Source: Euryarchaeota archaeon UBA121
Lineage (GTDB): Archaea; Thermoplasmatota; Poseidoniia; Poseidoniales; Thalassarchaeaceae
Reading direction: 5' to 3'
NCBI GenBank assembly: GCA_002499865.1
Contig: DANL01000060.1
Location: 1 to 60,439, forward strand
Length of the DNA: 60,439 bases
Shown piece after piece: positions 1 to 60,439 of this stretch; positions within the stretch are counted from its first letter, which is position 1, and each line of letters opens with the position of its first letter. The notes under the pieces were generated by a model, which was given only the letters and a program-made list of their open reading frames with translations, did not search any database and was not told the DNA's origin. The position numbers and the translations under genes were made by a program.

Positions 1-18
1 GGGTAGGGAATTTTAGAT

Positions 19-261
19 ATGAATCATAAAGCGGGGACCTATGTTACACCCATGGACTTAACGACACTCGATTACATTAGGATTTCGATTGGTGCGGTAA
101 TACTCCTGTATGTGTCAAATTGCTTGGTCAATCAGAGAGTATGGATTCGTAAGACATTTTCATGGGGTGCAAAGGAGGAGTACCCCAAAATCTTCCAAAT
201 GAATATTATTGGCGGATCATTGATTGGATTATTTTTAACCGTAGGTCCTTTCTTGTTCTGA
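19..261 (+). CDS. hypothetical small membrane protein
   Basis: 80-aa ATG ORF with two hydrophobic segments and no recognisable motif. It sits next to the window edge. Confidence 0.3.
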   Translation: MNHKAGTYVTPMDLTTLDYIRISIGAVILLYVSNCLVNQRVWIRKTFSWGAKEEYPKIFQMNIIGGSLIGLFLTVGPFLF

Positions 262-355
262 AATATTCCGTAGGATATTTTTAACTACTTCCAGCAATAG
301 CCCCATTGCTTAACCCTCATCAAAATCTAGTATTGTTTCCAATTAAGGGAAAGTA

Positions 356-377
356 TTTGAGTCAGTTACGACTCAAA
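356..377. promoter_or_regulatory. perfect 8-bp-arm inverted repeat (TTTGAGTC-agttac-GACTCAAA), 6 nt upstream of the ATG at 383
   Basis: Read directly from the sequence. It could be a dimeric regulator site or a 5' leader hairpin; function unknown. Confidence 0.3.
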
Positions 378-382
378 ATAAT

Positions 383-910
383 ATGACTAGTAAGAAGATT
401 ACAAACAAATCTGGATTAATAAGCCTATTTGGACTATTTATGGGTCAAGGATTCCTGGCCGGCCTAATCTTGATCATACTAGGATTAACAAAAATGATCG
501 ATCCGTTCGTACTAACTTCCTATGAATATGGGCTTGTTATTGAAGGGGTTGCAGTGACCGTCCTCGGTACACTTGGAGGCGTATTCATGCCAATCGTCAT
601 TGGCCTGATCATGAAAGACCCCATTAGATTCATAATCGATGACGACTATATTGAAGCCGTTCAATTCGGAGGCCTAATATTAAAATCTCCCAGCTTTGTA
701 GAAAGGCATTCAAGGGAGGGAGTAACAAGTATCGAGCTGAGCGAAGTAGTGAGAACTAACGATGAAGGTATGGATACTACTACTTACTCTGCTAAACTTA
801 TCGGAAACGACGGAGTAGTTATCGGGACTCTACGGGGCATATCCAGCACAGGGGTTGCCCAGGAGATAGCCGAGACTCTCAAAGTCGAATTGTCTAGGAA
901 TTTTGATTAA
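383..910 (+). CDS. hypothetical membrane protein (N-terminal TM helices plus a soluble C-terminal domain)
   Basis: 175-aa ATG ORF. Hydrophobic stretches LISLFGLFMGQGFLAGLILIILGL and GVAVTVLGTLGGVFMPIVIGLIM. No family motif recognised. Confidence 0.5.
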   Translation: MTSKKITNKSGLISLFGLFMGQGFLAGLILIILGLTKMIDPFVLTSYEYGLVIEGVAVTVLGTLGGVFMPIVIGLIMKDPIRFIIDDDYIEAVQFGGLILKSPSFVERHSREGVTSIELSEVVRTNDEGMDTTTYSAKLIGNDGVVIGTLRGISSTGVAQEIAETLKVELSRNFD

Positions 911-926
911 TTTTTCCAATTTTGTC
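911..926 (+). terminator. oligo-T tract (TTTTTccaaTTTTgt) directly after the stop codon
   Basis: Archaeal termination typically uses oligo-T runs; T5 and T4 runs follow the TAA at 908-910. Confidence 0.25.
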
Positions 927-989
927 ACGTGCCACCTGCACTACAACGATGTGCAATCAAGGGCTATGGAAGAATCATGTTTTCCGTAG

Positions 990-1601
990 TCATATGATTG
1001 CTGATATCTCTTCGACTATATCGAAGTCAGGGTAGTACTTCAGGTTCTGCCACACTATCTGGCCATCTGGCCCGAGTACCTGAAGGGTTGGCGTCCTGGG
1101 ATTTCCGAAGGCTTCGTCTAGTGGGACGGTACTCGGCTTGCCCGTCTCGGCGTTCCATGCTACTGCGGATGAGTAAGGCGTCAATACGGGCCATGGAGAA
1201 TACTGCTCAGACGAGTTGTTCCCGTAAACCTCGAAGAATGACTCTCTGCTTTCGAAACTTGGATATCTCTGGATGGTAATAATGTTCGACTCGTTTGATA
1301 TCGTTCCATTGGCGATGGATTCCCTGATCATCTCGGTCCACTCATGACAGCCCCGACAGCCAGATGCCGCCCATAGGATGAGTGTGTTCTGGCCCGACGA
1401 GTTCTCTAGCACATTGTACTCATCGTACTGGTCAACTTCCCTATCAAGCGTTCTAGCAACGATATTCATCCTGTCCAGTGTGCTTTCGTCGTCTGAATCC
1501 GATACTTCGACATCCGACACGTCAGAAATACACCCAGAAAGCGGCAATAGTATGCAGATCATCAAAATCGGAAGCCACTTCATGGGTGTTTCAGGGTTCA
1601 T
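990..1601 (-). CDS. thioredoxin-fold thiol:disulfide oxidoreductase-like lipoprotein
   Basis: Signal peptide with lipobox-like LLPLSGC. Thioredoxin-type W-x3-CxxC context (LILWAASGCRGCHEW). Confidence 0.6.
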   Translation of the reverse strand: MNPETPMKWLPILMICILLPLSGCISDVSDVEVSDSDDESTLDRMNIVARTLDREVDQYDEYNVLENSSGQNTLILWAASGCRGCHEWTEMIRESIANGTISNESNIITIQRYPSFESRESFFEVYGNNSSEQYSPWPVLTPYSSAVAWNAETGKPSTVPLDEAFGNPRTPTLQVLGPDGQIVWQNLKYYPDFDIVEEISAII

Positions 1602-1795
1602 AGAATCATAAAGAGTTGTTTCTGCTAATGCCGTAATTCATACTGAACGGAAAACTCTCCAAATCTTTCACATGAAAACTAATGATCAGTAACTTCTAGT
1701 TCTTCGAAGACGGCTTATTTCTCACGCAAAATCGTACTACACGATTACGCCAAAATAATACAAGTGTTTATCGTTGAATTTGAATAGCGCTAATC

Positions 1796-2674
1796 ATGCG
1801 AAGAGTCGTTCGAATTGTGCCAACTCACTCTGTTATGGAAGGAGGCGGTTTCAAGGTCCGAAGGCCGTATTCCACTAGCGGAATACTTAGTCCATTTCTG
1901 TTGTTGGATGAGATGGGTCCCAACATTACTGGACCAGGCGAGGCCGTGGGCGCCCCTTGGCATCCGCACAGGGGATTCGAGACGGTTACCTATCTCCTCG
2001 ATGGCCGGATGAAACACGAAGATAGTGCTGGAAATAAAGGGGAGCTCAACCCCGGAGACGTTCAGTGGATGACTGCTGGCAGAGGCATTATCCACTCCGA
2101 GTTGCCACACGATGAATTCCAGAAAACAGGCGGAAGAATCCATGGCTTCCAGATTTGGGTCAATCTCCCAGCCGAGCATAAGATGATGCCACCAAGATAT
2201 CAGGAGATTCCAGCTACCGAGTCTCCAACTATCGAAAAAGACGGAGTTTGGGCGAGAGTCATAGCAGGGGAATGCATGGGGGCCTCCTCATCGATCGACA
2301 CAGTCATACCGATTACACTTATTCACGTAAAGATGAAGGATGGAACCAAGCTCAATCAACAGATAGAAACGCAATTGAACTCGATGATATTTGTTTTTTC
2401 TGGCAAGATCGCCGTCTTCAATGAGGCCAGAGAGAAGAAATATCCACAGGTATTGGGACTTGGCATCAACCAACAGGTAAGCGATGGAGAGCTAGCTCTG
2501 CTGTCAGAAGGCCCCGAGGTAGAGATCCATTCAAAGGGGGATTCCGAATTCCTGATTCTGGCGGGTCCTGAATTGAATGAGCCTATCTCTAGACACGGCC
2601 CATTTGTGATGAATACCAAGGAAGAAATTGAACAGGCATTTAGGGATTACAGAAATGGTACGTTCGCCAACTAG
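1796..2674 (+). CDS. pirin family protein (bicupin)
   Basis: Pirin N-terminal signature: GGGFKVRRP..., PWHPHRGFETVTYLLDG, GDVQWMTAGRGIIHSE. 292 aa is the typical length. Confidence 0.9.
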   Translation: MRRVVRIVPTHSVMEGGGFKVRRPYSTSGILSPFLLLDEMGPNITGPGEAVGAPWHPHRGFETVTYLLDGRMKHEDSAGNKGELNPGDVQWMTAGRGIIHSELPHDEFQKTGGRIHGFQIWVNLPAEHKMMPPRYQEIPATESPTIEKDGVWARVIAGECMGASSSIDTVIPITLIHVKMKDGTKLNQQIETQLNSMIFVFSGKIAVFNEAREKKYPQVLGLGINQQVSDGELALLSEGPEVEIHSKGDSEFLILAGPELNEPISRHGPFVMNTKEEIEQAFRDYRNGTFAN

Positions 2675-4398
2675 TCCTCACTGAAGTCCTCTTCAGAACT
2701 CTTTCTGACTAGCCACAATCCGATGATTAACACGGTTACAGCCAAGGCAACGAGTATGGAAACCATCGGTAATCCTCCCTCTTCCACGCTTTCGACCCAT
2801 GACACAGTTTCAGAGGAAAAAGTACCTCCTCCGAATGAATCATCCGATACCAGTTGCGTCGGCGTCAGGATCTCACAATCTAGAGTATAATCTCCAGTCT
2901 CGCCCCCTCTCCAGTCGAATAGCATCTCGCCTGTCTGACCGGCATTCAGCACCAGACCTTGGAATCCACCGATATCGGCATCCAAGCCCGTCTCAACTAC
3001 ATCGCAGGAGATGTAGAAGCTAGCAGGGGCGCTTCCACTGTTCGTGAACGAGGCACGCATTGGCACGGAGCTACCCGCATAGCCCACCGGTTCCGAGACG
3101 CCCTCTTCGAGTACGATCTCCAGATTTGACCACTCTACGTGCGGAGTACTATCGCTTACGTATTGTATGTCATTCCATGAAAGGGGTATGCTGTATCCAC
3201 CGTAGTCGTCAATCCCAGAGCCATCAGGGTTCCAGCCAGTCCTGTATGAGATTATCTCAATCGTTGCAGACTCGCTCCAAATCGTCCCATTCGACCAGCC
3301 AACCTCGACCACTCTCTCTCCGCCTCCATTGACCAAGGCCTCCCCGGAGTCATCGCTGAAAGACTCGAAGGACGTGGATTCAGCAACCCCCATCCCATTG
3401 ACTTTGAAAACCACTCCTTTGGAGTCGAAAACCACCTTCTGATCCACAATCCTCCGTTCCCATCTGTCTGTGAATCCTCCGCTCCCATTGGAATTTTCCC
3501 AGGTTATCTCACTGAATCCTGTTCCTCTGACATCATGGTCATCTAGGCTGTTACTGAATGTTGAGTTAGTTATTCGGACGACAGAACCGTCCCCTAGGGA
3601 TATTATTGGTCCGACTCTATCAAAACTACTATCATTGGAAACAAGGGACCCATTTTCGCCAATGGTTAATTTGGCCCCGGTTAGGTAAGAGCTACTCATA
3701 CTCATGAGTCCGTTTACCACGATTTCAGACCCTCTAGGACCTGCCGCCATCATATTCATTCTATCAAGGTGAACTCCTTCGATTACTATCTCTGAATTGC
3801 CCACCTCAATAATTACCTCTGATACTGAAACCGAGGATTGCCCGTAGCCTATCAAGCCAATCCAAATTTCCTCATCGTCCACATCGCTGAACTCGAATGT
3901 GTGACTGCTTCCGTTTAGTGAGATTGGTTCCGAGTCGCCCACAAACGCTTGGCCTCCGTAGTAGCTGACCCCTCCAACGGAATGCATGGTCATGATGAAA
4001 TCTCCCTCTATGCCATCATTTGGGACTCTGAATGAGGCCCTGCTTTCTTCATCCCAGTAACCATATCCCATCAATCCATTGCCACAAGCCATTCCGTCTG
4101 GGTTCCCAGGCTCATCCCAGATTCCGCATTCGAGCATGGAATTATCCAGATTTAGGATTCCTCCCTCATCAACCGTGATATTACAGGTCAAGTCGACTAA
4201 TGCGTCTCTGATTGTAAGTACCCCTCCATCCATAATCCTGACGTGATCGTAATCACACGTCAACAAGCCCCCATCTGCCTCCCAAGTTACACTTGTGTCG
4301 ATGGTGGTTTCATTCTCCTGTGCGGTTGCAAATCCACTCACTACTACTAAGGACATCAACATAATCAATGCCTGAAGGACTGCTAATCTCTTGCTCAT
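2671..4398 (-). CDS. secreted acidic surface protein with a C-terminal TM anchor (function unknown)
   Basis: ATG at 4398 gives signal peptide MSKRLAVLQALIMLMSLVVVSGFATAQ (the track's TTG start at 4422 is less likely). C-terminal TM LPMVSILVALAVTVLIIGLWLV plus a charged tail. At least 8 N-X-S/T sequons. Confidence 0.7.
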   Translation of the reverse strand: MSKRLAVLQALIMLMSLVVVSGFATAQENETTIDTSVTWEADGGLLTCDYDHVRIMDGGVLTIRDALVDLTCNITVDEGGILNLDNSMLECGIWDEPGNPDGMACGNGLMGYGYWDEESRASFRVPNDGIEGDFIMTMHSVGGVSYYGGQAFVGDSEPISLNGSSHTFEFSDVDDEEIWIGLIGYGQSSVSVSEVIIEVGNSEIVIEGVHLDRMNMMAAGPRGSEIVVNGLMSMSSSYLTGAKLTIGENGSLVSNDSSFDRVGPIISLGDGSVVRITNSTFSNSLDDHDVRGTGFSEITWENSNGSGGFTDRWERRIVDQKVVFDSKGVVFKVNGMGVAESTSFESFSDDSGEALVNGGGERVVEVGWSNGTIWSESATIEIISYRTGWNPDGSGIDDYGGYSIPLSWNDIQYVSDSTPHVEWSNLEIVLEEGVSEPVGYAGSSVPMRASFTNSGSAPASFYISCDVVETGLDADIGGFQGLVLNAGQTGEMLFDWRGGETGDYTLDCEILTPTQLVSDDSFGGGTFSSETVSWVESVEEGGLPMVSILVALAVTVLIIGLWLVRKSSEEDFSED

Positions 4399-4508
4399 AG
4401 CTCTAGGGACGGTAGTTGGCAAATCAATGATTTCCCTGCTGAAGTCGGTATTGGGTCAAATACGACGGTTACCAAATCACTCATACACCGGCCACTACTG
4501 GGCAGGAC

Positions 4509-5198
4509 GTGGAAACCGTACAGACGCTTTCTGAGTCATTCAATGACTCATCATGGGGCTTCGCACTGAACATAGTCACTGTTCTGCTAATGTACGGCCC
4601 CTTCTACCTGGCCAACACTGGTGCAATGCTTTTCGGTAAGTGGATTCCAGATAAGTTCGGCTTCGATAGTATCGTAATAGATCAAGGAAGGACTCTGGGC
4701 GATGGATTCAGGGCCCTAGGGGACGGAAAGACGTGGAATGGATTCTTTGGAGGGGCTTTCTTTAGCGGTACCCTGACTCTTCTGACACACCATCTGTGGG
4801 GAGGGAGAAACGATGCTGAATCCAGACCTTTCATTGATCCGACCCTCTGGGCGACGTCCGATGACTGGTTTTGGATAGGTGGAGAATGGGGCGCGGCCTT
4901 TACCATGGGATTTGTACTCGGGATGGCCTGTATGGCTGGCGATTTGGTTGGATCCTACTTCAAGAGGAGGAAGGGCCACAAAAGAGAGGGCAATGAAAGC
5001 TCACAGGCACCTATCCTGGATACTCTGACTTTCGCAGTTGCCATATTTATCACCGCTTTCCTGCTTTTCAAAGGACAAATCATCACCAGTCCGGATTTAG
5101 TGGATGAGATAATTGTACTACTGATCTTGACCCCAGTAATTCACAGAGCGACTAATATTCTTGGATTCAAGCTTGGATTGAAGTCAGTTCCATACTGA
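4509..5198 (+). CDS. carS: CDP-archaeol synthase (CDP-2,3-bis-O-geranylgeranyl-sn-glycerol synthase)
   Basis: Matches the remembered CarS/DUF46 pattern: LGDGKTWNGFFGG, GDLVGSYFKRRKG, and the C-terminal TPVIHRATNILGFKLGLKSVPY. GTG start. Confidence 0.8.
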   Translation: METVQTLSESFNDSSWGFALNIVTVLLMYGPFYLANTGAMLFGKWIPDKFGFDSIVIDQGRTLGDGFRALGDGKTWNGFFGGAFFSGTLTLLTHHLWGGRNDAESRPFIDPTLWATSDDWFWIGGEWGAAFTMGFVLGMACMAGDLVGSYFKRRKGHKREGNESSQAPILDTLTFAVAIFITAFLLFKGQIITSPDLVDEIIVLLILTPVIHRATNILGFKLGLKSVPY

Positions 5199-5254
5199 AA
5201 ACAGCTGAACAGTAGAGTTATGCCCCGCGTGCCATGCGACCAATCATGACAGCC

Positions 5255-6523
5255 ATGTCAGTGCTGATTATCGGCTCTGGAGGAAGGGAGCATGCCTTGG
5301 CAATAGGCCTATCTCAGAGTCCCTCGGTCGGTTCAATTCACACGGCTCCAGGGAACGCAGGAACGGCCACTCTCGGAAAGAATCACCAGATTGATGTCAT
5401 GGATATCGAGGGTTTGGTCTCTCTGGCACAGGAAATATCTGCAGACTTGGTCGTTGTAGGGCCTGAAGGCCCCCTAGTAGCAGGAATTTCCGACAGGTTG
5501 AGGGAAATCGGGATTCCTAGCTTCGGGCCAGGCTCAAAGGGGGCTATGTTGGAAGGATCAAAGATCCATGCTAAGGATCTGATGGCGAAATTAGATATTC
5601 CCACCGCTGATTCTGTCAGATTAGAAAAATATTCAGATATCGAAGTTTTTCTACATGGTAATCCTCCCCCATGGGTCATCAAAAGAGACGTCCTTGCAGG
5701 GGGAAAGGGGGTTGTGGTCACGTCTGACATTGACGACGCATCGAAATTTATTTCTGATTCCATAGAGGGAGATGGGTTTGTCATAGCAGAGGAATTTCTA
5801 CAGGGGGAGGAAGCATCCTTATTGGTGCTAATGGATGAATCAGGTTATGTTTGCTTGCCTCCAAGCCAAGACCACAAGAGAGCCCTGGATGGAGATAAGG
5901 GGCCCAACACAGGAGGAATGGGCGCCTATGCCCCCGCTCCCATAGTCACTTCGTCAGTGCTTAGGAGGGCAGTAGACGAGATTGTTGAACCAATGCACCA
6001 TTACCTGAGAAACCAAGAAGACCCTTATCGAGGAGTCCTGTATGTCGGCCTAATGATCGATTCTGACGGGGCTCCCCGAGTAGTAGAGTACAATGTTAGA
6101 TTCGGAGACCCAGAAACTCAAGTCACAATTCCCCTGATAGAGGGGGATCTAGGAGAGCTCCTCCTCGCCACAGCAACAGGTAACCTTTCCAGCCTATCTC
6201 CCTCTTTTTCCGATTCACACTCAGCAACTGTTGTTCTGGCCTCGCAAGGATACCCAGAATCAACCGAAACTGGCAGAGAGATTTCTGGAGCGGACTTAGA
6301 GATAAATGAGGGGGTCTTGAGAGGGTATGTTCACTTTGCAGGAGCGTCGATGATCAGTGGCAGATTGATATCCAGCGGGGGCAGGGTGTTGGCGGCCACC
6401 GGAATAGCCCCTGATTTAACTCAGGCATTGGACGTGGCCTACCAAATTATCGACTCAATTTCCCTGGAAGGTTCACATTTTAGGACCGATATTGGACATA
6501 GGGAACTATCCCGTAGAGAGTAG
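5255..6523 (+). CDS. purD: phosphoribosylamine-glycine ligase
   Basis: N-terminus MSVLIIGSGGREHALA, ATP-grasp core, GGMGAY and NVRFGDPE motifs. Alternative upstream ATG at 5234. Confidence 0.95.
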   Translation: MSVLIIGSGGREHALAIGLSQSPSVGSIHTAPGNAGTATLGKNHQIDVMDIEGLVSLAQEISADLVVVGPEGPLVAGISDRLREIGIPSFGPGSKGAMLEGSKIHAKDLMAKLDIPTADSVRLEKYSDIEVFLHGNPPPWVIKRDVLAGGKGVVVTSDIDDASKFISDSIEGDGFVIAEEFLQGEEASLLVLMDESGYVCLPPSQDHKRALDGDKGPNTGGMGAYAPAPIVTSSVLRRAVDEIVEPMHHYLRNQEDPYRGVLYVGLMIDSDGAPRVVEYNVRFGDPETQVTIPLIEGDLGELLLATATGNLSSLSPSFSDSHSATVVLASQGYPESTETGREISGADLEINEGVLRGYVHFAGASMISGRLISSGGRVLAATGIAPDLTQALDVAYQIIDSISLEGSHFRTDIGHRELSRRE

Positions 6524-6614
6524 CTTTTTGATGATATATTTCTCTCTACTCTCTGAGAACGGTTATAACAGAAAGTAAAATCGCGACGTCGCTAGCCTTC
6601 AGGCTAAGCAGACG

Positions 6615-9600
6615 GTGAAACCAATGAACGTAAGAGAAGATGCGAAAGCAGACGGGAACTCCCTGAAGGAACTCGTGCCAGTTTCGGCCATATTGGTCGC
6701 CTTAGTGGCACTTTTCCTAGGGTCGGAGGCTTTAGCAAATGGAACAATGGAGAATGACGGGTACCTGCGAATCCTGACCCTCCCACTGGCGGCCGCACTC
6801 GCGGCGTCTTTCGGAAGGGTCCTTTCTGTTTCAGAACTCGGGATACCAAGCCATTTCAAGACTGGAGCGTTATCGATTCTTTTCATAGCAGTTTCTGCCA
6901 TCCCTGAGCTTGCTCCAGAGTTACTGGAAATTGACACCATCGTTACCTTCACATTCACATCTGTCGGAATAGCCACAATGATGCTGGTTAATTCAAACAG
7001 GAGGGAGGAGGCTAACTTACTACTAGTGGCAGTGGTGGGATTCTTCCTATCTGCATCCTTGGCCGCATCTACAGGTTTCGGATCAGAATCATGGGCCGGG
7101 ACAGATGAGGAAATGATTGACGCAGTCAGATCTTCCATGGCTTCAATTTTATTTGCATTCTGGGCTTCATCAATATCCCTCGGCTTGATGGTCGTACTCG
7201 GTATGAGGGGGACATTAGACACGGCTGGAGATGGGAAGCTATTCTCCGGAATCCCCTCATTCGACATTCAAAGTGACTCATCGAGAAAGATGATGTCAGT
7301 TTTGGCACTCGTATTTACGGTCCAGTTTATTCCGCTTGTATGGCTATGCTCTATATCCGGAGACACCATTGTAGTAGATGGAGAGGTCGTCTCAAATGCT
7401 CTGTTAAAGTACTCCGAACACCAATATCTAGGCTCGGTATGGGCCCTAATGACGGCCTTGGTGATATTCGTATGGGCGTTCTTCCGATCTGAGAGATGGC
7501 AGGTTATGGCCGCTTTGGTAGCCGTAAACTGGATTCTTTATTCAGCGGCAAGATTAGTCGAAATCGGTAATCCACTGGGCATTGAAGTACTTCCGGCAAG
7601 CTCCGGAGACAGTACTTCCGCGGCTGCTTGGTTCTTCCTGATCTTCTGGTCTAATGTTGCGGCCTACATCCTTTCAATCAGAGGATACTTCGGAGATACG
7701 GCTCCAGTTAGGGAGCATAGCGCTATGAGGGCATGGTGGAATGCTAACTACTACGGAATAATGATCTCTCTGGCTTTGTTTGTCTCTCTAGCAATCAGGA
7801 CCGGTTGGAACGTACTTCCAGCAATGAACGCCACAGGGACTCAGTTGTGGGACATGACTGGAGGTTCTGATCCATGGTACATGAAGAGGGTAATCGATTA
7901 TGTCGTAGCTGAGAGGAGCCACTTCATCTTCGACTCCGATCGCTCATACCCCATGGGTGTGATCAATCCTAGGCCACCACTTTTCTCGTGGTCCCTTGCT
8001 CTTGGTGGACTGGGCCTTAACTGGCTCACAGGATCGTCTCAGGACCAGATGGTCTGGTGGAGCGTATCTGCCATGCCAGCAATTTACGGCGCCCTAATCG
8101 TACTTCCACTGGCTGGAATTGCAAGGAGGGTACACAGTGATCTCGCTGGAGTAGTCACCGCGTGGCTTATCGCCCTAATGCCAGGTCACATCGGCCACTC
8201 CACATTCGCATTAGCTGATCACGACTCTTTCGCACTGCTGTTCATCTCGATGGCGTTCTACTTCTGGGTAAGGGCCGTCGAGGGAATAAGAGATGAAAGA
8301 CTATTCAACGAGACCAGTAGAAATCCATTGTACCTGATAGCTGGAATAAGGGAGATGTGGATGAGGAATCCAATGGTGATGTCCTGTGCCACATTATCTG
8401 GTATTTCCTTCGCTACCGTAGCATTGGGGTGGAAGGGATTCGTGTATGGTCCAGGAATCTTATTCCTAGCTTTCTCCGTACAAGCATTCCTCAATCTCTT
8501 CAGAGGCAGGGATAGCCTTCCAATCACGGCGGCAGCATTGCAGATGCTTCTCACTGCATTCGTGATTCCGTTGCCTTTCTACATGTGGCCTGGATTGGAT
8601 CTTCTTTTCGACCCCAGCGGTTTCCAACCAATGTTCTACATCATCGGATTCACATTTGCTTTGGGTTGGGTGACCTGTTCATTCAGGGACAAGCCATGGC
8701 TTCTCGTAGTTGGCAGCGGAACTGCTCTCTTCGGTGCTATCCTGCTCTCACTTTACGTCTTACAGGCACTAAACTATTACAATGGATGGGACATTCTATT
8801 CACAGGAGGATTCTACTTCTCCAAGAATAAAATATTCGGCACCATCGGTGAAGCACAGGCCCCCAGTAGAGGGGTTCTATTCGCTTCTTATGGTCCGGTA
8901 GTTTCCATAATTGCCATTTCCTGTGCAGTATATCTAATCTGGAGAGGAGCTAGAAAGGACCGCCAAAGCCACCTCCTACTAGGATCATGGACAATAGTCG
9001 CTGCTTACATGGCTTGGAGCGCTGGTAGATTCATCTTCAACGCGACGCCTGCAATGGCAGTTGTCGGCGGACTCGGGATTGCAATGCTCTGGAAAGCAGC
9101 AAATCCCGCAGATTTCCTCAAGGAATATCGCAGAGCTGGGATTGGCAACCCCTCCGCTAGGAGGAGATCGACATTCACGGCATCCAGAAGGCATCCTGGA
9201 ATACCTGCTCTGATGATGGTTTTCCTGCTAGTTGCAAGTCAGCACGCAACTTACGGCATAGACTCTGGAATTCCTCGTGGAGAAGAGGCGGCTACCGACG
9301 TCGACCAGGCTATCTACGAAATAGCCCCAGACTTCCTACGTTGGTCCATTGGAGATTTCTCAATACTTCAGGACGAAGAATATGACCCTGACTCAGGGAT
9401 GCTAAGGTACATGGGGACCTTCGGCCCAGGTTTCAATGGAGCAGATTGGAATACGGCGTATCAATGGCTTTCTGAACAGGATACAGAAGTCGGCTTCAGT
9501 GAGAGGCCTGCCTTTGTCTCATGGTGGGACTATGGTTTCCAGGCTCTCACACAGGGACAGCACCCAACTGTCGCTGATAACTTCCAGTCGGGAATTCCCC

Positions 9601-12600
9601 ACAGCGGGGGAATGCTACTATCACAGGGCCAAGAGGACACTCTAGCAATGTTCATCGCTACTCTAACCCAGGGAGATATGAGGTCAAACTCTGGAGAGAT
9701 GACATCCGAGTATCAATCAGTATTGCTCGAAAATATGGAACAATTCCAATTGGACGAGTTCCAAACTATCATGTCCATCGGCGTGGGAGACTCCCAATTA
9801 GTAATCCAGAGATCTATGCAAGTGGTCGCTAATGATGGATCGGTAGATTTACTCAGAGGATTCCAGCTAGATGAAAATGGAATCCCGTCTTCCGATGAAT
9901 CATGGGCTGTATACTTTGATACAGAGCCTTATCTGGAAGAATCTAACGAATCAACAGCGAAATCATCTTTCGATGAGGCCAGAGGAAGGGCGAGTGAGTA
10001 CGACCAAGAAACTACTCACTATATGATTGGAAACTACAGATACACCAGCGATCTAATCGAGGACTTTGACGACGTGTCAACGGGACTCCACAGGCAGAAC
10101 TCGAAACTAGCGATGGCGAGGGCTTTCCTAGTTCAGGCATTTAGCATGGAAGAATTGGTGGACCTATATCACCAGATTACAACAGAGGTATTCTATGATG
10201 TGCAAGACTACGAGGCAGGCCTCGGTGTCACCACTGAGAGGAACAATGATATCAGATATTTTGCAGTAGATAACAGACTCTACCCATTGGGCGGTTCTTA
10301 TTATGCCGACTACAACTACCATAGGGGACAGACCACTGGGATCTTCCATGCGCCAACTGGATTATCGGGGTTAGATCTAGATGACTACATCTCCACTCTT
10401 TATCAGACTCAGAGGGGTGTAGACGGTCCGATTATTCTCAGGACTGCCGATGAATATGAGCAGGAATATCTCAATGATGTAGTAAGGCAGCAGTCAGGTG
10501 CCGCAGCCGACGCCAGCGAAATGATACAGATGGTAGACATAGATTACAACCATCAGGACGCTTTCTTCGACACGATGGTTGCTAGGACATACGTCGGATA
10601 TGGGTCTTCTTCACTGGGCCTACCCGGTGACGCATCACAACCAGCCCCTCACTTCTACATGTACGGCACCCCAGGGTCCTACCTAGAGCCCGGTATCCCT
10701 ATGCCCGGGGCTATGATGAATCACATGGTCCTGGCGAACTGGTACGAACTTCCTTGTGAATTGAACCAAGATGGGGAGAAGATTGATGATAATTGCAACG
10801 ATCCTACCATAGGGTCCGCTAACACACAAGTAAAGATTCTGAAGTACTACAGCGGAGCCACCCTTTCTGGAACCGTTGAACTAGAAGGAGTCGGGCCAGT
10901 GCCAAACGCGAGGCTCCTCATCGAAAGAGACGCTTTCAGCGGAGAAGAAGTCGCCGATGAGATAACAGGGATGGTGACAGACAGAGACCCTAGGACGTAC
11001 TGGATTCCAATCGGAACCACGGACGCAGACGAGAACGGAATGTTCGAGTTTACCGTACCTGCTGGAAAGATCAAGGTTACCGCATTCTTCGGAGAGCCCA
11101 ACTTAGAACAGGCTAGGTCAACAATGATGACAGGTACATACAGTATGACCGAGATCCTCACAGAAGAGAATGAAGAATCCAGGGAGCTAAATCCTGTAAC
11201 AGGAATTCTGGGTAATGTCTCAGGATCTACATGGCTAACTGAGGAGATTGTAAATATTTCAGCATTCGATGGCCATTCCAATGGCGAGGAAGTAATCGAA
11301 ATATCGCTATCTGTCGAGTCTGCCCAAGCTACCGGTCAATTAGTCTGGGCATCTATCGAAGAGTACGATGGAACGGCCATCACAGGGTCCACGGTAGAAC
11401 TAGTGCCACAGTGGGACGAGATTGATATCTCCCCATACTACGCATCTACTTCTGATGGTGAAGTCTCCGGAGAGGGACTTTCATTCAATGGAATCGGGCA
11501 AGTAGAGTTCACAGGACAAGGAACGGTTCAGACAACATCGATCTCAACTATCACAGATTTCACTGGAAACTACACGCAGGAGATTAAGCATAATCACACC
11601 CTTGTCGGAGAGGGGCTATTCGAAGGACGGGGTTCTCTCAGCGGTACTATCAACTTCAACTCAGATGAAGACTCACAAATTTCAGAATGTGGGGATAATG
11701 ACACTATGCCAGAAAACCTCTCGTTCTGCGAGTTATCCTCAGGCGCCCTCTTGATAGATGGGTCAGTAAACGCCACTGGAAGGTACACTTCTAACGGGTC
11801 CACAGAATTTACCCAGAGACTCAGCCACTCTTCACTGGTGGGATCAGGGATCTTTGAGACCGATACTTCCGAAGAGTTAGATCACTATGGAACAATAAAC
11901 GGTACCGGAAAATTCTCCGGAGATGGAATATTCAGTGGACCTATGGTCCAAGCAGGTACGTTCCATCTTAGAGACATGATTCCTGGAATTTACTCTGTAA
12001 CCGCTATCCTCGATGATGGGACCAGAGTTGAGCTAGATGACTCATTCACCGTCCCATCCGCGATTAATCAGGTACAAAAGATTGACATCCAAGGCAGTTT
12101 AATCAGTGGGAAGCTAATCAATTCGTCAGGTGAAGTAGTTGACGGCTATGCAGCTTTACTAGATGACTCGTCAGAGTTTGAGGACGCAACAGCCGACTGT
12201 GCAGACTCGGGACACGCTCCATGTAGGATGTATCCGAATGAAATGGGAGACTATGGAGTCGGCCCCCTTCCTCCTGGAAATTACTCAGTAGCAATCGATG
12301 TAGACCAAGACGGATTCTTCGAAATAATTGAAGAGTTCCCATTCGATTCTGAGATTTATGCAAACGTATTGGTCCCATCTCCTATTCCAGAGATGTTCGA
12401 CCTCAATTTTGAGATGATCAATGAAGGTTCGAACGTTCCCGATCTGAACGTTTCACTTTCCAAGGCAGATGGAGACTCTATGCCCGTGAGCGCAATTTAT
12501 TCTGTAGAAGACGGAGAATACCAAATCGAGCTTACACCGGGCGAATGGATAGTAGACTATGCCCTGTCCGACTCCAAGCAGGTCTGGGAAGAATTCGAAG

Positions 12601-15600
12601 TTTCGTCTGACATGAGTATGCAATTTGAATTCGTAACCAGTGTAGAAGTTACAGGAACGGTCTACTACGAAGAGAACTCCTCAGCATCGTTCAATCCAGA
12701 TGATGGAAAGGTCATTGGAGCAGATACCGTGATCAGCTTCGTATGGGAAGGATTCTCTACGACTGCTATGACAAATGAATCAGGCCAGTTTACAGTAACT
12801 CTCCCTGAAGGAGCAGTAGTTGACGCTACTGTAGAGGGACTGATAGCCGGCTTGGTCAACGGTACTAAGTTCACTGTCTCGACTGGAATGGAGGATATTG
12901 TAATGGTAGCCACACCTGGAACGAATGTTTTCGGTCTAGTCAGTGTCTCAAGAGCGAATAACTTCTACTCCTCCGACCTAATCGGTTGGCAGCAACTAAC
13001 GGTGACAGCTCAAAACGAAAACTATGACGTCACATGGAGAAAATCAGTGGATAATCTTGGAAAGTTCCAGATGATTCTCCCTGATGGGGAATGGACATTC
13101 GAGATAGTTGACTCGGACATCGCCTACTCTCCGGTGACCAAGTCCATAGATTCTGAGAACTTCTCTGTAGAGATGATACTCTCCCCTCCCAATGGGACAC
13201 TTTCCCTTGAGATGTTTATGGATGATTCAGGAGATCTAAACTCCTCAAATGGTACACCAGTATCATATGATTTCGAGATTGTACCATCTTCTCAGGCAGG
13301 CATGGGCAAGAATGTAACATATGACGGATCTGAGTGGATCAGTGAGGGACTAGCTCAAGTCTCACTCGAACCGGGATCTTACAGCGTGATAGTATCCATT
13401 TCCGATGCCACAGAAGGCGATCTATTCGGAACCATGCTGTCTTCGCAAGTAGTACCTTTCGATATTCCTCTTCAAGGAGGATCAGTGGACAGGATTGCCG
13501 CTTTCTTACCTGAGTGGAGAGTTAGTGTCTCACTTACAAATCAGTTCGGAGGAGTCCTCTCGAATCAGGACTTCAAACTAATTAACACCGAAACAGGATG
13601 GACACAGACGCATACTACAGACGCCAACGGAAGCTGGGCCGATCACATCATTCAGGGTGATTGGATTTTGAGTGTAGAATCTCTCATTAACAGCGAGGGG
13701 GCAACGGAAACACTCAGGGCACATATTGTGTCATCACCTGAAACCGCATCGACAGATCTCTCCCTTTCGACGATTGAGGCCGCATCGGTTTCAATTAGCC
13801 TGACTGAGACTTTAGGGGCACCACTCGAAGGAAAGCGAATTGTGGCGGCATCAGATGAGGGGCTCGGAGAAGTCGACTTAACTCCAACGAACTCATCCGG
13901 GATTTCCGAAATACAGCTATTCCCTGGAAACTGGATCATGTCAATGGAAAACGAGGAAGACGGCATAATGTGGATTCTCGAATCTAATGATGTAGTACTT
14001 TCATCCGGAGATAACGGGCAGTTGAATTTCACAGCTGATCGATTCGCAGAAGTCAGTGGCAATGTCTTCTGGGACTTGAACGATAACGGCGTTTACAATA
14101 TCGGAGAAGGGATCAACAATGCTACTTTCGCCATCCTTCCAGGAACTTGTGACGAAAATTCATCCAGCGATTCTACAGTCGTTCAAAACTCAGATAATTC
14201 TGGGGCTTGGTCATCATTCGAGGCCGTAGGGGGTGACTACTGTCTAGAGGTATCAGCACAAGGATTCTCCGACATATCTCAAGAAATCGAGCTAGGAAAC
14301 TCTTCCTTGGAAATAGACTCGATGATGATGGCTGAATTAGTTCAGGTAGGCGGCCAAATTTCGTTTATCGACGCGGATCAATTCTCATCAGTCTCAGACA
14401 CATTGCTGCTGGAGTTAATACCAACATCTGATTACGTCAGAGATACAATCTCTCCGGTAAAGACGATCGTGGACGGAGATTGGAATGGAAACTGGACTGC
14501 CTCAGTCGAACCAGGCGAATGGATAATCAGAGCTTTCTCAGAAGAATTAGGCTTGGTGGCCATGTCTATGGTCAAGGCCGAAGTAATAGATGGGGGTTAC
14601 TCAGACATGGATCTAGCTACGGGAGGATGGGCACTGATTGAGACGCAATGGTTCGATTATGAGGGCGTGTCAATGACTCTGGCAGACATAGATAAACCCG
14701 AACTAAACATCAATCTAGGAGCTGGTATTTCTTGGATCGCAAATCTTGATGAAGAGGGATCGATTAGGGTACTTCTCCCGAGTGGGATTATTGATGTCTC
14801 AAGTGAATTCACTACCTTACAGAGAGGATTGAACATGACTTATTCCGGAGGTCAGGCAATAGGCGTGGAAGCTAGTCAGGAGACCCCGGCCATAACAGTC
14901 TCCCATTCTAGGATACCATTCCGAGATCTTTCGTTGAATGTGATAGGATCAGTAGGAGGGGATGTAGGCCATGATGGCGGAATTTCAGATCTACTTGTAA
15001 CTAAAGATAACGAATCAATGGGATTCAATCCTGTGGAGTTCACCCTCTCTGCTGACTATCTTGGCCATGAGCCTCTGGATACATTCTCTGCTCAGGCCAC
15101 TGTACCGGGTACTGATGGTTCAGAATGGCAGGTTGAGTTCCATAACGGATCAGGAGTGTGGAACACCTCGATGTCCTTTGACTTGGGATTGGATAATTCT
15201 CTCAGTACCTCTGACATCCATGTCAAAGTTACACCTCCAAACCAATCAGTTGCACATTCATTGACGCAGGGACATTCAATTATCCTAAGCTTCTTCACAT
15301 CAGGCGGGTACTCTGAAGAGATTAACGTAAAGGTCAGGATACCACAAATCCATGACTTCTCAGTAGTCTCATTAGATCCGCTCTACGGAGTCTCTCCGGG
15401 TGAGGAAATACAGATACCTCTGCAAATCAGAAACGATGGAAACGGAGACGACAGGTATGTGTTTGATTTCGACGACTCAGAGTTACCCGATGGGTGGGAG
15501 AGAACCGGGTCTACTTCTCATACTCTACCTCCATTTACTACCACTACTCACAGCATCAATGTGATCGCACCAGATAATGCAACAGGCGAATACACGATAT

Positions 15601-16139
15601 ATGCTACTGTAGCTGACAAAGCAGGAAACTCTTACCCAGAGATAGAAATCAATGTTGCCATATCCAATCCAGTGATCTCTATCACATCCCAGCAACTTCT
15701 CTCGGGAGGAGACAATGCAGTTTCTAACAGAGTCAACTCCTGGGTCGTTACTGTTGCCAATGAGGGGCTTGTCGATGCAGAGGATGTTGAGCTAAATGTA
15801 ATACTCTGCAATGACTTGACTTGCCAAAGTGAGGTAATAATGGATACCGAGCTAGGTGATGTTCCAGCCAACTCAGTAGTGAACTTCGACATCAGACTGG
15901 ACCTAGACGGGATCGATCCTGGTAACTACTACCTTAACTTGGAGATCAATGAATCTTCGGTAGAAGGCGAAGTGGTACCATTCGAACCAAATCAGGGAGG
16001 GAGTGTCAATCTAGTAGTTTCTTCACCTGCAGTGGAGTCTGACTCTAGTTGGATTGGCTACATCCTAGGGGGGCTAATCATTGCCGCACTGGCAATGCTG
16101 ACAAGACCCCGCTCAAGAAGGCCAAACGCTCCATTCTGA
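6615..16139 (+). CDS. aglB: giant dolichyl-phosphooligosaccharide-protein glycotransferase (AglB/STT3) fusion protein, 3174 aa
   Basis: Single uninterrupted ORF (GTG at 6615, ATG at 6624). STT3 motifs are DPWY (7869-7880), DHD (8217-8225) and WWDYG (9522-9536), set in a multi-TM region. The C-terminal half is beta-sandwich repeats ending in TM WIGYILGGLIIAALAMLT plus RPRSRRPNAPF. Confidence 0.85.
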   Translation: MKPMNVREDAKADGNSLKELVPVSAILVALVALFLGSEALANGTMENDGYLRILTLPLAAALAASFGRVLSVSELGIPSHFKTGALSILFIAVSAIPELAPELLEIDTIVTFTFTSVGIATMMLVNSNRREEANLLLVAVVGFFLSASLAASTGFGSESWAGTDEEMIDAVRSSMASILFAFWASSISLGLMVVLGMRGTLDTAGDGKLFSGIPSFDIQSDSSRKMMSVLALVFTVQFIPLVWLCSISGDTIVVDGEVVSNALLKYSEHQYLGSVWALMTALVIFVWAFFRSERWQVMAALVAVNWILYSAARLVEIGNPLGIEVLPASSGDSTSAAAWFFLIFWSNVAAYILSIRGYFGDTAPVREHSAMRAWWNANYYGIMISLALFVSLAIRTGWNVLPAMNATGTQLWDMTGGSDPWYMKRVIDYVVAERSHFIFDSDRSYPMGVINPRPPLFSWSLALGGLGLNWLTGSSQDQMVWWSVSAMPAIYGALIVLPLAGIARRVHSDLAGVVTAWLIALMPGHIGHSTFALADHDSFALLFISMAFYFWVRAVEGIRDERLFNETSRNPLYLIAGIREMWMRNPMVMSCATLSGISFATVALGWKGFVYGPGILFLAFSVQAFLNLFRGRDSLPITAAALQMLLTAFVIPLPFYMWPGLDLLFDPSGFQPMFYIIGFTFALGWVTCSFRDKPWLLVVGSGTALFGAILLSLYVLQALNYYNGWDILFTGGFYFSKNKIFGTIGEAQAPSRGVLFASYGPVVSIIAISCAVYLIWRGARKDRQSHLLLGSWTIVAAYMAWSAGRFIFNATPAMAVVGGLGIAMLWKAANPADFLKEYRRAGIGNPSARRRSTFTASRRHPGIPALMMVFLLVASQHATYGIDSGIPRGEEAATDVDQAIYEIAPDFLRWSIGDFSILQDEEYDPDSGMLRYMGTFGPGFNGADWNTAYQWLSEQDTEVGFSERPAFVSWWDYGFQALTQGQHPTVADNFQSGIPHSGGMLLSQGQEDTLAMFIATLTQGDMRSNSGEMTSEYQSVLLENMEQFQLDEFQTIMSIGVGDSQLVIQRSMQVVANDGSVDLLRGFQLDENGIPSSDESWAVYFDTEPYLEESNESTAKSSFDEARGRASEYDQETTHYMIGNYRYTSDLIEDFDDVSTGLHRQNSKLAMARAFLVQAFSMEELVDLYHQITTEVFYDVQDYEAGLGVTTERNNDIRYFAVDNRLYPLGGSYYADYNYHRGQTTGIFHAPTGLSGLDLDDYISTLYQTQRGVDGPIILRTADEYEQEYLNDVVRQQSGAAADASEMIQMVDIDYNHQDAFFDTMVARTYVGYGSSSLGLPGDASQPAPHFYMYGTPGSYLEPGIPMPGAMMNHMVLANWYELPCELNQDGEKIDDNCNDPTIGSANTQVKILKYYSGATLSGTVELEGVGPVPNARLLIERDAFSGEEVADEITGMVTDRDPRTYWIPIGTTDADENGMFEFTVPAGKIKVTAFFGEPNLEQARSTMMTGTYSMTEILTEENEESRELNPVTGILGNVSGSTWLTEEIVNISAFDGHSNGEEVIEISLSVESAQATGQLVWASIEEYDGTAITGSTVELVPQWDEIDISPYYASTSDGEVSGEGLSFNGIGQVEFTGQGTVQTTSISTITDFTGNYTQEIKHNHTLVGEGLFEGRGSLSGTINFNSDEDSQISECGDNDTMPENLSFCELSSGALLIDGSVNATGRYTSNGSTEFTQRLSHSSLVGSGIFETDTSEELDHYGTINGTGKFSGDGIFSGPMVQAGTFHLRDMIPGIYSVTAILDDGTRVELDDSFTVPSAINQVQKIDIQGSLISGKLINSSGEVVDGYAALLDDSSEFEDATADCADSGHAPCRMYPNEMGDYGVGPLPPGNYSVAIDVDQDGFFEIIEEFPFDSEIYANVLVPSPIPEMFDLNFEMINEGSNVPDLNVSLSKADGDSMPVSAIYSVEDGEYQIELTPGEWIVDYALSDSKQVWEEFEVSSDMSMQFEFVTSVEVTGTVYYEENSSASFNPDDGKVIGADTVISFVWEGFSTTAMTNESGQFTVTLPEGAVVDATVEGLIAGLVNGTKFTVSTGMEDIVMVATPGTNVFGLVSVSRANNFYSSDLIGWQQLTVTAQNENYDVTWRKSVDNLGKFQMILPDGEWTFEIVDSDIAYSPVTKSIDSENFSVEMILSPPNGTLSLEMFMDDSGDLNSSNGTPVSYDFEIVPSSQAGMGKNVTYDGSEWISEGLAQVSLEPGSYSVIVSISDATEGDLFGTMLSSQVVPFDIPLQGGSVDRIAAFLPEWRVSVSLTNQFGGVLSNQDFKLINTETGWTQTHTTDANGSWADHIIQGDWILSVESLINSEGATETLRAHIVSSPETASTDLSLSTIEAASVSISLTETLGAPLEGKRIVAASDEGLGEVDLTPTNSSGISEIQLFPGNWIMSMENEEDGIMWILESNDVVLSSGDNGQLNFTADRFAEVSGNVFWDLNDNGVYNIGEGINNATFAILPGTCDENSSSDSTVVQNSDNSGAWSSFEAVGGDYCLEVSAQGFSDISQEIELGNSSLEIDSMMMAELVQVGGQISFIDADQFSSVSDTLLLELIPTSDYVRDTISPVKTIVDGDWNGNWTASVEPGEWIIRAFSEELGLVAMSMVKAEVIDGGYSDMDLATGGWALIETQWFDYEGVSMTLADIDKPELNINLGAGISWIANLDEEGSIRVLLPSGIIDVSSEFTTLQRGLNMTYSGGQAIGVEASQETPAITVSHSRIPFRDLSLNVIGSVGGDVGHDGGISDLLVTKDNESMGFNPVEFTLSADYLGHEPLDTFSAQATVPGTDGSEWQVEFHNGSGVWNTSMSFDLGLDNSLSTSDIHVKVTPPNQSVAHSLTQGHSIILSFFTSGGYSEEINVKVRIPQIHDFSVVSLDPLYGVSPGEEIQIPLQIRNDGNGDDRYVFDFDDSELPDGWERTGSTSHTLPPFTTTTHSINVIAPDNATGEYTIYATVADKAGNSYPEIEINVAISNPVISITSQQLLSGGDNAVSNRVNSWVVTVANEGLVDAEDVELNVILCNDLTCQSEVIMDTELGDVPANSVVNFDIRLDLDGIDPGNYYLNLEINESSVEGEVVPFEPNQGGSVNLVVSSPAVESDSSWIGYILGGLIIAALAMLTRPRSRRPNAPF
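7869..9536 (+). other. STT3 catalytic core of the AglB fusion (first-loop DPWY motif to the WWDYG motif)
   Basis: Motif positions verified in frame with the 6615 start: D419-P-W-Y, D535-H-D, W970-W-D-Y-G. Confidence 0.8.
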
Positions 16140-16181
16140 ACACACTGGTATTTATGTGGCAGTTCCACAGGAACCAATAGA

Positions 16182-17417
16182 ATGCCTGCCCTAGATAGAT
16201 TGGAGCTCATGCCCGAGCCAGAGGATCCTAGGCTACTCACTACCGTTGACCCTAGAGCACCAGGATATCCAGGTTCTGCCTATGGTATGTCCGATGAAGA
16301 GGCTAGAAGACTTCGTTGGCCCTTGGATCCGCTAAAGGAGGCCTTGTGGCCTTGGGGAGCAGTATTCTTCTCACTGGGAACTGTCGCTCTTCTACTAGCT
16401 TGGCCTTTTGTCGATTCCTACTTGGCCCCACTTCTCCCAGATTCAGAGTGGGCATATGAGTCTACGGGGATAAGGGAGCTTCAGGATGGAGGTCTGACTG
16501 GCGAAGGGGTATCAGTTTGTATTGTAGATACTGGTATGGATATACGCCATCCAGATCTCTCAGGAATAAATTTGGCAGGTTTCAGAGATTTCTTTGATGA
16601 GAGTAACCAAGAGGTTAAAGACGTAGGATCAGAATTCCACGGCACCATGATGACAGGGATTTTGGCTTCCAACGGTACCTTCCTCGGAGCCGCTCCCGGG
16701 GCTTCTATTTCCATTGCTTTGGCACTTGGCCCGGAAGGATCTTCCGGCCAACAGGATAGAGTCTCGCTGGCAATTAGGTGGTGTAGGATTACTCAAGAAG
16801 CTGATATTATCAGTCTTAGCCTTGGTTCAGACCCAGGTCAAGGAATGGGTATCGAAACTGAGACAGTAACCGCAGTTCAAGAGGCTCTAGAAGAAGGAAT
16901 CTTCGTCATAGCAGCCGCGGGAAACACCGGTTCAGAATCTTCTGATGTATCCGTGCCTGCAAATATTCAGGGCGTAATAGCCGTAGGGGCGTACAGAAGT
17001 TCGGGGGATATTTGGGGAGATAGCGCTTCAGGTTCCAACATCGACCCTTACAGTGGACAGCCAAGAGAGTATCCTCATCAGAAGCCTGAGATTATAGCTC
17101 CAGGAGTGAACATATTTTCCACATCTTCCACAGAACTCGATCCGTCCTACGCATATTCATCAGGTACTAGCGACTCTACCGTCTTTGTAACTGGGGCTCT
17201 GGCGCTTATTCTGGAGCAATATGGAGATGCCATAGCAGGGGAAGACGGAAAAATAGATCTAGAGGAGATGAGCATGGTAAAGAGGGCACTAGCTAACTCA
17301 GCAAACCAAGACCCCTCCTCCTCGGGGAACCATAGCTCTAGATTGGGATACGGGTCCCTGAATTCGGTTGAATGGGCTAACCAACTCTCTTTTGAGCTTA
17401 ATATCGACGTTCAGTAA
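16182..17417 (+). CDS. membrane-anchored subtilisin-like serine protease (peptidase S8)
   Basis: Catalytic motifs VCIVDTGMD (Asp), HGTMMTGILAS (His), AAAGNTGS (Asn), SSGTSDSTVFVTGALAL (Ser). N-terminal TM WGAVFFSLGTVALLLAWPFV. Confidence 0.85.
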   Translation: MPALDRLELMPEPEDPRLLTTVDPRAPGYPGSAYGMSDEEARRLRWPLDPLKEALWPWGAVFFSLGTVALLLAWPFVDSYLAPLLPDSEWAYESTGIRELQDGGLTGEGVSVCIVDTGMDIRHPDLSGINLAGFRDFFDESNQEVKDVGSEFHGTMMTGILASNGTFLGAAPGASISIALALGPEGSSGQQDRVSLAIRWCRITQEADIISLSLGSDPGQGMGIETETVTAVQEALEEGIFVIAAAGNTGSESSDVSVPANIQGVIAVGAYRSSGDIWGDSASGSNIDPYSGQPREYPHQKPEIIAPGVNIFSTSSTELDPSYAYSSGTSDSTVFVTGALALILEQYGDAIAGEDGKIDLEEMSMVKRALANSANQDPSSSGNHSSRLGYGSLNSVEWANQLSFELNIDVQ

Positions 17418-17504
17418 TGGACGTCACATACAATTGAGCGATAATGGATTCTGATGACCTAACAATCTTGTTTCCTCTAACATTATATCCGCTCCCGATA
17501 CCCC

Positions 17505-20500
17505 GTGGCTATGGCCCGCAGAGATAGATTGAGCTCGACTATTCTAGTAATGTTGATGCTAACCAGTGTTTTCATCGCACTAGTAGGCCCCGCGTCCCCT
17601 GTAGCCGCTTCGAATGAGACCACTTCAGGAACAATAACTGGAACCGAGTACTGGCAAGGAAACCATGTACTTACAGGGGACGTAGTAATCTCATCTGGAG
17701 CTAAATTGGTCATCCAACCCAGTACTAATGTGATTTTTCCAAACGGTACCCATTTGGATGCCAGGGGTAGCCTGTGCATAGGAGTGTCTTCTTGTGGGGC
17801 CAGCGGAAACGCTAATTCTGCTCAGAAAATCACATTCAGCTGGGAGGAACCTGAAAATTCCAGTGCCCAAGGCGAATGTAATGGAATTTCGCAGGGACAA
17901 TTCGAAATTACGATCACCGACCCTTCCTGCTATGAAGGGCTTATCATCAGAGACTCAATTGACCTGTCACAGTCCGGAATCAGGCACACTACTCTAGATG
18001 GTGCATGGGGAATTCCACACTTTGTCGATAACCAAAATGGATTCAAATATGCCGCCCTAGTTCTAGATGGGGCTAGTCCCACACTGACGGAAATGGAGTT
18101 TATCGATATCAACTCCAGTAGCGTTCTAACCACGGGACTCGCTCAACCAGAGTTCATCGGAGGGCAGTATACCGTAGGGAATGATGATGAGAGTGGAGTG
18201 GATGGTCCTGCAGTTCAGATATACAGCTCCGGAACCCCTATCACTCCATTGATCATGTCTTCGCCAGATCTAATCGGTTCTGATAATGGATGCGGGAATA
18301 ATGCTGGAGGCAAGCCAACTGTCTGGGTCGAAGACGCATTCATTGAGATTGATGATGCAGAGATCGGAGTCGGGGATTATGGGATTTCACTGAGATATTC
18401 TTCTGGTTCAGTAACCAACTCAGAGATTTCCGTCAACTGTAACGGTATTGATATTTACAGTCTAAAGAGCGTGGGACAGATTGACTATTACAATACAATC
18501 ACAGGAAACGAGATTGTTACGAATGACAGAACCCCAATCACTGTGTATGGCGGGGCTCATGCTTTTATCAGAGATAACGAACTATCGGGAGCTGGAAGTG
18601 GAAGTGGTATTGCCGTCTTCTCCAGCTATGCGGAGATAACGAACAATGACATTGGACCAATTGGCGGGTGGAACGGACTCTGGATGTACGGGTCTTTTGA
18701 TGTAATTGCTGAAAATAATACGATCTTCGACACTAATAGGGAGGCCATTATCGCTGGAGAGTACGGGAGCAACGCTCCCGCTCCGAGCGCGTCTAGGGCG
18801 TTCCTTGCAAACAACACCATTTCATCTTCTGGCCAAGGAGATTGCACCAGTAATATCCACTTCAACGGGCAGTTCACCTGTCCTGCAGTGATGGCATACA
18901 GGTCCGGACTGACAATGTATGACAACGAAATTAATTCCGGAGGCGAGTCTGATGGAATCAGGTCGATTGGAGCGTTGCTGGACATCAGGAGGAATACATG
19001 GAACGCCGCGGGCTCAGGAGCCGTAATCAAACACTATGATTCAGGATATGCAGGAGACCAACAATACGGGTCTCTAGCTTTCTTCTCTGAGAATACTTGG
19101 AATGGAGTTGGTACTACCTACAATATCACGAAGAGCTCAGTAACCGTACAATCGGAATCTATCCCCAGTCCTCCCACTGGACAGTTTCCAGTGATTCTCT
19201 CGTGGCCGGATCAGGAGGCATGGCCAGCCAATGGTTTCCAGAATGGGATCATACCCACAGACGTTCAAGAGTGCTCCAACTGTGATAATCTCACGCCTAG
19301 GAATTTCCCACTAGCGCTTTCCATGGATAATAACTCCACAGTGATGACTTTTGCTGGTCTGGCCAATCTAGACAGGTCATCTATCTCAATCCAAACCCAA
19401 CCGACTCCCTATGCAGTACAGGTCAGAAGAGCCGAGCTAGTCAAGTTCCAAGCTCTGGTCAACGGAGAGAGGGTCCCGGGTGCCAGTATCCTCATCGAGG
19501 ACGCTCTCGGGAACGATATGTATGATATCGATACCCTTTCCGATGGATATACCCCATGGTTCGCCCTCCCCTCGGACTTCCACCTTGACTTCAGAGGATT
19601 GGGAGGGGGCGACAACCCAGATGGATTCGCAGATGACGAATTCGAGGACTCCTGCTCAGATGGAATAGACAACGATGGAGACCTTCTAATGGACGCGGAC
19701 GATACTGATTGCGACTATACTGCAGGTACTAGAGAGCTCTCTCTATACCGATTCACCGCCTATAAGTTCGGATTCGGATTGGATAGCGGACAATTCACAT
19801 TAGATGACTCTTCATACCAGGGAACTGCGAATCTACTAAATCTGGCGCCCTCTGTTTCCGTCACACAAGACCAAGGCCACTCTTTCAGAAAGGTAGTGAA
19901 TATCACTGGCAACGCTCATGATGGAATTCTCGCCTCATTCTACCCAAGTGATGAAATGGCACAGTGGGATCAGAAAGGATTCGTCCATTCAATCGAAGTT
20001 AGAGACCCATTCACAAGCGGTTGGTCAGATGCACAACTTGCCATCGACTCATCTGGCTCACAATATGGGGAAGTAACTAGTACTAACCATCCTTTCAAAG
20101 AATGGTACTATGAATTGGATATGTCTCAAATGGCCGAAGGAGACTATGTTTTCCAGTTCCGAGCATTCGACGGAATCGACTATAGCCCGATTTCCACTAT
20201 CACCATCAAGCTCAATTCTCAGGCCCCTACTGTCTCGGTAAGCTCTCCAAGTCCATTCTCTACTCACTCTGATGACACAGTGACATTCGAGGGTGCTGCC
20301 TATGATTACTACGGGTGCCCTTCACAATGTGGCAAGGATATCACTGAGATTTATTTCCAAATTGTGGGTCCCAATTTCCAAGTTGTTACACCTGTCTCTG
20401 GAGGTACAGCTTGGTCATGGACATGGGACTTCAGTGGCCAACCCCGAGTAGTGGCGGACTATACTTTCAAGATATGGGCCTCAGACTCCGACTTCTGTAA

Positions 20501-21734
20501 TGGCGTGATAGATGAATGCGTTCCCGCGGAGCTCACCCTCACTATAGACAATTCAAACAGCGCTCCCTTCATCAGTATCTCCGAACCCAAGGAGTCAGAC
20601 AGAATGTCTGTTTCCGAAGATTCAGTTTTCGAGGGAGTAGCCAGGGATAATGACAATGAGGTAACTAGGGTCGATATCGAAGTTCTCGATACAGCAAACG
20701 GAATGATTGAAGTTCACTCTGAATCGGTCATCGAGTTCGATTCAAATGGCGCATTCAGCTCAATATGGGATTCAAGATCACTAAGGCACAATTCCGAATA
20801 CCAGATTAGGATGAGATCATATGACGGATTTGACTATAGCGAATGGAAGTCAGTCAATATCATCGCAGACAATCCTCCAGATGCAGGAAATAGACAACCC
20901 GTTTTTGATCAGTCAGGATGGGTAGAATCAGTAACACTATACTGCGAAGAAAACTCACAATCAGCTGATAGATGTACTACTTTCGAAATCAATTTACTGG
21001 ATTTCTTCGCAGACCCAGATCCTAACCAGGAGCTCATCCTATCAGTTTATGATGACGAAGAAGTAGCCTCAGATGACGAATATCCAGTAGTGATATCAGT
21101 ATCTGCAGATGGTGTCGCCAGGTATAACCCAACATCGATGGCCTTCTTCGATCCAGAGATATCTGGATGGACAATTAATGATGTAGTATTTGTCGCATCA
21201 GACCAATTCGGGTCAAAGGCAAACTCAATACCAATGAGCATCGAAGTCATAGCAATAGATTTCGAGGTTGATGTACCTCAGGAAACAAGTATTTCAGAAG
21301 ATGAAACGGCTATCTTCTCTGGCATCGGCCTTCCGGGGAGAACTGTCACGGCTACAATTGGAGGTATTCCAGTAAACAATACTGTTGTTTCAGACGACTC
21401 AACATGGACTATGGGGATACCTGGATCTCGAATTTCTAGCTCTGCTACTCCTCAGTTCATGTATGGGGGTCTCGAATATGACGGTTCAAAGATCACTGTA
21501 AGCGACCCAGACTCATCTAATACCTCATTCTTGGTAATCATCGTGATTATTGTTATTCTAGGAATGGCAGGTTTTGCGTACTTCTTTATCGAATTTGAAG
21601 ACGACTCCGAGCCTGAGAATAACTACAACAAGAAAGAGAGGCCAGATGGGGGAGAAAGCAGGTTTGTCAAGGATGACGACCATCCGGGATGGCTTTGGGA
21701 TACAGAAAAGGAAGAATGGGTCGAAGAAAAGTAG
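17505..21734 (+). CDS. giant surface protein: parallel beta-helix (PbH1-like) repeats plus Ig-like domains and a C-terminal TM anchor
   Basis: Signal peptide; repeated NNTI/DNEL/GNEI beta-helix turns over about aa 280-560; Cys-flanked CSDGIDNDGDLLMDADDTDCD motif; TM FLVIIVIIVILGMAGFAYFFI with an acidic tail. GTG at 17505 or ATG at 17511. Confidence 0.75.
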   Translation: MAMARRDRLSSTILVMLMLTSVFIALVGPASPVAASNETTSGTITGTEYWQGNHVLTGDVVISSGAKLVIQPSTNVIFPNGTHLDARGSLCIGVSSCGASGNANSAQKITFSWEEPENSSAQGECNGISQGQFEITITDPSCYEGLIIRDSIDLSQSGIRHTTLDGAWGIPHFVDNQNGFKYAALVLDGASPTLTEMEFIDINSSSVLTTGLAQPEFIGGQYTVGNDDESGVDGPAVQIYSSGTPITPLIMSSPDLIGSDNGCGNNAGGKPTVWVEDAFIEIDDAEIGVGDYGISLRYSSGSVTNSEISVNCNGIDIYSLKSVGQIDYYNTITGNEIVTNDRTPITVYGGAHAFIRDNELSGAGSGSGIAVFSSYAEITNNDIGPIGGWNGLWMYGSFDVIAENNTIFDTNREAIIAGEYGSNAPAPSASRAFLANNTISSSGQGDCTSNIHFNGQFTCPAVMAYRSGLTMYDNEINSGGESDGIRSIGALLDIRRNTWNAAGSGAVIKHYDSGYAGDQQYGSLAFFSENTWNGVGTTYNITKSSVTVQSESIPSPPTGQFPVILSWPDQEAWPANGFQNGIIPTDVQECSNCDNLTPRNFPLALSMDNNSTVMTFAGLANLDRSSISIQTQPTPYAVQVRRAELVKFQALVNGERVPGASILIEDALGNDMYDIDTLSDGYTPWFALPSDFHLDFRGLGGGDNPDGFADDEFEDSCSDGIDNDGDLLMDADDTDCDYTAGTRELSLYRFTAYKFGFGLDSGQFTLDDSSYQGTANLLNLAPSVSVTQDQGHSFRKVVNITGNAHDGILASFYPSDEMAQWDQKGFVHSIEVRDPFTSGWSDAQLAIDSSGSQYGEVTSTNHPFKEWYYELDMSQMAEGDYVFQFRAFDGIDYSPISTITIKLNSQAPTVSVSSPSPFSTHSDDTVTFEGAAYDYYGCPSQCGKDITEIYFQIVGPNFQVVTPVSGGTAWSWTWDFSGQPRVVADYTFKIWASDSDFCNGVIDECVPAELTLTIDNSNSAPFISISEPKESDRMSVSEDSVFEGVARDNDNEVTRVDIEVLDTANGMIEVHSESVIEFDSNGAFSSIWDSRSLRHNSEYQIRMRSYDGFDYSEWKSVNIIADNPPDAGNRQPVFDQSGWVESVTLYCEENSQSADRCTTFEINLLDFFADPDPNQELILSVYDDEEVASDDEYPVVISVSADGVARYNPTSMAFFDPEISGWTINDVVFVASDQFGSKANSIPMSIEVIAIDFEVDVPQETSISEDETAIFSGIGLPGRTVTATIGGIPVNNTVVSDDSTWTMGIPGSRISSSATPQFMYGGLEYDGSKITVSDPDSSNTSFLVIIVIIVILGMAGFAYFFIEFEDDSEPENNYNKKERPDGGESRFVKDDDHPGWLWDTEKEEWVEEK

Positions 21735-21804
21735 CATTTCCCTTGAATAGCCCCTAAGCTTCCATCACGAACATTATTGAATAGAAGATGTTGCTAACAT
21801 AATT

Positions 21805-24333
21805 ATGCCAGTCACACCCGTGCCCAAGCCCGGAGTCCAAGAGAGGATACTTCTTCACCTCAGGGACTATGTGGACCATGCCGATAAAGTCGAAGTTCCC
21901 TTTGCACTTTCCCAGATGGGTATTGCAAATGCAGTTTCAATTGCCAGGTCCAATGTCCCAAGGGCCATTTCTGGCCTGAGGGAACAGGGTTATCTGATCG
22001 AGAAACAAGCACATGTCACCGGGGTTTCAAGGAAAAGGAAGGCATACTTCCTAACCGAAGAGGGAGCTAAGCTAGCCGATGATATCTGGTCCAAGGTCGG
22101 GATGCAAGTAGTCCGCGTGATTGGAAGGGATGGTAGAGCATCAAATATGGAGTTATCACAGGCTCTAGAGGGCACAGAATTGCCTCTCAGGCACGTTGAT
22201 GTTATTCGATATCTGGATGATTCTGGAACCATAGATCTTTCAGTTTTATCTGCCGACTTGATTGAAAGAGACTTATCAAAACATATTGAGAAGCAATTGG
22301 TAACCTCACTGAGCGACCTACCAAGGACTAGGAGATTTTACGGAAGAGAAATGGAACTAGAAAATATGGTTAATCTCCTGGAGCACCAGTCAGGGTCAAT
22401 ACTTGTTCCCGGGATAGCAGGCATAGGTAAAACCGCACTTTCCGCCAAGCTAATTGAGAGCTTTACACATAGAAGAAATCTTCTTTATCACAGATGTCAA
22501 GATTGGGAAGGGGCGAGGGCATTCTTAGAGGCTATTTCAGAATGGCTATCTGCAATGGGGAGCGATGACCTATCAGACTATCTTGCATCTACGCCCGTTC
22601 CTCAGCCCCAAATGGCAGTCAACTTAATCTCCGATGGACTAGAATCTTCACCATCTCTAATTGTAATAGATGACCTCCATAAGGTTGGAGATGAGACACT
22701 AATTTCGGTACTAAGGTCACTTTCATTGAAAATACCAGAGCTAGAGAATGTTGGACTGGTGATGTTCTCCCGATCATTCAGGATGGTAGTTCCAGAATCT
22801 GACTCTTCCGGGAGGATAGTAACTCTGGTAATGCCACTCGATGGGCTCGATCAGGAAGCTAGTAGGAAAATACTTACTACAATGCAGGATATTGAGATGC
22901 CTCAATTCCTGCATATTCATAGCTTATCTAGAGGTCACCCACTAGTACTCGAGCTGATAAATAGGGGTAGTGTAGGAGGTACATTCCACGAAACTCTAGA
23001 GGCATTCGTAGAGAAGGAAATTTTCAGTAGACTTTCCGGTGCTGAAAAGAGATTATTAGGGGCTATAGCGGTATTCAGAGAACCTATGCCCCTCGAAGCA
23101 ATATCTGCAATCGACATGGAAACAGATCTTTTGGACGATCTAGTGGAAAAAGGCCTGGCCAGACAAGCAGATAGCGAAAACTATGATGTTCACGATTTAG
23201 TCAGGGAATTCCTAACTAGATCAATGGAAGACTCACTAAAGCAATCGTTACATGCCAATGCGGTTGAATGGTACAGGACTAGGAAGGATGACCCATCAGA
23301 AAGTATAGAGCATATTCACCACCTTCATGAATCAGGAGATATTGAGGGCCTTGCTTCGGCATTATCCGAGGAAGGTCACAAGCTAGTCAAGGCCGGACAC
23401 ATCGAACTCCTCGGTATTCTCAGGGTCCTCGAGGCCAGGCTATTCGGACCTAGGACCAGATTTGTAATTCATGAACTCACGGGAGACATACTTTCTGTCC
23501 AAGGGAAGTGGGATGAGGCCGAGGGACAATACGACATGGCGCTTCCTATAGCCGTTAAACACAAACTAACCACCCCTCTCGCAAGGATTTACTCATCCAG
23601 GGCAGATTTAGCGGTTAAGAAGGGAGAAATGGATACTGCACTCTCCTTACACAAGAAAGCGTTGGAGATGCAAATAAAACTCAGAGATGCACAGGGCGCC
23701 GCAAGATCATACAACAATATGGGGTATATCTTCAGACGTCAACGAGATAACAAGAGAGCATTAGAAGTCTATGGAAATGTGGAAGAACTATTGAATTCCG
23801 AAGACTCATCAGACCTAACAGAGGCAAGAATCAGACTGGCTTCGGCTTTTCTTGAGATGGGTGAGATGGATAGGGCACGTGATCATGCCATGACGGCTCA
23901 CGATGAAACGGCGCAGAACAATCAAGAAAAGCTACATGCTAGGTCAAGGGCTGTTCTAGGTAGATACTATGCTAGGATAAAAGATAATGATTTGGCCATG
24001 CATCATTATTCCGGTGCTTTAGAAATATTATCGGATCAATCTGACCCTAGAAGCGCGGTGGAAGTAGAGATGCTACTCGGACAAGTCCTGAGTGATGCAG
24101 GAAGATCAGATGAAGCCGCACAGCACTATCTCGATGCTTTATCGATCGCAGAGGCAAACGACTTCAGGATGATGCAAGGAGAGATTCTCTCCAGACTGGG
24201 GGAAGTGGAGAGTAATAGATCACAGAGGATGGACTACCTACAGAGGTCCTTGGTAGTATTCAGAGAGCTTGGTGCGGTCGACAGGATGAGGGATGTTCAG
24301 AACTCTGTCCACAGGGTAGTAATGGGCCATTAA
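21805..24333 (+). CDS. wHTH - STAND/AAA_16-type P-loop NTPase - TPR signal-transduction regulator
   Basis: N-terminal winged-helix-like segment (ALSQMGIANAVSIARSNVPRAISGLREQGYLIE). Walker A GIAGIGKT (22411-22434), Walker B LIVIDDLH (about 22660-22680). C-terminal about 280 aa is TPR-like (A/L/Y/G periodicity). Confidence 0.75.
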   Translation: MPVTPVPKPGVQERILLHLRDYVDHADKVEVPFALSQMGIANAVSIARSNVPRAISGLREQGYLIEKQAHVTGVSRKRKAYFLTEEGAKLADDIWSKVGMQVVRVIGRDGRASNMELSQALEGTELPLRHVDVIRYLDDSGTIDLSVLSADLIERDLSKHIEKQLVTSLSDLPRTRRFYGREMELENMVNLLEHQSGSILVPGIAGIGKTALSAKLIESFTHRRNLLYHRCQDWEGARAFLEAISEWLSAMGSDDLSDYLASTPVPQPQMAVNLISDGLESSPSLIVIDDLHKVGDETLISVLRSLSLKIPELENVGLVMFSRSFRMVVPESDSSGRIVTLVMPLDGLDQEASRKILTTMQDIEMPQFLHIHSLSRGHPLVLELINRGSVGGTFHETLEAFVEKEIFSRLSGAEKRLLGAIAVFREPMPLEAISAIDMETDLLDDLVEKGLARQADSENYDVHDLVREFLTRSMEDSLKQSLHANAVEWYRTRKDDPSESIEHIHHLHESGDIEGLASALSEEGHKLVKAGHIELLGILRVLEARLFGPRTRFVIHELTGDILSVQGKWDEAEGQYDMALPIAVKHKLTTPLARIYSSRADLAVKKGEMDTALSLHKKALEMQIKLRDAQGAARSYNNMGYIFRRQRDNKRALEVYGNVEELLNSEDSSDLTEARIRLASAFLEMGEMDRARDHAMTAHDETAQNNQEKLHARSRAVLGRYYARIKDNDLAMHHYSGALEILSDQSDPRSAVEVEMLLGQVLSDAGRSDEAAQHYLDALSIAEANDFRMMQGEILSRLGEVESNRSQRMDYLQRSLVVFRELGAVDRMRDVQNSVHRVVMGH

Positions 24334-24334
24334 T

Positions 24335-25132
24335 TCAGGCCGAAATCTTCTCCGAATCAACTTGGCCTATCCAGTTGCTAAACTCTGGTCCGTCTTGTTT
24401 AGATATTGACAAGCTCCCCTTGAAATTATCACAAATCTCCATCAGAACCTCACTCTCTGCTATATGGGGAAGATTGTTACTCTCAGAAAGATGGCACAGC
24501 ACGATACTACTCAGCTCGGGATGCACAATCTCACTAAGTGCTGAAGCGGTCTGTGAATTGGAAAGATGCCCTCCTCTGCCAGATATCCTCCTTTTCAGAG
24601 AATCTGGATAGTTTCCCCTCATTAGACGGGCATGGTCGTAGTTGGACTCAATGGAAATATGGTCGCATTTCCTGAGGTGAGAAGACAACTCAGCGGTGAC
24701 CTCACCCAAATCAGTAACTATGGCCGCCCTTCCGCCTTTATCATCACAAGCTATTACTGCTACATTATCAGCATCATCATGAGGCACGGGAATAGTCAGC
24801 AAACTAATGTCAACACCAGCATCAATTCTTTCCAGCTCGGAGAATACCAAGAGGTCATCCGAGTCCCCCCATTGCATCCTTTTAGCAGTCTCTGCATTAC
24901 TGATTAGCCTCGCTCCCCACTTCTTTGCAGCTCTCTTGGCAGACTTAGAATGGTCAGAGTGATGATGAGTAACAAGTATGGAGTCTATATCTGTTGGATT
25001 CACTGATAGTTTATCTAATCTAGACTCTGTCTTCTTTAATGAAAACCCACAATCCACCAGAACATTAGATTCGCCTGTAGACAAGAGAACAGAATTCCCT
25101 CTGCTTCCACTTCCTAGGTGAGTAATCTTCAT
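24335..25132 (-). CDS. metallo-beta-lactamase fold hydrolase (PhnP/YycJ-like, COG1235-type)
   Basis: MKITHLGSGSRGNSVLL start and HxHxDH motif (VTHHHSDHS). ATG at 25132 preferred over the track's TTG at 25177. Confidence 0.8.
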   Translation of the reverse strand: MKITHLGSGSRGNSVLLSTGESNVLVDCGFSLKKTESRLDKLSVNPTDIDSILVTHHHSDHSKSAKRAAKKWGARLISNAETAKRMQWGDSDDLLVFSELERIDAGVDISLLTIPVPHDDADNVAVIACDDKGGRAAIVTDLGEVTAELSSHLRKCDHISIESNYDHARLMRGNYPDSLKRRISGRGGHLSNSQTASALSEIVHPELSSIVLCHLSESNNLPHIAESEVLMEICDNFKGSLSISKQDGPEFSNWIGQVDSEKISA

Positions 25133-25322
25133 CCCAGTGACTCCGAGCTTACGGGGATAACGACGACCTTTGAACAAATCCTATGATAATTATCCCTCAA
25201 GCTCATTTATTGATTAATCGGCCCTTTCGGAACCATATATTTTGAGTCAATGTCCGAACGACGCTCCATCACCATCATAAGTCAACCGAGGACGTTGAAG
25301 GCTACCTAGATGGGGCTTTAAC

Positions 25323-28300
25323 ATGAGGAGGAAGCAGACAGCGGCCTTTATGGTACTACTTTTGCTCAGTAGCCTCGCTTTCGTTTCTCAAACTAGGCCG
25401 CAGTCCCCGGTCGACTCTACAAATCCTACAGATGCGGAAGGAGGAGCTCCTCCAGCCACAGATGCAGACGAAGATAGAATCCCCGATCAGTATGAGGCGA
25501 TATATGGGGAGGACATAGTTATCGATACTCCCGAAGGGAGCTTTGAGGTACTTGGTTTGGATATGAACAATGGTACTGATAATATGTCTGATCATGATAG
25601 AGACGGAGCTGTAGCCCTGTTGGAGTACTGTTGGCCGTATACTCTCGACAAATGCTTTACTGACAGACTTTCCCTAACAGGCAAGCCTCCTGAATTGACA
25701 GAATCAGGAAATAGGGAATATCTGGACCCCACCTCGTCTGATACAGATGGAGACGGACTCCCAGATGGATATGAGATTCATATGTGCACTGAAGGGGGAC
25801 TGGGTTACCTCAATGCGACTAATGCATGGACCTGCCTCTGGTTCGATCCACTAGATCCATCTGATAGTACTGAAGATATTGACAGGTGTGATGATTTTAG
25901 TTTTGGCTGTGGAGACGGCTTTGATGTCAATAGAGACGGGCATATCGATGTTACCGAGAGATACTCAAACTCAGAAGAATACTCTTTCGGAACTCCTGAA
26001 AACTGGATTACAGAGAGAGACGGTCTTTGGTGTTCAGGGACAATTCCAGGAATGAGTGAAAATGCCTGTCAGGAATCAATTGTAAGGCCGACAGGGGACG
26101 ATGGGTGGCTAGGTACCGATCCTACACGCTCAGATTCTGACTACTACTCCTGGTCTGATCTATTGGCAACTGGACTTATCATTCCTGGTGATGGAATTCC
26201 AGATGGGTGGGAAGCACACTACGGACTTGATCCAAGAAACGCTAGTGATGCAATATTGGATTCTGATAACGATGGCTGGGATGCAGATAGGGACGGTTAC
26301 GTGATTCCAGATACTTCTACCGCTACTGCCGCATGGGGCGAGGCGTTCAGTAATTACGAAGAGTACATGGTTTACTATGACGAAGGATCTTGGGTAAAAC
26401 CAGGAATCAGAGGAACTGCAGTAACCAGTCATGATGGAACTGTACTAACTTTCGATCAATCTACACAGACCCAATTAGTTGATGCGGCAGTACACACGAT
26501 GATCAAAGATATTGAACAACAGAGAATAATTGTCGGTTCCAAATATGGAGTAACTACACTAGATCCATTTGGCGAAATATCCTCTCTTCACAATCTCCGA
26601 CCTGGTGTAGAGATGACCTCGATGGTCAGGTGGTCTCCCGGAGGCAACTCAGACTTCTTAGTTATTGGAACGAACCTTGGGATTCATTGCGTTTCAATGG
26701 AAAACGGCCTCCCGATAATGTCATCCCTTTCTGAATCTGAAATGGGTCACGTGGTATCGATGATAGAACTAGACACGGGTAGCGACAATCTGGATCTAAT
26801 GGTTTTCGGGCATCAGAAGGCATGGACCGTCAGCGTATCTGATGAAGGCTCAGGAGGGGATTGTTGGAGCGGAGGAAGATCCGTAAGTGTCGGACAAGAA
26901 ATCCTCAGCTCTCCAATGACAGAGGTCCTTTCCGACTCGGAGGTATCTGCCAATGATGCCATCCAAGTTCCAATACAAGGAAGGGGCCCTCTGCTGATGG
27001 TAGCCACTGATTCGGGACTGATCGCATGGAACACTACAGACGGAGTTACATCTGCAGGCGAACCATGGTGGGTCTTCGACATCGAAGACGCAGAGACATT
27101 CGTAAGAATGGCCGATCTACTAAACGAATCCAAATCCGCGGTCGTCAACGTATTGGAGCCAGCGGGACCAATTCTAGATAATGGGGATCTGGGAGAAGTT
27201 ACAGGAGTTTGGATGGGAACAGCAGGAGGGCTACACCTGATTGACCTATCTATTTTCATGCAGATGCCAAGATCCTCCATAAGTAACGATAGAATGTTCA
27301 ATTCAGATCGTTGGACCGAAGGTGCGAATGATATCAGATCAGTTTTGGCAATTGACGGAATGGTTGTTCTAGGTTCTAGGGACGGAACATGGTGTCTCGA
27401 AGGAGGACACACAGGCGTCTTGGGCCCCTACATCAATCAAACCAGAATGCCGGGACTAGTCACCAACCTAATTTCAATGGAAAACGAAGATGAAGATTGG
27501 ATTTTCTCAGGATCTTCACCTGGTAGATTCATGAATATCATGCCAATAGACCCATTATCGGACGACTCAGATTTTGATGGAATGCCCGACGGCTGGGAAT
27601 ATATTCACGGTTTAGATCCAACAGACCCCTTTGATAGGGAGAGGGATGCCGATGCTGATGGAGTCAGCTTCCCCTTGATTGATGGGACTATATTTATCCG
27701 TGAGTGGAGTAATTTGGAGGAGTTTAGATACGTAAACTCTTCACAATTCGGTACAAATGGAACTGATCCAAGAAATATTGACTCTGATGGAGATGGCCTT
27801 ACCGATGGAGAAGAGTACTGGGGTTGGTTTTTGGACTCAACATCATTTTCATGCCATTATCTGAATGATGACTATGTTTGTGACGACTCATCATCACAAT
27901 CGGAGACCGTGCATCTCGAAGGATGGCTCGGCTCAGGCGCAGGAGGAGGTACAGACGGCCCAACAGACCCCACCAATCCAGATACCGATGGAGACGGAAT
28001 GCCCGATGGATGGGAGATCGAGAATAGGAGATGGATTGGAGACATATACACTGGAGGAAATCTTTGGACACTAGATCCAAGAGATCCAAACGATGCAGAA
28101 GAAGATGCTGATGGAGACGGACTGTCGAATCTATGTGAGTACAAGTGGGGAGAGATAATTGACGATGTCATTAGAGAAGGCCTGCCCTCCCACGGAGAGT
28201 CAAATGAGTCGGCACTGTCGTGGGTGTCAACAGATCCGAACAATGTAGACTCTGATGGGGATACTCTTCCTGATGGCTGGGAGGCGAGATATACTTGCTC

Positions 28301-31061
28301 TTGGAATAAGGATAACAAGGGAATCAATCCACTGAATGGGTCAGATGCACTTAACAACCCCGACGGTGATGGTTATGATATCAACATGGACGGTGTACTA
28401 TCAATGGATGAGCAACTGGTAAATTGGCTCGAGTACCATCTGAAAGATCAGATAATATACAACGATGCCACAGAGTCTGGAATGGAATTCCCTAATGGAT
28501 TCGCCACAAACCTGTCACACTCTTCATGGCAGGGACTCGCTCCAGGCTCCTTTGGCGAGTACACAAGTACGGCATACCTCAGCTTAGTCAATGGAACTAC
28601 TGTGGAAGACGTCGGCTCTGGAAATCCACTTTCTTCTGACTCAGACAGAGATGGAATGCCAGATGGCTGGGAATACTATCATTCACGATGGAGTTTGTTC
28701 GATGAAAAATGGACTCTAAACCCAGTAGATGAAAGGGATCAAGATGGCGATCCCGATGGAGATGGAATGAATAACTGGGAAGAATACAACTCAATAGATG
28801 GAAATCTCAGTGAGACGGACTCCCTTGTTACATCACCACAATTCTACCTGCTGAGCGTAGGGGGGGAGCTACTTCCCACTCCATGGCTTTCTGCAGAATC
28901 AACATACTCTTTCGGATACTTCCTGTCCGATGATCAGAAGAACCTAACCGGACTCACTGCCGACCCAAATAATCCTGACACAGACGGAGATGGCCTGTTA
29001 GATGGAATTGAATTAATTTTCACAAGGTGGAACTCAACCGATTCTGTATGGACATTAAATCCCCTGGTGGCTGGTGACGGATATTATGATTCGGATTTAG
29101 ACGGAATCACCGATCAAGTCGAACTCAATCTTACCAATAATAATCCTGCCAATGGGGGACTCTCTCCTCCAGATGCCCCTAGGATGTGGGAAGAGGCTGA
29201 CTCGATAGATCCTTCAGAGGCCAATAACAGAGTCTTCAGGATTCTGTTCGGAAAGGAAGGAAAGGCGCAACTAGCCATGGAGCAATACCAAGATTGGCTC
29301 TCAGGTAGCCCTGCAAAACCACTCCTATCGGCCCTTCTGGGAATATCAGATCCAAATGACGTGGATACCGATAGAGATGGGATGAGTGATGGGTATGAGT
29401 ATTGGTTCACACAGTGGAATCTAGAGCAAAACATATGGGAAATGAACCCATTAACAGGATCCGATGTTTCTAGGGACTCGGACGACGACTCCTACGACTG
29501 CGATGGAAATGGTCAGATTTCAGACTCAGAGTCGTTTGATAACTTAGCAGAATTTGAGTCTAGGATTTATGGAAAAAAGATAGCCGTGGATACAATTCCA
29601 AATGAGACTGGTCTGGTTTCATATGGTGCTGATGCAATTAATGCATTTATGGGAGAGGAGGGGATGTCATATGATGCTGCGTTTGGACAGCTTTATGATA
29701 TGTTCAGAAGTAAGAGTCTTGAATCTTCAGATAGAATGGGGCTAATCAATTCTCTAGAGCCAGACAATTTCAACATCAGCTTAGCAGGAGTGAGCGATCC
29801 GACGGATGATGATTCTGATCTCGATGGGATGCCCGATGGTTGGGAATTTTGCTATTCGGTATATGGCGAATTCCTGCCTGTTAATGATTTCAGATGGTCT
29901 CTAAATCCAATAAATCCATTGGACATAAACTATGATCCCGATTCTGATGGATGGTTCGATAGGGAAATCACCGATGTTCCCGCACCTCAGGGAACATGGG
30001 AGTCAAGACAGTTCTCGGAGTACGAGCAGGAAGGACAGATTCCTCAAGGAGTCCAGTCTCTATTGTTCTCCAATTTGATGGAGTACAACAACGGCACCCA
30101 CCCATTAGACGATGATAGCGATGACGATTCCAGCGTGATGAAGCCTGTTTTCACCAATGGCGTTGTCACGTCCTATGTCAGGGACTCCAATCTATCTGAT
30201 GGAAGAGAGGTGTTCAAGTACGGAACTAACCCACTAGACAACGACACCGATGGAGATATGATGCCGGACTTCTACGAGTATTACAGGGGTTGGAACGAGA
30301 CAAATGATAACTGGTCTTCTAGACTGCAAATTTCAGTTGTTTGGCATCAGGTTACTTCTGTGGTTTGGAAACCAGTACAGGTTTCTAATGGATTGATAAC
30401 TAGGCCAGTTCTAGAATGGGCATGGTTCACTCATGACCCAACCGATCCCTCTGACGCCGGCCAAGATGCAGATAATGATGGTGCTTGGGATTGCTCTGGG
30501 GGGAGTTGCATTTACCAGCCCTACAACAACTTCCAGGAATACTTTGGAGTGGTCAATGCTTCGATGTCCTCTCCTTCTTTGGTCAGAGCCTCAAATCTTG
30601 TTGACTGTTCAGGAGAGCCAGTATCTGAGTGGTGGCAATTAAGGGAGAGCCTCTTAGGAACCTGCTCAGGTAGCTCGTCCATATCTACTAATTATTTCAG
30701 GATGAATAAAATAAATGATAATGATAGACTCTATGCATTGGTGATCAATGACTACGATTTGGACTATGAGAATGTCGACAGTAGTAATGATCTAACTTCG
30801 CTCAACGGCGAGTGGACGGATACATTCAACAGGATTGCAGGAGACCAGTATCATCTTCCAAATATTTTCCTCGGAGAGTACGTATATGGTTGGTGGATAC
30901 TCGACATCGACGGCGATCAGATTGCAGACGGTACAGACCCTACCAATTGGGATACCGATGGAGACTGGTTAAATGATCATTTTGAAATTGAGGACGATTT
31001 ACTAGATGGGATTAGGGGGAACAGTGGCTCTCCGATAAGGTACGATGACAGGTCAACCTAG
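25323..31061 (+). CDS. giant secreted protein (1912 aa) with more than 20 thrombospondin type-3-like DxDxDG calcium-binding repeats and a central putative beta-propeller; no membrane anchor
   Basis: Signal peptide MRRKQTAAFMVLLLLSSLAFVSQ. Repeats include DTDGDGLPDGYE, DSDFDGMPDGWE, DTDGDGMPDGWE and DSDRDGMPDGWE. No hydrophobic C-terminus (ends ...IRYDDRST). Confidence 0.8.
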   Translation: MRRKQTAAFMVLLLLSSLAFVSQTRPQSPVDSTNPTDAEGGAPPATDADEDRIPDQYEAIYGEDIVIDTPEGSFEVLGLDMNNGTDNMSDHDRDGAVALLEYCWPYTLDKCFTDRLSLTGKPPELTESGNREYLDPTSSDTDGDGLPDGYEIHMCTEGGLGYLNATNAWTCLWFDPLDPSDSTEDIDRCDDFSFGCGDGFDVNRDGHIDVTERYSNSEEYSFGTPENWITERDGLWCSGTIPGMSENACQESIVRPTGDDGWLGTDPTRSDSDYYSWSDLLATGLIIPGDGIPDGWEAHYGLDPRNASDAILDSDNDGWDADRDGYVIPDTSTATAAWGEAFSNYEEYMVYYDEGSWVKPGIRGTAVTSHDGTVLTFDQSTQTQLVDAAVHTMIKDIEQQRIIVGSKYGVTTLDPFGEISSLHNLRPGVEMTSMVRWSPGGNSDFLVIGTNLGIHCVSMENGLPIMSSLSESEMGHVVSMIELDTGSDNLDLMVFGHQKAWTVSVSDEGSGGDCWSGGRSVSVGQEILSSPMTEVLSDSEVSANDAIQVPIQGRGPLLMVATDSGLIAWNTTDGVTSAGEPWWVFDIEDAETFVRMADLLNESKSAVVNVLEPAGPILDNGDLGEVTGVWMGTAGGLHLIDLSIFMQMPRSSISNDRMFNSDRWTEGANDIRSVLAIDGMVVLGSRDGTWCLEGGHTGVLGPYINQTRMPGLVTNLISMENEDEDWIFSGSSPGRFMNIMPIDPLSDDSDFDGMPDGWEYIHGLDPTDPFDRERDADADGVSFPLIDGTIFIREWSNLEEFRYVNSSQFGTNGTDPRNIDSDGDGLTDGEEYWGWFLDSTSFSCHYLNDDYVCDDSSSQSETVHLEGWLGSGAGGGTDGPTDPTNPDTDGDGMPDGWEIENRRWIGDIYTGGNLWTLDPRDPNDAEEDADGDGLSNLCEYKWGEIIDDVIREGLPSHGESNESALSWVSTDPNNVDSDGDTLPDGWEARYTCSWNKDNKGINPLNGSDALNNPDGDGYDINMDGVLSMDEQLVNWLEYHLKDQIIYNDATESGMEFPNGFATNLSHSSWQGLAPGSFGEYTSTAYLSLVNGTTVEDVGSGNPLSSDSDRDGMPDGWEYYHSRWSLFDEKWTLNPVDERDQDGDPDGDGMNNWEEYNSIDGNLSETDSLVTSPQFYLLSVGGELLPTPWLSAESTYSFGYFLSDDQKNLTGLTADPNNPDTDGDGLLDGIELIFTRWNSTDSVWTLNPLVAGDGYYDSDLDGITDQVELNLTNNNPANGGLSPPDAPRMWEEADSIDPSEANNRVFRILFGKEGKAQLAMEQYQDWLSGSPAKPLLSALLGISDPNDVDTDRDGMSDGYEYWFTQWNLEQNIWEMNPLTGSDVSRDSDDDSYDCDGNGQISDSESFDNLAEFESRIYGKKIAVDTIPNETGLVSYGADAINAFMGEEGMSYDAAFGQLYDMFRSKSLESSDRMGLINSLEPDNFNISLAGVSDPTDDDSDLDGMPDGWEFCYSVYGEFLPVNDFRWSLNPINPLDINYDPDSDGWFDREITDVPAPQGTWESRQFSEYEQEGQIPQGVQSLLFSNLMEYNNGTHPLDDDSDDDSSVMKPVFTNGVVTSYVRDSNLSDGREVFKYGTNPLDNDTDGDMMPDFYEYYRGWNETNDNWSSRLQISVVWHQVTSVVWKPVQVSNGLITRPVLEWAWFTHDPTDPSDAGQDADNDGAWDCSGGSCIYQPYNNFQEYFGVVNASMSSPSLVRASNLVDCSGEPVSEWWQLRESLLGTCSGSSSISTNYFRMNKINDNDRLYALVINDYDLDYENVDSSNDLTSLNGEWTDTFNRIAGDQYHLPNIFLGEYVYGWWILDIDGDQIADGTDPTNWDTDGDWLNDHFEIEDDLLDGIRGNSGSPIRYDDRST
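27561..30986 (+). repeat. array of divergent protein-level tandem modules: DxDxDG(M/L)PDGWE - W-rich linker - W(T/S)LNP - DxDxDG
   Basis: Module starts read at 27561, 27981, 28248, 28638, 28977, 29364 and about 29808. The last DxDxDG pair ends at 30986. Confidence 0.7.
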
Positions 31062-31091
31062 TACTCTCAACAAATAATCCCGGGAATAGTT

Positions 31092-31565
31092 ATGGACGAA
31101 CAAGACGGACAAATACCAAGCATATCCTCCCCTACGGAGGAAAAGCTTCTGTTCCTTCAAGAGAACATGGTCAACTTCATCAATCAATACGGTCAACCAG
31201 TAATAGAAGTATCACTGGTAATTTCAAAATACATCCGTATTATAGTTAAAAAACTTGAAGAAAAGGCATTGAATAGTAACGAGGATCTTCCAAAAGATTT
31301 ACTCTCTCCTAGGCCAGTAGAGTCATCCGATGAAGATCCTATCATGGACTCATTCCCCTTGGAGAGGATTCTGGAATCTGTGGATCAGGATAGAATGGAT
31401 ATTCTCGACACAATTATTCGAACCATAATGAATGAGACTGAATTGCCTTTCATCCCGGCATTAGCTGTCCTCAGAGATTGGGAGCATATTATCAGGACAC
31501 AACTGGCAAAATCAACTAGCCCGGGGCATCTTTTTAGCCCACTACAACTTCCTGATAATTTCTGA
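31092..31565 (+). CDS. hypothetical acidic cytoplasmic protein
   Basis: 157-aa ATG ORF 30 nt downstream of the giant repeat protein. No motif recognised. Confidence 0.5.
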   Translation: MDEQDGQIPSISSPTEEKLLFLQENMVNFINQYGQPVIEVSLVISKYIRIIVKKLEEKALNSNEDLPKDLLSPRPVESSDEDPIMDSFPLERILESVDQDRMDILDTIIRTIMNETELPFIPALAVLRDWEHIIRTQLAKSTSPGHLFSPLQLPDNF

Positions 31566-31943
31566 CTATCTGGTTCCGGCAACAATGCCACTAGATACCC
31601 ACCATGCGTCAAAAATGGACCAAACGAATAGAACTGGCCAGAGGAAAACAGACAAAATTAATGGAAATTGTATTACGAACCACCCAGCTGATTTTCTATG
31701 CTGACGATTGAAGTGCTGTCCAAGGAATAGAAAAGGAACGAGAGATAGCAAAACTGCAACCAATGGCCTTAATGCGCCCCAAGGACCAACTCCCCCACTC
31801 AACTCCTTCCAGATGACACCAATTACCCCAATTGCAGTAACCTCATCCTCCTCCTCCTCAGTAGGTAGAATCACCACGTATTCGTGTTCCATTGTATGTT
31901 GGAAGATGCCGATATGAATGAATGTGACTGCTAATAGACCCAA
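31566..31943 (-). CDS. hypothetical small membrane protein
   Basis: Hydrophobic segments (LRPLVAVLLSLVPFLFLG, FPLILSVFLWPVLFVWSIF). Start uncertain: TTG at 31943 or ATG at 31892. Confidence 0.35.
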   Translation of the reverse strand: MGLLAVTFIHIGIFQHTMEHEYVVILPTEEEEDEVTAIGVIGVIWKELSGGVGPWGALRPLVAVLLSLVPFLFLGQHFNRQHRKSAGWFVIQFPLILSVFLWPVLFVWSIFDAWWVSSGIVAGTR

Positions 31944-31976
31944 AAAGACAACCGTTGAGCCCCTCTCGTTTAGTCC

Positions 31977-32963
31977 ATGGGGGAAAAGAGGATTCTACTC
32001 ACGGGCTTCGAACCATTCGCAGGTCTAGATATCAACGAGTCCTCAGAGGTTGTAAAAATAATCTCAAATACGGGGCTACAAGATATTGAGATTATCTCTA
32101 GTTTCCTATCTGTAGATGAAGAAGGAACTGAATCTTCACTGGATATTATTAAGGCATGGGAATTCGATGCAGTAATCCATTTGGGACTATCCAGAAATTC
32201 TGAGAAGATACTGCTTGAGAGATTTGCAACTAATATGATTTCAATGGAATTACCGGATAATTCTGGTAGGATGGTCAAGAAGTCCAAAATTCTAGAAAAT
32301 GCACCTGAAAGAATCGAGACTAAGGTAAGCATACATAATTTCGATGAGGAATTTGAACACGATAAAGATGTCCAGTGGAGCCATAGTGCTGGAAGATACG
32401 TGTGTAATGAGACATATTTCAAGACTCTCTATGGCCTCTCACATTCTACTATTCCCATACTATTCATTCATCTGCCAAAGATGTCAGAGATTTCCCTTAG
32501 TAGGCAGGCCGAGGTTGTCTCAAGGGCAATTAGACTAATGGTTACAAGGCCAAAAATGACAGTAGTAGGCGCCATGATCAGAGATACTAATGGCAGTATA
32601 TTGGCTTGTATGAGGCCAGAAGGGGATGCGTGGTCCGGTTGGTGGGAGTTCCCAGGGGGAAAGGTAGAGGAGGGAGAGTCACTCACAGATGCATTATCCA
32701 GGGAGATAGAAGAAGAACTAGGTCTTTCAGTCTATCCTAAATCAAAGGTTTGCGAAATCAATCATAGATACCAAGATAGAGATGTCAATCTCCATATTTT
32801 TGATTGTGGTATTGCCGATAGACTAGACATAGTCCTCTTGGAGCACGATGAATCACGATGGTTGTCACAAGAAGAGCTCTTAGATGTAAAATGGCTTCCT
32901 GCCGACCTTCCTACTATCGAGGTCTGGCACAGGGAAGGAATACCAAACACAAGCCCATCCTAA
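31977..32963 (+). CDS. pcp: fusion of pyroglutamyl-peptidase I (C15) and a MutT-like Nudix hydrolase
   Basis: The N-terminal about 195 aa has ILLTGFEPF, LLERFATN (Glu), AGRYVCN (Cys, codon 32403-32405) and FIHLP (His). The C-terminus has a perfect Nudix box GKVEEGESLTDALSREIEEELGL (32658-32726). Confidence 0.85.
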   Translation: MGEKRILLTGFEPFAGLDINESSEVVKIISNTGLQDIEIISSFLSVDEEGTESSLDIIKAWEFDAVIHLGLSRNSEKILLERFATNMISMELPDNSGRMVKKSKILENAPERIETKVSIHNFDEEFEHDKDVQWSHSAGRYVCNETYFKTLYGLSHSTIPILFIHLPKMSEISLSRQAEVVSRAIRLMVTRPKMTVVGAMIRDTNGSILACMRPEGDAWSGWWEFPGGKVEEGESLTDALSREIEEELGLSVYPKSKVCEINHRYQDRDVNLHIFDCGIADRLDIVLLEHDESRWLSQEELLDVKWLPADLPTIEVWHREGIPNTSPS

Positions 32964-33442
32964 TCGAACCACTCTCTTGGCCTTCCATCTTTGTACATTG
33001 ATAATTCATCTCCTACGCCACGTGGAATCTCTCTTCTGCCCTCATGCCAAGTGGCCGACTCCAACCATTCAATGAGGCCAACTCCAGTAATGGAGATATC
33101 AATTCCCCCTCCGATTACTCTTTCACCAAGAGTGAACGATACCTTGCCGGCCAATGAGGCCAACCTGGAGATAGTGAAATCGCAAATTTGGTCATCCTCC
33201 TCCATGGTCATCGCATCTAACGCGGTATCGAGGATAGATTGATTCCTAATGGCCTCCAAAAAATAATCCATTGACGACGAAGTACCATAAATTATCTCTG
33301 GATTATTTTTCGAAGGAAAACCACTTTCTCTGTTATTAATTTCAGGCGACCAGTCAGGAAATAAAGATTTTACAGATTCAATAACCTTGTTTAAATCCTC
33401 ATAAGGTTGCAGGGTGGTTGAGATCTCAATCTCCCTGATCAT
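32960..33442 (-). CDS. UPF0201/COG1931-like putative RNA-binding protein
   Basis: From ATG 33442: MIREIEISTTLQPYEDLNKVIESVKSLFPDW, RNQSILDTA and LAGKVSF match the remembered UPF0201 pattern. The longer form to 33583 would overlap the divergent gene at 33532. Confidence 0.6.
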   Translation of the reverse strand: MIREIEISTTLQPYEDLNKVIESVKSLFPDWSPEINNRESGFPSKNNPEIIYGTSSSMDYFLEAIRNQSILDTALDAMTMEEDDQICDFTISRLASLAGKVSFTLGERVIGGGIDISITGVGLIEWLESATWHEGRREIPRGVGDELSMYKDGRPREWFD

Positions 33443-33531
33443 GACTCTTCGAGTACAACGAGGCTGAAAGTTTTGTTCATCCTTACTCATATACGCGAAT
33501 GATTCAAATGAGAAATTTCTAGGGACCATAT

Positions 33532-34296
33532 ATGTCGGAACGTTCCCCTGCCATCTCACTGGCTTTGTTACTCGCACCAACATTATGCGTCGTAGCGATT
33601 AGATTTGGATTGCCCGCACTTGAGGAGGTAATCTCTCAAGATTCCTTATTGGCGATTTCCATTCATGCACTTGCTCTTTCTTTGGGCGCACTGATGCTTT
33701 ACAGATATCTCAGGGTCGAAGATCATGAGTTTCATAGATCTCGGGCGATTAGGAGATTATCAAAAACTTACAGAAGCGAGGACCGAGGACTTTGGGACGA
33801 GAAGTCAGACCGCGCTCTGCAGAAGCTGGAAATCAAGGCAAACTCATCAAACAGAAGAATCAGTACAAAGGTTACCAAGAGAATGACTGGAAAGGTTGGA
33901 ACCCTAAATACTGAGATGGATGAATCTGAGGTAGATGATGATTACGAAGCAGAAGTACGTGTTTCCGGGCTTCAAACAATTATTGATGAGGAAAATATAG
34001 GTCTAAAAGAAGAACAAAAAAAGAGTATTTCAATATCTAATATCATTAACTCCTCCTTGGACAGATCTGCCAGGAGAAGGCTTCTAAAGATGAAGAGAAA
34101 GGAAGAGAAGAAGAGAATCAAAGAACTTCAGAAAACTAAGAAGAGAGCTTCCAAAAACAAACTTTCAGGAAGTCCATGGGACGATACGCCCTCTTCCTCA
34201 AACATTAGAACAGTCAACAAGTGCAATCATTGCGGGGCGATGAATGATAGTGACTCTCAGTATTGTATCTCATGTGGAAATTACTTGGTATCATAG
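33532..34296 (+). CDS. membrane protein with a Lys/Arg-rich linker and a C-terminal zinc ribbon
   Basis: Two N-terminal TM segments, a KKRIKELQKTKKR-type basic region, and a terminal CNHCGAMNDSDSQYCISCG (CxxC-x10-CxxC). Confidence 0.6.
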   Translation: MSERSPAISLALLLAPTLCVVAIRFGLPALEEVISQDSLLAISIHALALSLGALMLYRYLRVEDHEFHRSRAIRRLSKTYRSEDRGLWDEKSDRALQKLEIKANSSNRRISTKVTKRMTGKVGTLNTEMDESEVDDDYEAEVRVSGLQTIIDEENIGLKEEQKKSISISNIINSSLDRSARRRLLKMKRKEEKKRIKELQKTKKRASKNKLSGSPWDDTPSSSNIRTVNKCNHCGAMNDSDSQYCISCGNYLVS

Positions 34297-34335
34297 GGAA
34301 CGGTTCAAATCACCCTCACTTTAGCCTTTGACATC

Positions 34336-35475
34336 ATGACGGAGAAGAGGGACTACTACGATGTCCTTGGGATAAGCAGAAATGCTTCCGAGGAGGATAT
34401 CACAAAGGCGTTCAGATCACTCGCGAGGAAGTATCATCCAGACAAGAACCCAGATGATTCGGAAGCAGAGAAAAAATTCAAGGAAGTCCAAGAGGCATAT
34501 GCAATACTTTCCAATAAAGAAGAAAGAAGGAAGTATGACACCTTTGGCCACAGTGGACCTGGTTCTTCTCCATTCGGTCCCGGTGGTTTCCAAGGGGTTA
34601 ATATTAGTCTTGATGATTTATTCGGCGGTGGCTTTGATGGTATTTTCAACCAGTTCTTCGGCTCATCGAGAGGACGGAGGAGGGCCAAAGGTGACGACCT
34701 AATGTACCGTCACTCTGTACCATTCCAAGTCGCAATGGATGGCTCAGAGGATGAGATAGAAATAGAAGCTCTAAGAAAATGCAACGATTGCCAGGGAACC
34801 GGGTCAACGGATCCTTCTGGAGTAAGGGTGTGTCCAAATTGCGAAGGGAGGGGGAGGATAGAGAGGTTAGAAAGACTCGGTCCCTTCACACAAAGGTCGG
34901 TTTCAGACTGCCCATCTTGCAATGGCAGTGGAAAAATTATCTCAAATCCGTGTAAATCCTGCAATGGACAAGGTCGGTCTAACCAAACCAAGAGGGTGAA
35001 ATTCACCATCCCCCCCGGAGTCTCATCAGGCGTCAGACTCAGGATGAGGGAGTATGGAGGGGCTCCTGCGAGTGATGACGGCATCCCAGGAGACCTCTAC
35101 ATCGAGATAGAAATCCAACGTCATCCATGGTTTGAGAGAGACTCTGCGGATCTTTTGATGGGACTTCCAGTTGGATTTTCAGATTTAGCTCTGGGGACTA
35201 AAATAGAAATTCCCCATATCGATGGAGAGAATCTCGTGGTAAAGATAGATGCAGGTTCACAACCAGGGGATACAATTGAAATTAGAGGCAGGGGTTTGCC
35301 TTTGCAGGGAAGTAAAAGAAGAGGTTCAGTAATGATTGTTCTGAAACTAGATATGCCAAGAAAACTCTCCAGAAATGAGAAAAAGAGAATTTCTTCATTG
35401 TCAGATATTCTTGGTTCAGACCATGATGGCATAGAAGAAAGAATCAGGGACGAAGCAACAAAGAGAAGGAATTGA
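34336..35475 (+). CDS. dnaJ: molecular chaperone DnaJ (type I Hsp40)
   Basis: J domain [33 protein letters not shown], a G/F region, and four CxxCxGxG repeats ([32 protein letters not shown]). Confidence 0.95.
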
Positions 35476-37611
35476 CTATTCGCCGACAAAGGAAATGGCC
35501 TCTCTAGGAACGGCGGCTAATGGCTCACCGTCAATCAAACCTGAAACTTCCAACTCTATCAAAGACGGATTTCCACTAATTTCCAAACTTAGGAATCTCT
35601 TGGTCCCCGGATTCAATGTGTCCAGGAAAATCTCTCTATCTTCAAACATATGCTCCGGACTAACTTTCGCAATAGAGACAGTTGAACCCTCGGGAGAGCT
35701 GACGCTAAGAGCCGTTAACTCCCACTTATCTTGAAAGGTCCTGATGCCCAGAATCAGAAAGCTACTCTCTGGAATAATCCAGCTACAAATCTCTATTTGA
35801 TCAGTCATATGCCTCAGTGAAGGTTTTCCTAAGTCATACAGAGCCTCATCCCAAGAACTGTCTCCCAACATACTCAGTGCCTTCACAATCCCTTCAGTAT
35901 CGCCCTCTATATTTTCACCCTCAACGGACAGTCTCTCTCTAAGGAGCTCGAGCTTCTTAATTCCATGAATCTCAAAATCAGTCCTAGTATTTTTTTTATC
36001 TAAAAACATGGATCTATTCCACCAAAAGACAACTGCTAGGGGAAGTAACATTAGTCCGCCTATCAGTACATAGAAATTAGTGAAAAGATGAGAAAGGTCA
36101 CGATATTCTCCTTCATCTGGAATATCCTCGCCCAGGTAAACTATGTAGAATTCATATTCTACATCTCCAACTATGGGCGAGAGCCCCTCGATTCTAACGG
36201 CATGAATTCCCGGGGGGACACTGATTACCGTGCCATTAGTGTAATTCAGAATTTTCCAGCTATCCTGACTTAGGGTTTGAATCTGATATGTCACAGGAGA
36301 CTCGATATCGGACCTAATCATCACTCTAGAGCCATTTGAATCTGTTATCTCGAAAGGATAAATGTCTACCATATCTCCAATTCCTAAACTACCAGAGTAA
36401 GGAGTGTTGCTAGGCGAAAGCATCCCCCAGAACTCCGAAGGGCCCGCCTCAAGCCATAGCAAATCAGGAGCATCTCCAAGAAAAACTCCATCTCCCGAAA
36501 TAGTGGAAGTAACTTCAATCTCCCATTCTATTACTTGTTCAGATTTTATCCTGAATTCTATACCGGTGCTGGAAGGGCTAGTCTCGATATTCTGGGGACA
36601 TTGATTTGAATCCTCCAAAATAATCTCTTCCCCTCCGTCTAGCTTATGTAGCAGTATTTCCAAGGCTACTTCTCCAGTAAAGCGACAGATTATTGGAAGG
36701 TTAATTTTTGCTCCCGTTGAAATCAGGATTGAATCTCCAAGCGGATCATTAGATGATATATGCCCTCTGTAAATATCATAGCTGGTTGAATTGCTACTCA
36801 ATTGATATTCATACGTCCACGGATTTCCAAGCTCCTCTCCTGCAGGTCCTTCACTTTCATCATCGAACCTAACCAAGTCGAATCTGTAAGGGGAGAAGTC
36901 ACTCTCGTCTGAATGGACAATCCGGATCCATAGCTCTGCATCTTCCGGATAGTCTAGATACACCGGATTAGATTCGATCGATGAAATTGATCCTATCAGA
37001 ATTTTAGAATCCGATCTACTCCAATACTCAATACTGATGCTATCGGGACTTTCTATGTTAGATATCTTGACAACATCACCAGTATCTCCTTCAACCAATA
37101 TTGCATCATCATCGGCAGAAGTATCGAGAACCCCAACGAAAGAAGTACCTTCAGATAGAATCTCAGTTTGACTGCACCTGTTTAGTTGGCAATTAGATGA
37201 AGCGGATATGGATGCCCATTCGCCTTGCTGACCCGGAGACGGGACCAAGTCAGGGAGGTCCGAATTCTCAATAATATCAGATTGTTTGCCAATGATGGAA
37301 CTCATAGCAAAATTTTCAATGTTGAGAGAGGGGTTTGCAAGAAGCTCCCAAGATACTGAACCGTTGACTAAGCCACTCCATTCGACAAGATGGGTATCCA
37401 TGATTCGATATTGAGAGTCGTCGGTCCACACAACTAGCTCCATATCCTGACAGGCATCCAGCTCACACGAAAACTCTATCCAGAAAGGTCCATCAACATT
37501 AGAATTTCCTTGGAAGAATGCCTCTGACTCACCTTCGGAGTTAGCCCCCACCAGACCTGAAATTATCAGAATTAGTACGGCTACAATTGAACCCAGTCTC
37601 GCCGCACCCAT
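35476..37611 (-). CDS. bitopic surface protein: signal peptide, about 500-aa acidic ectodomain, one TM, about 170-aa cytoplasmic domain (unknown function)
   Basis: ATG at 37611 gives MGAARLGSIVAVLILIISGLVGANS (the track's TTG at 37647 is less likely). Internal TM FYVLIGGLMLLPLAVVFWW. Confidence 0.65.
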   Translation of the reverse strand: MGAARLGSIVAVLILIISGLVGANSEGESEAFFQGNSNVDGPFWIEFSCELDACQDMELVVWTDDSQYRIMDTHLVEWSGLVNGSVSWELLANPSLNIENFAMSSIIGKQSDIIENSDLPDLVPSPGQQGEWASISASSNCQLNRCSQTEILSEGTSFVGVLDTSADDDAILVEGDTGDVVKISNIESPDSISIEYWSRSDSKILIGSISSIESNPVYLDYPEDAELWIRIVHSDESDFSPYRFDLVRFDDESEGPAGEELGNPWTYEYQLSSNSTSYDIYRGHISSNDPLGDSILISTGAKINLPIICRFTGEVALEILLHKLDGGEEIILEDSNQCPQNIETSPSSTGIEFRIKSEQVIEWEIEVTSTISGDGVFLGDAPDLLWLEAGPSEFWGMLSPSNTPYSGSLGIGDMVDIYPFEITDSNGSRVMIRSDIESPVTYQIQTLSQDSWKILNYTNGTVISVPPGIHAVRIEGLSPIVGDVEYEFYIVYLGEDIPDEGEYRDLSHLFTNFYVLIGGLMLLPLAVVFWWNRSMFLDKKNTRTDFEIHGIKKLELLRERLSVEGENIEGDTEGIVKALSMLGDSSWDEALYDLGKPSLRHMTDQIEICSWIIPESSFLILGIRTFQDKWELTALSVSSPEGSTVSIAKVSPEHMFEDREIFLDTLNPGTKRFLSLEISGNPSLIELEVSGLIDGEPLAAVPREAISFVGE

Positions 37612-37671
37612 GATTGCCGGAAACAGTCCTGCCTTAGAATCCTTCAAGCGAAATGTTCCACTCGCGGGAGC

Positions 37672-39450
37672 ATGAGTGACAGGCCATTATCTAGAGAAGT
37701 CACCTCAAGGAACCGTTTCTCTAGACTTTTTTCACTAGGAGATAGGAGAAATCCTGTCTCTTGGGCGCCAGGTTTGGTTCTATCTGAATTGGACCCAGAG
37801 ATCAATCTGCATACAGCCCCATTCATTTTCCATAGGGAGTCAACCAAACTCCCTGCAAGACTGAAACTAAGCACTCGAGGAGACTTATGCTTCCCTTTCG
37901 ATGGAGAAGATAACTGGGAAGCATCAGAAGGCTTAGTTCTGCCTTCCAGTCTTTCGACATCCAATTCTGGAGAATTCGGTTCTGGAAATCAATTTCTACC
38001 ACTATCGTGGCAGTCTCTTCATCATGATATTTCTCTGCTAGAGACGGAACTCCAGCCTTCTGTTATAGCGATAACAGATGCTCCTCAATTATCTAACTCA
38101 AGTGGGAAATTAGTAGAGGCCTTGAATGTAGTCAGGAGGAGATTCCCCTCCTCTCTGATTTGGACCCCTGGAATCTCAGGGCCCGATAATTGTGCACTTT
38201 TATCTTGGTTAGGTGTAGATCTATTCGATCTCTCAAGATCAAGAATAGCTAACGCGAATGGTCTCCTTCTTACCTCTGATGGGCCACGATACGCAGAAAC
38301 CTCACTTGGAGAGAACGTGAATGTGGATACTCAAATAGGGCATTGGAAGTATTCAATTGCATCACTTAGATCGGCAATTAGATCAGGGACTGTCAGGGAG
38401 TTGGCCGAGAAGGCGAGCCTCTCAAGCCCGAGATCTGTTGAAAGACTAAGAAGACATGACTCACTAACTTCATCCGACAAAGGAAGATCTACACTGACTG
38501 CAGTGGACACCAGTGGAAGAAAGCTGAGGTACAACTCTCCAGTCAGTAGACAAGATCCCCTGGTTAATGATTGGAGAAAGAGAGTCTCAAGTTTACACAC
38601 CCCTCCTGGTCACCAAGAACAGTTACTAATTTTACTTCCATGTTCTGCAACTAAGCCATACAGGCTTTCCCAAAGCCATCATCGCTTCCTTAGAAATATT
38701 CCCAGCAATAGGGCGCATCAAATCATGGTTACTTCTCCCCTTGGCCTTGTTCCAAGAGAGCTAGAGGATTTGTGGCCCGCAGCACACTACGACATACCAG
38801 TTACTGGAGACTGGGATGCAGACGAAATACTGATGGTAGAATCAATGATTTCAGAGGTTTGCGAGAGGATAGGTTATAGTGAGATAATCAACCATTCTGG
38901 AATGGATATCTCCATCGAGGGAACTGTATGCCATAATACGAGAAGGGGAACTGCAGGATCTAAAGAGTCACTAAATGAGTTAAAGAAATCTGTTTTGAAA
39001 TCCGTTGATGGGATAAACCTGGTAGACAAATCAGAGAAGCAACATAGGATTGAGGTAATGAAATCTAGATCGAGATTTATACATGGTACAGACGCATGGT
39101 TAGAGGGAAGTACAGTTTCTGGTAGACTGCCAATACTGAGCATTTCTAGAGATGGCGAGCAACTAGCGAGATGGAACCCCCGCGACGGGAGATTCGCATT
39201 CTCAAAGAAGTCACTCCCACTTCTCCATGATAGTGGATGCTTCCCTTCAGTCAGTATCTTGGAAAACCATGATTGGAAGGGAGACATATTTCCAACAAAT
39301 CTAGAGTCAGTCTCCGGTGAAATTAGATTGGGGGAAGAAATTATGGTTACACAAGATGGGGTACTGATAGGAAGTGCTAGGGCAGTAGCACCCGGTTGGG
39401 AATGGCCATCTGGCCCTGGAAGACTTGCGAAGGCACGTCATAGATTGTGA
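37672..39450 (+). CDS. arcS: archaeosine synthase (TgtA2-type, TGT-like domain plus PUA)
   Basis: Exact match to the remembered ArcS motif PC-X3-KPY-X2-S-X2-H (LPCSATKPYRLSQSH, 38638-38679). C-terminal PUA-like segment (GEEIMVTQDGVLIGSARAV). 592 aa is typical. Confidence 0.8.
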   Translation: MSDRPLSREVTSRNRFSRLFSLGDRRNPVSWAPGLVLSELDPEINLHTAPFIFHRESTKLPARLKLSTRGDLCFPFDGEDNWEASEGLVLPSSLSTSNSGEFGSGNQFLPLSWQSLHHDISLLETELQPSVIAITDAPQLSNSSGKLVEALNVVRRRFPSSLIWTPGISGPDNCALLSWLGVDLFDLSRSRIANANGLLLTSDGPRYAETSLGENVNVDTQIGHWKYSIASLRSAIRSGTVRELAEKASLSSPRSVERLRRHDSLTSSDKGRSTLTAVDTSGRKLRYNSPVSRQDPLVNDWRKRVSSLHTPPGHQEQLLILLPCSATKPYRLSQSHHRFLRNIPSNRAHQIMVTSPLGLVPRELEDLWPAAHYDIPVTGDWDADEILMVESMISEVCERIGYSEIINHSGMDISIEGTVCHNTRRGTAGSKESLNELKKSVLKSVDGINLVDKSEKQHRIEVMKSRSRFIHGTDAWLEGSTVSGRLPILSISRDGEQLARWNPRDGRFAFSKKSLPLLHDSGCFPSVSILENHDWKGDIFPTNLESVSGEIRLGEEIMVTQDGVLIGSARAVAPGWEWPSGPGRLAKARHRL

Positions 39451-39519
39451 AATATTAGCTACCGTATTTACGTAGTGGTTAAAGAGGAAGAGCAGGTCGC
39501 CGCCTTCGGAGATTCTATT

Positions 39520-39975
39520 ATGTCACGCATGCACTCTGGTGGAAAAGGCTCCAGTGGGTCATCAAAGCCATTCGCTACAGAGGTCCCAAGTTGGTCGGAA
39601 TCGGATAAGAAAGTTATCGAGTCCCACATCTTGGATCTTAACAAGGAAGGCCACTCGAATGCTATGATAGGTACGATCTTGAGAGATAGATTTGCAGTAC
39701 CTGATGTTCGTCTGGCAACAGGTGAGAGAATTTCTCAAATTCTCTCAAGAAATGGTATTTCCCCTAATTATCCAGAGGACATGATGAATCTCATGAGAAG
39801 GGCTCAAGGACTAATTGACCATCTTGGCAACAATCCCAAGGATAAGCATAACCGCAGGCAACTGGAGCTATGCGAATCTAAGATCAGGCGTCTAGCCAGC
39901 TACTACAAGGGCGTAAACAAGGTAGATGTAGATTGGCAGTACAAGAGGGACCAGTTGAGACTGATTGTAGAATAA
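39520..39975 (+). CDS. rps15: 30S ribosomal protein S15 (uS15, archaeal S15P/S13e type)
   Basis: MSRMHSGGKGSSGSSKPF N-terminus and KDKHNRRQLELCESKIRRLASYYK C-terminus. GGAG lies 8 nt upstream of the ATG at 39520, so the track's GTG at 39475 is probably too long. Confidence 0.9.
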   Translation: MSRMHSGGKGSSGSSKPFATEVPSWSESDKKVIESHILDLNKEGHSNAMIGTILRDRFAVPDVRLATGERISQILSRNGISPNYPEDMMNLMRRAQGLIDHLGNNPKDKHNRRQLELCESKIRRLASYYKGVNKVDVDWQYKRDQLRLIVE

Positions 39976-40014
39976 TCCTCAAGGTACAAATTCCACAAAA
40001 TTGTCACGATAGTT

Positions 40015-40875
40015 ATGAGGGACCTCATTTCCACCGATTTATTCACCGGTGTTGAAGAGACTATCAGGACAGGCTTGTCGCATCTATTGCAACAAGGTCA
40101 AAGAATATCCCTAATTTCAGATGCCAATCTTCTCGGGGCATTATCAATAGCGCCTCTCGAGGCCTCATTAATTGACTCTAATTTGCCATACAGGAGAAGA
40201 ATCGGCAATATCGATAATACCGTCCCTAGAAACTCTATACTCATTCATAATGACGGGAATGTAAAAGGGGTTTCTTGGAATAATGAAAAAAAAGTACTAT
40301 CGATAAGTGAAACATTGTCGCCTGCATTATCGGGACACCTGGGGGATGACAAGATAGGGCCACTTACTACAGTGGCAATATGTCACTCAATAGCTCAATT
40401 GATATCTCCTTCGGGAGTATTAGTTAGGAAAATTAGGCCATGGGCAATATCTGGTAATTGGATTCATTCTTGCATGGATATGACATATGATCCAGTCTAT
40501 GTTTCTATGAAGGAATTACTGACTTTAGAAGGTACGATAAGAGTAATCCCAATACCGGAGGTCCCTAGTCCGAATGTGGATAGTTTGGATTTCATAGATG
40601 AAAACTCGCTGAGTGATATTTCAGATAGGTGGAGTTCCATGGGCGAGGAAGGAAGGGCAAGGTCGCTATCCCACCTCTGCAGAGGGGCTCTCGACTCCAG
40701 TTCTCCCTCTACATCGAGACTGGAGGAGATAGTATGGAACTGTATCCTAGCCTCTGGCTGGAAAGTTGATTTAGCTAGTCAAATTAGGGCTTCTTCTATT
40801 ATCTGGGAGGAAAAGAACCCCAAGATAGCTACATCCGAAGCCATAGATATGCTTCTCAGATCGGGAAGACTCTAG
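40015..40875 (+). CDS. hypothetical protein (possibly a degenerate DHH/RecJ-like domain)
   Basis: 286-aa ATG ORF. Segment ISLISDANLLGALSIAPLEASL loosely resembles DHH motif I but lacks the catalytic Asp/His. Sits directly downstream of rps15. Confidence 0.45.
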   Translation: MRDLISTDLFTGVEETIRTGLSHLLQQGQRISLISDANLLGALSIAPLEASLIDSNLPYRRRIGNIDNTVPRNSILIHNDGNVKGVSWNNEKKVLSISETLSPALSGHLGDDKIGPLTTVAICHSIAQLISPSGVLVRKIRPWAISGNWIHSCMDMTYDPVYVSMKELLTLEGTIRVIPIPEVPSPNVDSLDFIDENSLSDISDRWSSMGEEGRARSLSHLCRGALDSSSPSTSRLEEIVWNCILASGWKVDLASQIRASSIIWEEKNPKIATSEAIDMLLRSGRL

Positions 40876-42873
40876 TCACTCTTCGATTCTAATGACACTG
40901 TCACACCCGCTACAGGTAATTCTTAGTGGACGAACATCCGATTCCACGGCAACACTCATTCCACATGAGGGGCAACTAATTCGGGGATAATTGGAGCCCC
41001 TGCTCTCATTATTCCTCAGTTTGGGAGAGAGCAAAGAGATTGGAAGAACAAGTAGAAGGCTACATGCCACTACTCCGAGCACCATCTGCATTGGAAGACC
41101 AAGAAAATAAATTCCGAAAGAAAGTACTCCCAGAGCAGTAACCGTAATCATTGTAGGGAATCTCGATCTATTCCTGGTCATGGTCATTCCCAATCCTATG
41201 GACAAGCTCAGTACTAATACCATCATTCCCGACCCCAATAAAACACTGAATAGTCCATTTCCTGTTGGTACGAATTCCACTCTAAATGACTCCTCGGTAT
41301 CTAAATCTGTACTCTCCACAGATAGGGTTTCAGATACAATCCACCTCCTGTGAGAGTAGTCGATACCACTCGCCGAAACAATTCCTATATCGGTGAGCAT
41401 AGATCCCTGTAGGGTAGCATCAACAGAAATTTCTGTCCAGTATTCTTCAGCAGTAGACTTGGCGAAGGTTTCAATCAGTAGTTGCCTGTCTCCTTCCATA
41501 ACTGAGTAAGAAGTAGAGATTTTTATGGTTATAGTTTCGGAACTGAAACCACTAGTCCCTCCTAGATCGATTGATATCTCAGTGGGTCCCAATTCAATAG
41601 GGTCAACACCAATCACCGACTCAGATTCTATGAATAATCCATTTGAGAGAAACGATTTCAAATCAGCGTTAGATCCTCTCAGATATCCCGTCAGCGCCAT
41701 TAACTCGGAACTGTCTACCATTTTGTTGTTGAAATCTGAGTCAGGTACAGAATCAGAGTATGAGTTTAGATTTCTCCACCAACTGCTGGAGCCAAGACTG
41801 GAGTTGCCAATATTGTCCAGGCCCCACCTCATCCACTGTGACATAGAACCATCAAACTCCAATGAGACCTTCTTACTAACCTCGCTTCCATCCCAATCTG
41901 CGTCTACTGAAACCAATATCCCTGAGCCCCCCGTTCTAAGGGGCTCACTCGCAGGATACCAGGACCCTCCTCCTCCATCGTCATCTCCGGCTTCTATGAA
42001 ATGAGACATATTTGCCCTAATCTGTAATCCATTCTGGGGCTCCAAAGTGAATTCAGCCAAGAAAGATCCACTTTCTACTCCTTCTGGCAAACTCCATACG
42101 AATGTTACTTCTACGCCCCCTTCTACCAGTGTGGCCACTGGCTTATCCGTCACCACAACATTCTGGACCTCAAAAATACCCGAAGACGATGACCACATCC
42201 TGTCGTCAAATCCAGAAGATAGAAGAATGGGGAAATATACTAGATTTCCACTTACGCTAGCTTCCTTCATTTCAATTTCCACTAGTGGAAGCTTAACCGA
42301 TATACTGGATGCTTTATCATCGCTACCCCAATGAAAAATTACTCCTGAGTCATCCCCGGGTTGATTAAAGCCCAATAACTGAACGATAAGGCTCACTTCT
42401 ACTTCGTCATCTTCTCGAACATCCCCCGCTCCCACACTGATAATGGATTGAACGTCACCTTCGCCAGTAAGATAAGGCTCGATTCCAGAGGTACCTCCTT
42501 CATAGAAAGAACCACCAATCCTAACCTCAACTGTTATGTTGATATTAACCCCAACCGCACCTTGAACCTCATAATGGATATTGAATTCCCAGTCTCCAGC
42601 GGGATATTCCCCATCAATGCCCCAATCAACTCCCCAGGTTCCAACTTCAACAGGTTGCAGAACTTGATTCACTAGTTTAGAATCTCCTTCATCAGTTTCC
42701 GTCTCAAATGGAGTAAGTATGCCAGAATCCGGGTCTCCCTTCAGAAATAACTCAAAATTTTCACCTGAGCAACAGCTTCCCTGTTGTGCTGAGACGTTGA
42801 TAATCGGTCCCAAAACAGTCAACAAAAAAATCAATACAATAGAGGCGGGTACAACCCTATTGCGTACACCCAT
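40876..42873 (-). CDS. surface protein with signal peptide, about 530-aa ectodomain, three C-terminal TM helices and a terminal cytoplasmic zinc ribbon
   Basis: Signal/TM VVPASIVLIFLLTVLGPIINVSA. TMs LFSVLLGSGMMVLVLSLSIGLGM, MITVTALGVLSFGIYFLGL and VLGVVACSLLLVLPISLL. Terminal CPSCG-x17-CSGC. Confidence 0.7.
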   Translation of the reverse strand: MGVRNRVVPASIVLIFLLTVLGPIINVSAQQGSCCSGENFELFLKGDPDSGILTPFETETDEGDSKLVNQVLQPVEVGTWGVDWGIDGEYPAGDWEFNIHYEVQGAVGVNINITVEVRIGGSFYEGGTSGIEPYLTGEGDVQSIISVGAGDVREDDEVEVSLIVQLLGFNQPGDDSGVIFHWGSDDKASSISVKLPLVEIEMKEASVSGNLVYFPILLSSGFDDRMWSSSSGIFEVQNVVVTDKPVATLVEGGVEVTFVWSLPEGVESGSFLAEFTLEPQNGLQIRANMSHFIEAGDDDGGGGSWYPASEPLRTGGSGILVSVDADWDGSEVSKKVSLEFDGSMSQWMRWGLDNIGNSSLGSSSWWRNLNSYSDSVPDSDFNNKMVDSSELMALTGYLRGSNADLKSFLSNGLFIESESVIGVDPIELGPTEISIDLGGTSGFSSETITIKISTSYSVMEGDRQLLIETFAKSTAEEYWTEISVDATLQGSMLTDIGIVSASGIDYSHRRWIVSETLSVESTDLDTEESFRVEFVPTGNGLFSVLLGSGMMVLVLSLSIGLGMTMTRNRSRFPTMITVTALGVLSFGIYFLGLPMQMVLGVVACSLLLVLPISLLSPKLRNNESRGSNYPRISCPSCGMSVAVESDVRPLRITCSGCDSVIRIEE

Positions 42874-42951
42874 GATGTTGACATCACGTTGAACATCTTG
42901 AACTCAACCCTTCTGAGGGCTAAACAAAGTCAATTTCGCCCAAACCTCGGG

Positions 42952-44679
42952 CTAACCATGTAGCCATATTAATGATACCCTATTATTTTCTGAAATATCT
43001 TCCACGGTAGCGAAACCCATTCTCTCAAGCTGAAGGCACTGGCCAGCAGAAATTTCAATATTTTCTATTATCCCTTCGGAATATTCAATTTCACTGTCTT
43101 GTGGAACTATCATTCTGGCTTCTGTAGAGTTCTTGGAAGAAACCCAATGGATAATTGGAAGATCGCCGGTTTTTTCCTTGGACACAATTAATGCATTATC
43201 TCCTTTGATATCAATATCTGCAAAGTCTTTCAGTCTAATCAGTCCCTCTGAATAGTCATTTTCAGATATAAATATCGATCCTGTGCCCAGATCCCACTCC
43301 CTAATGCCCATCTCGGGAATATCTGGATGCCTACTGATTGAAATTTTCCCCAAAGAATCTGTGCTTCCATCGCCTAACAGTTGCAACTCTCTTGGGTTCT
43401 CGATAAATGACCTCCTTTCTGAGGATCTGTCTATGATCTTCGAATTCTTGGACTCGATACTCTCCATTGGTATTGAAATGTCCTTCTGGGTCAAACCCAA
43501 CTCTATCCAGAACTCTCTCAGAGCCTCAGGAGAGAATCCTCTTCTCTTTAGCGCGGATACAGTAGGTAATCGAGGGTCATCCCATCCAGAGAAATCTCCG
43601 TCTTCTATGGATTTCCGGATTGATGACGTAGAGAACCCGCCAAAGCCTAGTAACTTCACCCTGCCCCAGTACAGTGTTTCAGGATAATCCCAGCCAAGAA
43701 GCTCATACAGCAGTGTCTGCTTTCTAGTACTGTCCATTAGGTCCTTCCCCCTCACAATGTGAGTGACTCCTTGAAGGTGATCTTCTACAGCACTCTGGAA
43801 ATCTAATAATGGCCAAACCTTGTATCTATTTCCTACTATTGGATGACTATTATGCTGAATTCGTAATGCCGGCCAGTCCCTGAGTGCAGGATTAGGGAGC
43901 TCAAGATCAGTCTTCACTCTAACTACGGCACCACCTTCATCAATATCTCCAGAAAGCATCATCTTCCATTCTTCAATGCTCTCTTCAGACTTCTTTCCTC
44001 TACATTTACAGGCTTCCTTTGAATCTCTAAGCTCTTTGAATTCTGAGGCTGAACACCTGCAGACATAACAAATACCCTGTGAAATCATCTCCTCCGCAGA
44101 CTCTAGATATATGTCCATTCTGGAACTAGCCCTGATGACTAAATCCGGTTTCATACCTGAAATCCATTCAAACTCTTCCTCGATCATTGGATAGGCTGAT
44201 TCTAGTGGCGGCTTGACCTTTGTATCTGTATCATCAAATCGAAGTATGACCTTGCCAGAATACTTTTTTGCAAACTCTGAGTTAATTACAACTCCTCTTG
44301 AATGGCCTATGGATAATGGCCCATTGGGGTTGGGGGCAAATCTCAAAATTACCTTTTTTCCATCCTTAACCTCTAAATCCGGTAGTCCTACCCTCTTCTT
44401 TTGCTTTTCACGATTTAGAGCTTCAGGATTAGTCTCCTCGAGAATCTCCCTAACATGGTCCAATCCATGATCATTGGCTAACATGTTGGCTTCATCGACC
44501 TGCTTAGAAATCATGGGAACAAGCTCTTTGGCATTGCCCCTCAACTCTGGAAATTCTGAAAGTAGCCTTCCGAGTACGCTACCAGATTTGCCAGATCCAT
44601 TGTATTCTACTGCGTTCTGTAAAGCATACTTGCGTATGGCAGTGACTATCTCCGGCACCCACTCATCTTCATCTGCCAC
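42952..44679 (-). CDS. gltX: glutamyl-tRNA synthetase (archaeal/eukaryotic-type)
   Basis: HIGH region RFAPNPNGPLSIGHSRG, class I core and an archaeal-length C-terminal domain. The start is GTG, as no in-frame ATG lies nearby. Confidence 0.95.
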   Translation of the reverse strand: MADEDEWVPEIVTAIRKYALQNAVEYNGSGKSGSVLGRLLSEFPELRGNAKELVPMISKQVDEANMLANDHGLDHVREILEETNPEALNREKQKKRVGLPDLEVKDGKKVILRFAPNPNGPLSIGHSRGVVINSEFAKKYSGKVILRFDDTDTKVKPPLESAYPMIEEEFEWISGMKPDLVIRASSRMDIYLESAEEMISQGICYVCRCSASEFKELRDSKEACKCRGKKSEESIEEWKMMLSGDIDEGGAVVRVKTDLELPNPALRDWPALRIQHNSHPIVGNRYKVWPLLDFQSAVEDHLQGVTHIVRGKDLMDSTRKQTLLYELLGWDYPETLYWGRVKLLGFGGFSTSSIRKSIEDGDFSGWDDPRLPTVSALKRRGFSPEALREFWIELGLTQKDISIPMESIESKNSKIIDRSSERRSFIENPRELQLLGDGSTDSLGKISISRHPDIPEMGIREWDLGTGSIFISENDYSEGLIRLKDFADIDIKGDNALIVSKEKTGDLPIIHWVSSKNSTEARMIVPQDSEIEYSEGIIENIEISAGQCLQLERMGFATVEDISENNRVSLIWLHG

Positions 44680-44701
44680 ATACTAACGCCGTTAGCCATC
44701 C

Positions 44702-45454
44702 CTATTTGTGATTGCCCTCAATCCAATGCTCAATATTAGTTTGAGAGTAGATATGCTTATTTTCATATCTAATAGGTACAGAAGTACCATGCATTTCTTC
44801 CCACGCTCTTCTCACAGTAGACCATGTCCACCTCAGACAGTCATGAGGATTTTCTCCTGAAATCAACTCATTTATTGAGGACCTAGTTTTTGGATCAGAA
44901 GGATATCCGGAACCCAGATCAATACCAATATCATTGGATAATTTTTGCATGGCATTATCCCTAGTTACCTTTGCCACTATGCTGGACGCGGCAACCAATG
45001 AATTAGACGAGTCCATTGAGTGCTCAGATATTATCCTCCAGTCACTCCATGAAGGTCCCAATTTTGATTTTACATTGTTTCCAAATCTCTCCTGATTTAC
45101 ATCACATGCATCTAAAAAAATACTTCCTGGGTCATTATTGTCATTGGAATTTTTAATTGCTTCAGAAAATAAAGTCACTTCGAGATCATTCAGATTAGAA
45201 ACAGAACTATTGTGATCTATCCTGAAAGGTTCACACTCAACAATCCCTATGTTCCAATTCCTCTCAATTGCCTCCTCACGAATAAATTTGTAGATTTTAT
45301 CTCTCTTACTCTTGGATAGGGTCTTGGAGTCCCTCGCTCCGATTTCTTCCAGAACGTGACAATCACTTGAAGGAATAGATATCGCACATACTATCAAAGG
45401 CCCAATTACTGGCCCCCTGCCAGCTTCATCAACACCTATGGAGTACTCGCTCAT
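44702..45454 (-). CDS. rnhB: ribonuclease HII
   Basis: IGVDEAGRGPVIGPLIV, DSK and ASIVAK motifs. The ATG overlaps the upstream gene's stop (ATGA). Confidence 0.95.
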   Translation of the reverse strand: MSEYSIGVDEAGRGPVIGPLIVCAISIPSSDCHVLEEIGARDSKTLSKSKRDKIYKFIREEAIERNWNIGIVECEPFRIDHNSSVSNLNDLEVTLFSEAIKNSNDNNDPGSIFLDACDVNQERFGNNVKSKLGPSWSDWRIISEHSMDSSNSLVAASSIVAKVTRDNAMQKLSNDIGIDLGSGYPSDPKTRSSINELISGENPHDCLRWTWSTVRRAWEEMHGTSVPIRYENKHIYSQTNIEHWIEGNHK

Positions 45455-47541
45455 ATCTCCAAGTCAAAGTCAGAAGGGACTTGATTATCACTGACATTTT
45501 CTTCAGAAAAAGAGTCCTTTTCATCAATATCTAAGATTATATTGTCAGGATGAAGAATGTCCTGTTCCTCGAGTATGCCTGCTATTCTTAGTGCCTCTTC
45601 CATGTCGGAGTCCTCCTTGGAACGATCTAATAACTCACTAGCTTCGTTAACTATGTTCTTATCAACCGAATTAAAACCCTCACTCTGTGGCCTACCTTCT
45701 TTACCAAAGAAATCTTTCTCAAATTTCCCAATATCGATTTTAGGACTTTCAATAGTCTCTGTAACCGGGCTTCTCTTCCTTACAAATTTTTCAATCCAAT
45801 CATCGCCTTCCGAAATAATATGTTCTTTCTCACGGGGATTGCCTATTTTCAAAGCCCATACAACTCCAAACATCCCCGTGATTACTACAATCATTATCAT
45901 AACAGGCTCTAACCAAGTGTTTAGAAGAGGAATAATCCAATCTTCCTCAAGAGGCAATTCTTCATCCCCCGGCAGGACCTCTCCCTGGATTATTACTGGA
46001 ATGGAATCAATAAAAAATATACTAGGCTCTAAGAAAGACCTCATTTCTAAAGTAAGGTTTGCCATAGTTTCAGTCGGAGCCGATTCAGGGACTTTCATCC
46101 ATCCAATAACGTCAACGGAATCATTCACATTTACGGGATATATCTCCAAATATCTAGTTGATTCCGAGACGATTATAGTGGAAAGAGAATCTGAAATTGT
46201 AATTCCAAAATCAGTCAAAACACTTGAATCAATAGATGCAGTAAAGCCATCAACTCCATTACCGAGGTTAGTCATTGTCCATATGGCCGTCAAGTTATTA
46301 TCCTCATTTATTTGATATGACATTTCCATTTCCCATGAGTATATGGTTCCAGAATTGAGATTGAAAATGACATTACCGGGAGACCATTCACCAATCTTTA
46401 GATTGATAGTAACTTCAGCAAATAAATCGGAGGAAGAACCCTCAATAATATTACATGAAATGGTCATAGTTTCTGACGAAGAGCCTGGCTGAAGAGAAAA
46501 TACATCATTTCGATAATCAATAGTTGCCCATTCTGGAATATCGATAACATCCAAGCTAAACTGCGAATCACTATCTCCAGTGTTCGTAACAACAACCTCA
46601 ATTTCACAATAATCTCCAGGAATTACCTCTGCCATAGTACAACCATCCTGTGTTATGGATATTGTACCGCCAATTCTAGGTACTATGTTTACGATATGGG
46701 ATACGGAGGAGATAGTCTCTGGTGATGCAGGACTAGAAACCCGTATTTCAAAATCTAAAGCGCCTTCAACATCTCCCGGAGAGAATATCTGGACCATGAT
46801 AACTCCTGTTGAGTTAGGGTAGAGGTCTGAAACCCTCCAGCTCTCGATTATCGAAGCACTCCAGTTATCTATCTCGAAGTAGTCTCCAGGATCTGTAATC
46901 GCACTCCCATTCTCATCCAAGGCTACAATTTCAACATCAAGACTCCTAATGCTATTTCCAGTATTTCTGACCATCGTTTCTAGAGTTAGGACTCCTCCGG
47001 GTACTATCGAAGATACCCCTCCTCCCTGAACGATCTCAACACCCTCGGAATAGCCATACCTCATCGAGAAGTTATACCAGTCAAGTATTTCTCCGTGGTC
47101 TGATTCTATCGACATGCTCACTCCATGTAGGGAATTAGATAGCGGAAAACCTCCAACAACCGATGGAGAAGTAATTGAGAACTGGATCCAATAAATCTGT
47201 TCGGGTGATACGGTATATTCTCGACCAGCTTCGGGAGAGTCCTGCGAATCCCAAGATATATTCCATCCAGAAGGTCCGTTAATCGAAATAATGACGTCCG
47301 AATCTATTTCCAAATTACTACTAAAATTAACATTTATGCCGATACTTGAATCGGGATCGATTCCAAAAATTGAACCCGAGGCAGATCCAAAGGAAACCCC
47401 TTCATTAATTTCAGAAGAAGATATTTTTTTATTATCTAGTTGAATATTATCTTGCGGTGCCGATGAGCAGGCTATGAGTAAAATTAGAACCAGGGATACT
47501 CCCAATCGTATATTCACAAGCTTGCTAGTGAGGGGACCCAT
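45451..47541 (-). CDS. surface lipoprotein-like protein with CARDB-like beta-sandwich repeats, a C-proximal TM and an acidic cytoplasmic tail
   Basis: ATG at 47541 gives MGPLTSKLVNIRLGVSLVLILLIACSS (lipobox-like). Repeats carry the NxGN signature (VRNTGNS, VTNTGDS, MTNLGNG). TM VMIMIVVITGMFGVVWAL. Confidence 0.7.
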   Translation of the reverse strand: MGPLTSKLVNIRLGVSLVLILLIACSSAPQDNIQLDNKKISSSEINEGVSFGSASGSIFGIDPDSSIGINVNFSSNLEIDSDVIISINGPSGWNISWDSQDSPEAGREYTVSPEQIYWIQFSITSPSVVGGFPLSNSLHGVSMSIESDHGEILDWYNFSMRYGYSEGVEIVQGGGVSSIVPGGVLTLETMVRNTGNSIRSLDVEIVALDENGSAITDPGDYFEIDNWSASIIESWRVSDLYPNSTGVIMVQIFSPGDVEGALDFEIRVSSPASPETISSVSHIVNIVPRIGGTISITQDGCTMAEVIPGDYCEIEVVVTNTGDSDSQFSLDVIDIPEWATIDYRNDVFSLQPGSSSETMTISCNIIEGSSSDLFAEVTINLKIGEWSPGNVIFNLNSGTIYSWEMEMSYQINEDNNLTAIWTMTNLGNGVDGFTASIDSSVLTDFGITISDSLSTIIVSESTRYLEIYPVNVNDSVDVIGWMKVPESAPTETMANLTLEMRSFLEPSIFFIDSIPVIIQGEVLPGDEELPLEEDWIIPLLNTWLEPVMIMIVVITGMFGVVWALKIGNPREKEHIISEGDDWIEKFVRKRSPVTETIESPKIDIGKFEKDFFGKEGRPQSEGFNSVDKNIVNEASELLDRSKEDSDMEEALRIAGILEEQDILHPDNIILDIDEKDSFSEENVSDNQVPSDFDLEI

Positions 47542-47589
47542 ATTACTTGTGCCCGAATAATTCACAGTATAATGAGCTATCTCTATGGG

Positions 47590-49344
47590 CTAGTGAACAG
47601 GGTCCTTTATCATCTTCGAAATTACATCAATATCAAACTCGCCAGCATGGATGGGTGTTCTCAAGCCGAATAAACTCATTACATCCGGCGAAACCTCTCC
47701 GAACTCTCCAATTTCATGGCCTTCAATAAGTACCATCGCCCCTCTGCCATAGATCCAGGGGCCCCTACCTTCTACTACAGGCTCAAAGGAAACCGATGAG
47801 GACGGGGCGCCTAGGTCTCTCAAAAGTGATTGAACGACTCCTTTGGCTTTTGAGAATCCAGCACCTGACTCGGCGCAAGCCCAAGAAACCCTAGTTTTGT
47901 TATCACCTCCATGAACGACCTCCCCAAGTTCGTAAACCCTCTGGGGCAACTCATGATGTCTATTTGATGCTAGCAGATTCATCAATGATGGAAATATATA
48001 CTGTCTGAGTAGTGTATGGTCAACTGTAATTGGATTAGAAATCACTGTGGCTTCGGATATAATCGGCCACCTAGTCTTCTCGAATTGATCTCTCTCATTA
48101 GAAAGAGTCAGACTCTGAATCTCTTGAAGTCCGACCGACCTCATACTCATCCTTATCCTTCTGTGCAGATTAGATGATTTTAGTGGCGAAGCATCGATAT
48201 GGACTGAAGATAAAATATCTGGCAGATTTTCATATCCAAATCCTATTGCAATATCTTCTACAATATCAACAGGATGCATGATGTCACTGCGCCATCTGGG
48301 CATGGAGAAAACATGCTCTCTTTCTCCCACCACACAGTCGGACCATCTTTCGGCCCTATCTGATCCATGAGTAATAGTCCTAGATTCCAGTAATATCCCT
48401 CCCATTCTTCGAATCGCTTCGCCAATTTCGGAATCACTGAGCTCCATACCCAGGATTTTCTCAATCAGTCTGTTTGGGACTCTGTAAGTTTTAGCCCCAA
48501 AGTTAGGAGTCACCTTTACGGAACCATCTTTATCGAATACCTCTACACTTTCGACTACACCTCCCAATTCTGATAATGATAATGAAACTAATAGGAGGCA
48601 AGTTTCACACGCTATTTCATCAAAACCCGTTACATCAATGAAGAAATCATTAGTTTCTTCACTAACCGTCGTATGATTCCCATTAATGATAGGGGGGAAC
48701 GAAATGACCTCATTATTGGAATCGAGGATAATAGGATATTTATCCAAGCCGTCCATAAGTTTCGAATACTCAATTCCTTTTGGGTGGCTATTCAGAATTT
48801 CAGAAATGCTCATTTCATTATCGGAGGCTAGTGGCTCGAAAGAAAAATCACTTGAAACGGACTCATATCTGAATGGGTGCCTTAGCTTGGATAGATCATG
48901 AACTCCGATGGATGCAAGGGACCTCTTCCTCCCAAGGGTCATGTGTAGCTTCTCTTGGTGATCCATAAGGGACTGGATGAAAGAGTCCCTCTCAGAAGCA
49001 CTGTTGCCAGTATTTACCCCCCTGACCACAGCTCCCATTATTATTGGCCTTACTCCCTCTAAATCTCCATCTACAGTTATTCTGATTCCACTGCCAGAAA
49101 CCTCTATCGAGGACTCCTCTGAATCGCCTCCCTGGAATGATCTAACTGCTTTGGCCATAGTCTCATGACTGAGAAGATCCGGGCGATCCGGAAACACCTC
49201 GATTTCAATATCATCATCATCATTTAATTCGACGGGGCAACCCATCTTAGGCAATAAATCAGACAATTCATTTTTATTATGAATCGATCCGTTGATTTCT
49301 TGAATCCTACTCATCATTGAATGACTCAAAGTAATTGTCGGCAT
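47590..49344 (-). CDS. pheT: phenylalanyl-tRNA synthetase beta subunit (archaeal type)
   Basis: MPTITLSH N-terminus, EIEVFPDRPDLLSHETMAKAVRSF (B3/4-like). 584 aa is typical of archaeal PheT. Confidence 0.9.
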   Translation of the reverse strand: MPTITLSHSMMSRIQEINGSIHNKNELSDLLPKMGCPVELNDDDDIEIEVFPDRPDLLSHETMAKAVRSFQGGDSEESSIEVSGSGIRITVDGDLEGVRPIIMGAVVRGVNTGNSASERDSFIQSLMDHQEKLHMTLGRKRSLASIGVHDLSKLRHPFRYESVSSDFSFEPLASDNEMSISEILNSHPKGIEYSKLMDGLDKYPIILDSNNEVISFPPIINGNHTTVSEETNDFFIDVTGFDEIACETCLLLVSLSLSELGGVVESVEVFDKDGSVKVTPNFGAKTYRVPNRLIEKILGMELSDSEIGEAIRRMGGILLESRTITHGSDRAERWSDCVVGEREHVFSMPRWRSDIMHPVDIVEDIAIGFGYENLPDILSSVHIDASPLKSSNLHRRIRMSMRSVGLQEIQSLTLSNERDQFEKTRWPIISEATVISNPITVDHTLLRQYIFPSLMNLLASNRHHELPQRVYELGEVVHGGDNKTRVSWACAESGAGFSKAKGVVQSLLRDLGAPSSSVSFEPVVEGRGPWIYGRGAMVLIEGHEIGEFGEVSPDVMSLFGLRTPIHAGEFDIDVISKMIKDPVH

Positions 49345-49353
49345 TATAGAACC

Positions 49354-50901
49354 TCAGTTTCCTAGCCACATCGGAAGGGGCCTTTCAAAACCAATTAGCC
49401 TGAGCCCACTGATTGCTGCAGTATCCATATCCTTGGCTCTCAAAATTCTCCTACCAACATTATGAAAATTTGATAATCCTGCCTCTTTCATTATTCCTAT
49501 AATCTCAGGAATAATAGTTTCTATAACTTCTGAAATTTCGTTCTCTTCATCGATCGGACCAACGACGAATGAACATCCAGAAGCCCTGACGATGATCAAA
49601 TCTTCTGCAGAGGGTTGCTTCTCAAGTTCTATCCCTATGATTCTTCCCTGGGCGTCCAATCCCATCGCTCTCGAGGCCAATCCAATCCTTGGTAATGCCG
49701 CGGCTGCTCTTCCTCCTCCGGGAGTTGCTACAGAGACTATGGCACCATCTAAATCGAGATCAACCACCAACCTGAAAAGCCCCTCTATCCTATCAGCTCC
49801 ATCTCTCAGGAGGATTAGTGAAGAGCTACTCAGATGACTCGATAAAGAGACCAAAATAGCCTCTATCTCAGCATCATTCATCGGCGGTAAACTCTGCAAA
49901 TCTAGTACAATTCCAGAAATATCTCGGGCATTGTCTGGAAATTCTGCAAGCTCCTCCTCGCCCACTATCAATAGATCACCCTCGTTCGGCTCCGTATCAA
50001 CAATACTAGGAATCCTAGTCTTCCCGTCCGGATAAGTTAAGCCACGGGAGGTCCTAATAATCCAAGGGACTGGTAATTCCATGCCCTCCTCGTCAGATCC
50101 CACTGGAATTATGCCGATGGAGGTATCAACTATTGAGTACTCAGGAATTCTATCTGAACTTGAAGGACTAATCGCTATTCCTTCGAAGCCCTCGGATACC
50201 CATCTCTTGGGCTTTATGCTGGCCATCGAAGACTCCTTATCAGGTACCAAAACTAATGCGTCCTCTTCAAGAGAAAGGCCCAGAGGCTCTAGGAACTCCT
50301 CCAGCTCAATGACTTCTTTATCTGTAATTGATCTCATGGTTGAACCCTTCCCAGGAGGCGGACAACTACCTGCAATAATCACCCTGCCTCCCTTCATCCC
50401 TAAGCCGGGATTGGGGCCGACAGAGCCCATGACAACCAAAGTTCCTCCTGACATTCCTGAACCAGCACCAGACGAGGCTTGTCCTCTGACGACTACTATT
50501 CCATCATTCATGCCAGCACACGCATCCTTGCCAGCCGAGCCCATAACTGTCACACTTCCCCCATTCATATTCATTGCCAGTCTGTCTCCAACATCCCTCT
50601 CCACTACAACTCTACCATCAGATTGAAAGGCAGCCAGCATCGACTCGCAACTTCCCTCAATATTCAGGGTCCCCCCTCTATTCATCGCTCCAACGCACTC
50701 TCCTAAATTGCCAAGGAGAAGTACTCGAGAACCCATGGGAAGATGGGTAAGGACCCCGAAGTCACCATCTCTGGGCTTAGTGTCCCCGCCGGACCCATAG
50801 CCGATTTTTACCAAGCGATCTTTGTCCATCGCCTCAGGCAACATTCTAGCGATTTCTCTATTGAGTTTGACGCTCCTTGCGGTCTCTTCCCTCATCGCCA
50901 T
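49354..50901 (-). CDS. GXGXG-motif protein (glutamate synthase domain-3 / FwdC-like beta-helix) fused to a C-terminal domain of uncertain identity
   Basis: Repeated G-x-G turns: GNLGECVGAMNRGGTLNIEG, NMNGGSVTVMGSAG, GMNDGIVVVRG, GMSGGTLVVMG, GMKGGRVIIAG. The C-terminal about 300 aa only loosely resembles the glutamate synthase FMN barrel (ATPGGGRAAAA). Confidence 0.7.
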   Translation of the reverse strand: MAMREETARSVKLNREIARMLPEAMDKDRLVKIGYGSGGDTKPRDGDFGVLTHLPMGSRVLLLGNLGECVGAMNRGGTLNIEGSCESMLAAFQSDGRVVVERDVGDRLAMNMNGGSVTVMGSAGKDACAGMNDGIVVVRGQASSGAGSGMSGGTLVVMGSVGPNPGLGMKGGRVIIAGSCPPPGKGSTMRSITDKEVIELEEFLEPLGLSLEEDALVLVPDKESSMASIKPKRWVSEGFEGIAISPSSSDRIPEYSIVDTSIGIIPVGSDEEGMELPVPWIIRTSRGLTYPDGKTRIPSIVDTEPNEGDLLIVGEEELAEFPDNARDISGIVLDLQSLPPMNDAEIEAILVSLSSHLSSSSLILLRDGADRIEGLFRLVVDLDLDGAIVSVATPGGGRAAAALPRIGLASRAMGLDAQGRIIGIELEKQPSAEDLIIVRASGCSFVVGPIDEENEISEVIETIIPEIIGIMKEAGLSNFHNVGRRILRAKDMDTAAISGLRLIGFERPLPMWLGN

Positions 50902-51026
50902 AGTACTCCGAGTCTAGCCAATGGTCTTCATTGTGACGGATATTTTCCATATGATGATTAACAATAGCTTCATTGAGTTATCTTGATAGAGCATCGACCA
51001 GAGGATATATTGTTCAGAGGGTTAGT

Positions 51027-52067
51027 ATGGCACGAGTGAAAGTAGCTATTAATGGGTATGGGACAATTGGAAAGAGAGTTGCGGATGCAATAGACGCACA
51101 GAATGACATGGAGATCGTGGGTGTTACCAAGACAGGTCCAAGCTTCGGTTGTGAGATGGCAGCTAAGAAGGGATTTGACCTCTATTGCACATCTGATGAC
51201 AAAGATATGATTTCTAGCTTTGAGGACTCTCGTTTTGTTTGCAAAGGGGGGCTCAAAGACTTGCTTTCCAAATCCGACGTAGTCATTGATTGCTCTCCTG
51301 GAAAAATGGGTGCCACCAATCTCAAGAAATACCAAGAGGCTGGAGTTAAGAGTATATTTCAAGGGGGCGAGAAACACTCACTAACCGGACTTTCTTATAC
51401 ATCGTGTGCAAACCACTTGGAAAATTTTGGGGCAGAAACAACCAGAGTTGTTTCTTGTAATACCACAGGCCTCTCTAGAACATTGGTGCCATTGTATGAC
51501 TTGTGCGGCTCTCTGAAGGTGGAATGTACAATGATTAGAAGAGCCGCAGATCCTGGTGACTCGAATAAAGGACCTATAAATGCCATAAAACCGGTTTTGA
51601 AGGTACCCAGCCATCACGGCCCAGACGTGATGACTGTAAAGCCAGAAATTGAGATCAACTCACTTGCAGTCGCGGTACCAACAACGATAATGCATGTCCA
51701 TGCAATCATTGCTGATCTTCCCGAGAATCACGGCCTCACCACTGAAAAAATTCTGGATATATGGAAGGGAACTCCGAGGGTTATCGTGATGAACGGTCAG
51801 GGCAATAGGATTACCACTACCGCCGAGGTAATGGAGATGGCCAGAGATATTGGGAGAAAATGGGGCGATCTGCATGAAATTTTTGTTTGGGAGGATGGAG
51901 TTAGACTAATCGGAAATAGACTATACTATTTCCAAGCAATCCACCAAGAGAGTGATGTGATTCCTGAGAATGTAGACTGTGTAAGGGCTCTAATGAAACT
52001 TGAGCAAAGCTGGACTGAAAGTGTCACGAAAACAGATCAAGCAATATCCCGTTATTACAATATTTGA
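51027..52067 (+). CDS. gap: glyceraldehyde-3-phosphate dehydrogenase, archaeal type II
   Basis: MARVKVAINGYGTIGKRVADA and active-site VSCNTTGL. ATG at 51027 preferred over the track's TTG at 50973. Confidence 0.9.
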   Translation: MARVKVAINGYGTIGKRVADAIDAQNDMEIVGVTKTGPSFGCEMAAKKGFDLYCTSDDKDMISSFEDSRFVCKGGLKDLLSKSDVVIDCSPGKMGATNLKKYQEAGVKSIFQGGEKHSLTGLSYTSCANHLENFGAETTRVVSCNTTGLSRTLVPLYDLCGSLKVECTMIRRAADPGDSNKGPINAIKPVLKVPSHHGPDVMTVKPEIEINSLAVAVPTTIMHVHAIIADLPENHGLTTEKILDIWKGTPRVIVMNGQGNRITTTAEVMEMARDIGRKWGDLHEIFVWEDGVRLIGNRLYYFQAIHQESDVIPENVDCVRALMKLEQSWTESVTKTDQAISRYYNI

Positions 52068-52087
52068 GCTTTTTCACGGCTTTTTTG
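52068..52087 (+). terminator. oligo-T tracts (cTTTTTcacggcTTTTTTg) after the gap stop codon
   Basis: T5 at 52071-52075 and T6 at 52082-52087. Archaeal terminators are oligo-T. Confidence 0.35.
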
Positions 52088-52103
52088 TCGTAATTGGTTG
52101 TGA

Positions 52104-52117
52104 TTATTGTATAATCA
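52104..52117 (+). promoter_or_regulatory. TATA-like element (ATTATTGTATAATC) upstream of the giant S8 protease gene
   Basis: The A/T-rich box lies 45-58 nt upstream of the ATG at 52162 and implies a short leader. Not verified. Confidence 0.25.
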
Positions 52118-52161
52118 GCTTAGGTTAACTATCAAAAGGCCGATTAGGTTCCGAAGGAACC

Positions 52162-55100
52162 ATGTATGCAAGGAAATCAACTTTCTTTGTCCTTACTGTT
52201 TTGTTATTTTCTTCATGGTCGGGAATGGTGTCCGCCTCTCCCCAAGGTACAGATTTCATACATTCTTCGGACTCTGATGATTATCATTTTGAGAAATGGT
52301 CGTCTCTGGAGTATGCCTTAGAGCACGCACACCAAATAAGACAAACTTCCGGACTAATTCATTCGCCATATGGGTCATTTGACCCTCTGGTGGACCAATA
52401 CCCGATCTTTGGAGAATTGAATACTGGCGATTATAGTTACTCCGATAGGCCAGTCTATGTGATCCAATCCGATAGCTCTGACTTATCGGGAATATCATCA
52501 TCAGTGGAAGAGGTAGGGGGCGTAATACTGGACTATATGCCCGATAGTGCGCTTCTGGTGAGGTTCCCCATGTATGTCAATGCCGATAATTTCTTAGATT
52601 CTCTAGCCAATGTAAGGTGGTCGGGGCAAATGCCCGATATCTGGAGGTTATCTCCTGAGATACTAGGTAACACATATTCCCCTTCATCACAATTCGATTT
52701 GCAGATTTTGCCAGCTAACGACTTAACAATTCAAGAGCTGAATTCCTTAGAGAGGGACCTATCCTTGATTTCCAATTATGATCAATCAACTAATTGCGAC
52801 TCCTGGCTATGTACGATAGACAGTGTTGACTCAATGTGGCTTCCTCTCTTATCCAAAGACTGGAGAATTCTGCATATCCAAACCACAAGCACAGCATCGG
52901 TATACAATAGTGCCGCTAGGGATATATCCGGCGTACAAGGGGCATATGAGCAATCATCAATATCTCTGGATGGAACAGGAGAGGTCATCGCTATTTCAGA
53001 CACTGGTCTGGATGAGGATCATGGAGATTTCGACGGAAGAATAAGATCCGTATACAGTCAATTTGGACCAGATAATGATAACTCGGACCTACTTAGTGGA
53101 CACGGGACTCACGTAGCCGCAACGCTCCTGGGAGACGGCTCGGGACAATCATCCGCACTTGGCATGGCCCCTGGAGCAACATTTCACATGTACACTCACG
53201 AGTCACAAAGTGGCTTTTTTGGTATTTATGGATCATTATATGGGCTATTTACACACTCATGGAATCAAAATGCTAGGATACATACCAATAGCTGGGGCAC
53301 ATCAAACTTAGGCAATTACAGTCAGACATCATCTAATGTAGATGATTTCGTAAGCGATTATCCGGGCTATATGGTCCTATTTTCTGCCGGTGATATCGGA
53401 GGCACTAATGATTCGGGAATCACCCCTCCAGGTACCTCTAAGAATGCTCTAACAGTGGGTGCTTCAACAACTGGGTCATATGGTTCAGAACCTTCAGGAA
53501 GTGTAGTTTCTTTCTCATCACAAGGATTGACCAATGATGGCAGAATCAAGCCAGAAATTGTCGCACCCGGAGTCCTCATATGCTCAGCAAGAGCGCAGGA
53601 AGCAACTCTGGTCGATGGACAATCCTGCTCCGAATTAACACATGATGACGGTACTACGCCACTTTATGCCGCAATGAATGGGACCTCAATGGCAACCCCA
53701 GTCGTTGCGGGTGCTTCCGCGCTCGTCCGACAGTTCCTTAGATCTGAAGGAATCAGTGAGCCCAGATCTGATCTGATTAGGGCAATTCTAATCAATGGGG
53801 CTGTAGATATCGGAGACAGTAATGTGCCTAATCCCTCCGAGGGATGGGGACAACTATCACTTGACAATAGCCTATTCCCAGTGTCAGAAAATGGAGTGGA
53901 AATGAACGTTATGTATGATTATTCAAGAGAGCTTTTTCCAGGTCATGGATTCACCTACACATTCGATGTAAGTCCCGGTGCAGGACTGGATGCTACTCTG
54001 GCTTGGAACGATCTAAAAGGGTCATCAGTCGCAAATCAATCAGCTTCTCGTTTAGTTAACGATCTTGATCTTTCTGTTACCGCCCCCGATGGGACAATTT
54101 ATCTTGGTAACGAATTCATATCTGGATTCAGTGTATCTGGTAACTCCGTAGACTCTCTGAATAATCTTGAAAGAGTAAAAATTCAAGATGCCTTGCCCGG
54201 TACTTGGACTGTTAGAGTAGGAAATTCAGGAGGGGATACTCAAGGCTACTCTCTGGTTTTCTCTGCAATAGCGAGTGAGATTAGTGAGGCTGATCTAACC
54301 GTTTTCGAAGGATCTCTATCTACTTCAGTGGAGAATCCTTTGCAAGGCGACACTATTCTAATTGAGGCTGCTTGGGGCAATCAAGCCACCGCTACGGCTT
54401 CACAATATAATGTGGAAATCCACGACGTGACCACTGGAAACTTATTGCACACCTCAAGACGCTCATCAATAGCAGGAGGTGGACTTGATTCACTCTCATT
54501 CCCCTACTCATTCTCATCAACAGGTGAGCACATACTCAGACTCTCGCTCGACTCATCTTCCGAGGTATACGAGTTGAATGACGAGGCCAATGGTATCAAC
54601 AATAACATAGCCGAAATAGTTGTAGAAGTTTCTCAGATAGGAGTAAGGATTACTCCTCTTCTGGAAACTGGAAATCTACCGACTAATCCTTTGGAATTTG
54701 AAGATTCAAGAACTAGAGTTATGAATCCAAGGGAGACCAATTCTGTATACTTCCCCCTCGAACTTAGAAATGAAGGAACCTCAACTATATCCGTTCAACT
54801 AAGCGTTTCTCCTGTAAATGTTGTTTCAGAGAATGGGGTCCTGCAACCACCATCCGATGAATGGTGGAAAATCCTCAATCAAACAGGACCTTGGGAACTA
54901 GGGCCGATGGGAAGCGAGGGAGATAGTATAGTGATCGAGCTAAATCTAACCGCTCATCCTCAATCTACTTCTTCGTCCCTTCCAGGCGAAGTTTATGCTC
55001 TCCCAGGTACGTTTGTAACAGACCTTAATTTGTTCGATGTAAACGCTCCCACCGTGAATAACGTAATCAGACTGGAAGCGGAGGTAGAAAGAATCGAGGG

Positions 55101-56901
55101 GCTGGTCACAGTTCTAGCTGGAGAGGGAGGAGCAGAGGCCGAACCTGGAGACTGGGCCTCTTTCTCGCTGGCAGTAGGAAATGATGGAAACGGCCCCACT
55201 CGATATATGGTATCATGTTCAACTGAAAATTCATGGCCAGTCAATATCTGGGATTCCCAATCTTCAGAACTCCTTACTGACCCCATAGGTAGGTTACTTT
55301 ACACCACTCTGCCAATAAAAATCAGGGTTCCTAAATTACCAAATGGTGAGCCCGCCGCGGGAAGTATTGAGGATGTCACATGTGTGACTGAATCTGTTAA
55401 CGATCCTTCGTTGAGTATTTCTGACACAGTGTCTGTACTCGTTTTGGCCAATGATGACTTCGGAACAGATATATTTTCAGATTCTGGCAACCCACTAGGG
55501 CCGTTGGCATTAGCTTCCGATAGGGCAGTCATAAACGGAGATATGGTGACTACGATATTAGAAGTCAGCAATGATGGCAATATCCCGATGACATTTGAAG
55601 TGGATGCTTTCTCTTCTCTCAACACTTGGCCCATTCAGATTATTCACGAGGAGGAGGAATCAATGGATGCTATCTCTGTTGAAATATTATCCGGCCAAGT
55701 AGCAGTTTTCCAGATCAATACACTGGTTCCAATGGCGGCCCAAATGGGAGAGTCCAATACAATCACTACGAGGGTAACCCAAATCGGAGGACATGTGATT
55801 TCTAATGGAACCAAGCTAGTTGTCAGAGAATTGGCAGAACTGGATATCTCTGGTGACTCCTCTATTTCCGCAGCACCGGGACTGTCAGGGGTAGCGAATA
55901 TTATGATTCAGAATTCGGGCAATGTTGATCTGGTAGTGTCACTGACTCTCGGCAGCATACCATCGGATTGGTCTGGTGGATTCATGACTGCTGGAAGTTT
56001 CGCAATGAATATGAATCAGCAAGCAGTCGTTTCTGTCGCTTTAGAGCTACCAGGTGCCGTCCCAGCAGGCCCACAGGAAGAATCGATTCCTGTAATAATT
56101 GAATTTACAACGCCTGCCTTCGTGACACATTCCGAAACTGTTTGGCTAGATGTGATAGTCCTGTCGTCCGCATGGCTAGATCTTTCTGTTCCGGATGACA
56201 CTGTAGAAGACGTATCCCCTGGGAATCCCGCTACTTTCGACATAACCCTGCAGAACATTGGTAATTCTCAGACCGAAGTCTACGTCGAGGTAGTAGGCGA
56301 TGAGAATTGGGAATTTGATGTCGACCCATCATCAGCAGGAACAATAGAGCCCGGTGAATCTATCTCTATAGAGGTATTAGCAGACCCACAGGGTGACGCA
56401 GAGTATGGCATTATTGAGCTGGACGTCTTTGCAAATGGTACAGGGCAAATTGAGGTTTCAACTAACGCATACCTAAAATTGCAGGTTAGCAAAGCGAGGG
56501 AGTCCACAGAAGGAATCATTCCTTCATGGGCGGTAGGATTAATCTTTATTATCGTAGTATCAGCATCTGCCATATTGATTGTTAGGGCGAGAAGGTCTTC
56601 TTCACTGGCGACTCGTCCCGATGAAGAGCTTATTCCTCCCGGATCAGCTCTACTCACTGGATCTACTAACGAGAGAAGAGCCGCTGCTCTGGAGACTAGT
56701 GCTTCAGGAGAAGTCCTTACTGGAACCGTATCCGAGCAAGAACTGAATGACGCAATCTCCTCGTCATCACTCCCCTCATTAAATGTGGAAAAGGCACCCG
56801 AAGGAGCCCCACCACTGCCTCTTTCGGGTCTTCCAGAAGGATGGACAATGGAGCAATGGGCCGCATACGGTAATATGTGGTGGGAACAGAACCGTCCGTG
56901 A
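52162..56901 (+). CDS. giant membrane-anchored subtilisin-like serine protease (S8) with CARDB-like repeats and a cytoplasmic tail, 1579 aa
   Basis: Signal peptide. Catalytic Asp in IAISDTGLD (52999-53001), His in HGTHVAAT (53101-53103), Ser in NGTSMATPVVAG (53686-53688). NxGN repeats (LRNEGTS, VGNDGNG, VSNDGNI, IQNSGNV, LQNIGNS). TM WAVGLIFIIVVSASAILIV followed by a roughly 110-aa tail. Confidence 0.9.
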   Translation: MYARKSTFFVLTVLLFSSWSGMVSASPQGTDFIHSSDSDDYHFEKWSSLEYALEHAHQIRQTSGLIHSPYGSFDPLVDQYPIFGELNTGDYSYSDRPVYVIQSDSSDLSGISSSVEEVGGVILDYMPDSALLVRFPMYVNADNFLDSLANVRWSGQMPDIWRLSPEILGNTYSPSSQFDLQILPANDLTIQELNSLERDLSLISNYDQSTNCDSWLCTIDSVDSMWLPLLSKDWRILHIQTTSTASVYNSAARDISGVQGAYEQSSISLDGTGEVIAISDTGLDEDHGDFDGRIRSVYSQFGPDNDNSDLLSGHGTHVAATLLGDGSGQSSALGMAPGATFHMYTHESQSGFFGIYGSLYGLFTHSWNQNARIHTNSWGTSNLGNYSQTSSNVDDFVSDYPGYMVLFSAGDIGGTNDSGITPPGTSKNALTVGASTTGSYGSEPSGSVVSFSSQGLTNDGRIKPEIVAPGVLICSARAQEATLVDGQSCSELTHDDGTTPLYAAMNGTSMATPVVAGASALVRQFLRSEGISEPRSDLIRAILINGAVDIGDSNVPNPSEGWGQLSLDNSLFPVSENGVEMNVMYDYSRELFPGHGFTYTFDVSPGAGLDATLAWNDLKGSSVANQSASRLVNDLDLSVTAPDGTIYLGNEFISGFSVSGNSVDSLNNLERVKIQDALPGTWTVRVGNSGGDTQGYSLVFSAIASEISEADLTVFEGSLSTSVENPLQGDTILIEAAWGNQATATASQYNVEIHDVTTGNLLHTSRRSSIAGGGLDSLSFPYSFSSTGEHILRLSLDSSSEVYELNDEANGINNNIAEIVVEVSQIGVRITPLLETGNLPTNPLEFEDSRTRVMNPRETNSVYFPLELRNEGTSTISVQLSVSPVNVVSENGVLQPPSDEWWKILNQTGPWELGPMGSEGDSIVIELNLTAHPQSTSSSLPGEVYALPGTFVTDLNLFDVNAPTVNNVIRLEAEVERIEGLVTVLAGEGGAEAEPGDWASFSLAVGNDGNGPTRYMVSCSTENSWPVNIWDSQSSELLTDPIGRLLYTTLPIKIRVPKLPNGEPAAGSIEDVTCVTESVNDPSLSISDTVSVLVLANDDFGTDIFSDSGNPLGPLALASDRAVINGDMVTTILEVSNDGNIPMTFEVDAFSSLNTWPIQIIHEEEESMDAISVEILSGQVAVFQINTLVPMAAQMGESNTITTRVTQIGGHVISNGTKLVVRELAELDISGDSSISAAPGLSGVANIMIQNSGNVDLVVSLTLGSIPSDWSGGFMTAGSFAMNMNQQAVVSVALELPGAVPAGPQEESIPVIIEFTTPAFVTHSETVWLDVIVLSSAWLDLSVPDDTVEDVSPGNPATFDITLQNIGNSQTEVYVEVVGDENWEFDVDPSSAGTIEPGESISIEVLADPQGDAEYGIIELDVFANGTGQIEVSTNAYLKLQVSKARESTEGIIPSWAVGLIFIIVVSASAILIVRARRSSSLATRPDEELIPPGSALLTGSTNERRAAALETSASGEVLTGTVSEQELNDAISSSSLPSLNVEKAPEGAPPLPLSGLPEGWTMEQWAAYGNMWWEQNRP

Positions 56902-56926
56902 GCGTTATCAGTGTTAGCCGCTTGGC

Positions 56927-57589
56927 ATGCCCATGTCTGCAATATCTAGTCAAGCATCTTCCATCATACTATTCGGCCCTCCCGGGGCCGGTAAGGGAAC
57001 CCAAGCAGTAAGGATTAGCCAAACTACTGGGAAGCCACAGATTTCCACTGGTGACATGCTCAGAGAAGCAGTAAGAGCGGGTACTGATTTGGGGAATGAG
57101 GCCAAGGGATATATGGATCGTGGATTACTGGTTCCAGATTCAATAATCATCGGTCTGATATCTGAGAGGCTCAAACGCTCAGACGCCTCAGGAGGAGTTC
57201 TCTTTGATGGGTTCCCGCGAACTATCGCCCAGGCCGAGGAATTATCCAGTATAGCTGAAGTATCAATGGTAATTATGATACAAGTTCCCGATGAAGATAT
57301 CGTGGAGAGGATAGTTGGAAGGAGAATGGATCCTGAAACAGGAGACATTTACCACATAAAATTCCGACCAGCCCCCTCGGAAATACTCCCTAGGCTTATT
57401 CAGAGAAAGGACGATAACGAGGAAACTGTAAGAAGTAGGCTCAACGCATATCATCAGCAGACAAAACCCCTTTCAGATTGGTATCACAAACTGTCTGAAA
57501 AGACAAATTTGAGAGTAATTTCAGTAGATGGAAGAGGAAGCATAGATGAGGTTGCAGAATCAATCAACCTAGAGCTAGAGGTGTTTTGA
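56927..57589 (+). CDS. adk: adenylate kinase (bacterial/long type, Cys-less lid)
   Basis: P-loop ILFGPPGAGKGTQA, GFPRT, lid GRRMDPETGDIYH without zinc-binding cysteines, and QRKDDNEETVRSRL. Confidence 0.95.
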   Translation: MPMSAISSQASSIILFGPPGAGKGTQAVRISQTTGKPQISTGDMLREAVRAGTDLGNEAKGYMDRGLLVPDSIIIGLISERLKRSDASGGVLFDGFPRTIAQAEELSSIAEVSMVIMIQVPDEDIVERIVGRRMDPETGDIYHIKFRPAPSEILPRLIQRKDDNEETVRSRLNAYHQQTKPLSDWYHKLSEKTNLRVISVDGRGSIDEVAESINLELEVF

Positions 57590-57907
57590 TTGTCGGGCAG
57601 GTTCCGCAGGAGATCAAATCTGAAAAAGGCATTAGCCGCAGAAGCAATAGACGACCTACATAACGTTCTGAATGAAAGTAACGAGCAGAATCTTTCCGAT
57701 GCCTCCGCTAGATTAATTCTAAGAATCGGTAAGAAGTACGGAGCTAGAATGAAAAATTATAGCGGTATTGCAATATGCAGGTCATGTAATGTAGCAATGG
57801 TTCCTGGAAGGAACTCCACAGTTAGGATTCGTTCCAAGTCAATCAAGTATACATGTGGAATATGCGGTAGAACCAAAACTATGGGCCCCTCGTTCAGAGG
57901 TTATTAG
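57590..57907 (+). CDS. rnp4: RNase P protein component 4 (Rpp21/Rpr2 family)
   Basis: Helical N-terminus then zinc ribbon CRSCNVAMVPGRNSTVRIRSKSIKYTCGICG. A TTG start directly abuts the adk stop. Followed by a YhbY-like gene, which I recall as a typical archaeal pairing. Confidence 0.7.
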   Translation: MSGRFRRRSNLKKALAAEAIDDLHNVLNESNEQNLSDASARLILRIGKKYGARMKNYSGIAICRSCNVAMVPGRNSTVRIRSKSIKYTCGICGRTKTMGPSFRGY

Positions 57908-57908
57908 T

Positions 57909-58181
57909 ATGTCTAAAATTCCAACTAGAATTGCAAGGGAATCTTCGGATTCAGAACTCCCAATAACTGTTAGGATAGGAAAGTCAGGATTGGTTGACTC
58001 AGTGATAGATGAACTTAAAGATCAACTTTCAAGCAGGTCTTTAGTCAAGATTAAGCTTAACCGAGGAGTAGCAAATGGGTCTTCCGAAAGAACTGAGATT
58101 TTTTCTACTTTAGCTACTAAAACATCATCGATTGTTTCATTCAGTCGAGGAAATATCGTGGTTCTTTGGTCAGGAAAATAA
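57909..58181 (+). CDS. YhbY/CRM-domain RNA-binding protein (COG1534-like)
   Basis: ITVRIGKSGLVDSVIDELKDQLSSRSLVKIKL matches the GKxG...ELVKVK pattern. ATG at 57909; the track's extension from 57855 overlaps rnp4. Confidence 0.65.
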   Translation: MSKIPTRIARESSDSELPITVRIGKSGLVDSVIDELKDQLSSRSLVKIKLNRGVANGSSERTEIFSTLATKTSSIVSFSRGNIVVLWSGK

Positions 58182-58210
58182 TGTAAGTAAGTCTTGAATC
58201 TACATCAGTG

Positions 58211-58219
58211 ATATATTTA
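58211..58219 (+). promoter_or_regulatory. TATA-like box (ATATATTTA) about 28 nt upstream of the ATG at 58243
   Basis: The spacing fits a leaderless or short-leader archaeal transcript. Not verified. Confidence 0.25.
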
Positions 58220-58242
58220 GGTATAATTTGTCTCGAGACACC

Positions 58243-59784
58243 ATGTATCTTGCAAGAGCGCTTGCGGCGACGTCCGATCCAGGAGTATGGACACCTGCAG
58301 AAATGCCAGATTGGGCGGTTCCCGCTGCATTTGGTATTCTTACCATCGTCTATGCACTGATAGTTTTCGAAATCGTCCACAGGGCCCTGGCCGCGGCCGT
58401 TGGTGGAATAGTGGCGGTAGTCACTCTTCATCTCATTGGAAACGGGCCAGATCTAGGTACCGTGGTAACTTGGATAGATGAAGAGACAATTGGTCTACTA
58501 ATTGGGATGATGGTAATTGTTGATATCCTTGGCAAGACAGGAGTTTTCGAATGGGCCGCGGTTCAGGCATATGCGTTAAGCGGTGGCTCCATCTGGAGAT
58601 TATCGATAATACTCTGTACAATAACGGCCATTTTCTCAGCATTTTTGGATAATGTGACCACGATACTCCTAATTGTCCCTGTTACAATACAGATAGCTAA
58701 GGTTCTGAATCTAGAGCCTATACCCTTGATAATCGCGGAAGTAATGTTCTCAAATATTGGAGGGGCGGCAACACAAATTGGGGACCCACCTAACATCATA
58801 ATCGGAGCACAATTGTCATCTCAGGCACTTTCCGACAATGTAATTCTTGCAGATCAAGGAATAGCTTTCATTGACTTCATTGTCCACGTGGGGCCTGCTG
58901 TAATAATCGCTATGGCACCTTCATTCTGGCTTCTATCTAAGTTGGAATCTGAAGGTCTTTCGGGAGAGCGGCATCGCAATTTAGAACTTCTACGACTTAG
59001 GTATAATATCAAGGATGCAGAATTATTGAAGAAATCAGGATTTATCCTGATCCTAGTTATTCTGGCGTTCTTCGCCCACTCAAGCTTCCCTCATCCTCTC
59101 TTTACAGTAGCCACCATAGCGCTTGGCGGGGCCGTTCTAATGCTACTAGTTACATCTCCTCATCATGTTGAAGAGCAGCTTGATGCAGTGGAGTGGACAA
59201 CCATCATCTTCTTTGCAGGGCTATTCATTATGATTCATGGTTTAGAGCATATGGGCCTTATTGATGCAATAGCTGATGCCATTTCCTCTACTATTTCTCA
59301 GGCCTCAGAGCAAAATAGACTGATGGTCGCCGTCCTCCTCCTCCTGTGGGTATCGGCAATCGCGTCTGCTTTCATCGATAACATACCGTATACGGCAACT
59401 ATGGTACCAGTAGTGATCGAGCTTGCAAGTAATCCAGAACTCAACTTGCAGCTAGGTCCACTGGCATGGGCATTAGCACTTGGAGCGTGTTTGGGAGGAA
59501 ATGGTACGATAATCGGCGCATCAGCTAACGTTGTGGCGGCAGGACTGGCCGAAGAAGCAGGTTATGATATCTCATTCAATAGATTCTTCAAGACAGGGTT
59601 CCCAATAATGCTTCTAAGCGTGGCCCTTGCTACTGTATATGCCGTAGTTAGGTATGCAGTAGACTGGCCAAATGAGATGATCAAATGGGCAATCATAGCT
59701 GTAATGATGATAGCATCACTTTCACTACTTCCATCGATTTATGGAAAAGCTCCTACAGAAGGCGCGCACTATGAGGCAGAGTAG
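58243..59784 (+). CDS. ArsB/NhaD-superfamily ion transporter (citrate-transporter-like permease)
   Basis: About 12 TM segments and a duplicated signature FLDNVTTILLIVPVT / FIDNIPYTATMVPV, typical of the ArsB/NhaD/P-protein family. Confidence 0.8.
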   Translation: MYLARALAATSDPGVWTPAEMPDWAVPAAFGILTIVYALIVFEIVHRALAAAVGGIVAVVTLHLIGNGPDLGTVVTWIDEETIGLLIGMMVIVDILGKTGVFEWAAVQAYALSGGSIWRLSIILCTITAIFSAFLDNVTTILLIVPVTIQIAKVLNLEPIPLIIAEVMFSNIGGAATQIGDPPNIIIGAQLSSQALSDNVILADQGIAFIDFIVHVGPAVIIAMAPSFWLLSKLESEGLSGERHRNLELLRLRYNIKDAELLKKSGFILILVILAFFAHSSFPHPLFTVATIALGGAVLMLLVTSPHHVEEQLDAVEWTTIIFFAGLFIMIHGLEHMGLIDAIADAISSTISQASEQNRLMVAVLLLLWVSAIASAFIDNIPYTATMVPVVIELASNPELNLQLGPLAWALALGACLGGNGTIIGASANVVAAGLAEEAGYDISFNRFFKTGFPIMLLSVALATVYAVVRYAVDWPNEMIKWAIIAVMMIASLSLLPSIYGKAPTEGAHYEAE

Positions 59785-59831
59785 AAGAATTACTGCGACA
59801 GCATCAAGGGACGGTGCCTTGAGCCACTATT

Positions 59832-60185
59832 ATGAGGGTGTGCGAGGTATGTGGTTTGGCCACTCGTTCTGGCATTTGTCTGACCTGCGGGACCGAAGAA
59901 AATGAAAAAAATATTTCTGGCGTAACAAAGAATCCACATAATCAGGAATCCCAGAAAACTACACTCCCATTCGATCTTCAAGAGTCTAACAGGAGAAAAC
60001 TCGAAACTCCGGTTTTTGGACTCGAAGCCTCCCCTGAATATGATCAGACAGATAAATACCTAGAAAACAGTGAAAAATCATGCTTTATCGATAATATTCC
60101 CTTTGGAATCGAGGATGCTCCAAAATCTCCTCTTCCAGGGAGGCTAATATTTGGACTCTCAGATACTCCAGACAGTGAAGAATAA
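59832..60185 (+). CDS. small protein with an N-terminal zinc ribbon
   Basis: MRVCEVCGLATRSGICLTCG (CxxC-x9-CxxC), then an acidic low-complexity tail. Confidence 0.45.
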   Translation: MRVCEVCGLATRSGICLTCGTEENEKNISGVTKNPHNQESQKTTLPFDLQESNRRKLETPVFGLEASPEYDQTDKYLENSEKSCFIDNIPFGIEDAPKSPLPGRLIFGLSDTPDSEE

Positions 60186-60439
60186 CCGTGCTACTGAGAG
60201 ATGTTTTCGACAGTTAATGAAAGCTAACTATCCCGGTTACTTCATATACCGAATGTGGGTCGCCGAGATGCTTTGTGTGCTCCTTGGTACAGTCGTGTAT
60301 CAGGGTAAGAAGGTTGAGACCGCTTCGCCCTGCGGGGAGACGTAGTGGTCAGAGAAACCTGAATTGATATGCCTGGAATACCAGAGGAATCGCCTCTTCA
60401 CTTGTGGAGGGGCGATTAAAACTCACACAGGTGGGTATG
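60186..60439. other. unassigned non-coding stretch (possible structured RNA or 5' leader), truncated by the window edge
   Basis: About 250 nt with no convincing ORF on either strand in an otherwise tightly packed window. About 51% GC over 60241-60420, counted by hand. Imperfect hairpin AATCGCCTC...GAGGGGCGATT at 60388-60417. Confidence 0.3.

Follow-up and report, generated by a model that had tools for sequence, protein, structure and literature searches.

The open reading frame (ORF) at positions 6615-16139 of the forward strand of the window, the whole stretch of 60,439 nucleotides analysed here, is one real gene on which purifying selection acts over its entire length. Its sequence very probably makes it the gene of the active AglB of the Poseidoniales (Marine Group II, MGII) lineage. 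Archaeal N-glycosylation has AglB as its signature enzyme, and Marine Group II archaea, which are uncultured, count among the most abundant archaea in surface ocean waters. To our knowledge, characterised AglB proteins are all roughly 600-1,050 residues long; with 3,174 aa, the window protein is indeed about three times larger, as a sequence-only reading had pointed out relative to an ordinary size of 600-1000 aa. On balance, we favour as the whole explanation an active AglB that carries its own glycosylated ecto-scaffold. The features of the gene and of its downstream neighbours are the following.

6615..16139, + strand: whole giant aglB ORF, 3,174 codons from the GTG at 6615
6615..7748, + strand: N-terminal module, aa 1-378, ~10 transmembrane (TM) helices by hydropathy, Poseidoniales-specific
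7749..9104, + strand: STT3 (GT-C) TM catalytic domain, aa 379-830, from Pfam/NCBIfam matches and alignment with A. fulgidus AglB
9105..9656, + strand: external catalytic domain, first part, aa 831-1014, with WWDYG970-974; matches 81/81 Thermoplasmata giants
9657..10319, + strand: inserted alpha/beta domain (AF2 model), aa ~1015-1235, between WWDYG and YFAVDNRLYPLGG...TTGIFHAP
10320..10832, + strand: external catalytic domain, second part, aa 1236-1406; match in 66/81 Thermoplasmata giants
10833..16046, + strand: extracellular array of diverged beta-sandwich units, aa ~1407-3144, from Pfam matches, composition and sequons
16047..16103, + strand: C-terminal TM anchor, aa 3145-3163, by hydropathy
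16104..16139, + strand: predicted cytoplasmic tail RPRSRRPNAPF and stop codon, a conserved ending
16182..17417, + strand: membrane-anchored S8 subtilase, 411 aa, conserved downstream in 54 loci
17505..21734, + strand: surface protein of 1,409 aa with signal peptide, beta-helix, Ig domains and C-terminal TM anchor, conserved downstream in 53 loci

The Pfam STT3 model (PF02516) matched aa 417-819 with 43.5 bits for a cutoff of 24.5, a significant STT3 match that lies within the 7.8-10.8 kb interval first pointed out. The hallmarks DPWY, DHD and WWDYG had been announced in the correct order, and all three were found exactly where they had been placed: DPWY (D419, 7869-7880) forms the first DXD-type site G-S-D419 in external loop 1, D535-H-D537 (8217-8225) is the second DXD motif, in external loop 2, and WWDYG970-974 (9522-9536) belongs to the external globular domain. 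A fourth element, absent from that first list, is the TIXE motif T743-I-G-E746 (TIGE, 8841-8852), assigned by motif and position to external loop 5, between the predicted TM helices 697-715 and 754-772. Roles for these motifs in STT3 proteins have been reported (PMC8342417). When the profile was compared with the PDB, the best match was A. fulgidus AglB (E=9e-11), with its D47, D161/H163 and WWDYG aligned.

WWDYG is followed by the invariant D988-N-F-Q, and is separated from the YFAVDNRLY segment by a real insertion, of ~220 aa rather than the ~230 first estimated. AF2 modelled aa ~1009-1209 with a pLDDT of 85-96, i.e. a confidently folded inserted domain of ~200 aa; Foldseek found no significant fold match in the PDB for the AF2 model of aa 930-1480 (best E=0.44). 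The second part of the external domain holds a candidate DK/MI-equivalent segment: the conserved segment YFAVDNRLYPLGG...HRGQTTGIFHAPT (aa ~1214-1250) lies at the position expected of DK/MI, after the insertion. Both DxxKxxx(M/I) and MxxIxxx(I/V/W) stay unassigned within this segment, where the AF2 model has low confidence; beyond the insertion, the external domain was modelled poorly (mean pLDDT 61).

The first 378 aa, which had gone unnoticed, are an extra, lineage-specific membrane module lying outside STT3. Its N-terminus is inside according to the positive-inside rule (15 K+R in even loops, 3 in odd loops), and its invariant residues are E131, R172, R198, E293, W295, W306, G318, W339, F344 and R372. 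No consistent Pfam match was found in a scan of 16 N-terminal modules, none of the 81 Thermoplasmata giants gave a match, and a profile search recovered no stand-alone homolog, only pieces of this same gene. An internal duplication of the STT3 TM domain was ruled out, as hhalign detected no similarity between the two.

At the opposite end, the predicted TM helix and its positive tail support the view that both ends of the protein are membrane-embedded. The ending RR-x-x-APF-COOH, unique within the window, is present in 110 of the 118 full-length homologs. An archaeosortase signal was considered and rejected: the NCBIfam models for PGF-CTERM and its relatives did not match the window protein, the residues before the helix read SSPAVESDSSW, and the conserved element sits at the extreme C-terminus instead. 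Solved STT3 proteins have 13 TM helices in their TM domain; on that basis, the 10 extra ones and the C-terminal anchor would bring the total here to about 24. The predicted topology starts with the N-terminus inside, and proceeds through the 10 extra helices and the STT3 TM domain to a ~2,300-aa ectodomain, ending with a single TM helix that leads into a basic tail of 11 aa in the cytoplasm. Other membrane or cytoplasmic components probably dock on the N-terminal module and on the RRPxAPF tail.

The ~1750 aa of beta-sandwich repeats proposed to follow STT3 correspond to the array at aa ~1407-3144. It contains CarboxypepD_reg-like units, G-x-G-x-F repeats (aa 1620-1790) and CARDB-like units (aa ~2914-3100), and is acidic (D+E 15.8%, K+R 3.1%). 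The carboxypeptidase-regulatory-like units were recovered by CarboxypepD_reg (PF13620, 41.6 bits summed across several weak units, cutoff 32.3), and the CARDB-like units marginally by PF07705 (23.0 bits for the whole protein, 29.5 for aa 2801-3174, cutoff 22.7). The third type proposed, an SdrD-B-like unit at GNVFWDLNDNG, did not hold: SdrD_B (PF17210) gave no match at E<=0.1 in the window protein, although it is recorded in homologs P0012-P0014 and P0031, as well as in P0140, a Thermoplasmata giant. A recent tandem repeat expansion was rejected, since only weak similarity between a few units was seen. Arrays carry 38.8 sequons per homolog where composition alone would predict 19.5, and sequons N1547, N1719, N1762 and N2212 are kept in 92-100% of homologs. 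Sequon enrichment is the highest in the array among the window's proteins, and the catalytic ectodomain is sequon-depleted. The enrichment is consistent with a glycosylated ectodomain; the surface stalk, adhesin or self-glycosylation first proposed are hypotheses.

From what is known of the family, D419, D535/D537 and E746 of the core would serve to bind a divalent metal together with a glycan linked to dolichol-(pyro)phosphate, the TIGE and WWDYG elements would read Asn-X-Ser/Thr, and the glycan would be moved to Asn at the outer membrane face. Judging from anatomy, the ~1,730-aa array would remain attached to the core and, being tethered at its far end, would form an arch or loop over the membrane, itself heavily N-glycosylated. 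It may be a built-in structural or accessory module that, as a spacer or scaffold, places the active site in the envelope beside emerging substrates, in a role comparable to that of eukaryotic OST lumenal accessory subunits or of NOMO-type bead-on-a-string spacers; taken separately, this scaffold role is a tentative assignment drawn from architecture and conservation. An MGIIb aglB transcript has been found enriched in situ (PMC9723583). In a bolder version, which we hold to be unlikely, the giant AglB would be an OST machine complete in itself, and its ectodomain a principal envelope glycoprotein of MGII, and of wall-less Thermoplasmata more widely: the array would be glycosylated in cis and form a glycocalyx or canopy, either attached or released by the subtilase, with the N-terminal module and tail connecting the machine to the glycan supply or the secretion apparatus.

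The S8 subtilase gene begins 42 nt downstream of aglB, and the 1,409-aa surface protein comes next; large surface proteins are encoded in numbers in MGII genomes. A glycosylation gene island was rejected, the neighbours being core housekeeping genes and envelope proteins. That these two genes always come behind aglB (54 and 53 loci) would suit a polyprotein, in which extracytoplasmic cleavage of one chain, perhaps by the subtilase, yields an ordinary-sized AglB and a C-terminally anchored, heavily glycosylated surface protein; the fusion would then guarantee 1:1 production and cis-glycosylation. The sequon distribution just described also goes in this direction, as does the detection of the Picrophilus torridus STT3 protein in an experimental secretome, its length left aside (PMC8345856). 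However, synteny with a protease is circumstantial, and the junction at aa ~1380-1420 is highly conserved, common to Thermoplasmata giants and located within the catalytic ectodomain rather than in a variable linker. Moreover, no version split into two adjacent genes was found among the homologs, and P0191 (749 aa), the only short relative suggestive of a split, turned out to be the same long gene interrupted by a single in-frame TGA. We consider cleavage of this kind improbable.

The array could also be an adhesin or a substrate-capture arm for particles or polymers, with the AglB part as a mere membrane anchor. Ig-like, CARDB-like and CarboxypepD_reg-like units are typical of surface adhesins, and MGII genomes are rich in large surface proteins. 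Variability, repeat expansion and a free tip are usual in adhesins, whereas the present array is tethered at both ends, has a fixed length, is collinear throughout the order with almost no indels, is made of mutually diverged rather than recently duplicated units, and is under strong purifying selection (dN/dS 0.05-0.12). An adhesin or capture arm is somewhat less probable still than a cleaved polyprotein.

If the STT3 part were inactive, the protein would be purely structural and N-glycosylation would fall to another enzyme. Two observations could be read in this way. The best-scoring curated model, NCBIfam archaeo_STT3 (TIGR04154, E=1e-49, aa 383-1007), gave 169.5 bits, far below its cutoff of 450 bits, so that the protein is not a member of this curated archaeal AglB subfamily; and the DK/MI motif was not recognised. 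Against this, the metal-binding and sequon-binding residues (D419, D535, D537, T743-E746 and W970-G974) are all invariant, and in the correct order, in a set of 59 homologs reaching down to ~50% identity with the query in the catalytic part, and the lowest dN/dS values (0.005-0.03) are precisely those of the catalytic parts. A pseudo-enzyme is very unlikely.

The ORF list and the translation show a single long ORF in the region at 6615-16139, uninterrupted, as had been read; its true start is probably the ATG at codon 4 (nt 6624), giving 3,171 aa and matching the closest homolog. More than 120 homologs of 3,122-3,305 aa, with identities down to 38%, are collinear over the full length, and relatives are encoded in 465 GTDB species genomes. 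In 52 of the 80 Poseidoniales loci fetched, the ORF is closed, counts 3,147-3,346 codons and terminates in ...APF. These come from different studies, and include single-cell genomes (SAGs; L031, L045, L079) and long-read MAGs (L048, L049), in which the gene sits on contigs of 0.7-1.6 Mb. The ORF is interrupted in 4 of the 80 loci (L017, L028, L042, L068). In all nine regions tested, dN/dS was 0.005-0.12, meaning that purifying selection acts across the whole length. An assembly or gene-calling artefact, i.e. a chimeric join, or a missed frameshift or stop, uniting aglB with a separate surface gene, has in its favour only the unusual length and the four interrupted loci, and is already refuted by the 52 independent closed ORFs and by the finished Thermoplasma volcanium genome, which has the same architecture.

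Marine Group II archaea all appear to encode a 3,170-residue AglB, and their cultured Thermoplasmatales relatives a 2,100-residue version. We found no description of giant AglBs of MGII or Thermoplasmata in the literature, nor experimental work on any giant AglB. The novelty is weaker than first assumed: orthologs are in public databases by the hundreds and the shorter form is standard in Thermoplasmata. Public orthologs are named STT3 or 'dolichyl-phosphooligosaccharide-protein glycotransferase'; many carry the label 'hypothetical', 'GT39' or 'carboxypeptidase regulatory-like', under which N-glycosylation surveys would overlook them. The puzzle is why the enzyme is physically joined to a large glycosylated array at the surface in archaea often devoid of a conventional cell wall, and cultured Thermoplasma offers an entry point to MGII envelope architecture.

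Compared with known systems, the resemblance to eukaryotic OST (STT3, ribophorins, OST48 etc.) and to NOMO-type lumenal spacers is functional only, and we do not claim homology: beta-sandwich-rich extracytoplasmic parts with a single C-terminal TM helix stand beside an STT3 active site, in one polypeptide here, unlike the eukaryotic complex. No NOMO or ribophorin match was obtained in the window protein at E<=0.1, and one Thermoplasmata giant (P0194) has a NOMO_5th Pfam match (E=3e-10). The AglB of haloarchaea and methanogens, archaeosortase-A-associated, is the family of the TIGR04154 model that scored best yet below its cutoff, and the window protein has no PGF-CTERM-type signal. A. fulgidus AglB-L (PDB 3WAJ, 5GMY, 7E9S; deposited chain of 875 residues) has the same STT3 TM catalytic domain. 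GGsDPWY replaces its GGNDPWY (D47), aLaDhD its FNDHH (D161/H163) and TIGE its TIAE, WWDYG is identical, and DNFQ is found where A. fulgidus AglB has its DGGK-region residues. WWDYG also aligns with AglB-S and human STT3A, and D535-H-D537 with D-N-E of human STT3A. The window protein is ~3.6 times longer than AglB-L, with 10 extra N-terminal TM helices, the ~220-aa insertion after WWDYG, the ~1,730-aa array, a second anchor and the conserved tail.

The closest architecture is that of the Thermoplasmata, in which doubly anchored giant AglBs of 2,000-2,800 aa, also missed by the first reading, are the norm. Examples are T. volcanium TVG1271204 (BAB60377.1, UniRef100_Q979C6; 2,076 aa) and Caldiplasma sukawensis WP_458329147.1 (2,093 aa). 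These giants are uncharacterised; their annotations read OST, GT39 or 'carboxypeptidase regulatory-like domain-containing protein'. Like the window protein, with which their core shares 28-38% identity, they have an STT3 core, an enlarged external catalytic domain and a CarboxypepD_reg-type array in common, and almost every one of the ~85 other giants examined ends with a single C-terminal TM helix and a basic tail. They differ in being ~400-1,100 aa shorter, in lacking the 378-aa N-terminal module (0/81) and the RRPxAPF terminus, and in sharing no more of the insertion than its last ~80 aa. Relative to them, the Poseidoniales form has in addition the N-terminal module, an inserted domain of ~200 aa, ~1,000 residues and the conserved RRPxAPF tail.

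The aglB gene, read as one intact ORF in the sequence-only reading, occupies 6615-16139 of the plus strand and runs without interruption for 3,174 codons from a GTG, from which residues are numbered here. Alignment places the starts of the homologs at an ATG 3 codons downstream (nt 6624); counted from there, the protein has 3,171 aa, equal to its nearest database protein (98% identity). A protein search yielded more than 120 collinear full-length homologs of 3,122-3,305 aa, the lowest identity being 38%, and those with a named source all come from Marine Group II (MGII), Poseidoniales or Thermoplasmatota MAGs. Relatives were also sought in one genome per GTDB species, which gave 465 encoding stretches; the best 80, taken for locus comparison, belong without exception to Poseidoniales. 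A closed ORF of 3,147-3,346 codons with the same ...APF end was found in 52 of these 80 loci, among them 3 single-cell genomes and long-read MAGs (contigs of 0.7-1.6 Mb). The other loci are mostly cut off by a contig end, and the ORF is interrupted in only 4 of the 80. Comparison with 2 close relatives gave dN/dS values of 0.005-0.12 for all 9 regions of aglB examined (0.07-0.10 in the N-terminal module, 0.04-0.12 in the array). Given the homologs, the closed ORFs and the low dN/dS, a frameshift, a chimera or a recent accidental fusion is excluded as the source of the giant gene. The main parts of its product are:

aa 1-378, plus strand: N-terminal module with 10 predicted transmembrane (TM) helices
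aa 379-1014, plus strand: catalytic core
aa ~1407-3144, plus strand: beta-sandwich array

The core is that of an STT3 enzyme. The motifs from which it had been recognised, DPWY (7869-7880), DHD (8217-8225) and WWDYG (9522-9536), are all in place, together with the fourth STT3 hallmark, TIGE (the TIXE motif), at 8841-8852; the residues D419, D535, D537, T743-E746 and W970-G974 do not vary among 59 sequences. The Pfam STT3 match is significant (43.5 bits for a cutoff of 24.5, aa 417-819), and NCBIfam archaeo_STT3 aligns over aa 383-1007 with E=1e-49, its 169 bits being far under the subfamily cutoff of 450. The best solved relative of the family profile is A. fulgidus AglB, in which GGNDPWY (D47), FNDHH (D161/H163) and WWDYG align respectively with GGsDPWY, aLaDhD and WWDYG of the giant AglB; these AfAglB motifs are metal-binding and sequon-binding elements (PMC8342417). 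No segment of the giant protein could be assigned as the DK/MI motif.

Hydropathy and the positive-inside rule predict an N-in protein whose first 10 TM helices lie within aa 1-378, with 15 K+R in even loops versus 3 in odd loops. STT3 TM1 is predicted at aa 382-400, followed by the external loop carrying D419. The N-terminal module matches no Pfam model and does not resemble the STT3 TM domain, and no stand-alone homolog was found; its invariant buried polar residues include E131, R172, R198, E293, W295, W306 and R372. The insertion noticed after WWDYG is indeed present and measures about 220 aa (aa ~1015-1235). AlphaFold2 predicts a confident alpha/beta domain at aa ~1009-1209 (pLDDT 85-96), for which the PDB gave no significant match (best E=0.44).

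For the array, CarboxypepD_reg units were found over threshold and CARDB marginally so, while the proposed SdrD_B unit was not detected by the Pfam scan. The units have diverged from one another, and the array is acidic and nearly free of indels throughout Poseidoniales. Its sequons number 38.8 per homolog, whereas composition alone would predict 19.5, and several are kept in 92-100% of homologs. This enrichment is the highest among window proteins, whereas the catalytic ectodomain is depleted. Within the array, G-x-G-x-F/L motifs follow one another over aa 1620-1790 (11472-11984), where the Gly and Phe columns and a pair of Cys (ISECGDNDTMPENLSFC) are invariant; no Pfam model matches this segment, which may be beta-solenoid-like. 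The expected terminal anchor is predicted as a helix at aa 3145-3163, followed by a tail. An RR-x-x-APF-COOH ending (window 16104-16136) is shared by 110 of 118 homologs, with the terminal Phe in 117, and occurs neither in another window ORF nor in the Thermoplasmata giants, the shorter AglB relatives outside Poseidoniales; a role as a docking peptide in the cytoplasm is possible.

The genes around aglB (window 2671-6523 and 16182-21734) form a block kept in 53-73 of the 80 best loci:

minus strand: 583-aa C-terminally anchored protein
CDP-archaeol synthase (CarS) and PurD
42 nt downstream of aglB: membrane-anchored S8 subtilase
1,409-aa surface protein with beta-helix, Ig domains and C-terminal anchor

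No glycosyltransferase island was found in the window, the remaining genes being housekeeping. Adjoining the block, 21805-24333 encodes 842 aa of MalT-like architecture (N-terminal HTH, STAND/AAA_16 NTPase and TPR repeats). The 1,912-aa ORF at 25323-31061 has no Pfam match at E<=1e-4; its acidity (D+E 18.8%) and moderate sequon enrichment make a further large surface protein probable. At 31977-32963, a pyroglutamyl peptidase (Peptidase_C15) domain and a NUDIX domain are joined in one ORF of 328 aa. A second large subtilase (52162-56901, 1,579 aa, S8, CARDB and Ig-like domain) is sequon-depleted (0.49 times expected), in contrast to the AglB array. As to expression, coastal metatranscriptomes from times when the genus was active show enrichment of a gene set that includes an MGIIb gene annotated aglB (PMC9723583); supplementary file 6 of that paper gives increases for two genes of an MGIIb MAG, gene 305 (aglB) and the unnamed gene 307, the latter not significant.

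The identity, integrity, conservation and predicted topology of the giant AglB are shown; for the added modules, we infer function from anatomy. From family knowledge, the enzyme would pass a dolichol-linked glycan to Asn-X-Ser/Thr in a metal-dependent reaction on the membrane's outer face. The array would stay attached, tethered at both ends, be glycosylated itself and act as a built-in scaffold or spacer that places the active site within the envelope. In the main alternative, the ORF would encode a polyprotein, and a protease, perhaps the subtilase encoded next to it, would separate AglB from an anchored surface glycoprotein. Cleavage is compatible with the synteny, with the difference in sequon content between the two parts of the ectodomain and with Picrophilus STT3 having been detected in a secretome (PMC8345856). 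However, the core-array junction belongs to the catalytic ectodomain and shares its conservation, and no version split into two genes was found. A variable adhesin is disfavoured as a reading of the array by its fixed length, its collinearity and its low dN/dS.

As to novelty, orthologs are already deposited; STT3 or OST is a frequent name for them, and many others carry the label hypothetical, GT39 or 'carboxypeptidase regulatory-like'. Searches of full texts, with few subscription journals among them, turned up no paper describing or discussing giant AglBs of MGII or Thermoplasmata, which is absence of evidence. We regard the giant AglB as a familiar enzyme in a so far undescribed architecture, one that occurs throughout Poseidoniales, an ecologically dominant order.

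Searched exhaustively by HMMER, the region aa 378-1450 gave 251 cluster representatives at E<1e-30, in tiers: Poseidoniales proteins of about 3,150-3,200 aa, followed by a second tier, also large, with lengths of 2,000-2,800 aa and a core identity of 28-38%. In nearly all second-tier proteins, WWDYG falls at roughly residue 570-800, and the extreme C-terminus bears one extra TM helix with a basic tail. They include Thermoplasmata MAG proteins, Caldiplasma sukawensis (Cuniculiplasmataceae) and Thermoplasma volcanium GSS1 TVG1271204 / Q979C6 (2,076 aa). In one relative's locus (L081, 2200-2800), a giant STT3 gene of this type is broken by one in-frame TGA, which lies within its conserved segment YFAIDSRLIPFS*QNTGIFYAP and may be a sequencing error or recoding; the frame resumes beyond. 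Like the window AglB, the Thermoplasmata giants have the TM domain, both catalytic-ectodomain halves and CarboxypepD_reg-type units, but they lack most of the insertion, the APF tail and the N-terminal module (missing from 81 of 81). With this common core, array units and C-terminal anchor, the giant AglB anchored at both ends is therefore a trait of the class Thermoplasmata as a whole, and the window protein is its largest and most elaborated form. One such giant, P0194, matches Pfam NOMO_5th (transthyretin-like) at aa 2219-2251 (E=3e-10), and the layout resembles that of eukaryotic NOMO, a CarboxypepD_reg array followed by a C-terminal TM helix and a short tail; we take this resemblance only as a lead on where such spacers came from or what they are analogous to.

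Follow-up and report, generated by a model that had tools for sequence, protein, structure and literature searches.

The DNA analysed here (the window, a stretch of 60,439 nt from a Marine Group II archaeon; Poseidoniales, MGIIb) carries the core-genome AglB locus of the Poseidoniales and not, as a preliminary description had proposed, a surface "island". This is probably an envelope locus that consists of three or more adjoining transcription units and has been kept together order-wide, and we infer for it a function in the production, processing, and regulation of envelope glycoproteins. Its invariant part comprises four genes, coding for a giant AglB oligosaccharyltransferase, an S8 subtilase, a beta-helix/Ig surface protein, and a STAND regulator (Table 1).

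Table 1. Genes and putative control elements at the AglB locus (positions in the window).
Feature	Position	Strand	Characteristics and evidence
583-aa acidic protein	2671..4422	-	Signal peptide and C-terminal TM anchor; no family match; lies outermost in the conserved block
CarS (CDP-archaeol synthase) and purD	4509..6523	+	Housekeeping neighbours
T5 run	6525..6529		Follows the purD stop codon (TAG)
aglB promoter and leader	6563..6618	+	TATA-like TTATAA (6563-6568), conserved GC-rich block, palindrome AGCCTTCAGGCT (6594-6605), Shine-Dalgarno (SD) GGTGA (6614-6618)
Giant AglB oligosaccharyltransferase, 3171 aa	6624..16139	+	Pfam, motif, and fold evidence
S8 subtilase, 411 aa	16182..17417	+	Type II membrane-anchored, without propeptide; Pfam, TM prediction
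TATA-like ATTATAT	17482..17488	+	Centre ~26 nt before ATG 17511; putative promoter for the beta-helix gene
Beta-helix/Ig surface protein, 1407 aa	17511..21734	+	Beta_helix and Big_7 (Pfam), structure model
Conserved element AACATTATTGAAT (consensus cgaaCATTCTTGA)	21770..21782	+	24-35 nt before the ATG of STAND; candidate promoter/operator
HTH-NTPase(NOD)-TPR STAND regulator, 842 aa	21805..24333	+	AAA_16, TPR/MalT-like
MBL-fold hydrolase, 265 aa	24335..25132	-	HxHxDH motif; Lactamase_B (Pfam); convergent with STAND
TSP3 giant, 1912 aa	25323..31061	+	Secreted, anchorless, acidic; signal peptide only; DxDxDG motifs

The basic layout given in the preliminary description was confirmed. All six open reading frames (ORFs) of the 24,447-bp block at 6615-31061 were recovered with their coordinates and strands, and the domain calls (STT3/AglB, S8 subtilase, beta-helix/Ig, HTH-NTPase-TPR STAND, MBL hydrolase, and TSP3-type calcium-repeat giant) were upheld, as were the tethering of the S8 protease, the anchoring of the beta-helix protein, and the lack of an anchor in the 1912-aa protein. 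The first four genes are co-directional with gaps of 42, 87, and 70 nt, the second of which becomes 93 nt when measured to the better-supported ATG of the beta-helix gene. Two ORFs were kept but received new starts: aglB begins not at GTG 6615 (3174-aa ORF) but at ATG 6624, as indicated by the SD sequence upstream of this codon, and the start of the beta-helix gene was moved to ATG 17511. For the MBL hydrolase, the length was corrected to the 265 amino acids of public gene calls.

Synteny was determined in 80 species-level genomes (denominators are the loci with enough sequence), and the distribution of the genes was surveyed in 337 species-level relatives. AglB was followed by the S8 protease in 53/53, by the beta-helix protein in 45/45, and by STAND in 43/43 loci, in the same order, on the same strand, and with similar spacing (median gaps across lineages of 45, 90, and 60 nt). 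This four-gene order holds down to 35% AglB identity, and metagenome contigs at 38-53% AglB identity have it as well. The co-localisation check proposed earlier thus gave the opposite of scattered orthologues, with order, strand, and approximate spacing being invariant. The six genes do not, however, form one set: the MBL hydrolase and the TSP3 giant lie outside the invariant core, as they follow STAND in 38/43 loci and are absent from the remaining 5/43; both are missing in the most divergent lineage. The TSP3 giant follows the MBL gene wherever the latter is present, and for the genes located after STAND in the divergent lineage (L088), the window contains no homologue.

On the upstream side, orthologues of the 583-aa protein were found in all 42 loci with room for it, and CarS (45/45) and purD (46/46) are syntenic like the block itself. 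Since purD and CarS have no obvious role in envelope glycosylation, adjacency alone is no proof of shared function. Synteny just outside the block decays at approximately the genus level, and the flank beyond is lost outside the closest relatives, with Pirin being kept in only 4/53 loci. The block proteins are single, universal genes that evolve about as slowly as purD (median identities of 58% for the beta-helix protein, 60% for S8, and 72% for STAND vs. 62% for purD), which is more in keeping with a constitutive role in the envelope than with a variable adhesion "island". Neither a compositional break (the G + C content of the block is 0.45-0.49, like that of the flanks) nor, in a scan of the window, a tRNA or mobility gene was observed, the block is flanked by housekeeping genes, and an Rfam scan of the whole window matched zero families. 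The presence of the block in every Marine Group II archaeon checked identifies it as a core cell-surface locus and not a mobile island.

Judged by its domain and motifs, the aglB product is an STT3-family oligosaccharyltransferase, predicted to transfer a lipid-linked glycan to the Asn of N-x-S/T sequons. The STT3 domain (PF02516) was detected at amino acids 417-819 (E = 4e-11; 43.5 bits vs. a cutoff of 24.5), after approximately 10 additional N-terminal TM helices that extend to nt ~7700. The core contains DPWY, DHD, and TIGE motifs, and all catalytic motifs that could be checked are present. In the profile alignment, which matches Archaeoglobus fulgidus AglB (3waj) from TM1 onward, the EL1 sequence GGSDPWY corresponds to GGNDPWY (with the catalytic Asp, AfAglB D47) and ADHD to NDHH (the DxD/DxH motif, AfAglB D161/H163); neither the EL1 Asp nor the DHD residues vary among 9-15 divergent orthologues. 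The TIGE motif (T743 I744 G745 E746; EL5 TIXE-type) was assigned by pattern match only and is invariant in 9 divergent orthologues, as is WWDYG (amino acids 970-974, nt 9522-9536), which aligned to the WWDYG of AfAglB. In the stretch that follows (…GQEDTLAMFIATL…), which is covered by a low-confidence AF2 model, neither a DxxK nor an MxxI, the DK and MI motifs that face the +2 Ser/Thr pocket, is clear. The AF2 model of amino acids 1-1200 was based on a 15-sequence alignment and, with a pLDDT of 60, is good only for helix counting and coarse fold matching. The top 17 Foldseek matches of this low-confidence model in the PDB were all STT3, AglB, or PglB (E = 2e-7 to 2e-4) and are supportive only. 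With the NCBIfam model for archaeosortase A-associated archaeo_STT3 (TIGR04154), AglB reached 169.5 bits, below the cutoff of 450, and no PGF-CTERM-like motif was found at the C-termini of the anchored proteins.

C-terminal to the core, AglB continues with approximately 1750 amino acids of extracellular beta-sandwich domains and ends with a TM helix (16047-16103) and an invariant RRxAPF tail. This second, C-terminal helix means that the extracellular part is tethered at both ends, and throughout the order, AglB normally has this 3171-aa, doubly anchored form. CarboxypepD_reg and CARDB domains were also detected with Pfam, and a segment-wise Pfam analysis of the extension and the N-terminal 400 amino acids revealed beta-sandwich families only and no enzyme domain. 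Sequons are enriched in AglB (39 vs. 23 expected). AglBs of 2000-2800 amino acids also occur in other Thermoplasmata, where they lack the Marine Group II-type neighbours.

The S8 subtilase (PF00082; E = 1e-42) has a single, N-terminal TM helix that is kept in 118/118 homologues, and its triad motifs VDTG115, HGT153, and GTS328 occur in this order and are kept in 115/118. It scored 112.5 bits with the mycosin model TIGR03921, whose cutoff is 278.75. The beta-helix protein, for which no homologues outside Marine Group II were found by sequence, consists of a signal peptide, a right-handed beta-helix head (approximately amino acids 35-560), an acidic Cys-rich linker, at least five Ig-like domains, and a C-terminal TM helix, an architecture that was modelled with a pLDDT of 81. 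Its cytoplasmic tail ends in the invariant motif HPGW(L/K)WD..EWV (nt 21681-21731). Foldseek matches of the model were mostly generic tandem Ig/FN3 arrays with low TM-scores and gave no pointer to an enzymatic or structural role of the head. The protein had been described as sequon-rich, a claim not borne out by its 13 N-x-S/T sites vs. 14.0 expected from its own composition; lacking sequon enrichment, it is not an obvious preferred substrate of AglB. In the secreted TSP3 giant, sequons are enriched (25 vs. 18 expected). This protein contains 12 DxDxDG calcium-binding motifs, sub-threshold matches to the TSP3 Pfam repeats, and a central domain with a faint beta-propeller signal.

No protein of the block is more conserved than STAND, whose median identity is 72% where that of AglB is 50%. 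Its sequence suggests a MalT-clade-like NTPase and a candidate transcription regulator: the AAA_16 domain contains Walker A (GIAGIGKT, aa 203) and Walker B (LIVIDD, aa 285) motifs, the C-terminal sensor matches TPR_12 and TPR_MalT, and an N-terminal HTH_Crp_2 match at amino acids 14-68 (E = 1.6e-4) has 22 bits, short of the gathering score (27). The best PDB match (E = 7e-29) was 6mfv, PH0952 of Pyrococcus horikoshii, which is a MalT-clade STAND protein (PMC6468293). AglB, S8, and the beta-helix protein are membrane or surface proteins, STAND being the sole exception among the four.

The short gaps had suggested a single transcription unit from 6615 to 24333, but this is unlikely according to the conserved sequence elements between the genes. 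Upstream of aglB, an SD-like sequence was found in 46/53 and the palindrome AGCC-N3-4-GGCT in 40/53 lineages. The latter is located at the aglB start site and, in some lineages, also upstream of the beta-helix promoter; 77 of the 103 copies counted in 2 Mb of loci precede one of these two genes. Other lineages have a GAGCC-N3-GGCTC site. RNAalifold analysis of 32 aglB leaders yielded no consensus structure, and no RNA hairpin was called because the 4-bp stem of the palindrome is too weak. The TATA-like element of the beta-helix gene coincides in position with an order-wide motif, CCCTATGATTAAATC; here, 39/50 lineages have an AT-rich window and only 7/50 an SD-like sequence, which makes a separate promoter and a leaderless mRNA candidate features of this gene. 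A conserved promoter-like element also precedes STAND. Runs of T5 occur in 3/52 of the aglB-S8 gaps and in 16/53 of the S8/beta-helix gaps. The S8 gene often has an SD sequence and no terminator between it and aglB; S8 is probably co-transcribed with aglB, and only this pair appears operon-like.

If the locus indeed serves envelope construction, AglB would act at the membrane to N-glycosylate envelope proteins that are secreted, with a long arm that places or scaffolds the enzyme within the surface layer, and the co-transcribed S8 protease could trim or release envelope proteins. The beta-helix protein would belong to the constitutive components of the envelope and bind, or act on, glycans or particles. 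Binding of a ligand to the TPR sensor may cause STAND to switch on transcription, for which the AGCC-N3-4-GGCT palindrome is a candidate operator. The MBL hydrolase and the calcium-repeat giant would be later, lineage-dependent neighbours.

Alternatively, independent core genes could have been kept adjacent only by low rearrangement or by shared expression constraints, without any functional coupling. The equal synteny of purD, CarS, and the 583-aa gene agrees with this, as do the apparently separate promoters of aglB, the beta-helix gene, and STAND, the unrelated neighbourhoods of giant AglBs outside Marine Group II, and the far stronger conservation of STAND than of its neighbours, which would be expected of a regulator with wider targets. 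It nevertheless appears unlikely, considering that the block survives to 35% AglB identity while the synteny just outside decays at approximately the genus level, that intergenic lengths are conserved, that S8 often has an SD sequence with no terminator preceding it, that the same rare palindrome is found at the aglB and beta-helix control regions, and that all products but STAND are located at the membrane or surface. Still less likely is a single regulated operon that would act, together with the calcium-repeat giant, as an inducible module for adhesion to particles or cells, with glycosylation and proteolysis dedicated to the maturation of its adhesins. Co-directional genes with short and conserved gaps would suit an operon, but the promoter-like elements upstream of the beta-helix gene and STAND, the leaderless-type start of the former, and the T-runs in the S8/beta-helix gaps speak against it. 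The Ig stalk and beta-helix head are adhesin-like and RTX adhesin extender repeats are among the top fold matches; these matches, however, have low TM-scores and concern generic Ig domains only, and the protein is not rich in sequons. A weak resemblance of the TSP3 giant to the Myxococcus adhesion/cohesion proteins CglD and MtsD and the adjoining ligand-sensing-type regulator also point towards adhesion, whereas the giant and the MBL gene are missing in some lineages and the block proteins are universal, single-copy, and slowly evolving, unlike typical variable adhesins.

A more ambitious and less probable reading than these regards the four invariant genes as a dedicated Marine Group II unit for envelope building and outside-in signalling, and doubly anchored AglBs of 2000-3300 amino acids as an undescribed class of oligosaccharyltransferases across uncultured Thermoplasmata. 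AglB and S8 would be responsible for assembling and trimming a surface layer of glycoproteins with the beta-helix protein as its anchored component, the TPR sensor of STAND would read the tail HPGW(L/K)WD..EWVPD of this protein, and STAND would in turn target the palindromes in the control regions of aglB and the beta-helix gene. By contrast, an Avs/AVAST-like antiviral defence system formed by STAND and the MBL hydrolase beside aglB is extremely improbable, even though a TPR-sensor STAND NTPase adjoins an MBL-fold hydrolase with faint matches to the Avs1a and Apyc1 models. This reading was rejected because a PADLOC search with STAND, MBL, and S8 gave nothing meaningful (weak generic matches only; Avs1a 13.6 bits), with the NTPase matching no Avs model. 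Furthermore, STAND carries an HTH and not a nuclease or protease effector and is universal and ~72% identical at a fixed locus, whereas defence genes are patchy, and the MBL gene is convergent with STAND and missing in some lineages in which STAND stays.

Among the archaea of the surface ocean, Marine Group II is one of the most abundant groups; to our knowledge, it has no cultured representative and its cell envelope is essentially uncharacterised. The envelope locus favoured here, invariant throughout the order, offers concrete, testable candidates for the building and regulation of the Marine Group II cell surface, where these cells meet particles, polymers, and viruses. With its two anchors and its size, the giant AglB would rank among the largest STT3-family enzymes and raises the structural question why an oligosaccharyltransferase has a 1750-aa extracellular arm, and the promoter elements, palindrome, and tail motif can be put to direct use in metatranscriptome mapping, EMSA, and complex prediction. 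As the preliminary description had assumed, no system of such composition was found in the searchable literature. Publications on Marine Group II or Poseidoniales that deal with AglB, oligosaccharyltransferase, S-layer, or giant proteins describe neither the cluster nor the giant AglB and contain only a passing mention of aglB transcription, according to which the gene is transcribed in situ and enriched with the active MGIIb genus O1 (PMC9723583).

In its conservation and in the association of aglB with cell-surface genes, the locus resembles the aglB clusters of Haloferax and Methanococcus. In these organisms, agl glycosyltransferase genes are located beside aglB in N-glycosylation clusters, whereas the locus described here has no adjacent glycosyltransferase, flippase, or sugar-nucleotide gene, its neighbours being a protease, a surface protein, and a regulator. 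With described AglBs such as A. fulgidus AglB-L (PDB 3WAJ/5GMY/7E9S), the giant shares the STT3 domain, the acidic EL1, DHD, TIGE, and WWDYG motifs, and a match of profile and GT-C fold, although the giant is only distantly similar in sequence to the solved AglBs (E = 1e-6 to 4e-11). Described AglBs have lengths of ~600-1000 amino acids compared to 3171 in the giant, and lack its ~10 extra N-terminal TM helices as well as the ~1750-aa beta-sandwich extension with the second, C-terminal anchor.

The other proteins of the locus likewise combine familiar modules in a different manner. With the mycobacterial mycosins and with STABLE, a protease on the S-layer of Staphylothermus (tetrabrachion), the subtilase has in common an S8 domain with intact triad, surface tethering, and a gene located beside those of envelope proteins, but it differs by its N-terminal type II anchor and the absence of a propeptide, and from the mycosins also by its score below the model cutoff and by the lack of a visible link to a secretion system. 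The TSP3 giant is, like CglD and MtsD, a large secreted acidic protein with clustered DxDxDG repeats; however, only these short repeats match (31 bits vs. a cutoff of 400), and it is not a lipoprotein and has another central domain. STAND resembles MalT of E. coli and PH0952 in its NOD NTPase with Walker A and B motifs and its C-terminal TPR sensor, but its weakly matching HTH is N-terminal and of the winged-helix type, in contrast to the C-terminal LuxR-type HTH of MalT. Sulfolobus SlaB combines a beta-helix with a C-terminal TM anchor, and the beta-helix protein shares with SlaB and with RTX/Ig-repeat adhesins (PDB 6XI1) the repertoire of signal peptide, right-handed beta-helix, tandem Ig-like domains, and C-terminal TM anchor. 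The order of these modules is different, with a distal head on a stalk that is formed by Ig-like domains and not by a coiled coil as in SlaB-type stalks, and the conserved cytoplasmic tail motif further sets the protein apart from both SlaB and the RTX adhesins.

Across the order, the Poseidoniales share a core-genome block in which four genes lie side by side; they code for a motif-complete giant AglB, a surface-tethered subtilase (S8), a beta-helix/Ig protein with an anchor, and a STAND protein. The spacing of these four core genes and their control elements are conserved as well. In the window, exactly the six ORFs of the preliminary description were found, and Pfam agreed with its domain calls for all of them, the repeats of ORF 6 being sub-threshold with DxDxDG motifs in support. 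Hydropathy agreed with the claimed membrane anchoring: S8 carries one TM helix at its N-terminus; the beta-helix protein combines a signal peptide with a TM helix at the C-terminus, where AglB has one too; and the 1912-aa TSP3 giant has a signal peptide and no anchor. Public gene calls and upstream conservation agreed in refining the starts of aglB to ATG 6624 (3171 aa, preceded by GGTGA) and of the beta-helix gene to ATG 17511 (1407 aa). The beta-helix protein had been called sequon-rich, which does not hold because it contains 13 sequons versus 14.0 expected; enriched proteins are AglB (39 versus 23) and the TSP3 giant (25 versus 18). Most likely, the long antisense ORFs (161-222 aa) inside aglB and inside the TSP3 gene are shadows of these large genes and do not code for proteins. 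At 21 kb downstream, a gene flanked by those for GAPDH and adenylate kinase codes for another large surface subtilase (1579 aa).

Positions of the features in the window
Feature	Position	Strand	Domains or motifs
Gene of 583-aa acidic protein	2671-4422	-	
Palindrome	6594-6605		AGCC-N3-4-GGCT
Antisense ORF in aglB	6599-7267	-	
ORF 1, aglB	6615-16139	+	STT3 (PF02516, E 4e-11), CarboxypepD_reg, CARDB (Pfam)
ORF 2, S8	16182-17417	+	Peptidase_S8, E 1e-42 (Pfam)
Beta-helix upstream motif	17482-17488		ATTATAT
ORF 3, beta-helix gene	17505-21734	+	Beta_helix, Big_7 (Pfam)
Beta-helix protein tail motif	21681-21731		HPGW(L/K)WD..(E/K)EWVPD
STAND upstream element	21770-21782		
ORF 4, STAND	21805-24333	+	AAA_16, MalT-like TPR, weak N-terminal HTH (Pfam)
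ORF 5, MBL	24335-25177	-	Lactamase_B (Pfam)
ORF 6, TSP3 giant	25323-31061	+	Bacterial TSP3 repeats, sub-threshold (Pfam); 12 DxDxDG motifs
Antisense ORF in TSP3 gene	26813-27412	-	
Antisense ORF in TSP3 gene	27872-28357	-	
Single fused ORF	31977-32963		Pyroglutamyl peptidase (Peptidase_C15) + NUDIX hydrolase domain
Second surface subtilase	52162-56901		S8, CARDB, Ig-like domain

The S8 protein is present on marine contigs, those of Tara Oceans among them, and in MAGs named Thalassarchaeaceae/Poseidoniales, which belong to Marine Group II (MGII), subgroup MGIIb. Full-length homologues of the giant AglB, 3150-3300 aa long, reach down to an identity of 38%. Three distant loci (AglB identity 38-53%) have the gene order of the window and nearly its protein lengths: 583-aa gene (minus strand), CarS, purD, AglB, S8, beta-helix, STAND, MBL (minus strand) and TSP3 giant. 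An AglB alignment against one genome per species (GTDB) yielded 337 relatives, and the loci of the best 80 were examined by tblastn with the window proteins, counting as denominators only loci whose contig reaches far enough. The S8 gene was found in 53/53 such loci, beta-helix in 45/45, STAND in 43/43, purD in 46/46, CarS in 45/45 and the 583-aa gene in 42/42. Outside the block synteny decays fast, the upstream Pirin gene being retained in 4/53 loci. In view of these results, the scattering of orthologues that would have spoken against the proposed six-gene set is clearly not what the loci show. Its four co-directional genes are invariant, but MBL and the TSP3 giant (38/43 loci) fall outside: the invariant unit consists of these four and the three upstream genes. 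The five most divergent lineages have other genes after STAND, in place of MBL and the TSP3 giant; in the most divergent MGII loci (L088, 28060-29459; L095, 28022-29457) these are two minus-strand genes, one for a protein of 156 aa whose hydrophobic N-terminal segment is pilin-like and one for a protein of 309-321 aa, neither with a homologue in the window. In L095, the CarS match (7738-8361) lies on the strand opposite to all other loci, indicating a local inversion inside the otherwise fixed block. The 583-aa protein (signal peptide, C-terminal TM helix, 8 sequons versus 4.4 expected, no family match) is as syntenic as the core genes, yet fast-evolving, with a median identity of 37%.

The transcription architecture was inferred from aligned upstream regions of ~50 non-identical lineages. 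Upstream of aglB are a strongly conserved GGTTATAACA ~58 nt before the gene and a GC-rich block; 40/53 lineages have the palindrome AGCC-N3-4-GGCT where transcription is predicted to start, and 46/53 an SD-like GGTGA. Together with a T5 run at the purD 3' end, these elements predict a separate promoter for aglB, followed by a short leader. For S8, no order-wide promoter motif was found among the aligned lineages, an SD-like sequence occurs in 22/55, and T5 runs occur in 3/52 aglB-S8 gaps, consistent with a putative aglB-S8 operon. The beta-helix gene has an order-wide motif CCCTATGATTAAATC centred ~26 nt before its ATG, an SD sequence in just 7/50 lineages and T5 runs in 16/53 upstream gaps, a pattern that is the signature of a candidate archaeal TATA promoter with leaderless mRNA. 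STAND has its own conserved upstream element cgaaCATTCTTGA. The palindrome is rare overall: it occurs 103 times in 2 Mb of loci, 62 times upstream of aglB and 15 times upstream of the beta-helix promoter. It may act as an operator, as a terminator hairpin or as a stem-loop at the 5' end. In 11/50 lineages (L040, L012, L028 and L065 among them), which do not include that of the window, a longer form (CGAGCC-TAC/TTC-GGCTCG) precedes the beta-helix TATA box by 7-8 nt. A single transcription unit, suggested earlier for the first four genes, is unlikely because of the separate control elements of aglB, beta-helix and STAND and the palindrome placement; three adjacent, possibly co-regulated units would fit better.

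Of 118 S8 homologues, 115 retain the catalytic triad and all 118 the TM anchor; S8 has no propeptide. In the AF2 model of the beta-helix protein (pLDDT 81), the beta-helix spans ~aa 35-560, and the model also has an acidic linker rich in Cys and no fewer than five Ig-like domains; homologues are confined to MGII and all annotated as hypothetical. Its cytoplasmic tail motif, which has no other occurrence in the window, is invariant across MGII while the preceding linker varies, and suggests a conserved cytoplasmic partner. For the STAND NTPase, the match is PH0952, a STAND protein with a TPR sensor (6MFV, E 7e-29; PMC6468293). The window's STAND protein has both Walker motifs, A and B, and is the block's most conserved protein (median identity 72% versus 50% for AglB and 62% for purD). 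A reading as a defence system was rejected, as STAND, MBL and S8 had no meaningful match to the defence-system models of PADLOC.

The region had been described as an island, but no feature sets it apart as one: its GC content resembles that of the flanks, it has no tRNAs, and housekeeping genes surround it. Slow evolution and universal single-copy presence favour a constitutive role in the envelope over a variable island for adhesion. That purD and CarS are syntenic too cautions against reading shared function from adjacency by itself. The four genes may act jointly in making, trimming and regulating a glycoprotein envelope; the palindrome might serve as operator, and the STAND protein might regulate these genes. 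The only expression data found on these genes are those of Damashek et al. (PMC9723583), where the aglB gene in a MAG of MGIIb genus O1 shows enrichment during activity of that genus (log2FC 2.05, adjusted p 0.06). In Supplementary Table S5 of that study, genes 305 (aglB), 307, 308 and 310 of SIMO Bin 19-2 passed the expression filter; 305 and 307 rise together in trend, and 308 is flat. By numbering alone, these genes fit aglB and the putative beta-helix, STAND and TSP3 giant genes, respectively. The block is significant because the lineage matters ecologically and because the finding enables concrete tests.

In AglB, ~350 residues with ~10 predicted helices stand before the core. The canonical extracellular domain is followed by an extension of ~1750 aa with family matches to beta-sandwich domains only, and the C-terminal TM helix by an invariant RRxAPF tail. 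Along the protein, conservation peaks in the core (0.73) and in the first part of the extension (0.61-0.64); elsewhere it is lower but continuous. An exhaustive search with the core found a second tier of relatives (27-38% identity), most of 2000-2775 aa and without the N-terminal extension. Clustered at 50% identity, those of 2000 aa or more number at least 83 (P0376-P0507), 83/83 with WWDxG and 81/83 with a C-terminal TM helix, and every second-tier AglB carrying a name is from an uncultured Thermoplasmata MAG. S8, beta-helix and STAND were absent from the second-tier neighbourhoods examined; in one (L096; L097 is another such locus), the AglB gene comes after the genes for a protein of 8356 aa and an Ig-repeat protein of 1077 aa. 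The top 17 matches of the AglB fold model, which is of low confidence, are exclusively OST catalytic subunits. The MGII ortholog profile aligns to A. fulgidus AglB starting at its TM1, with GGSDPWY versus GGNDPWY, DHD versus DHH, and WWDYG aligned in both; TIGE and WWDYG are invariant among MGII AglBs. As the preliminary description held, no system of this composition was found in the searchable literature, where neither the AglB architecture (3171 aa, doubly anchored, extended by 10 TM helices at the N-terminus) nor the invariant arrangement of the four genes appears to have been described. Each component belongs to a known kind.
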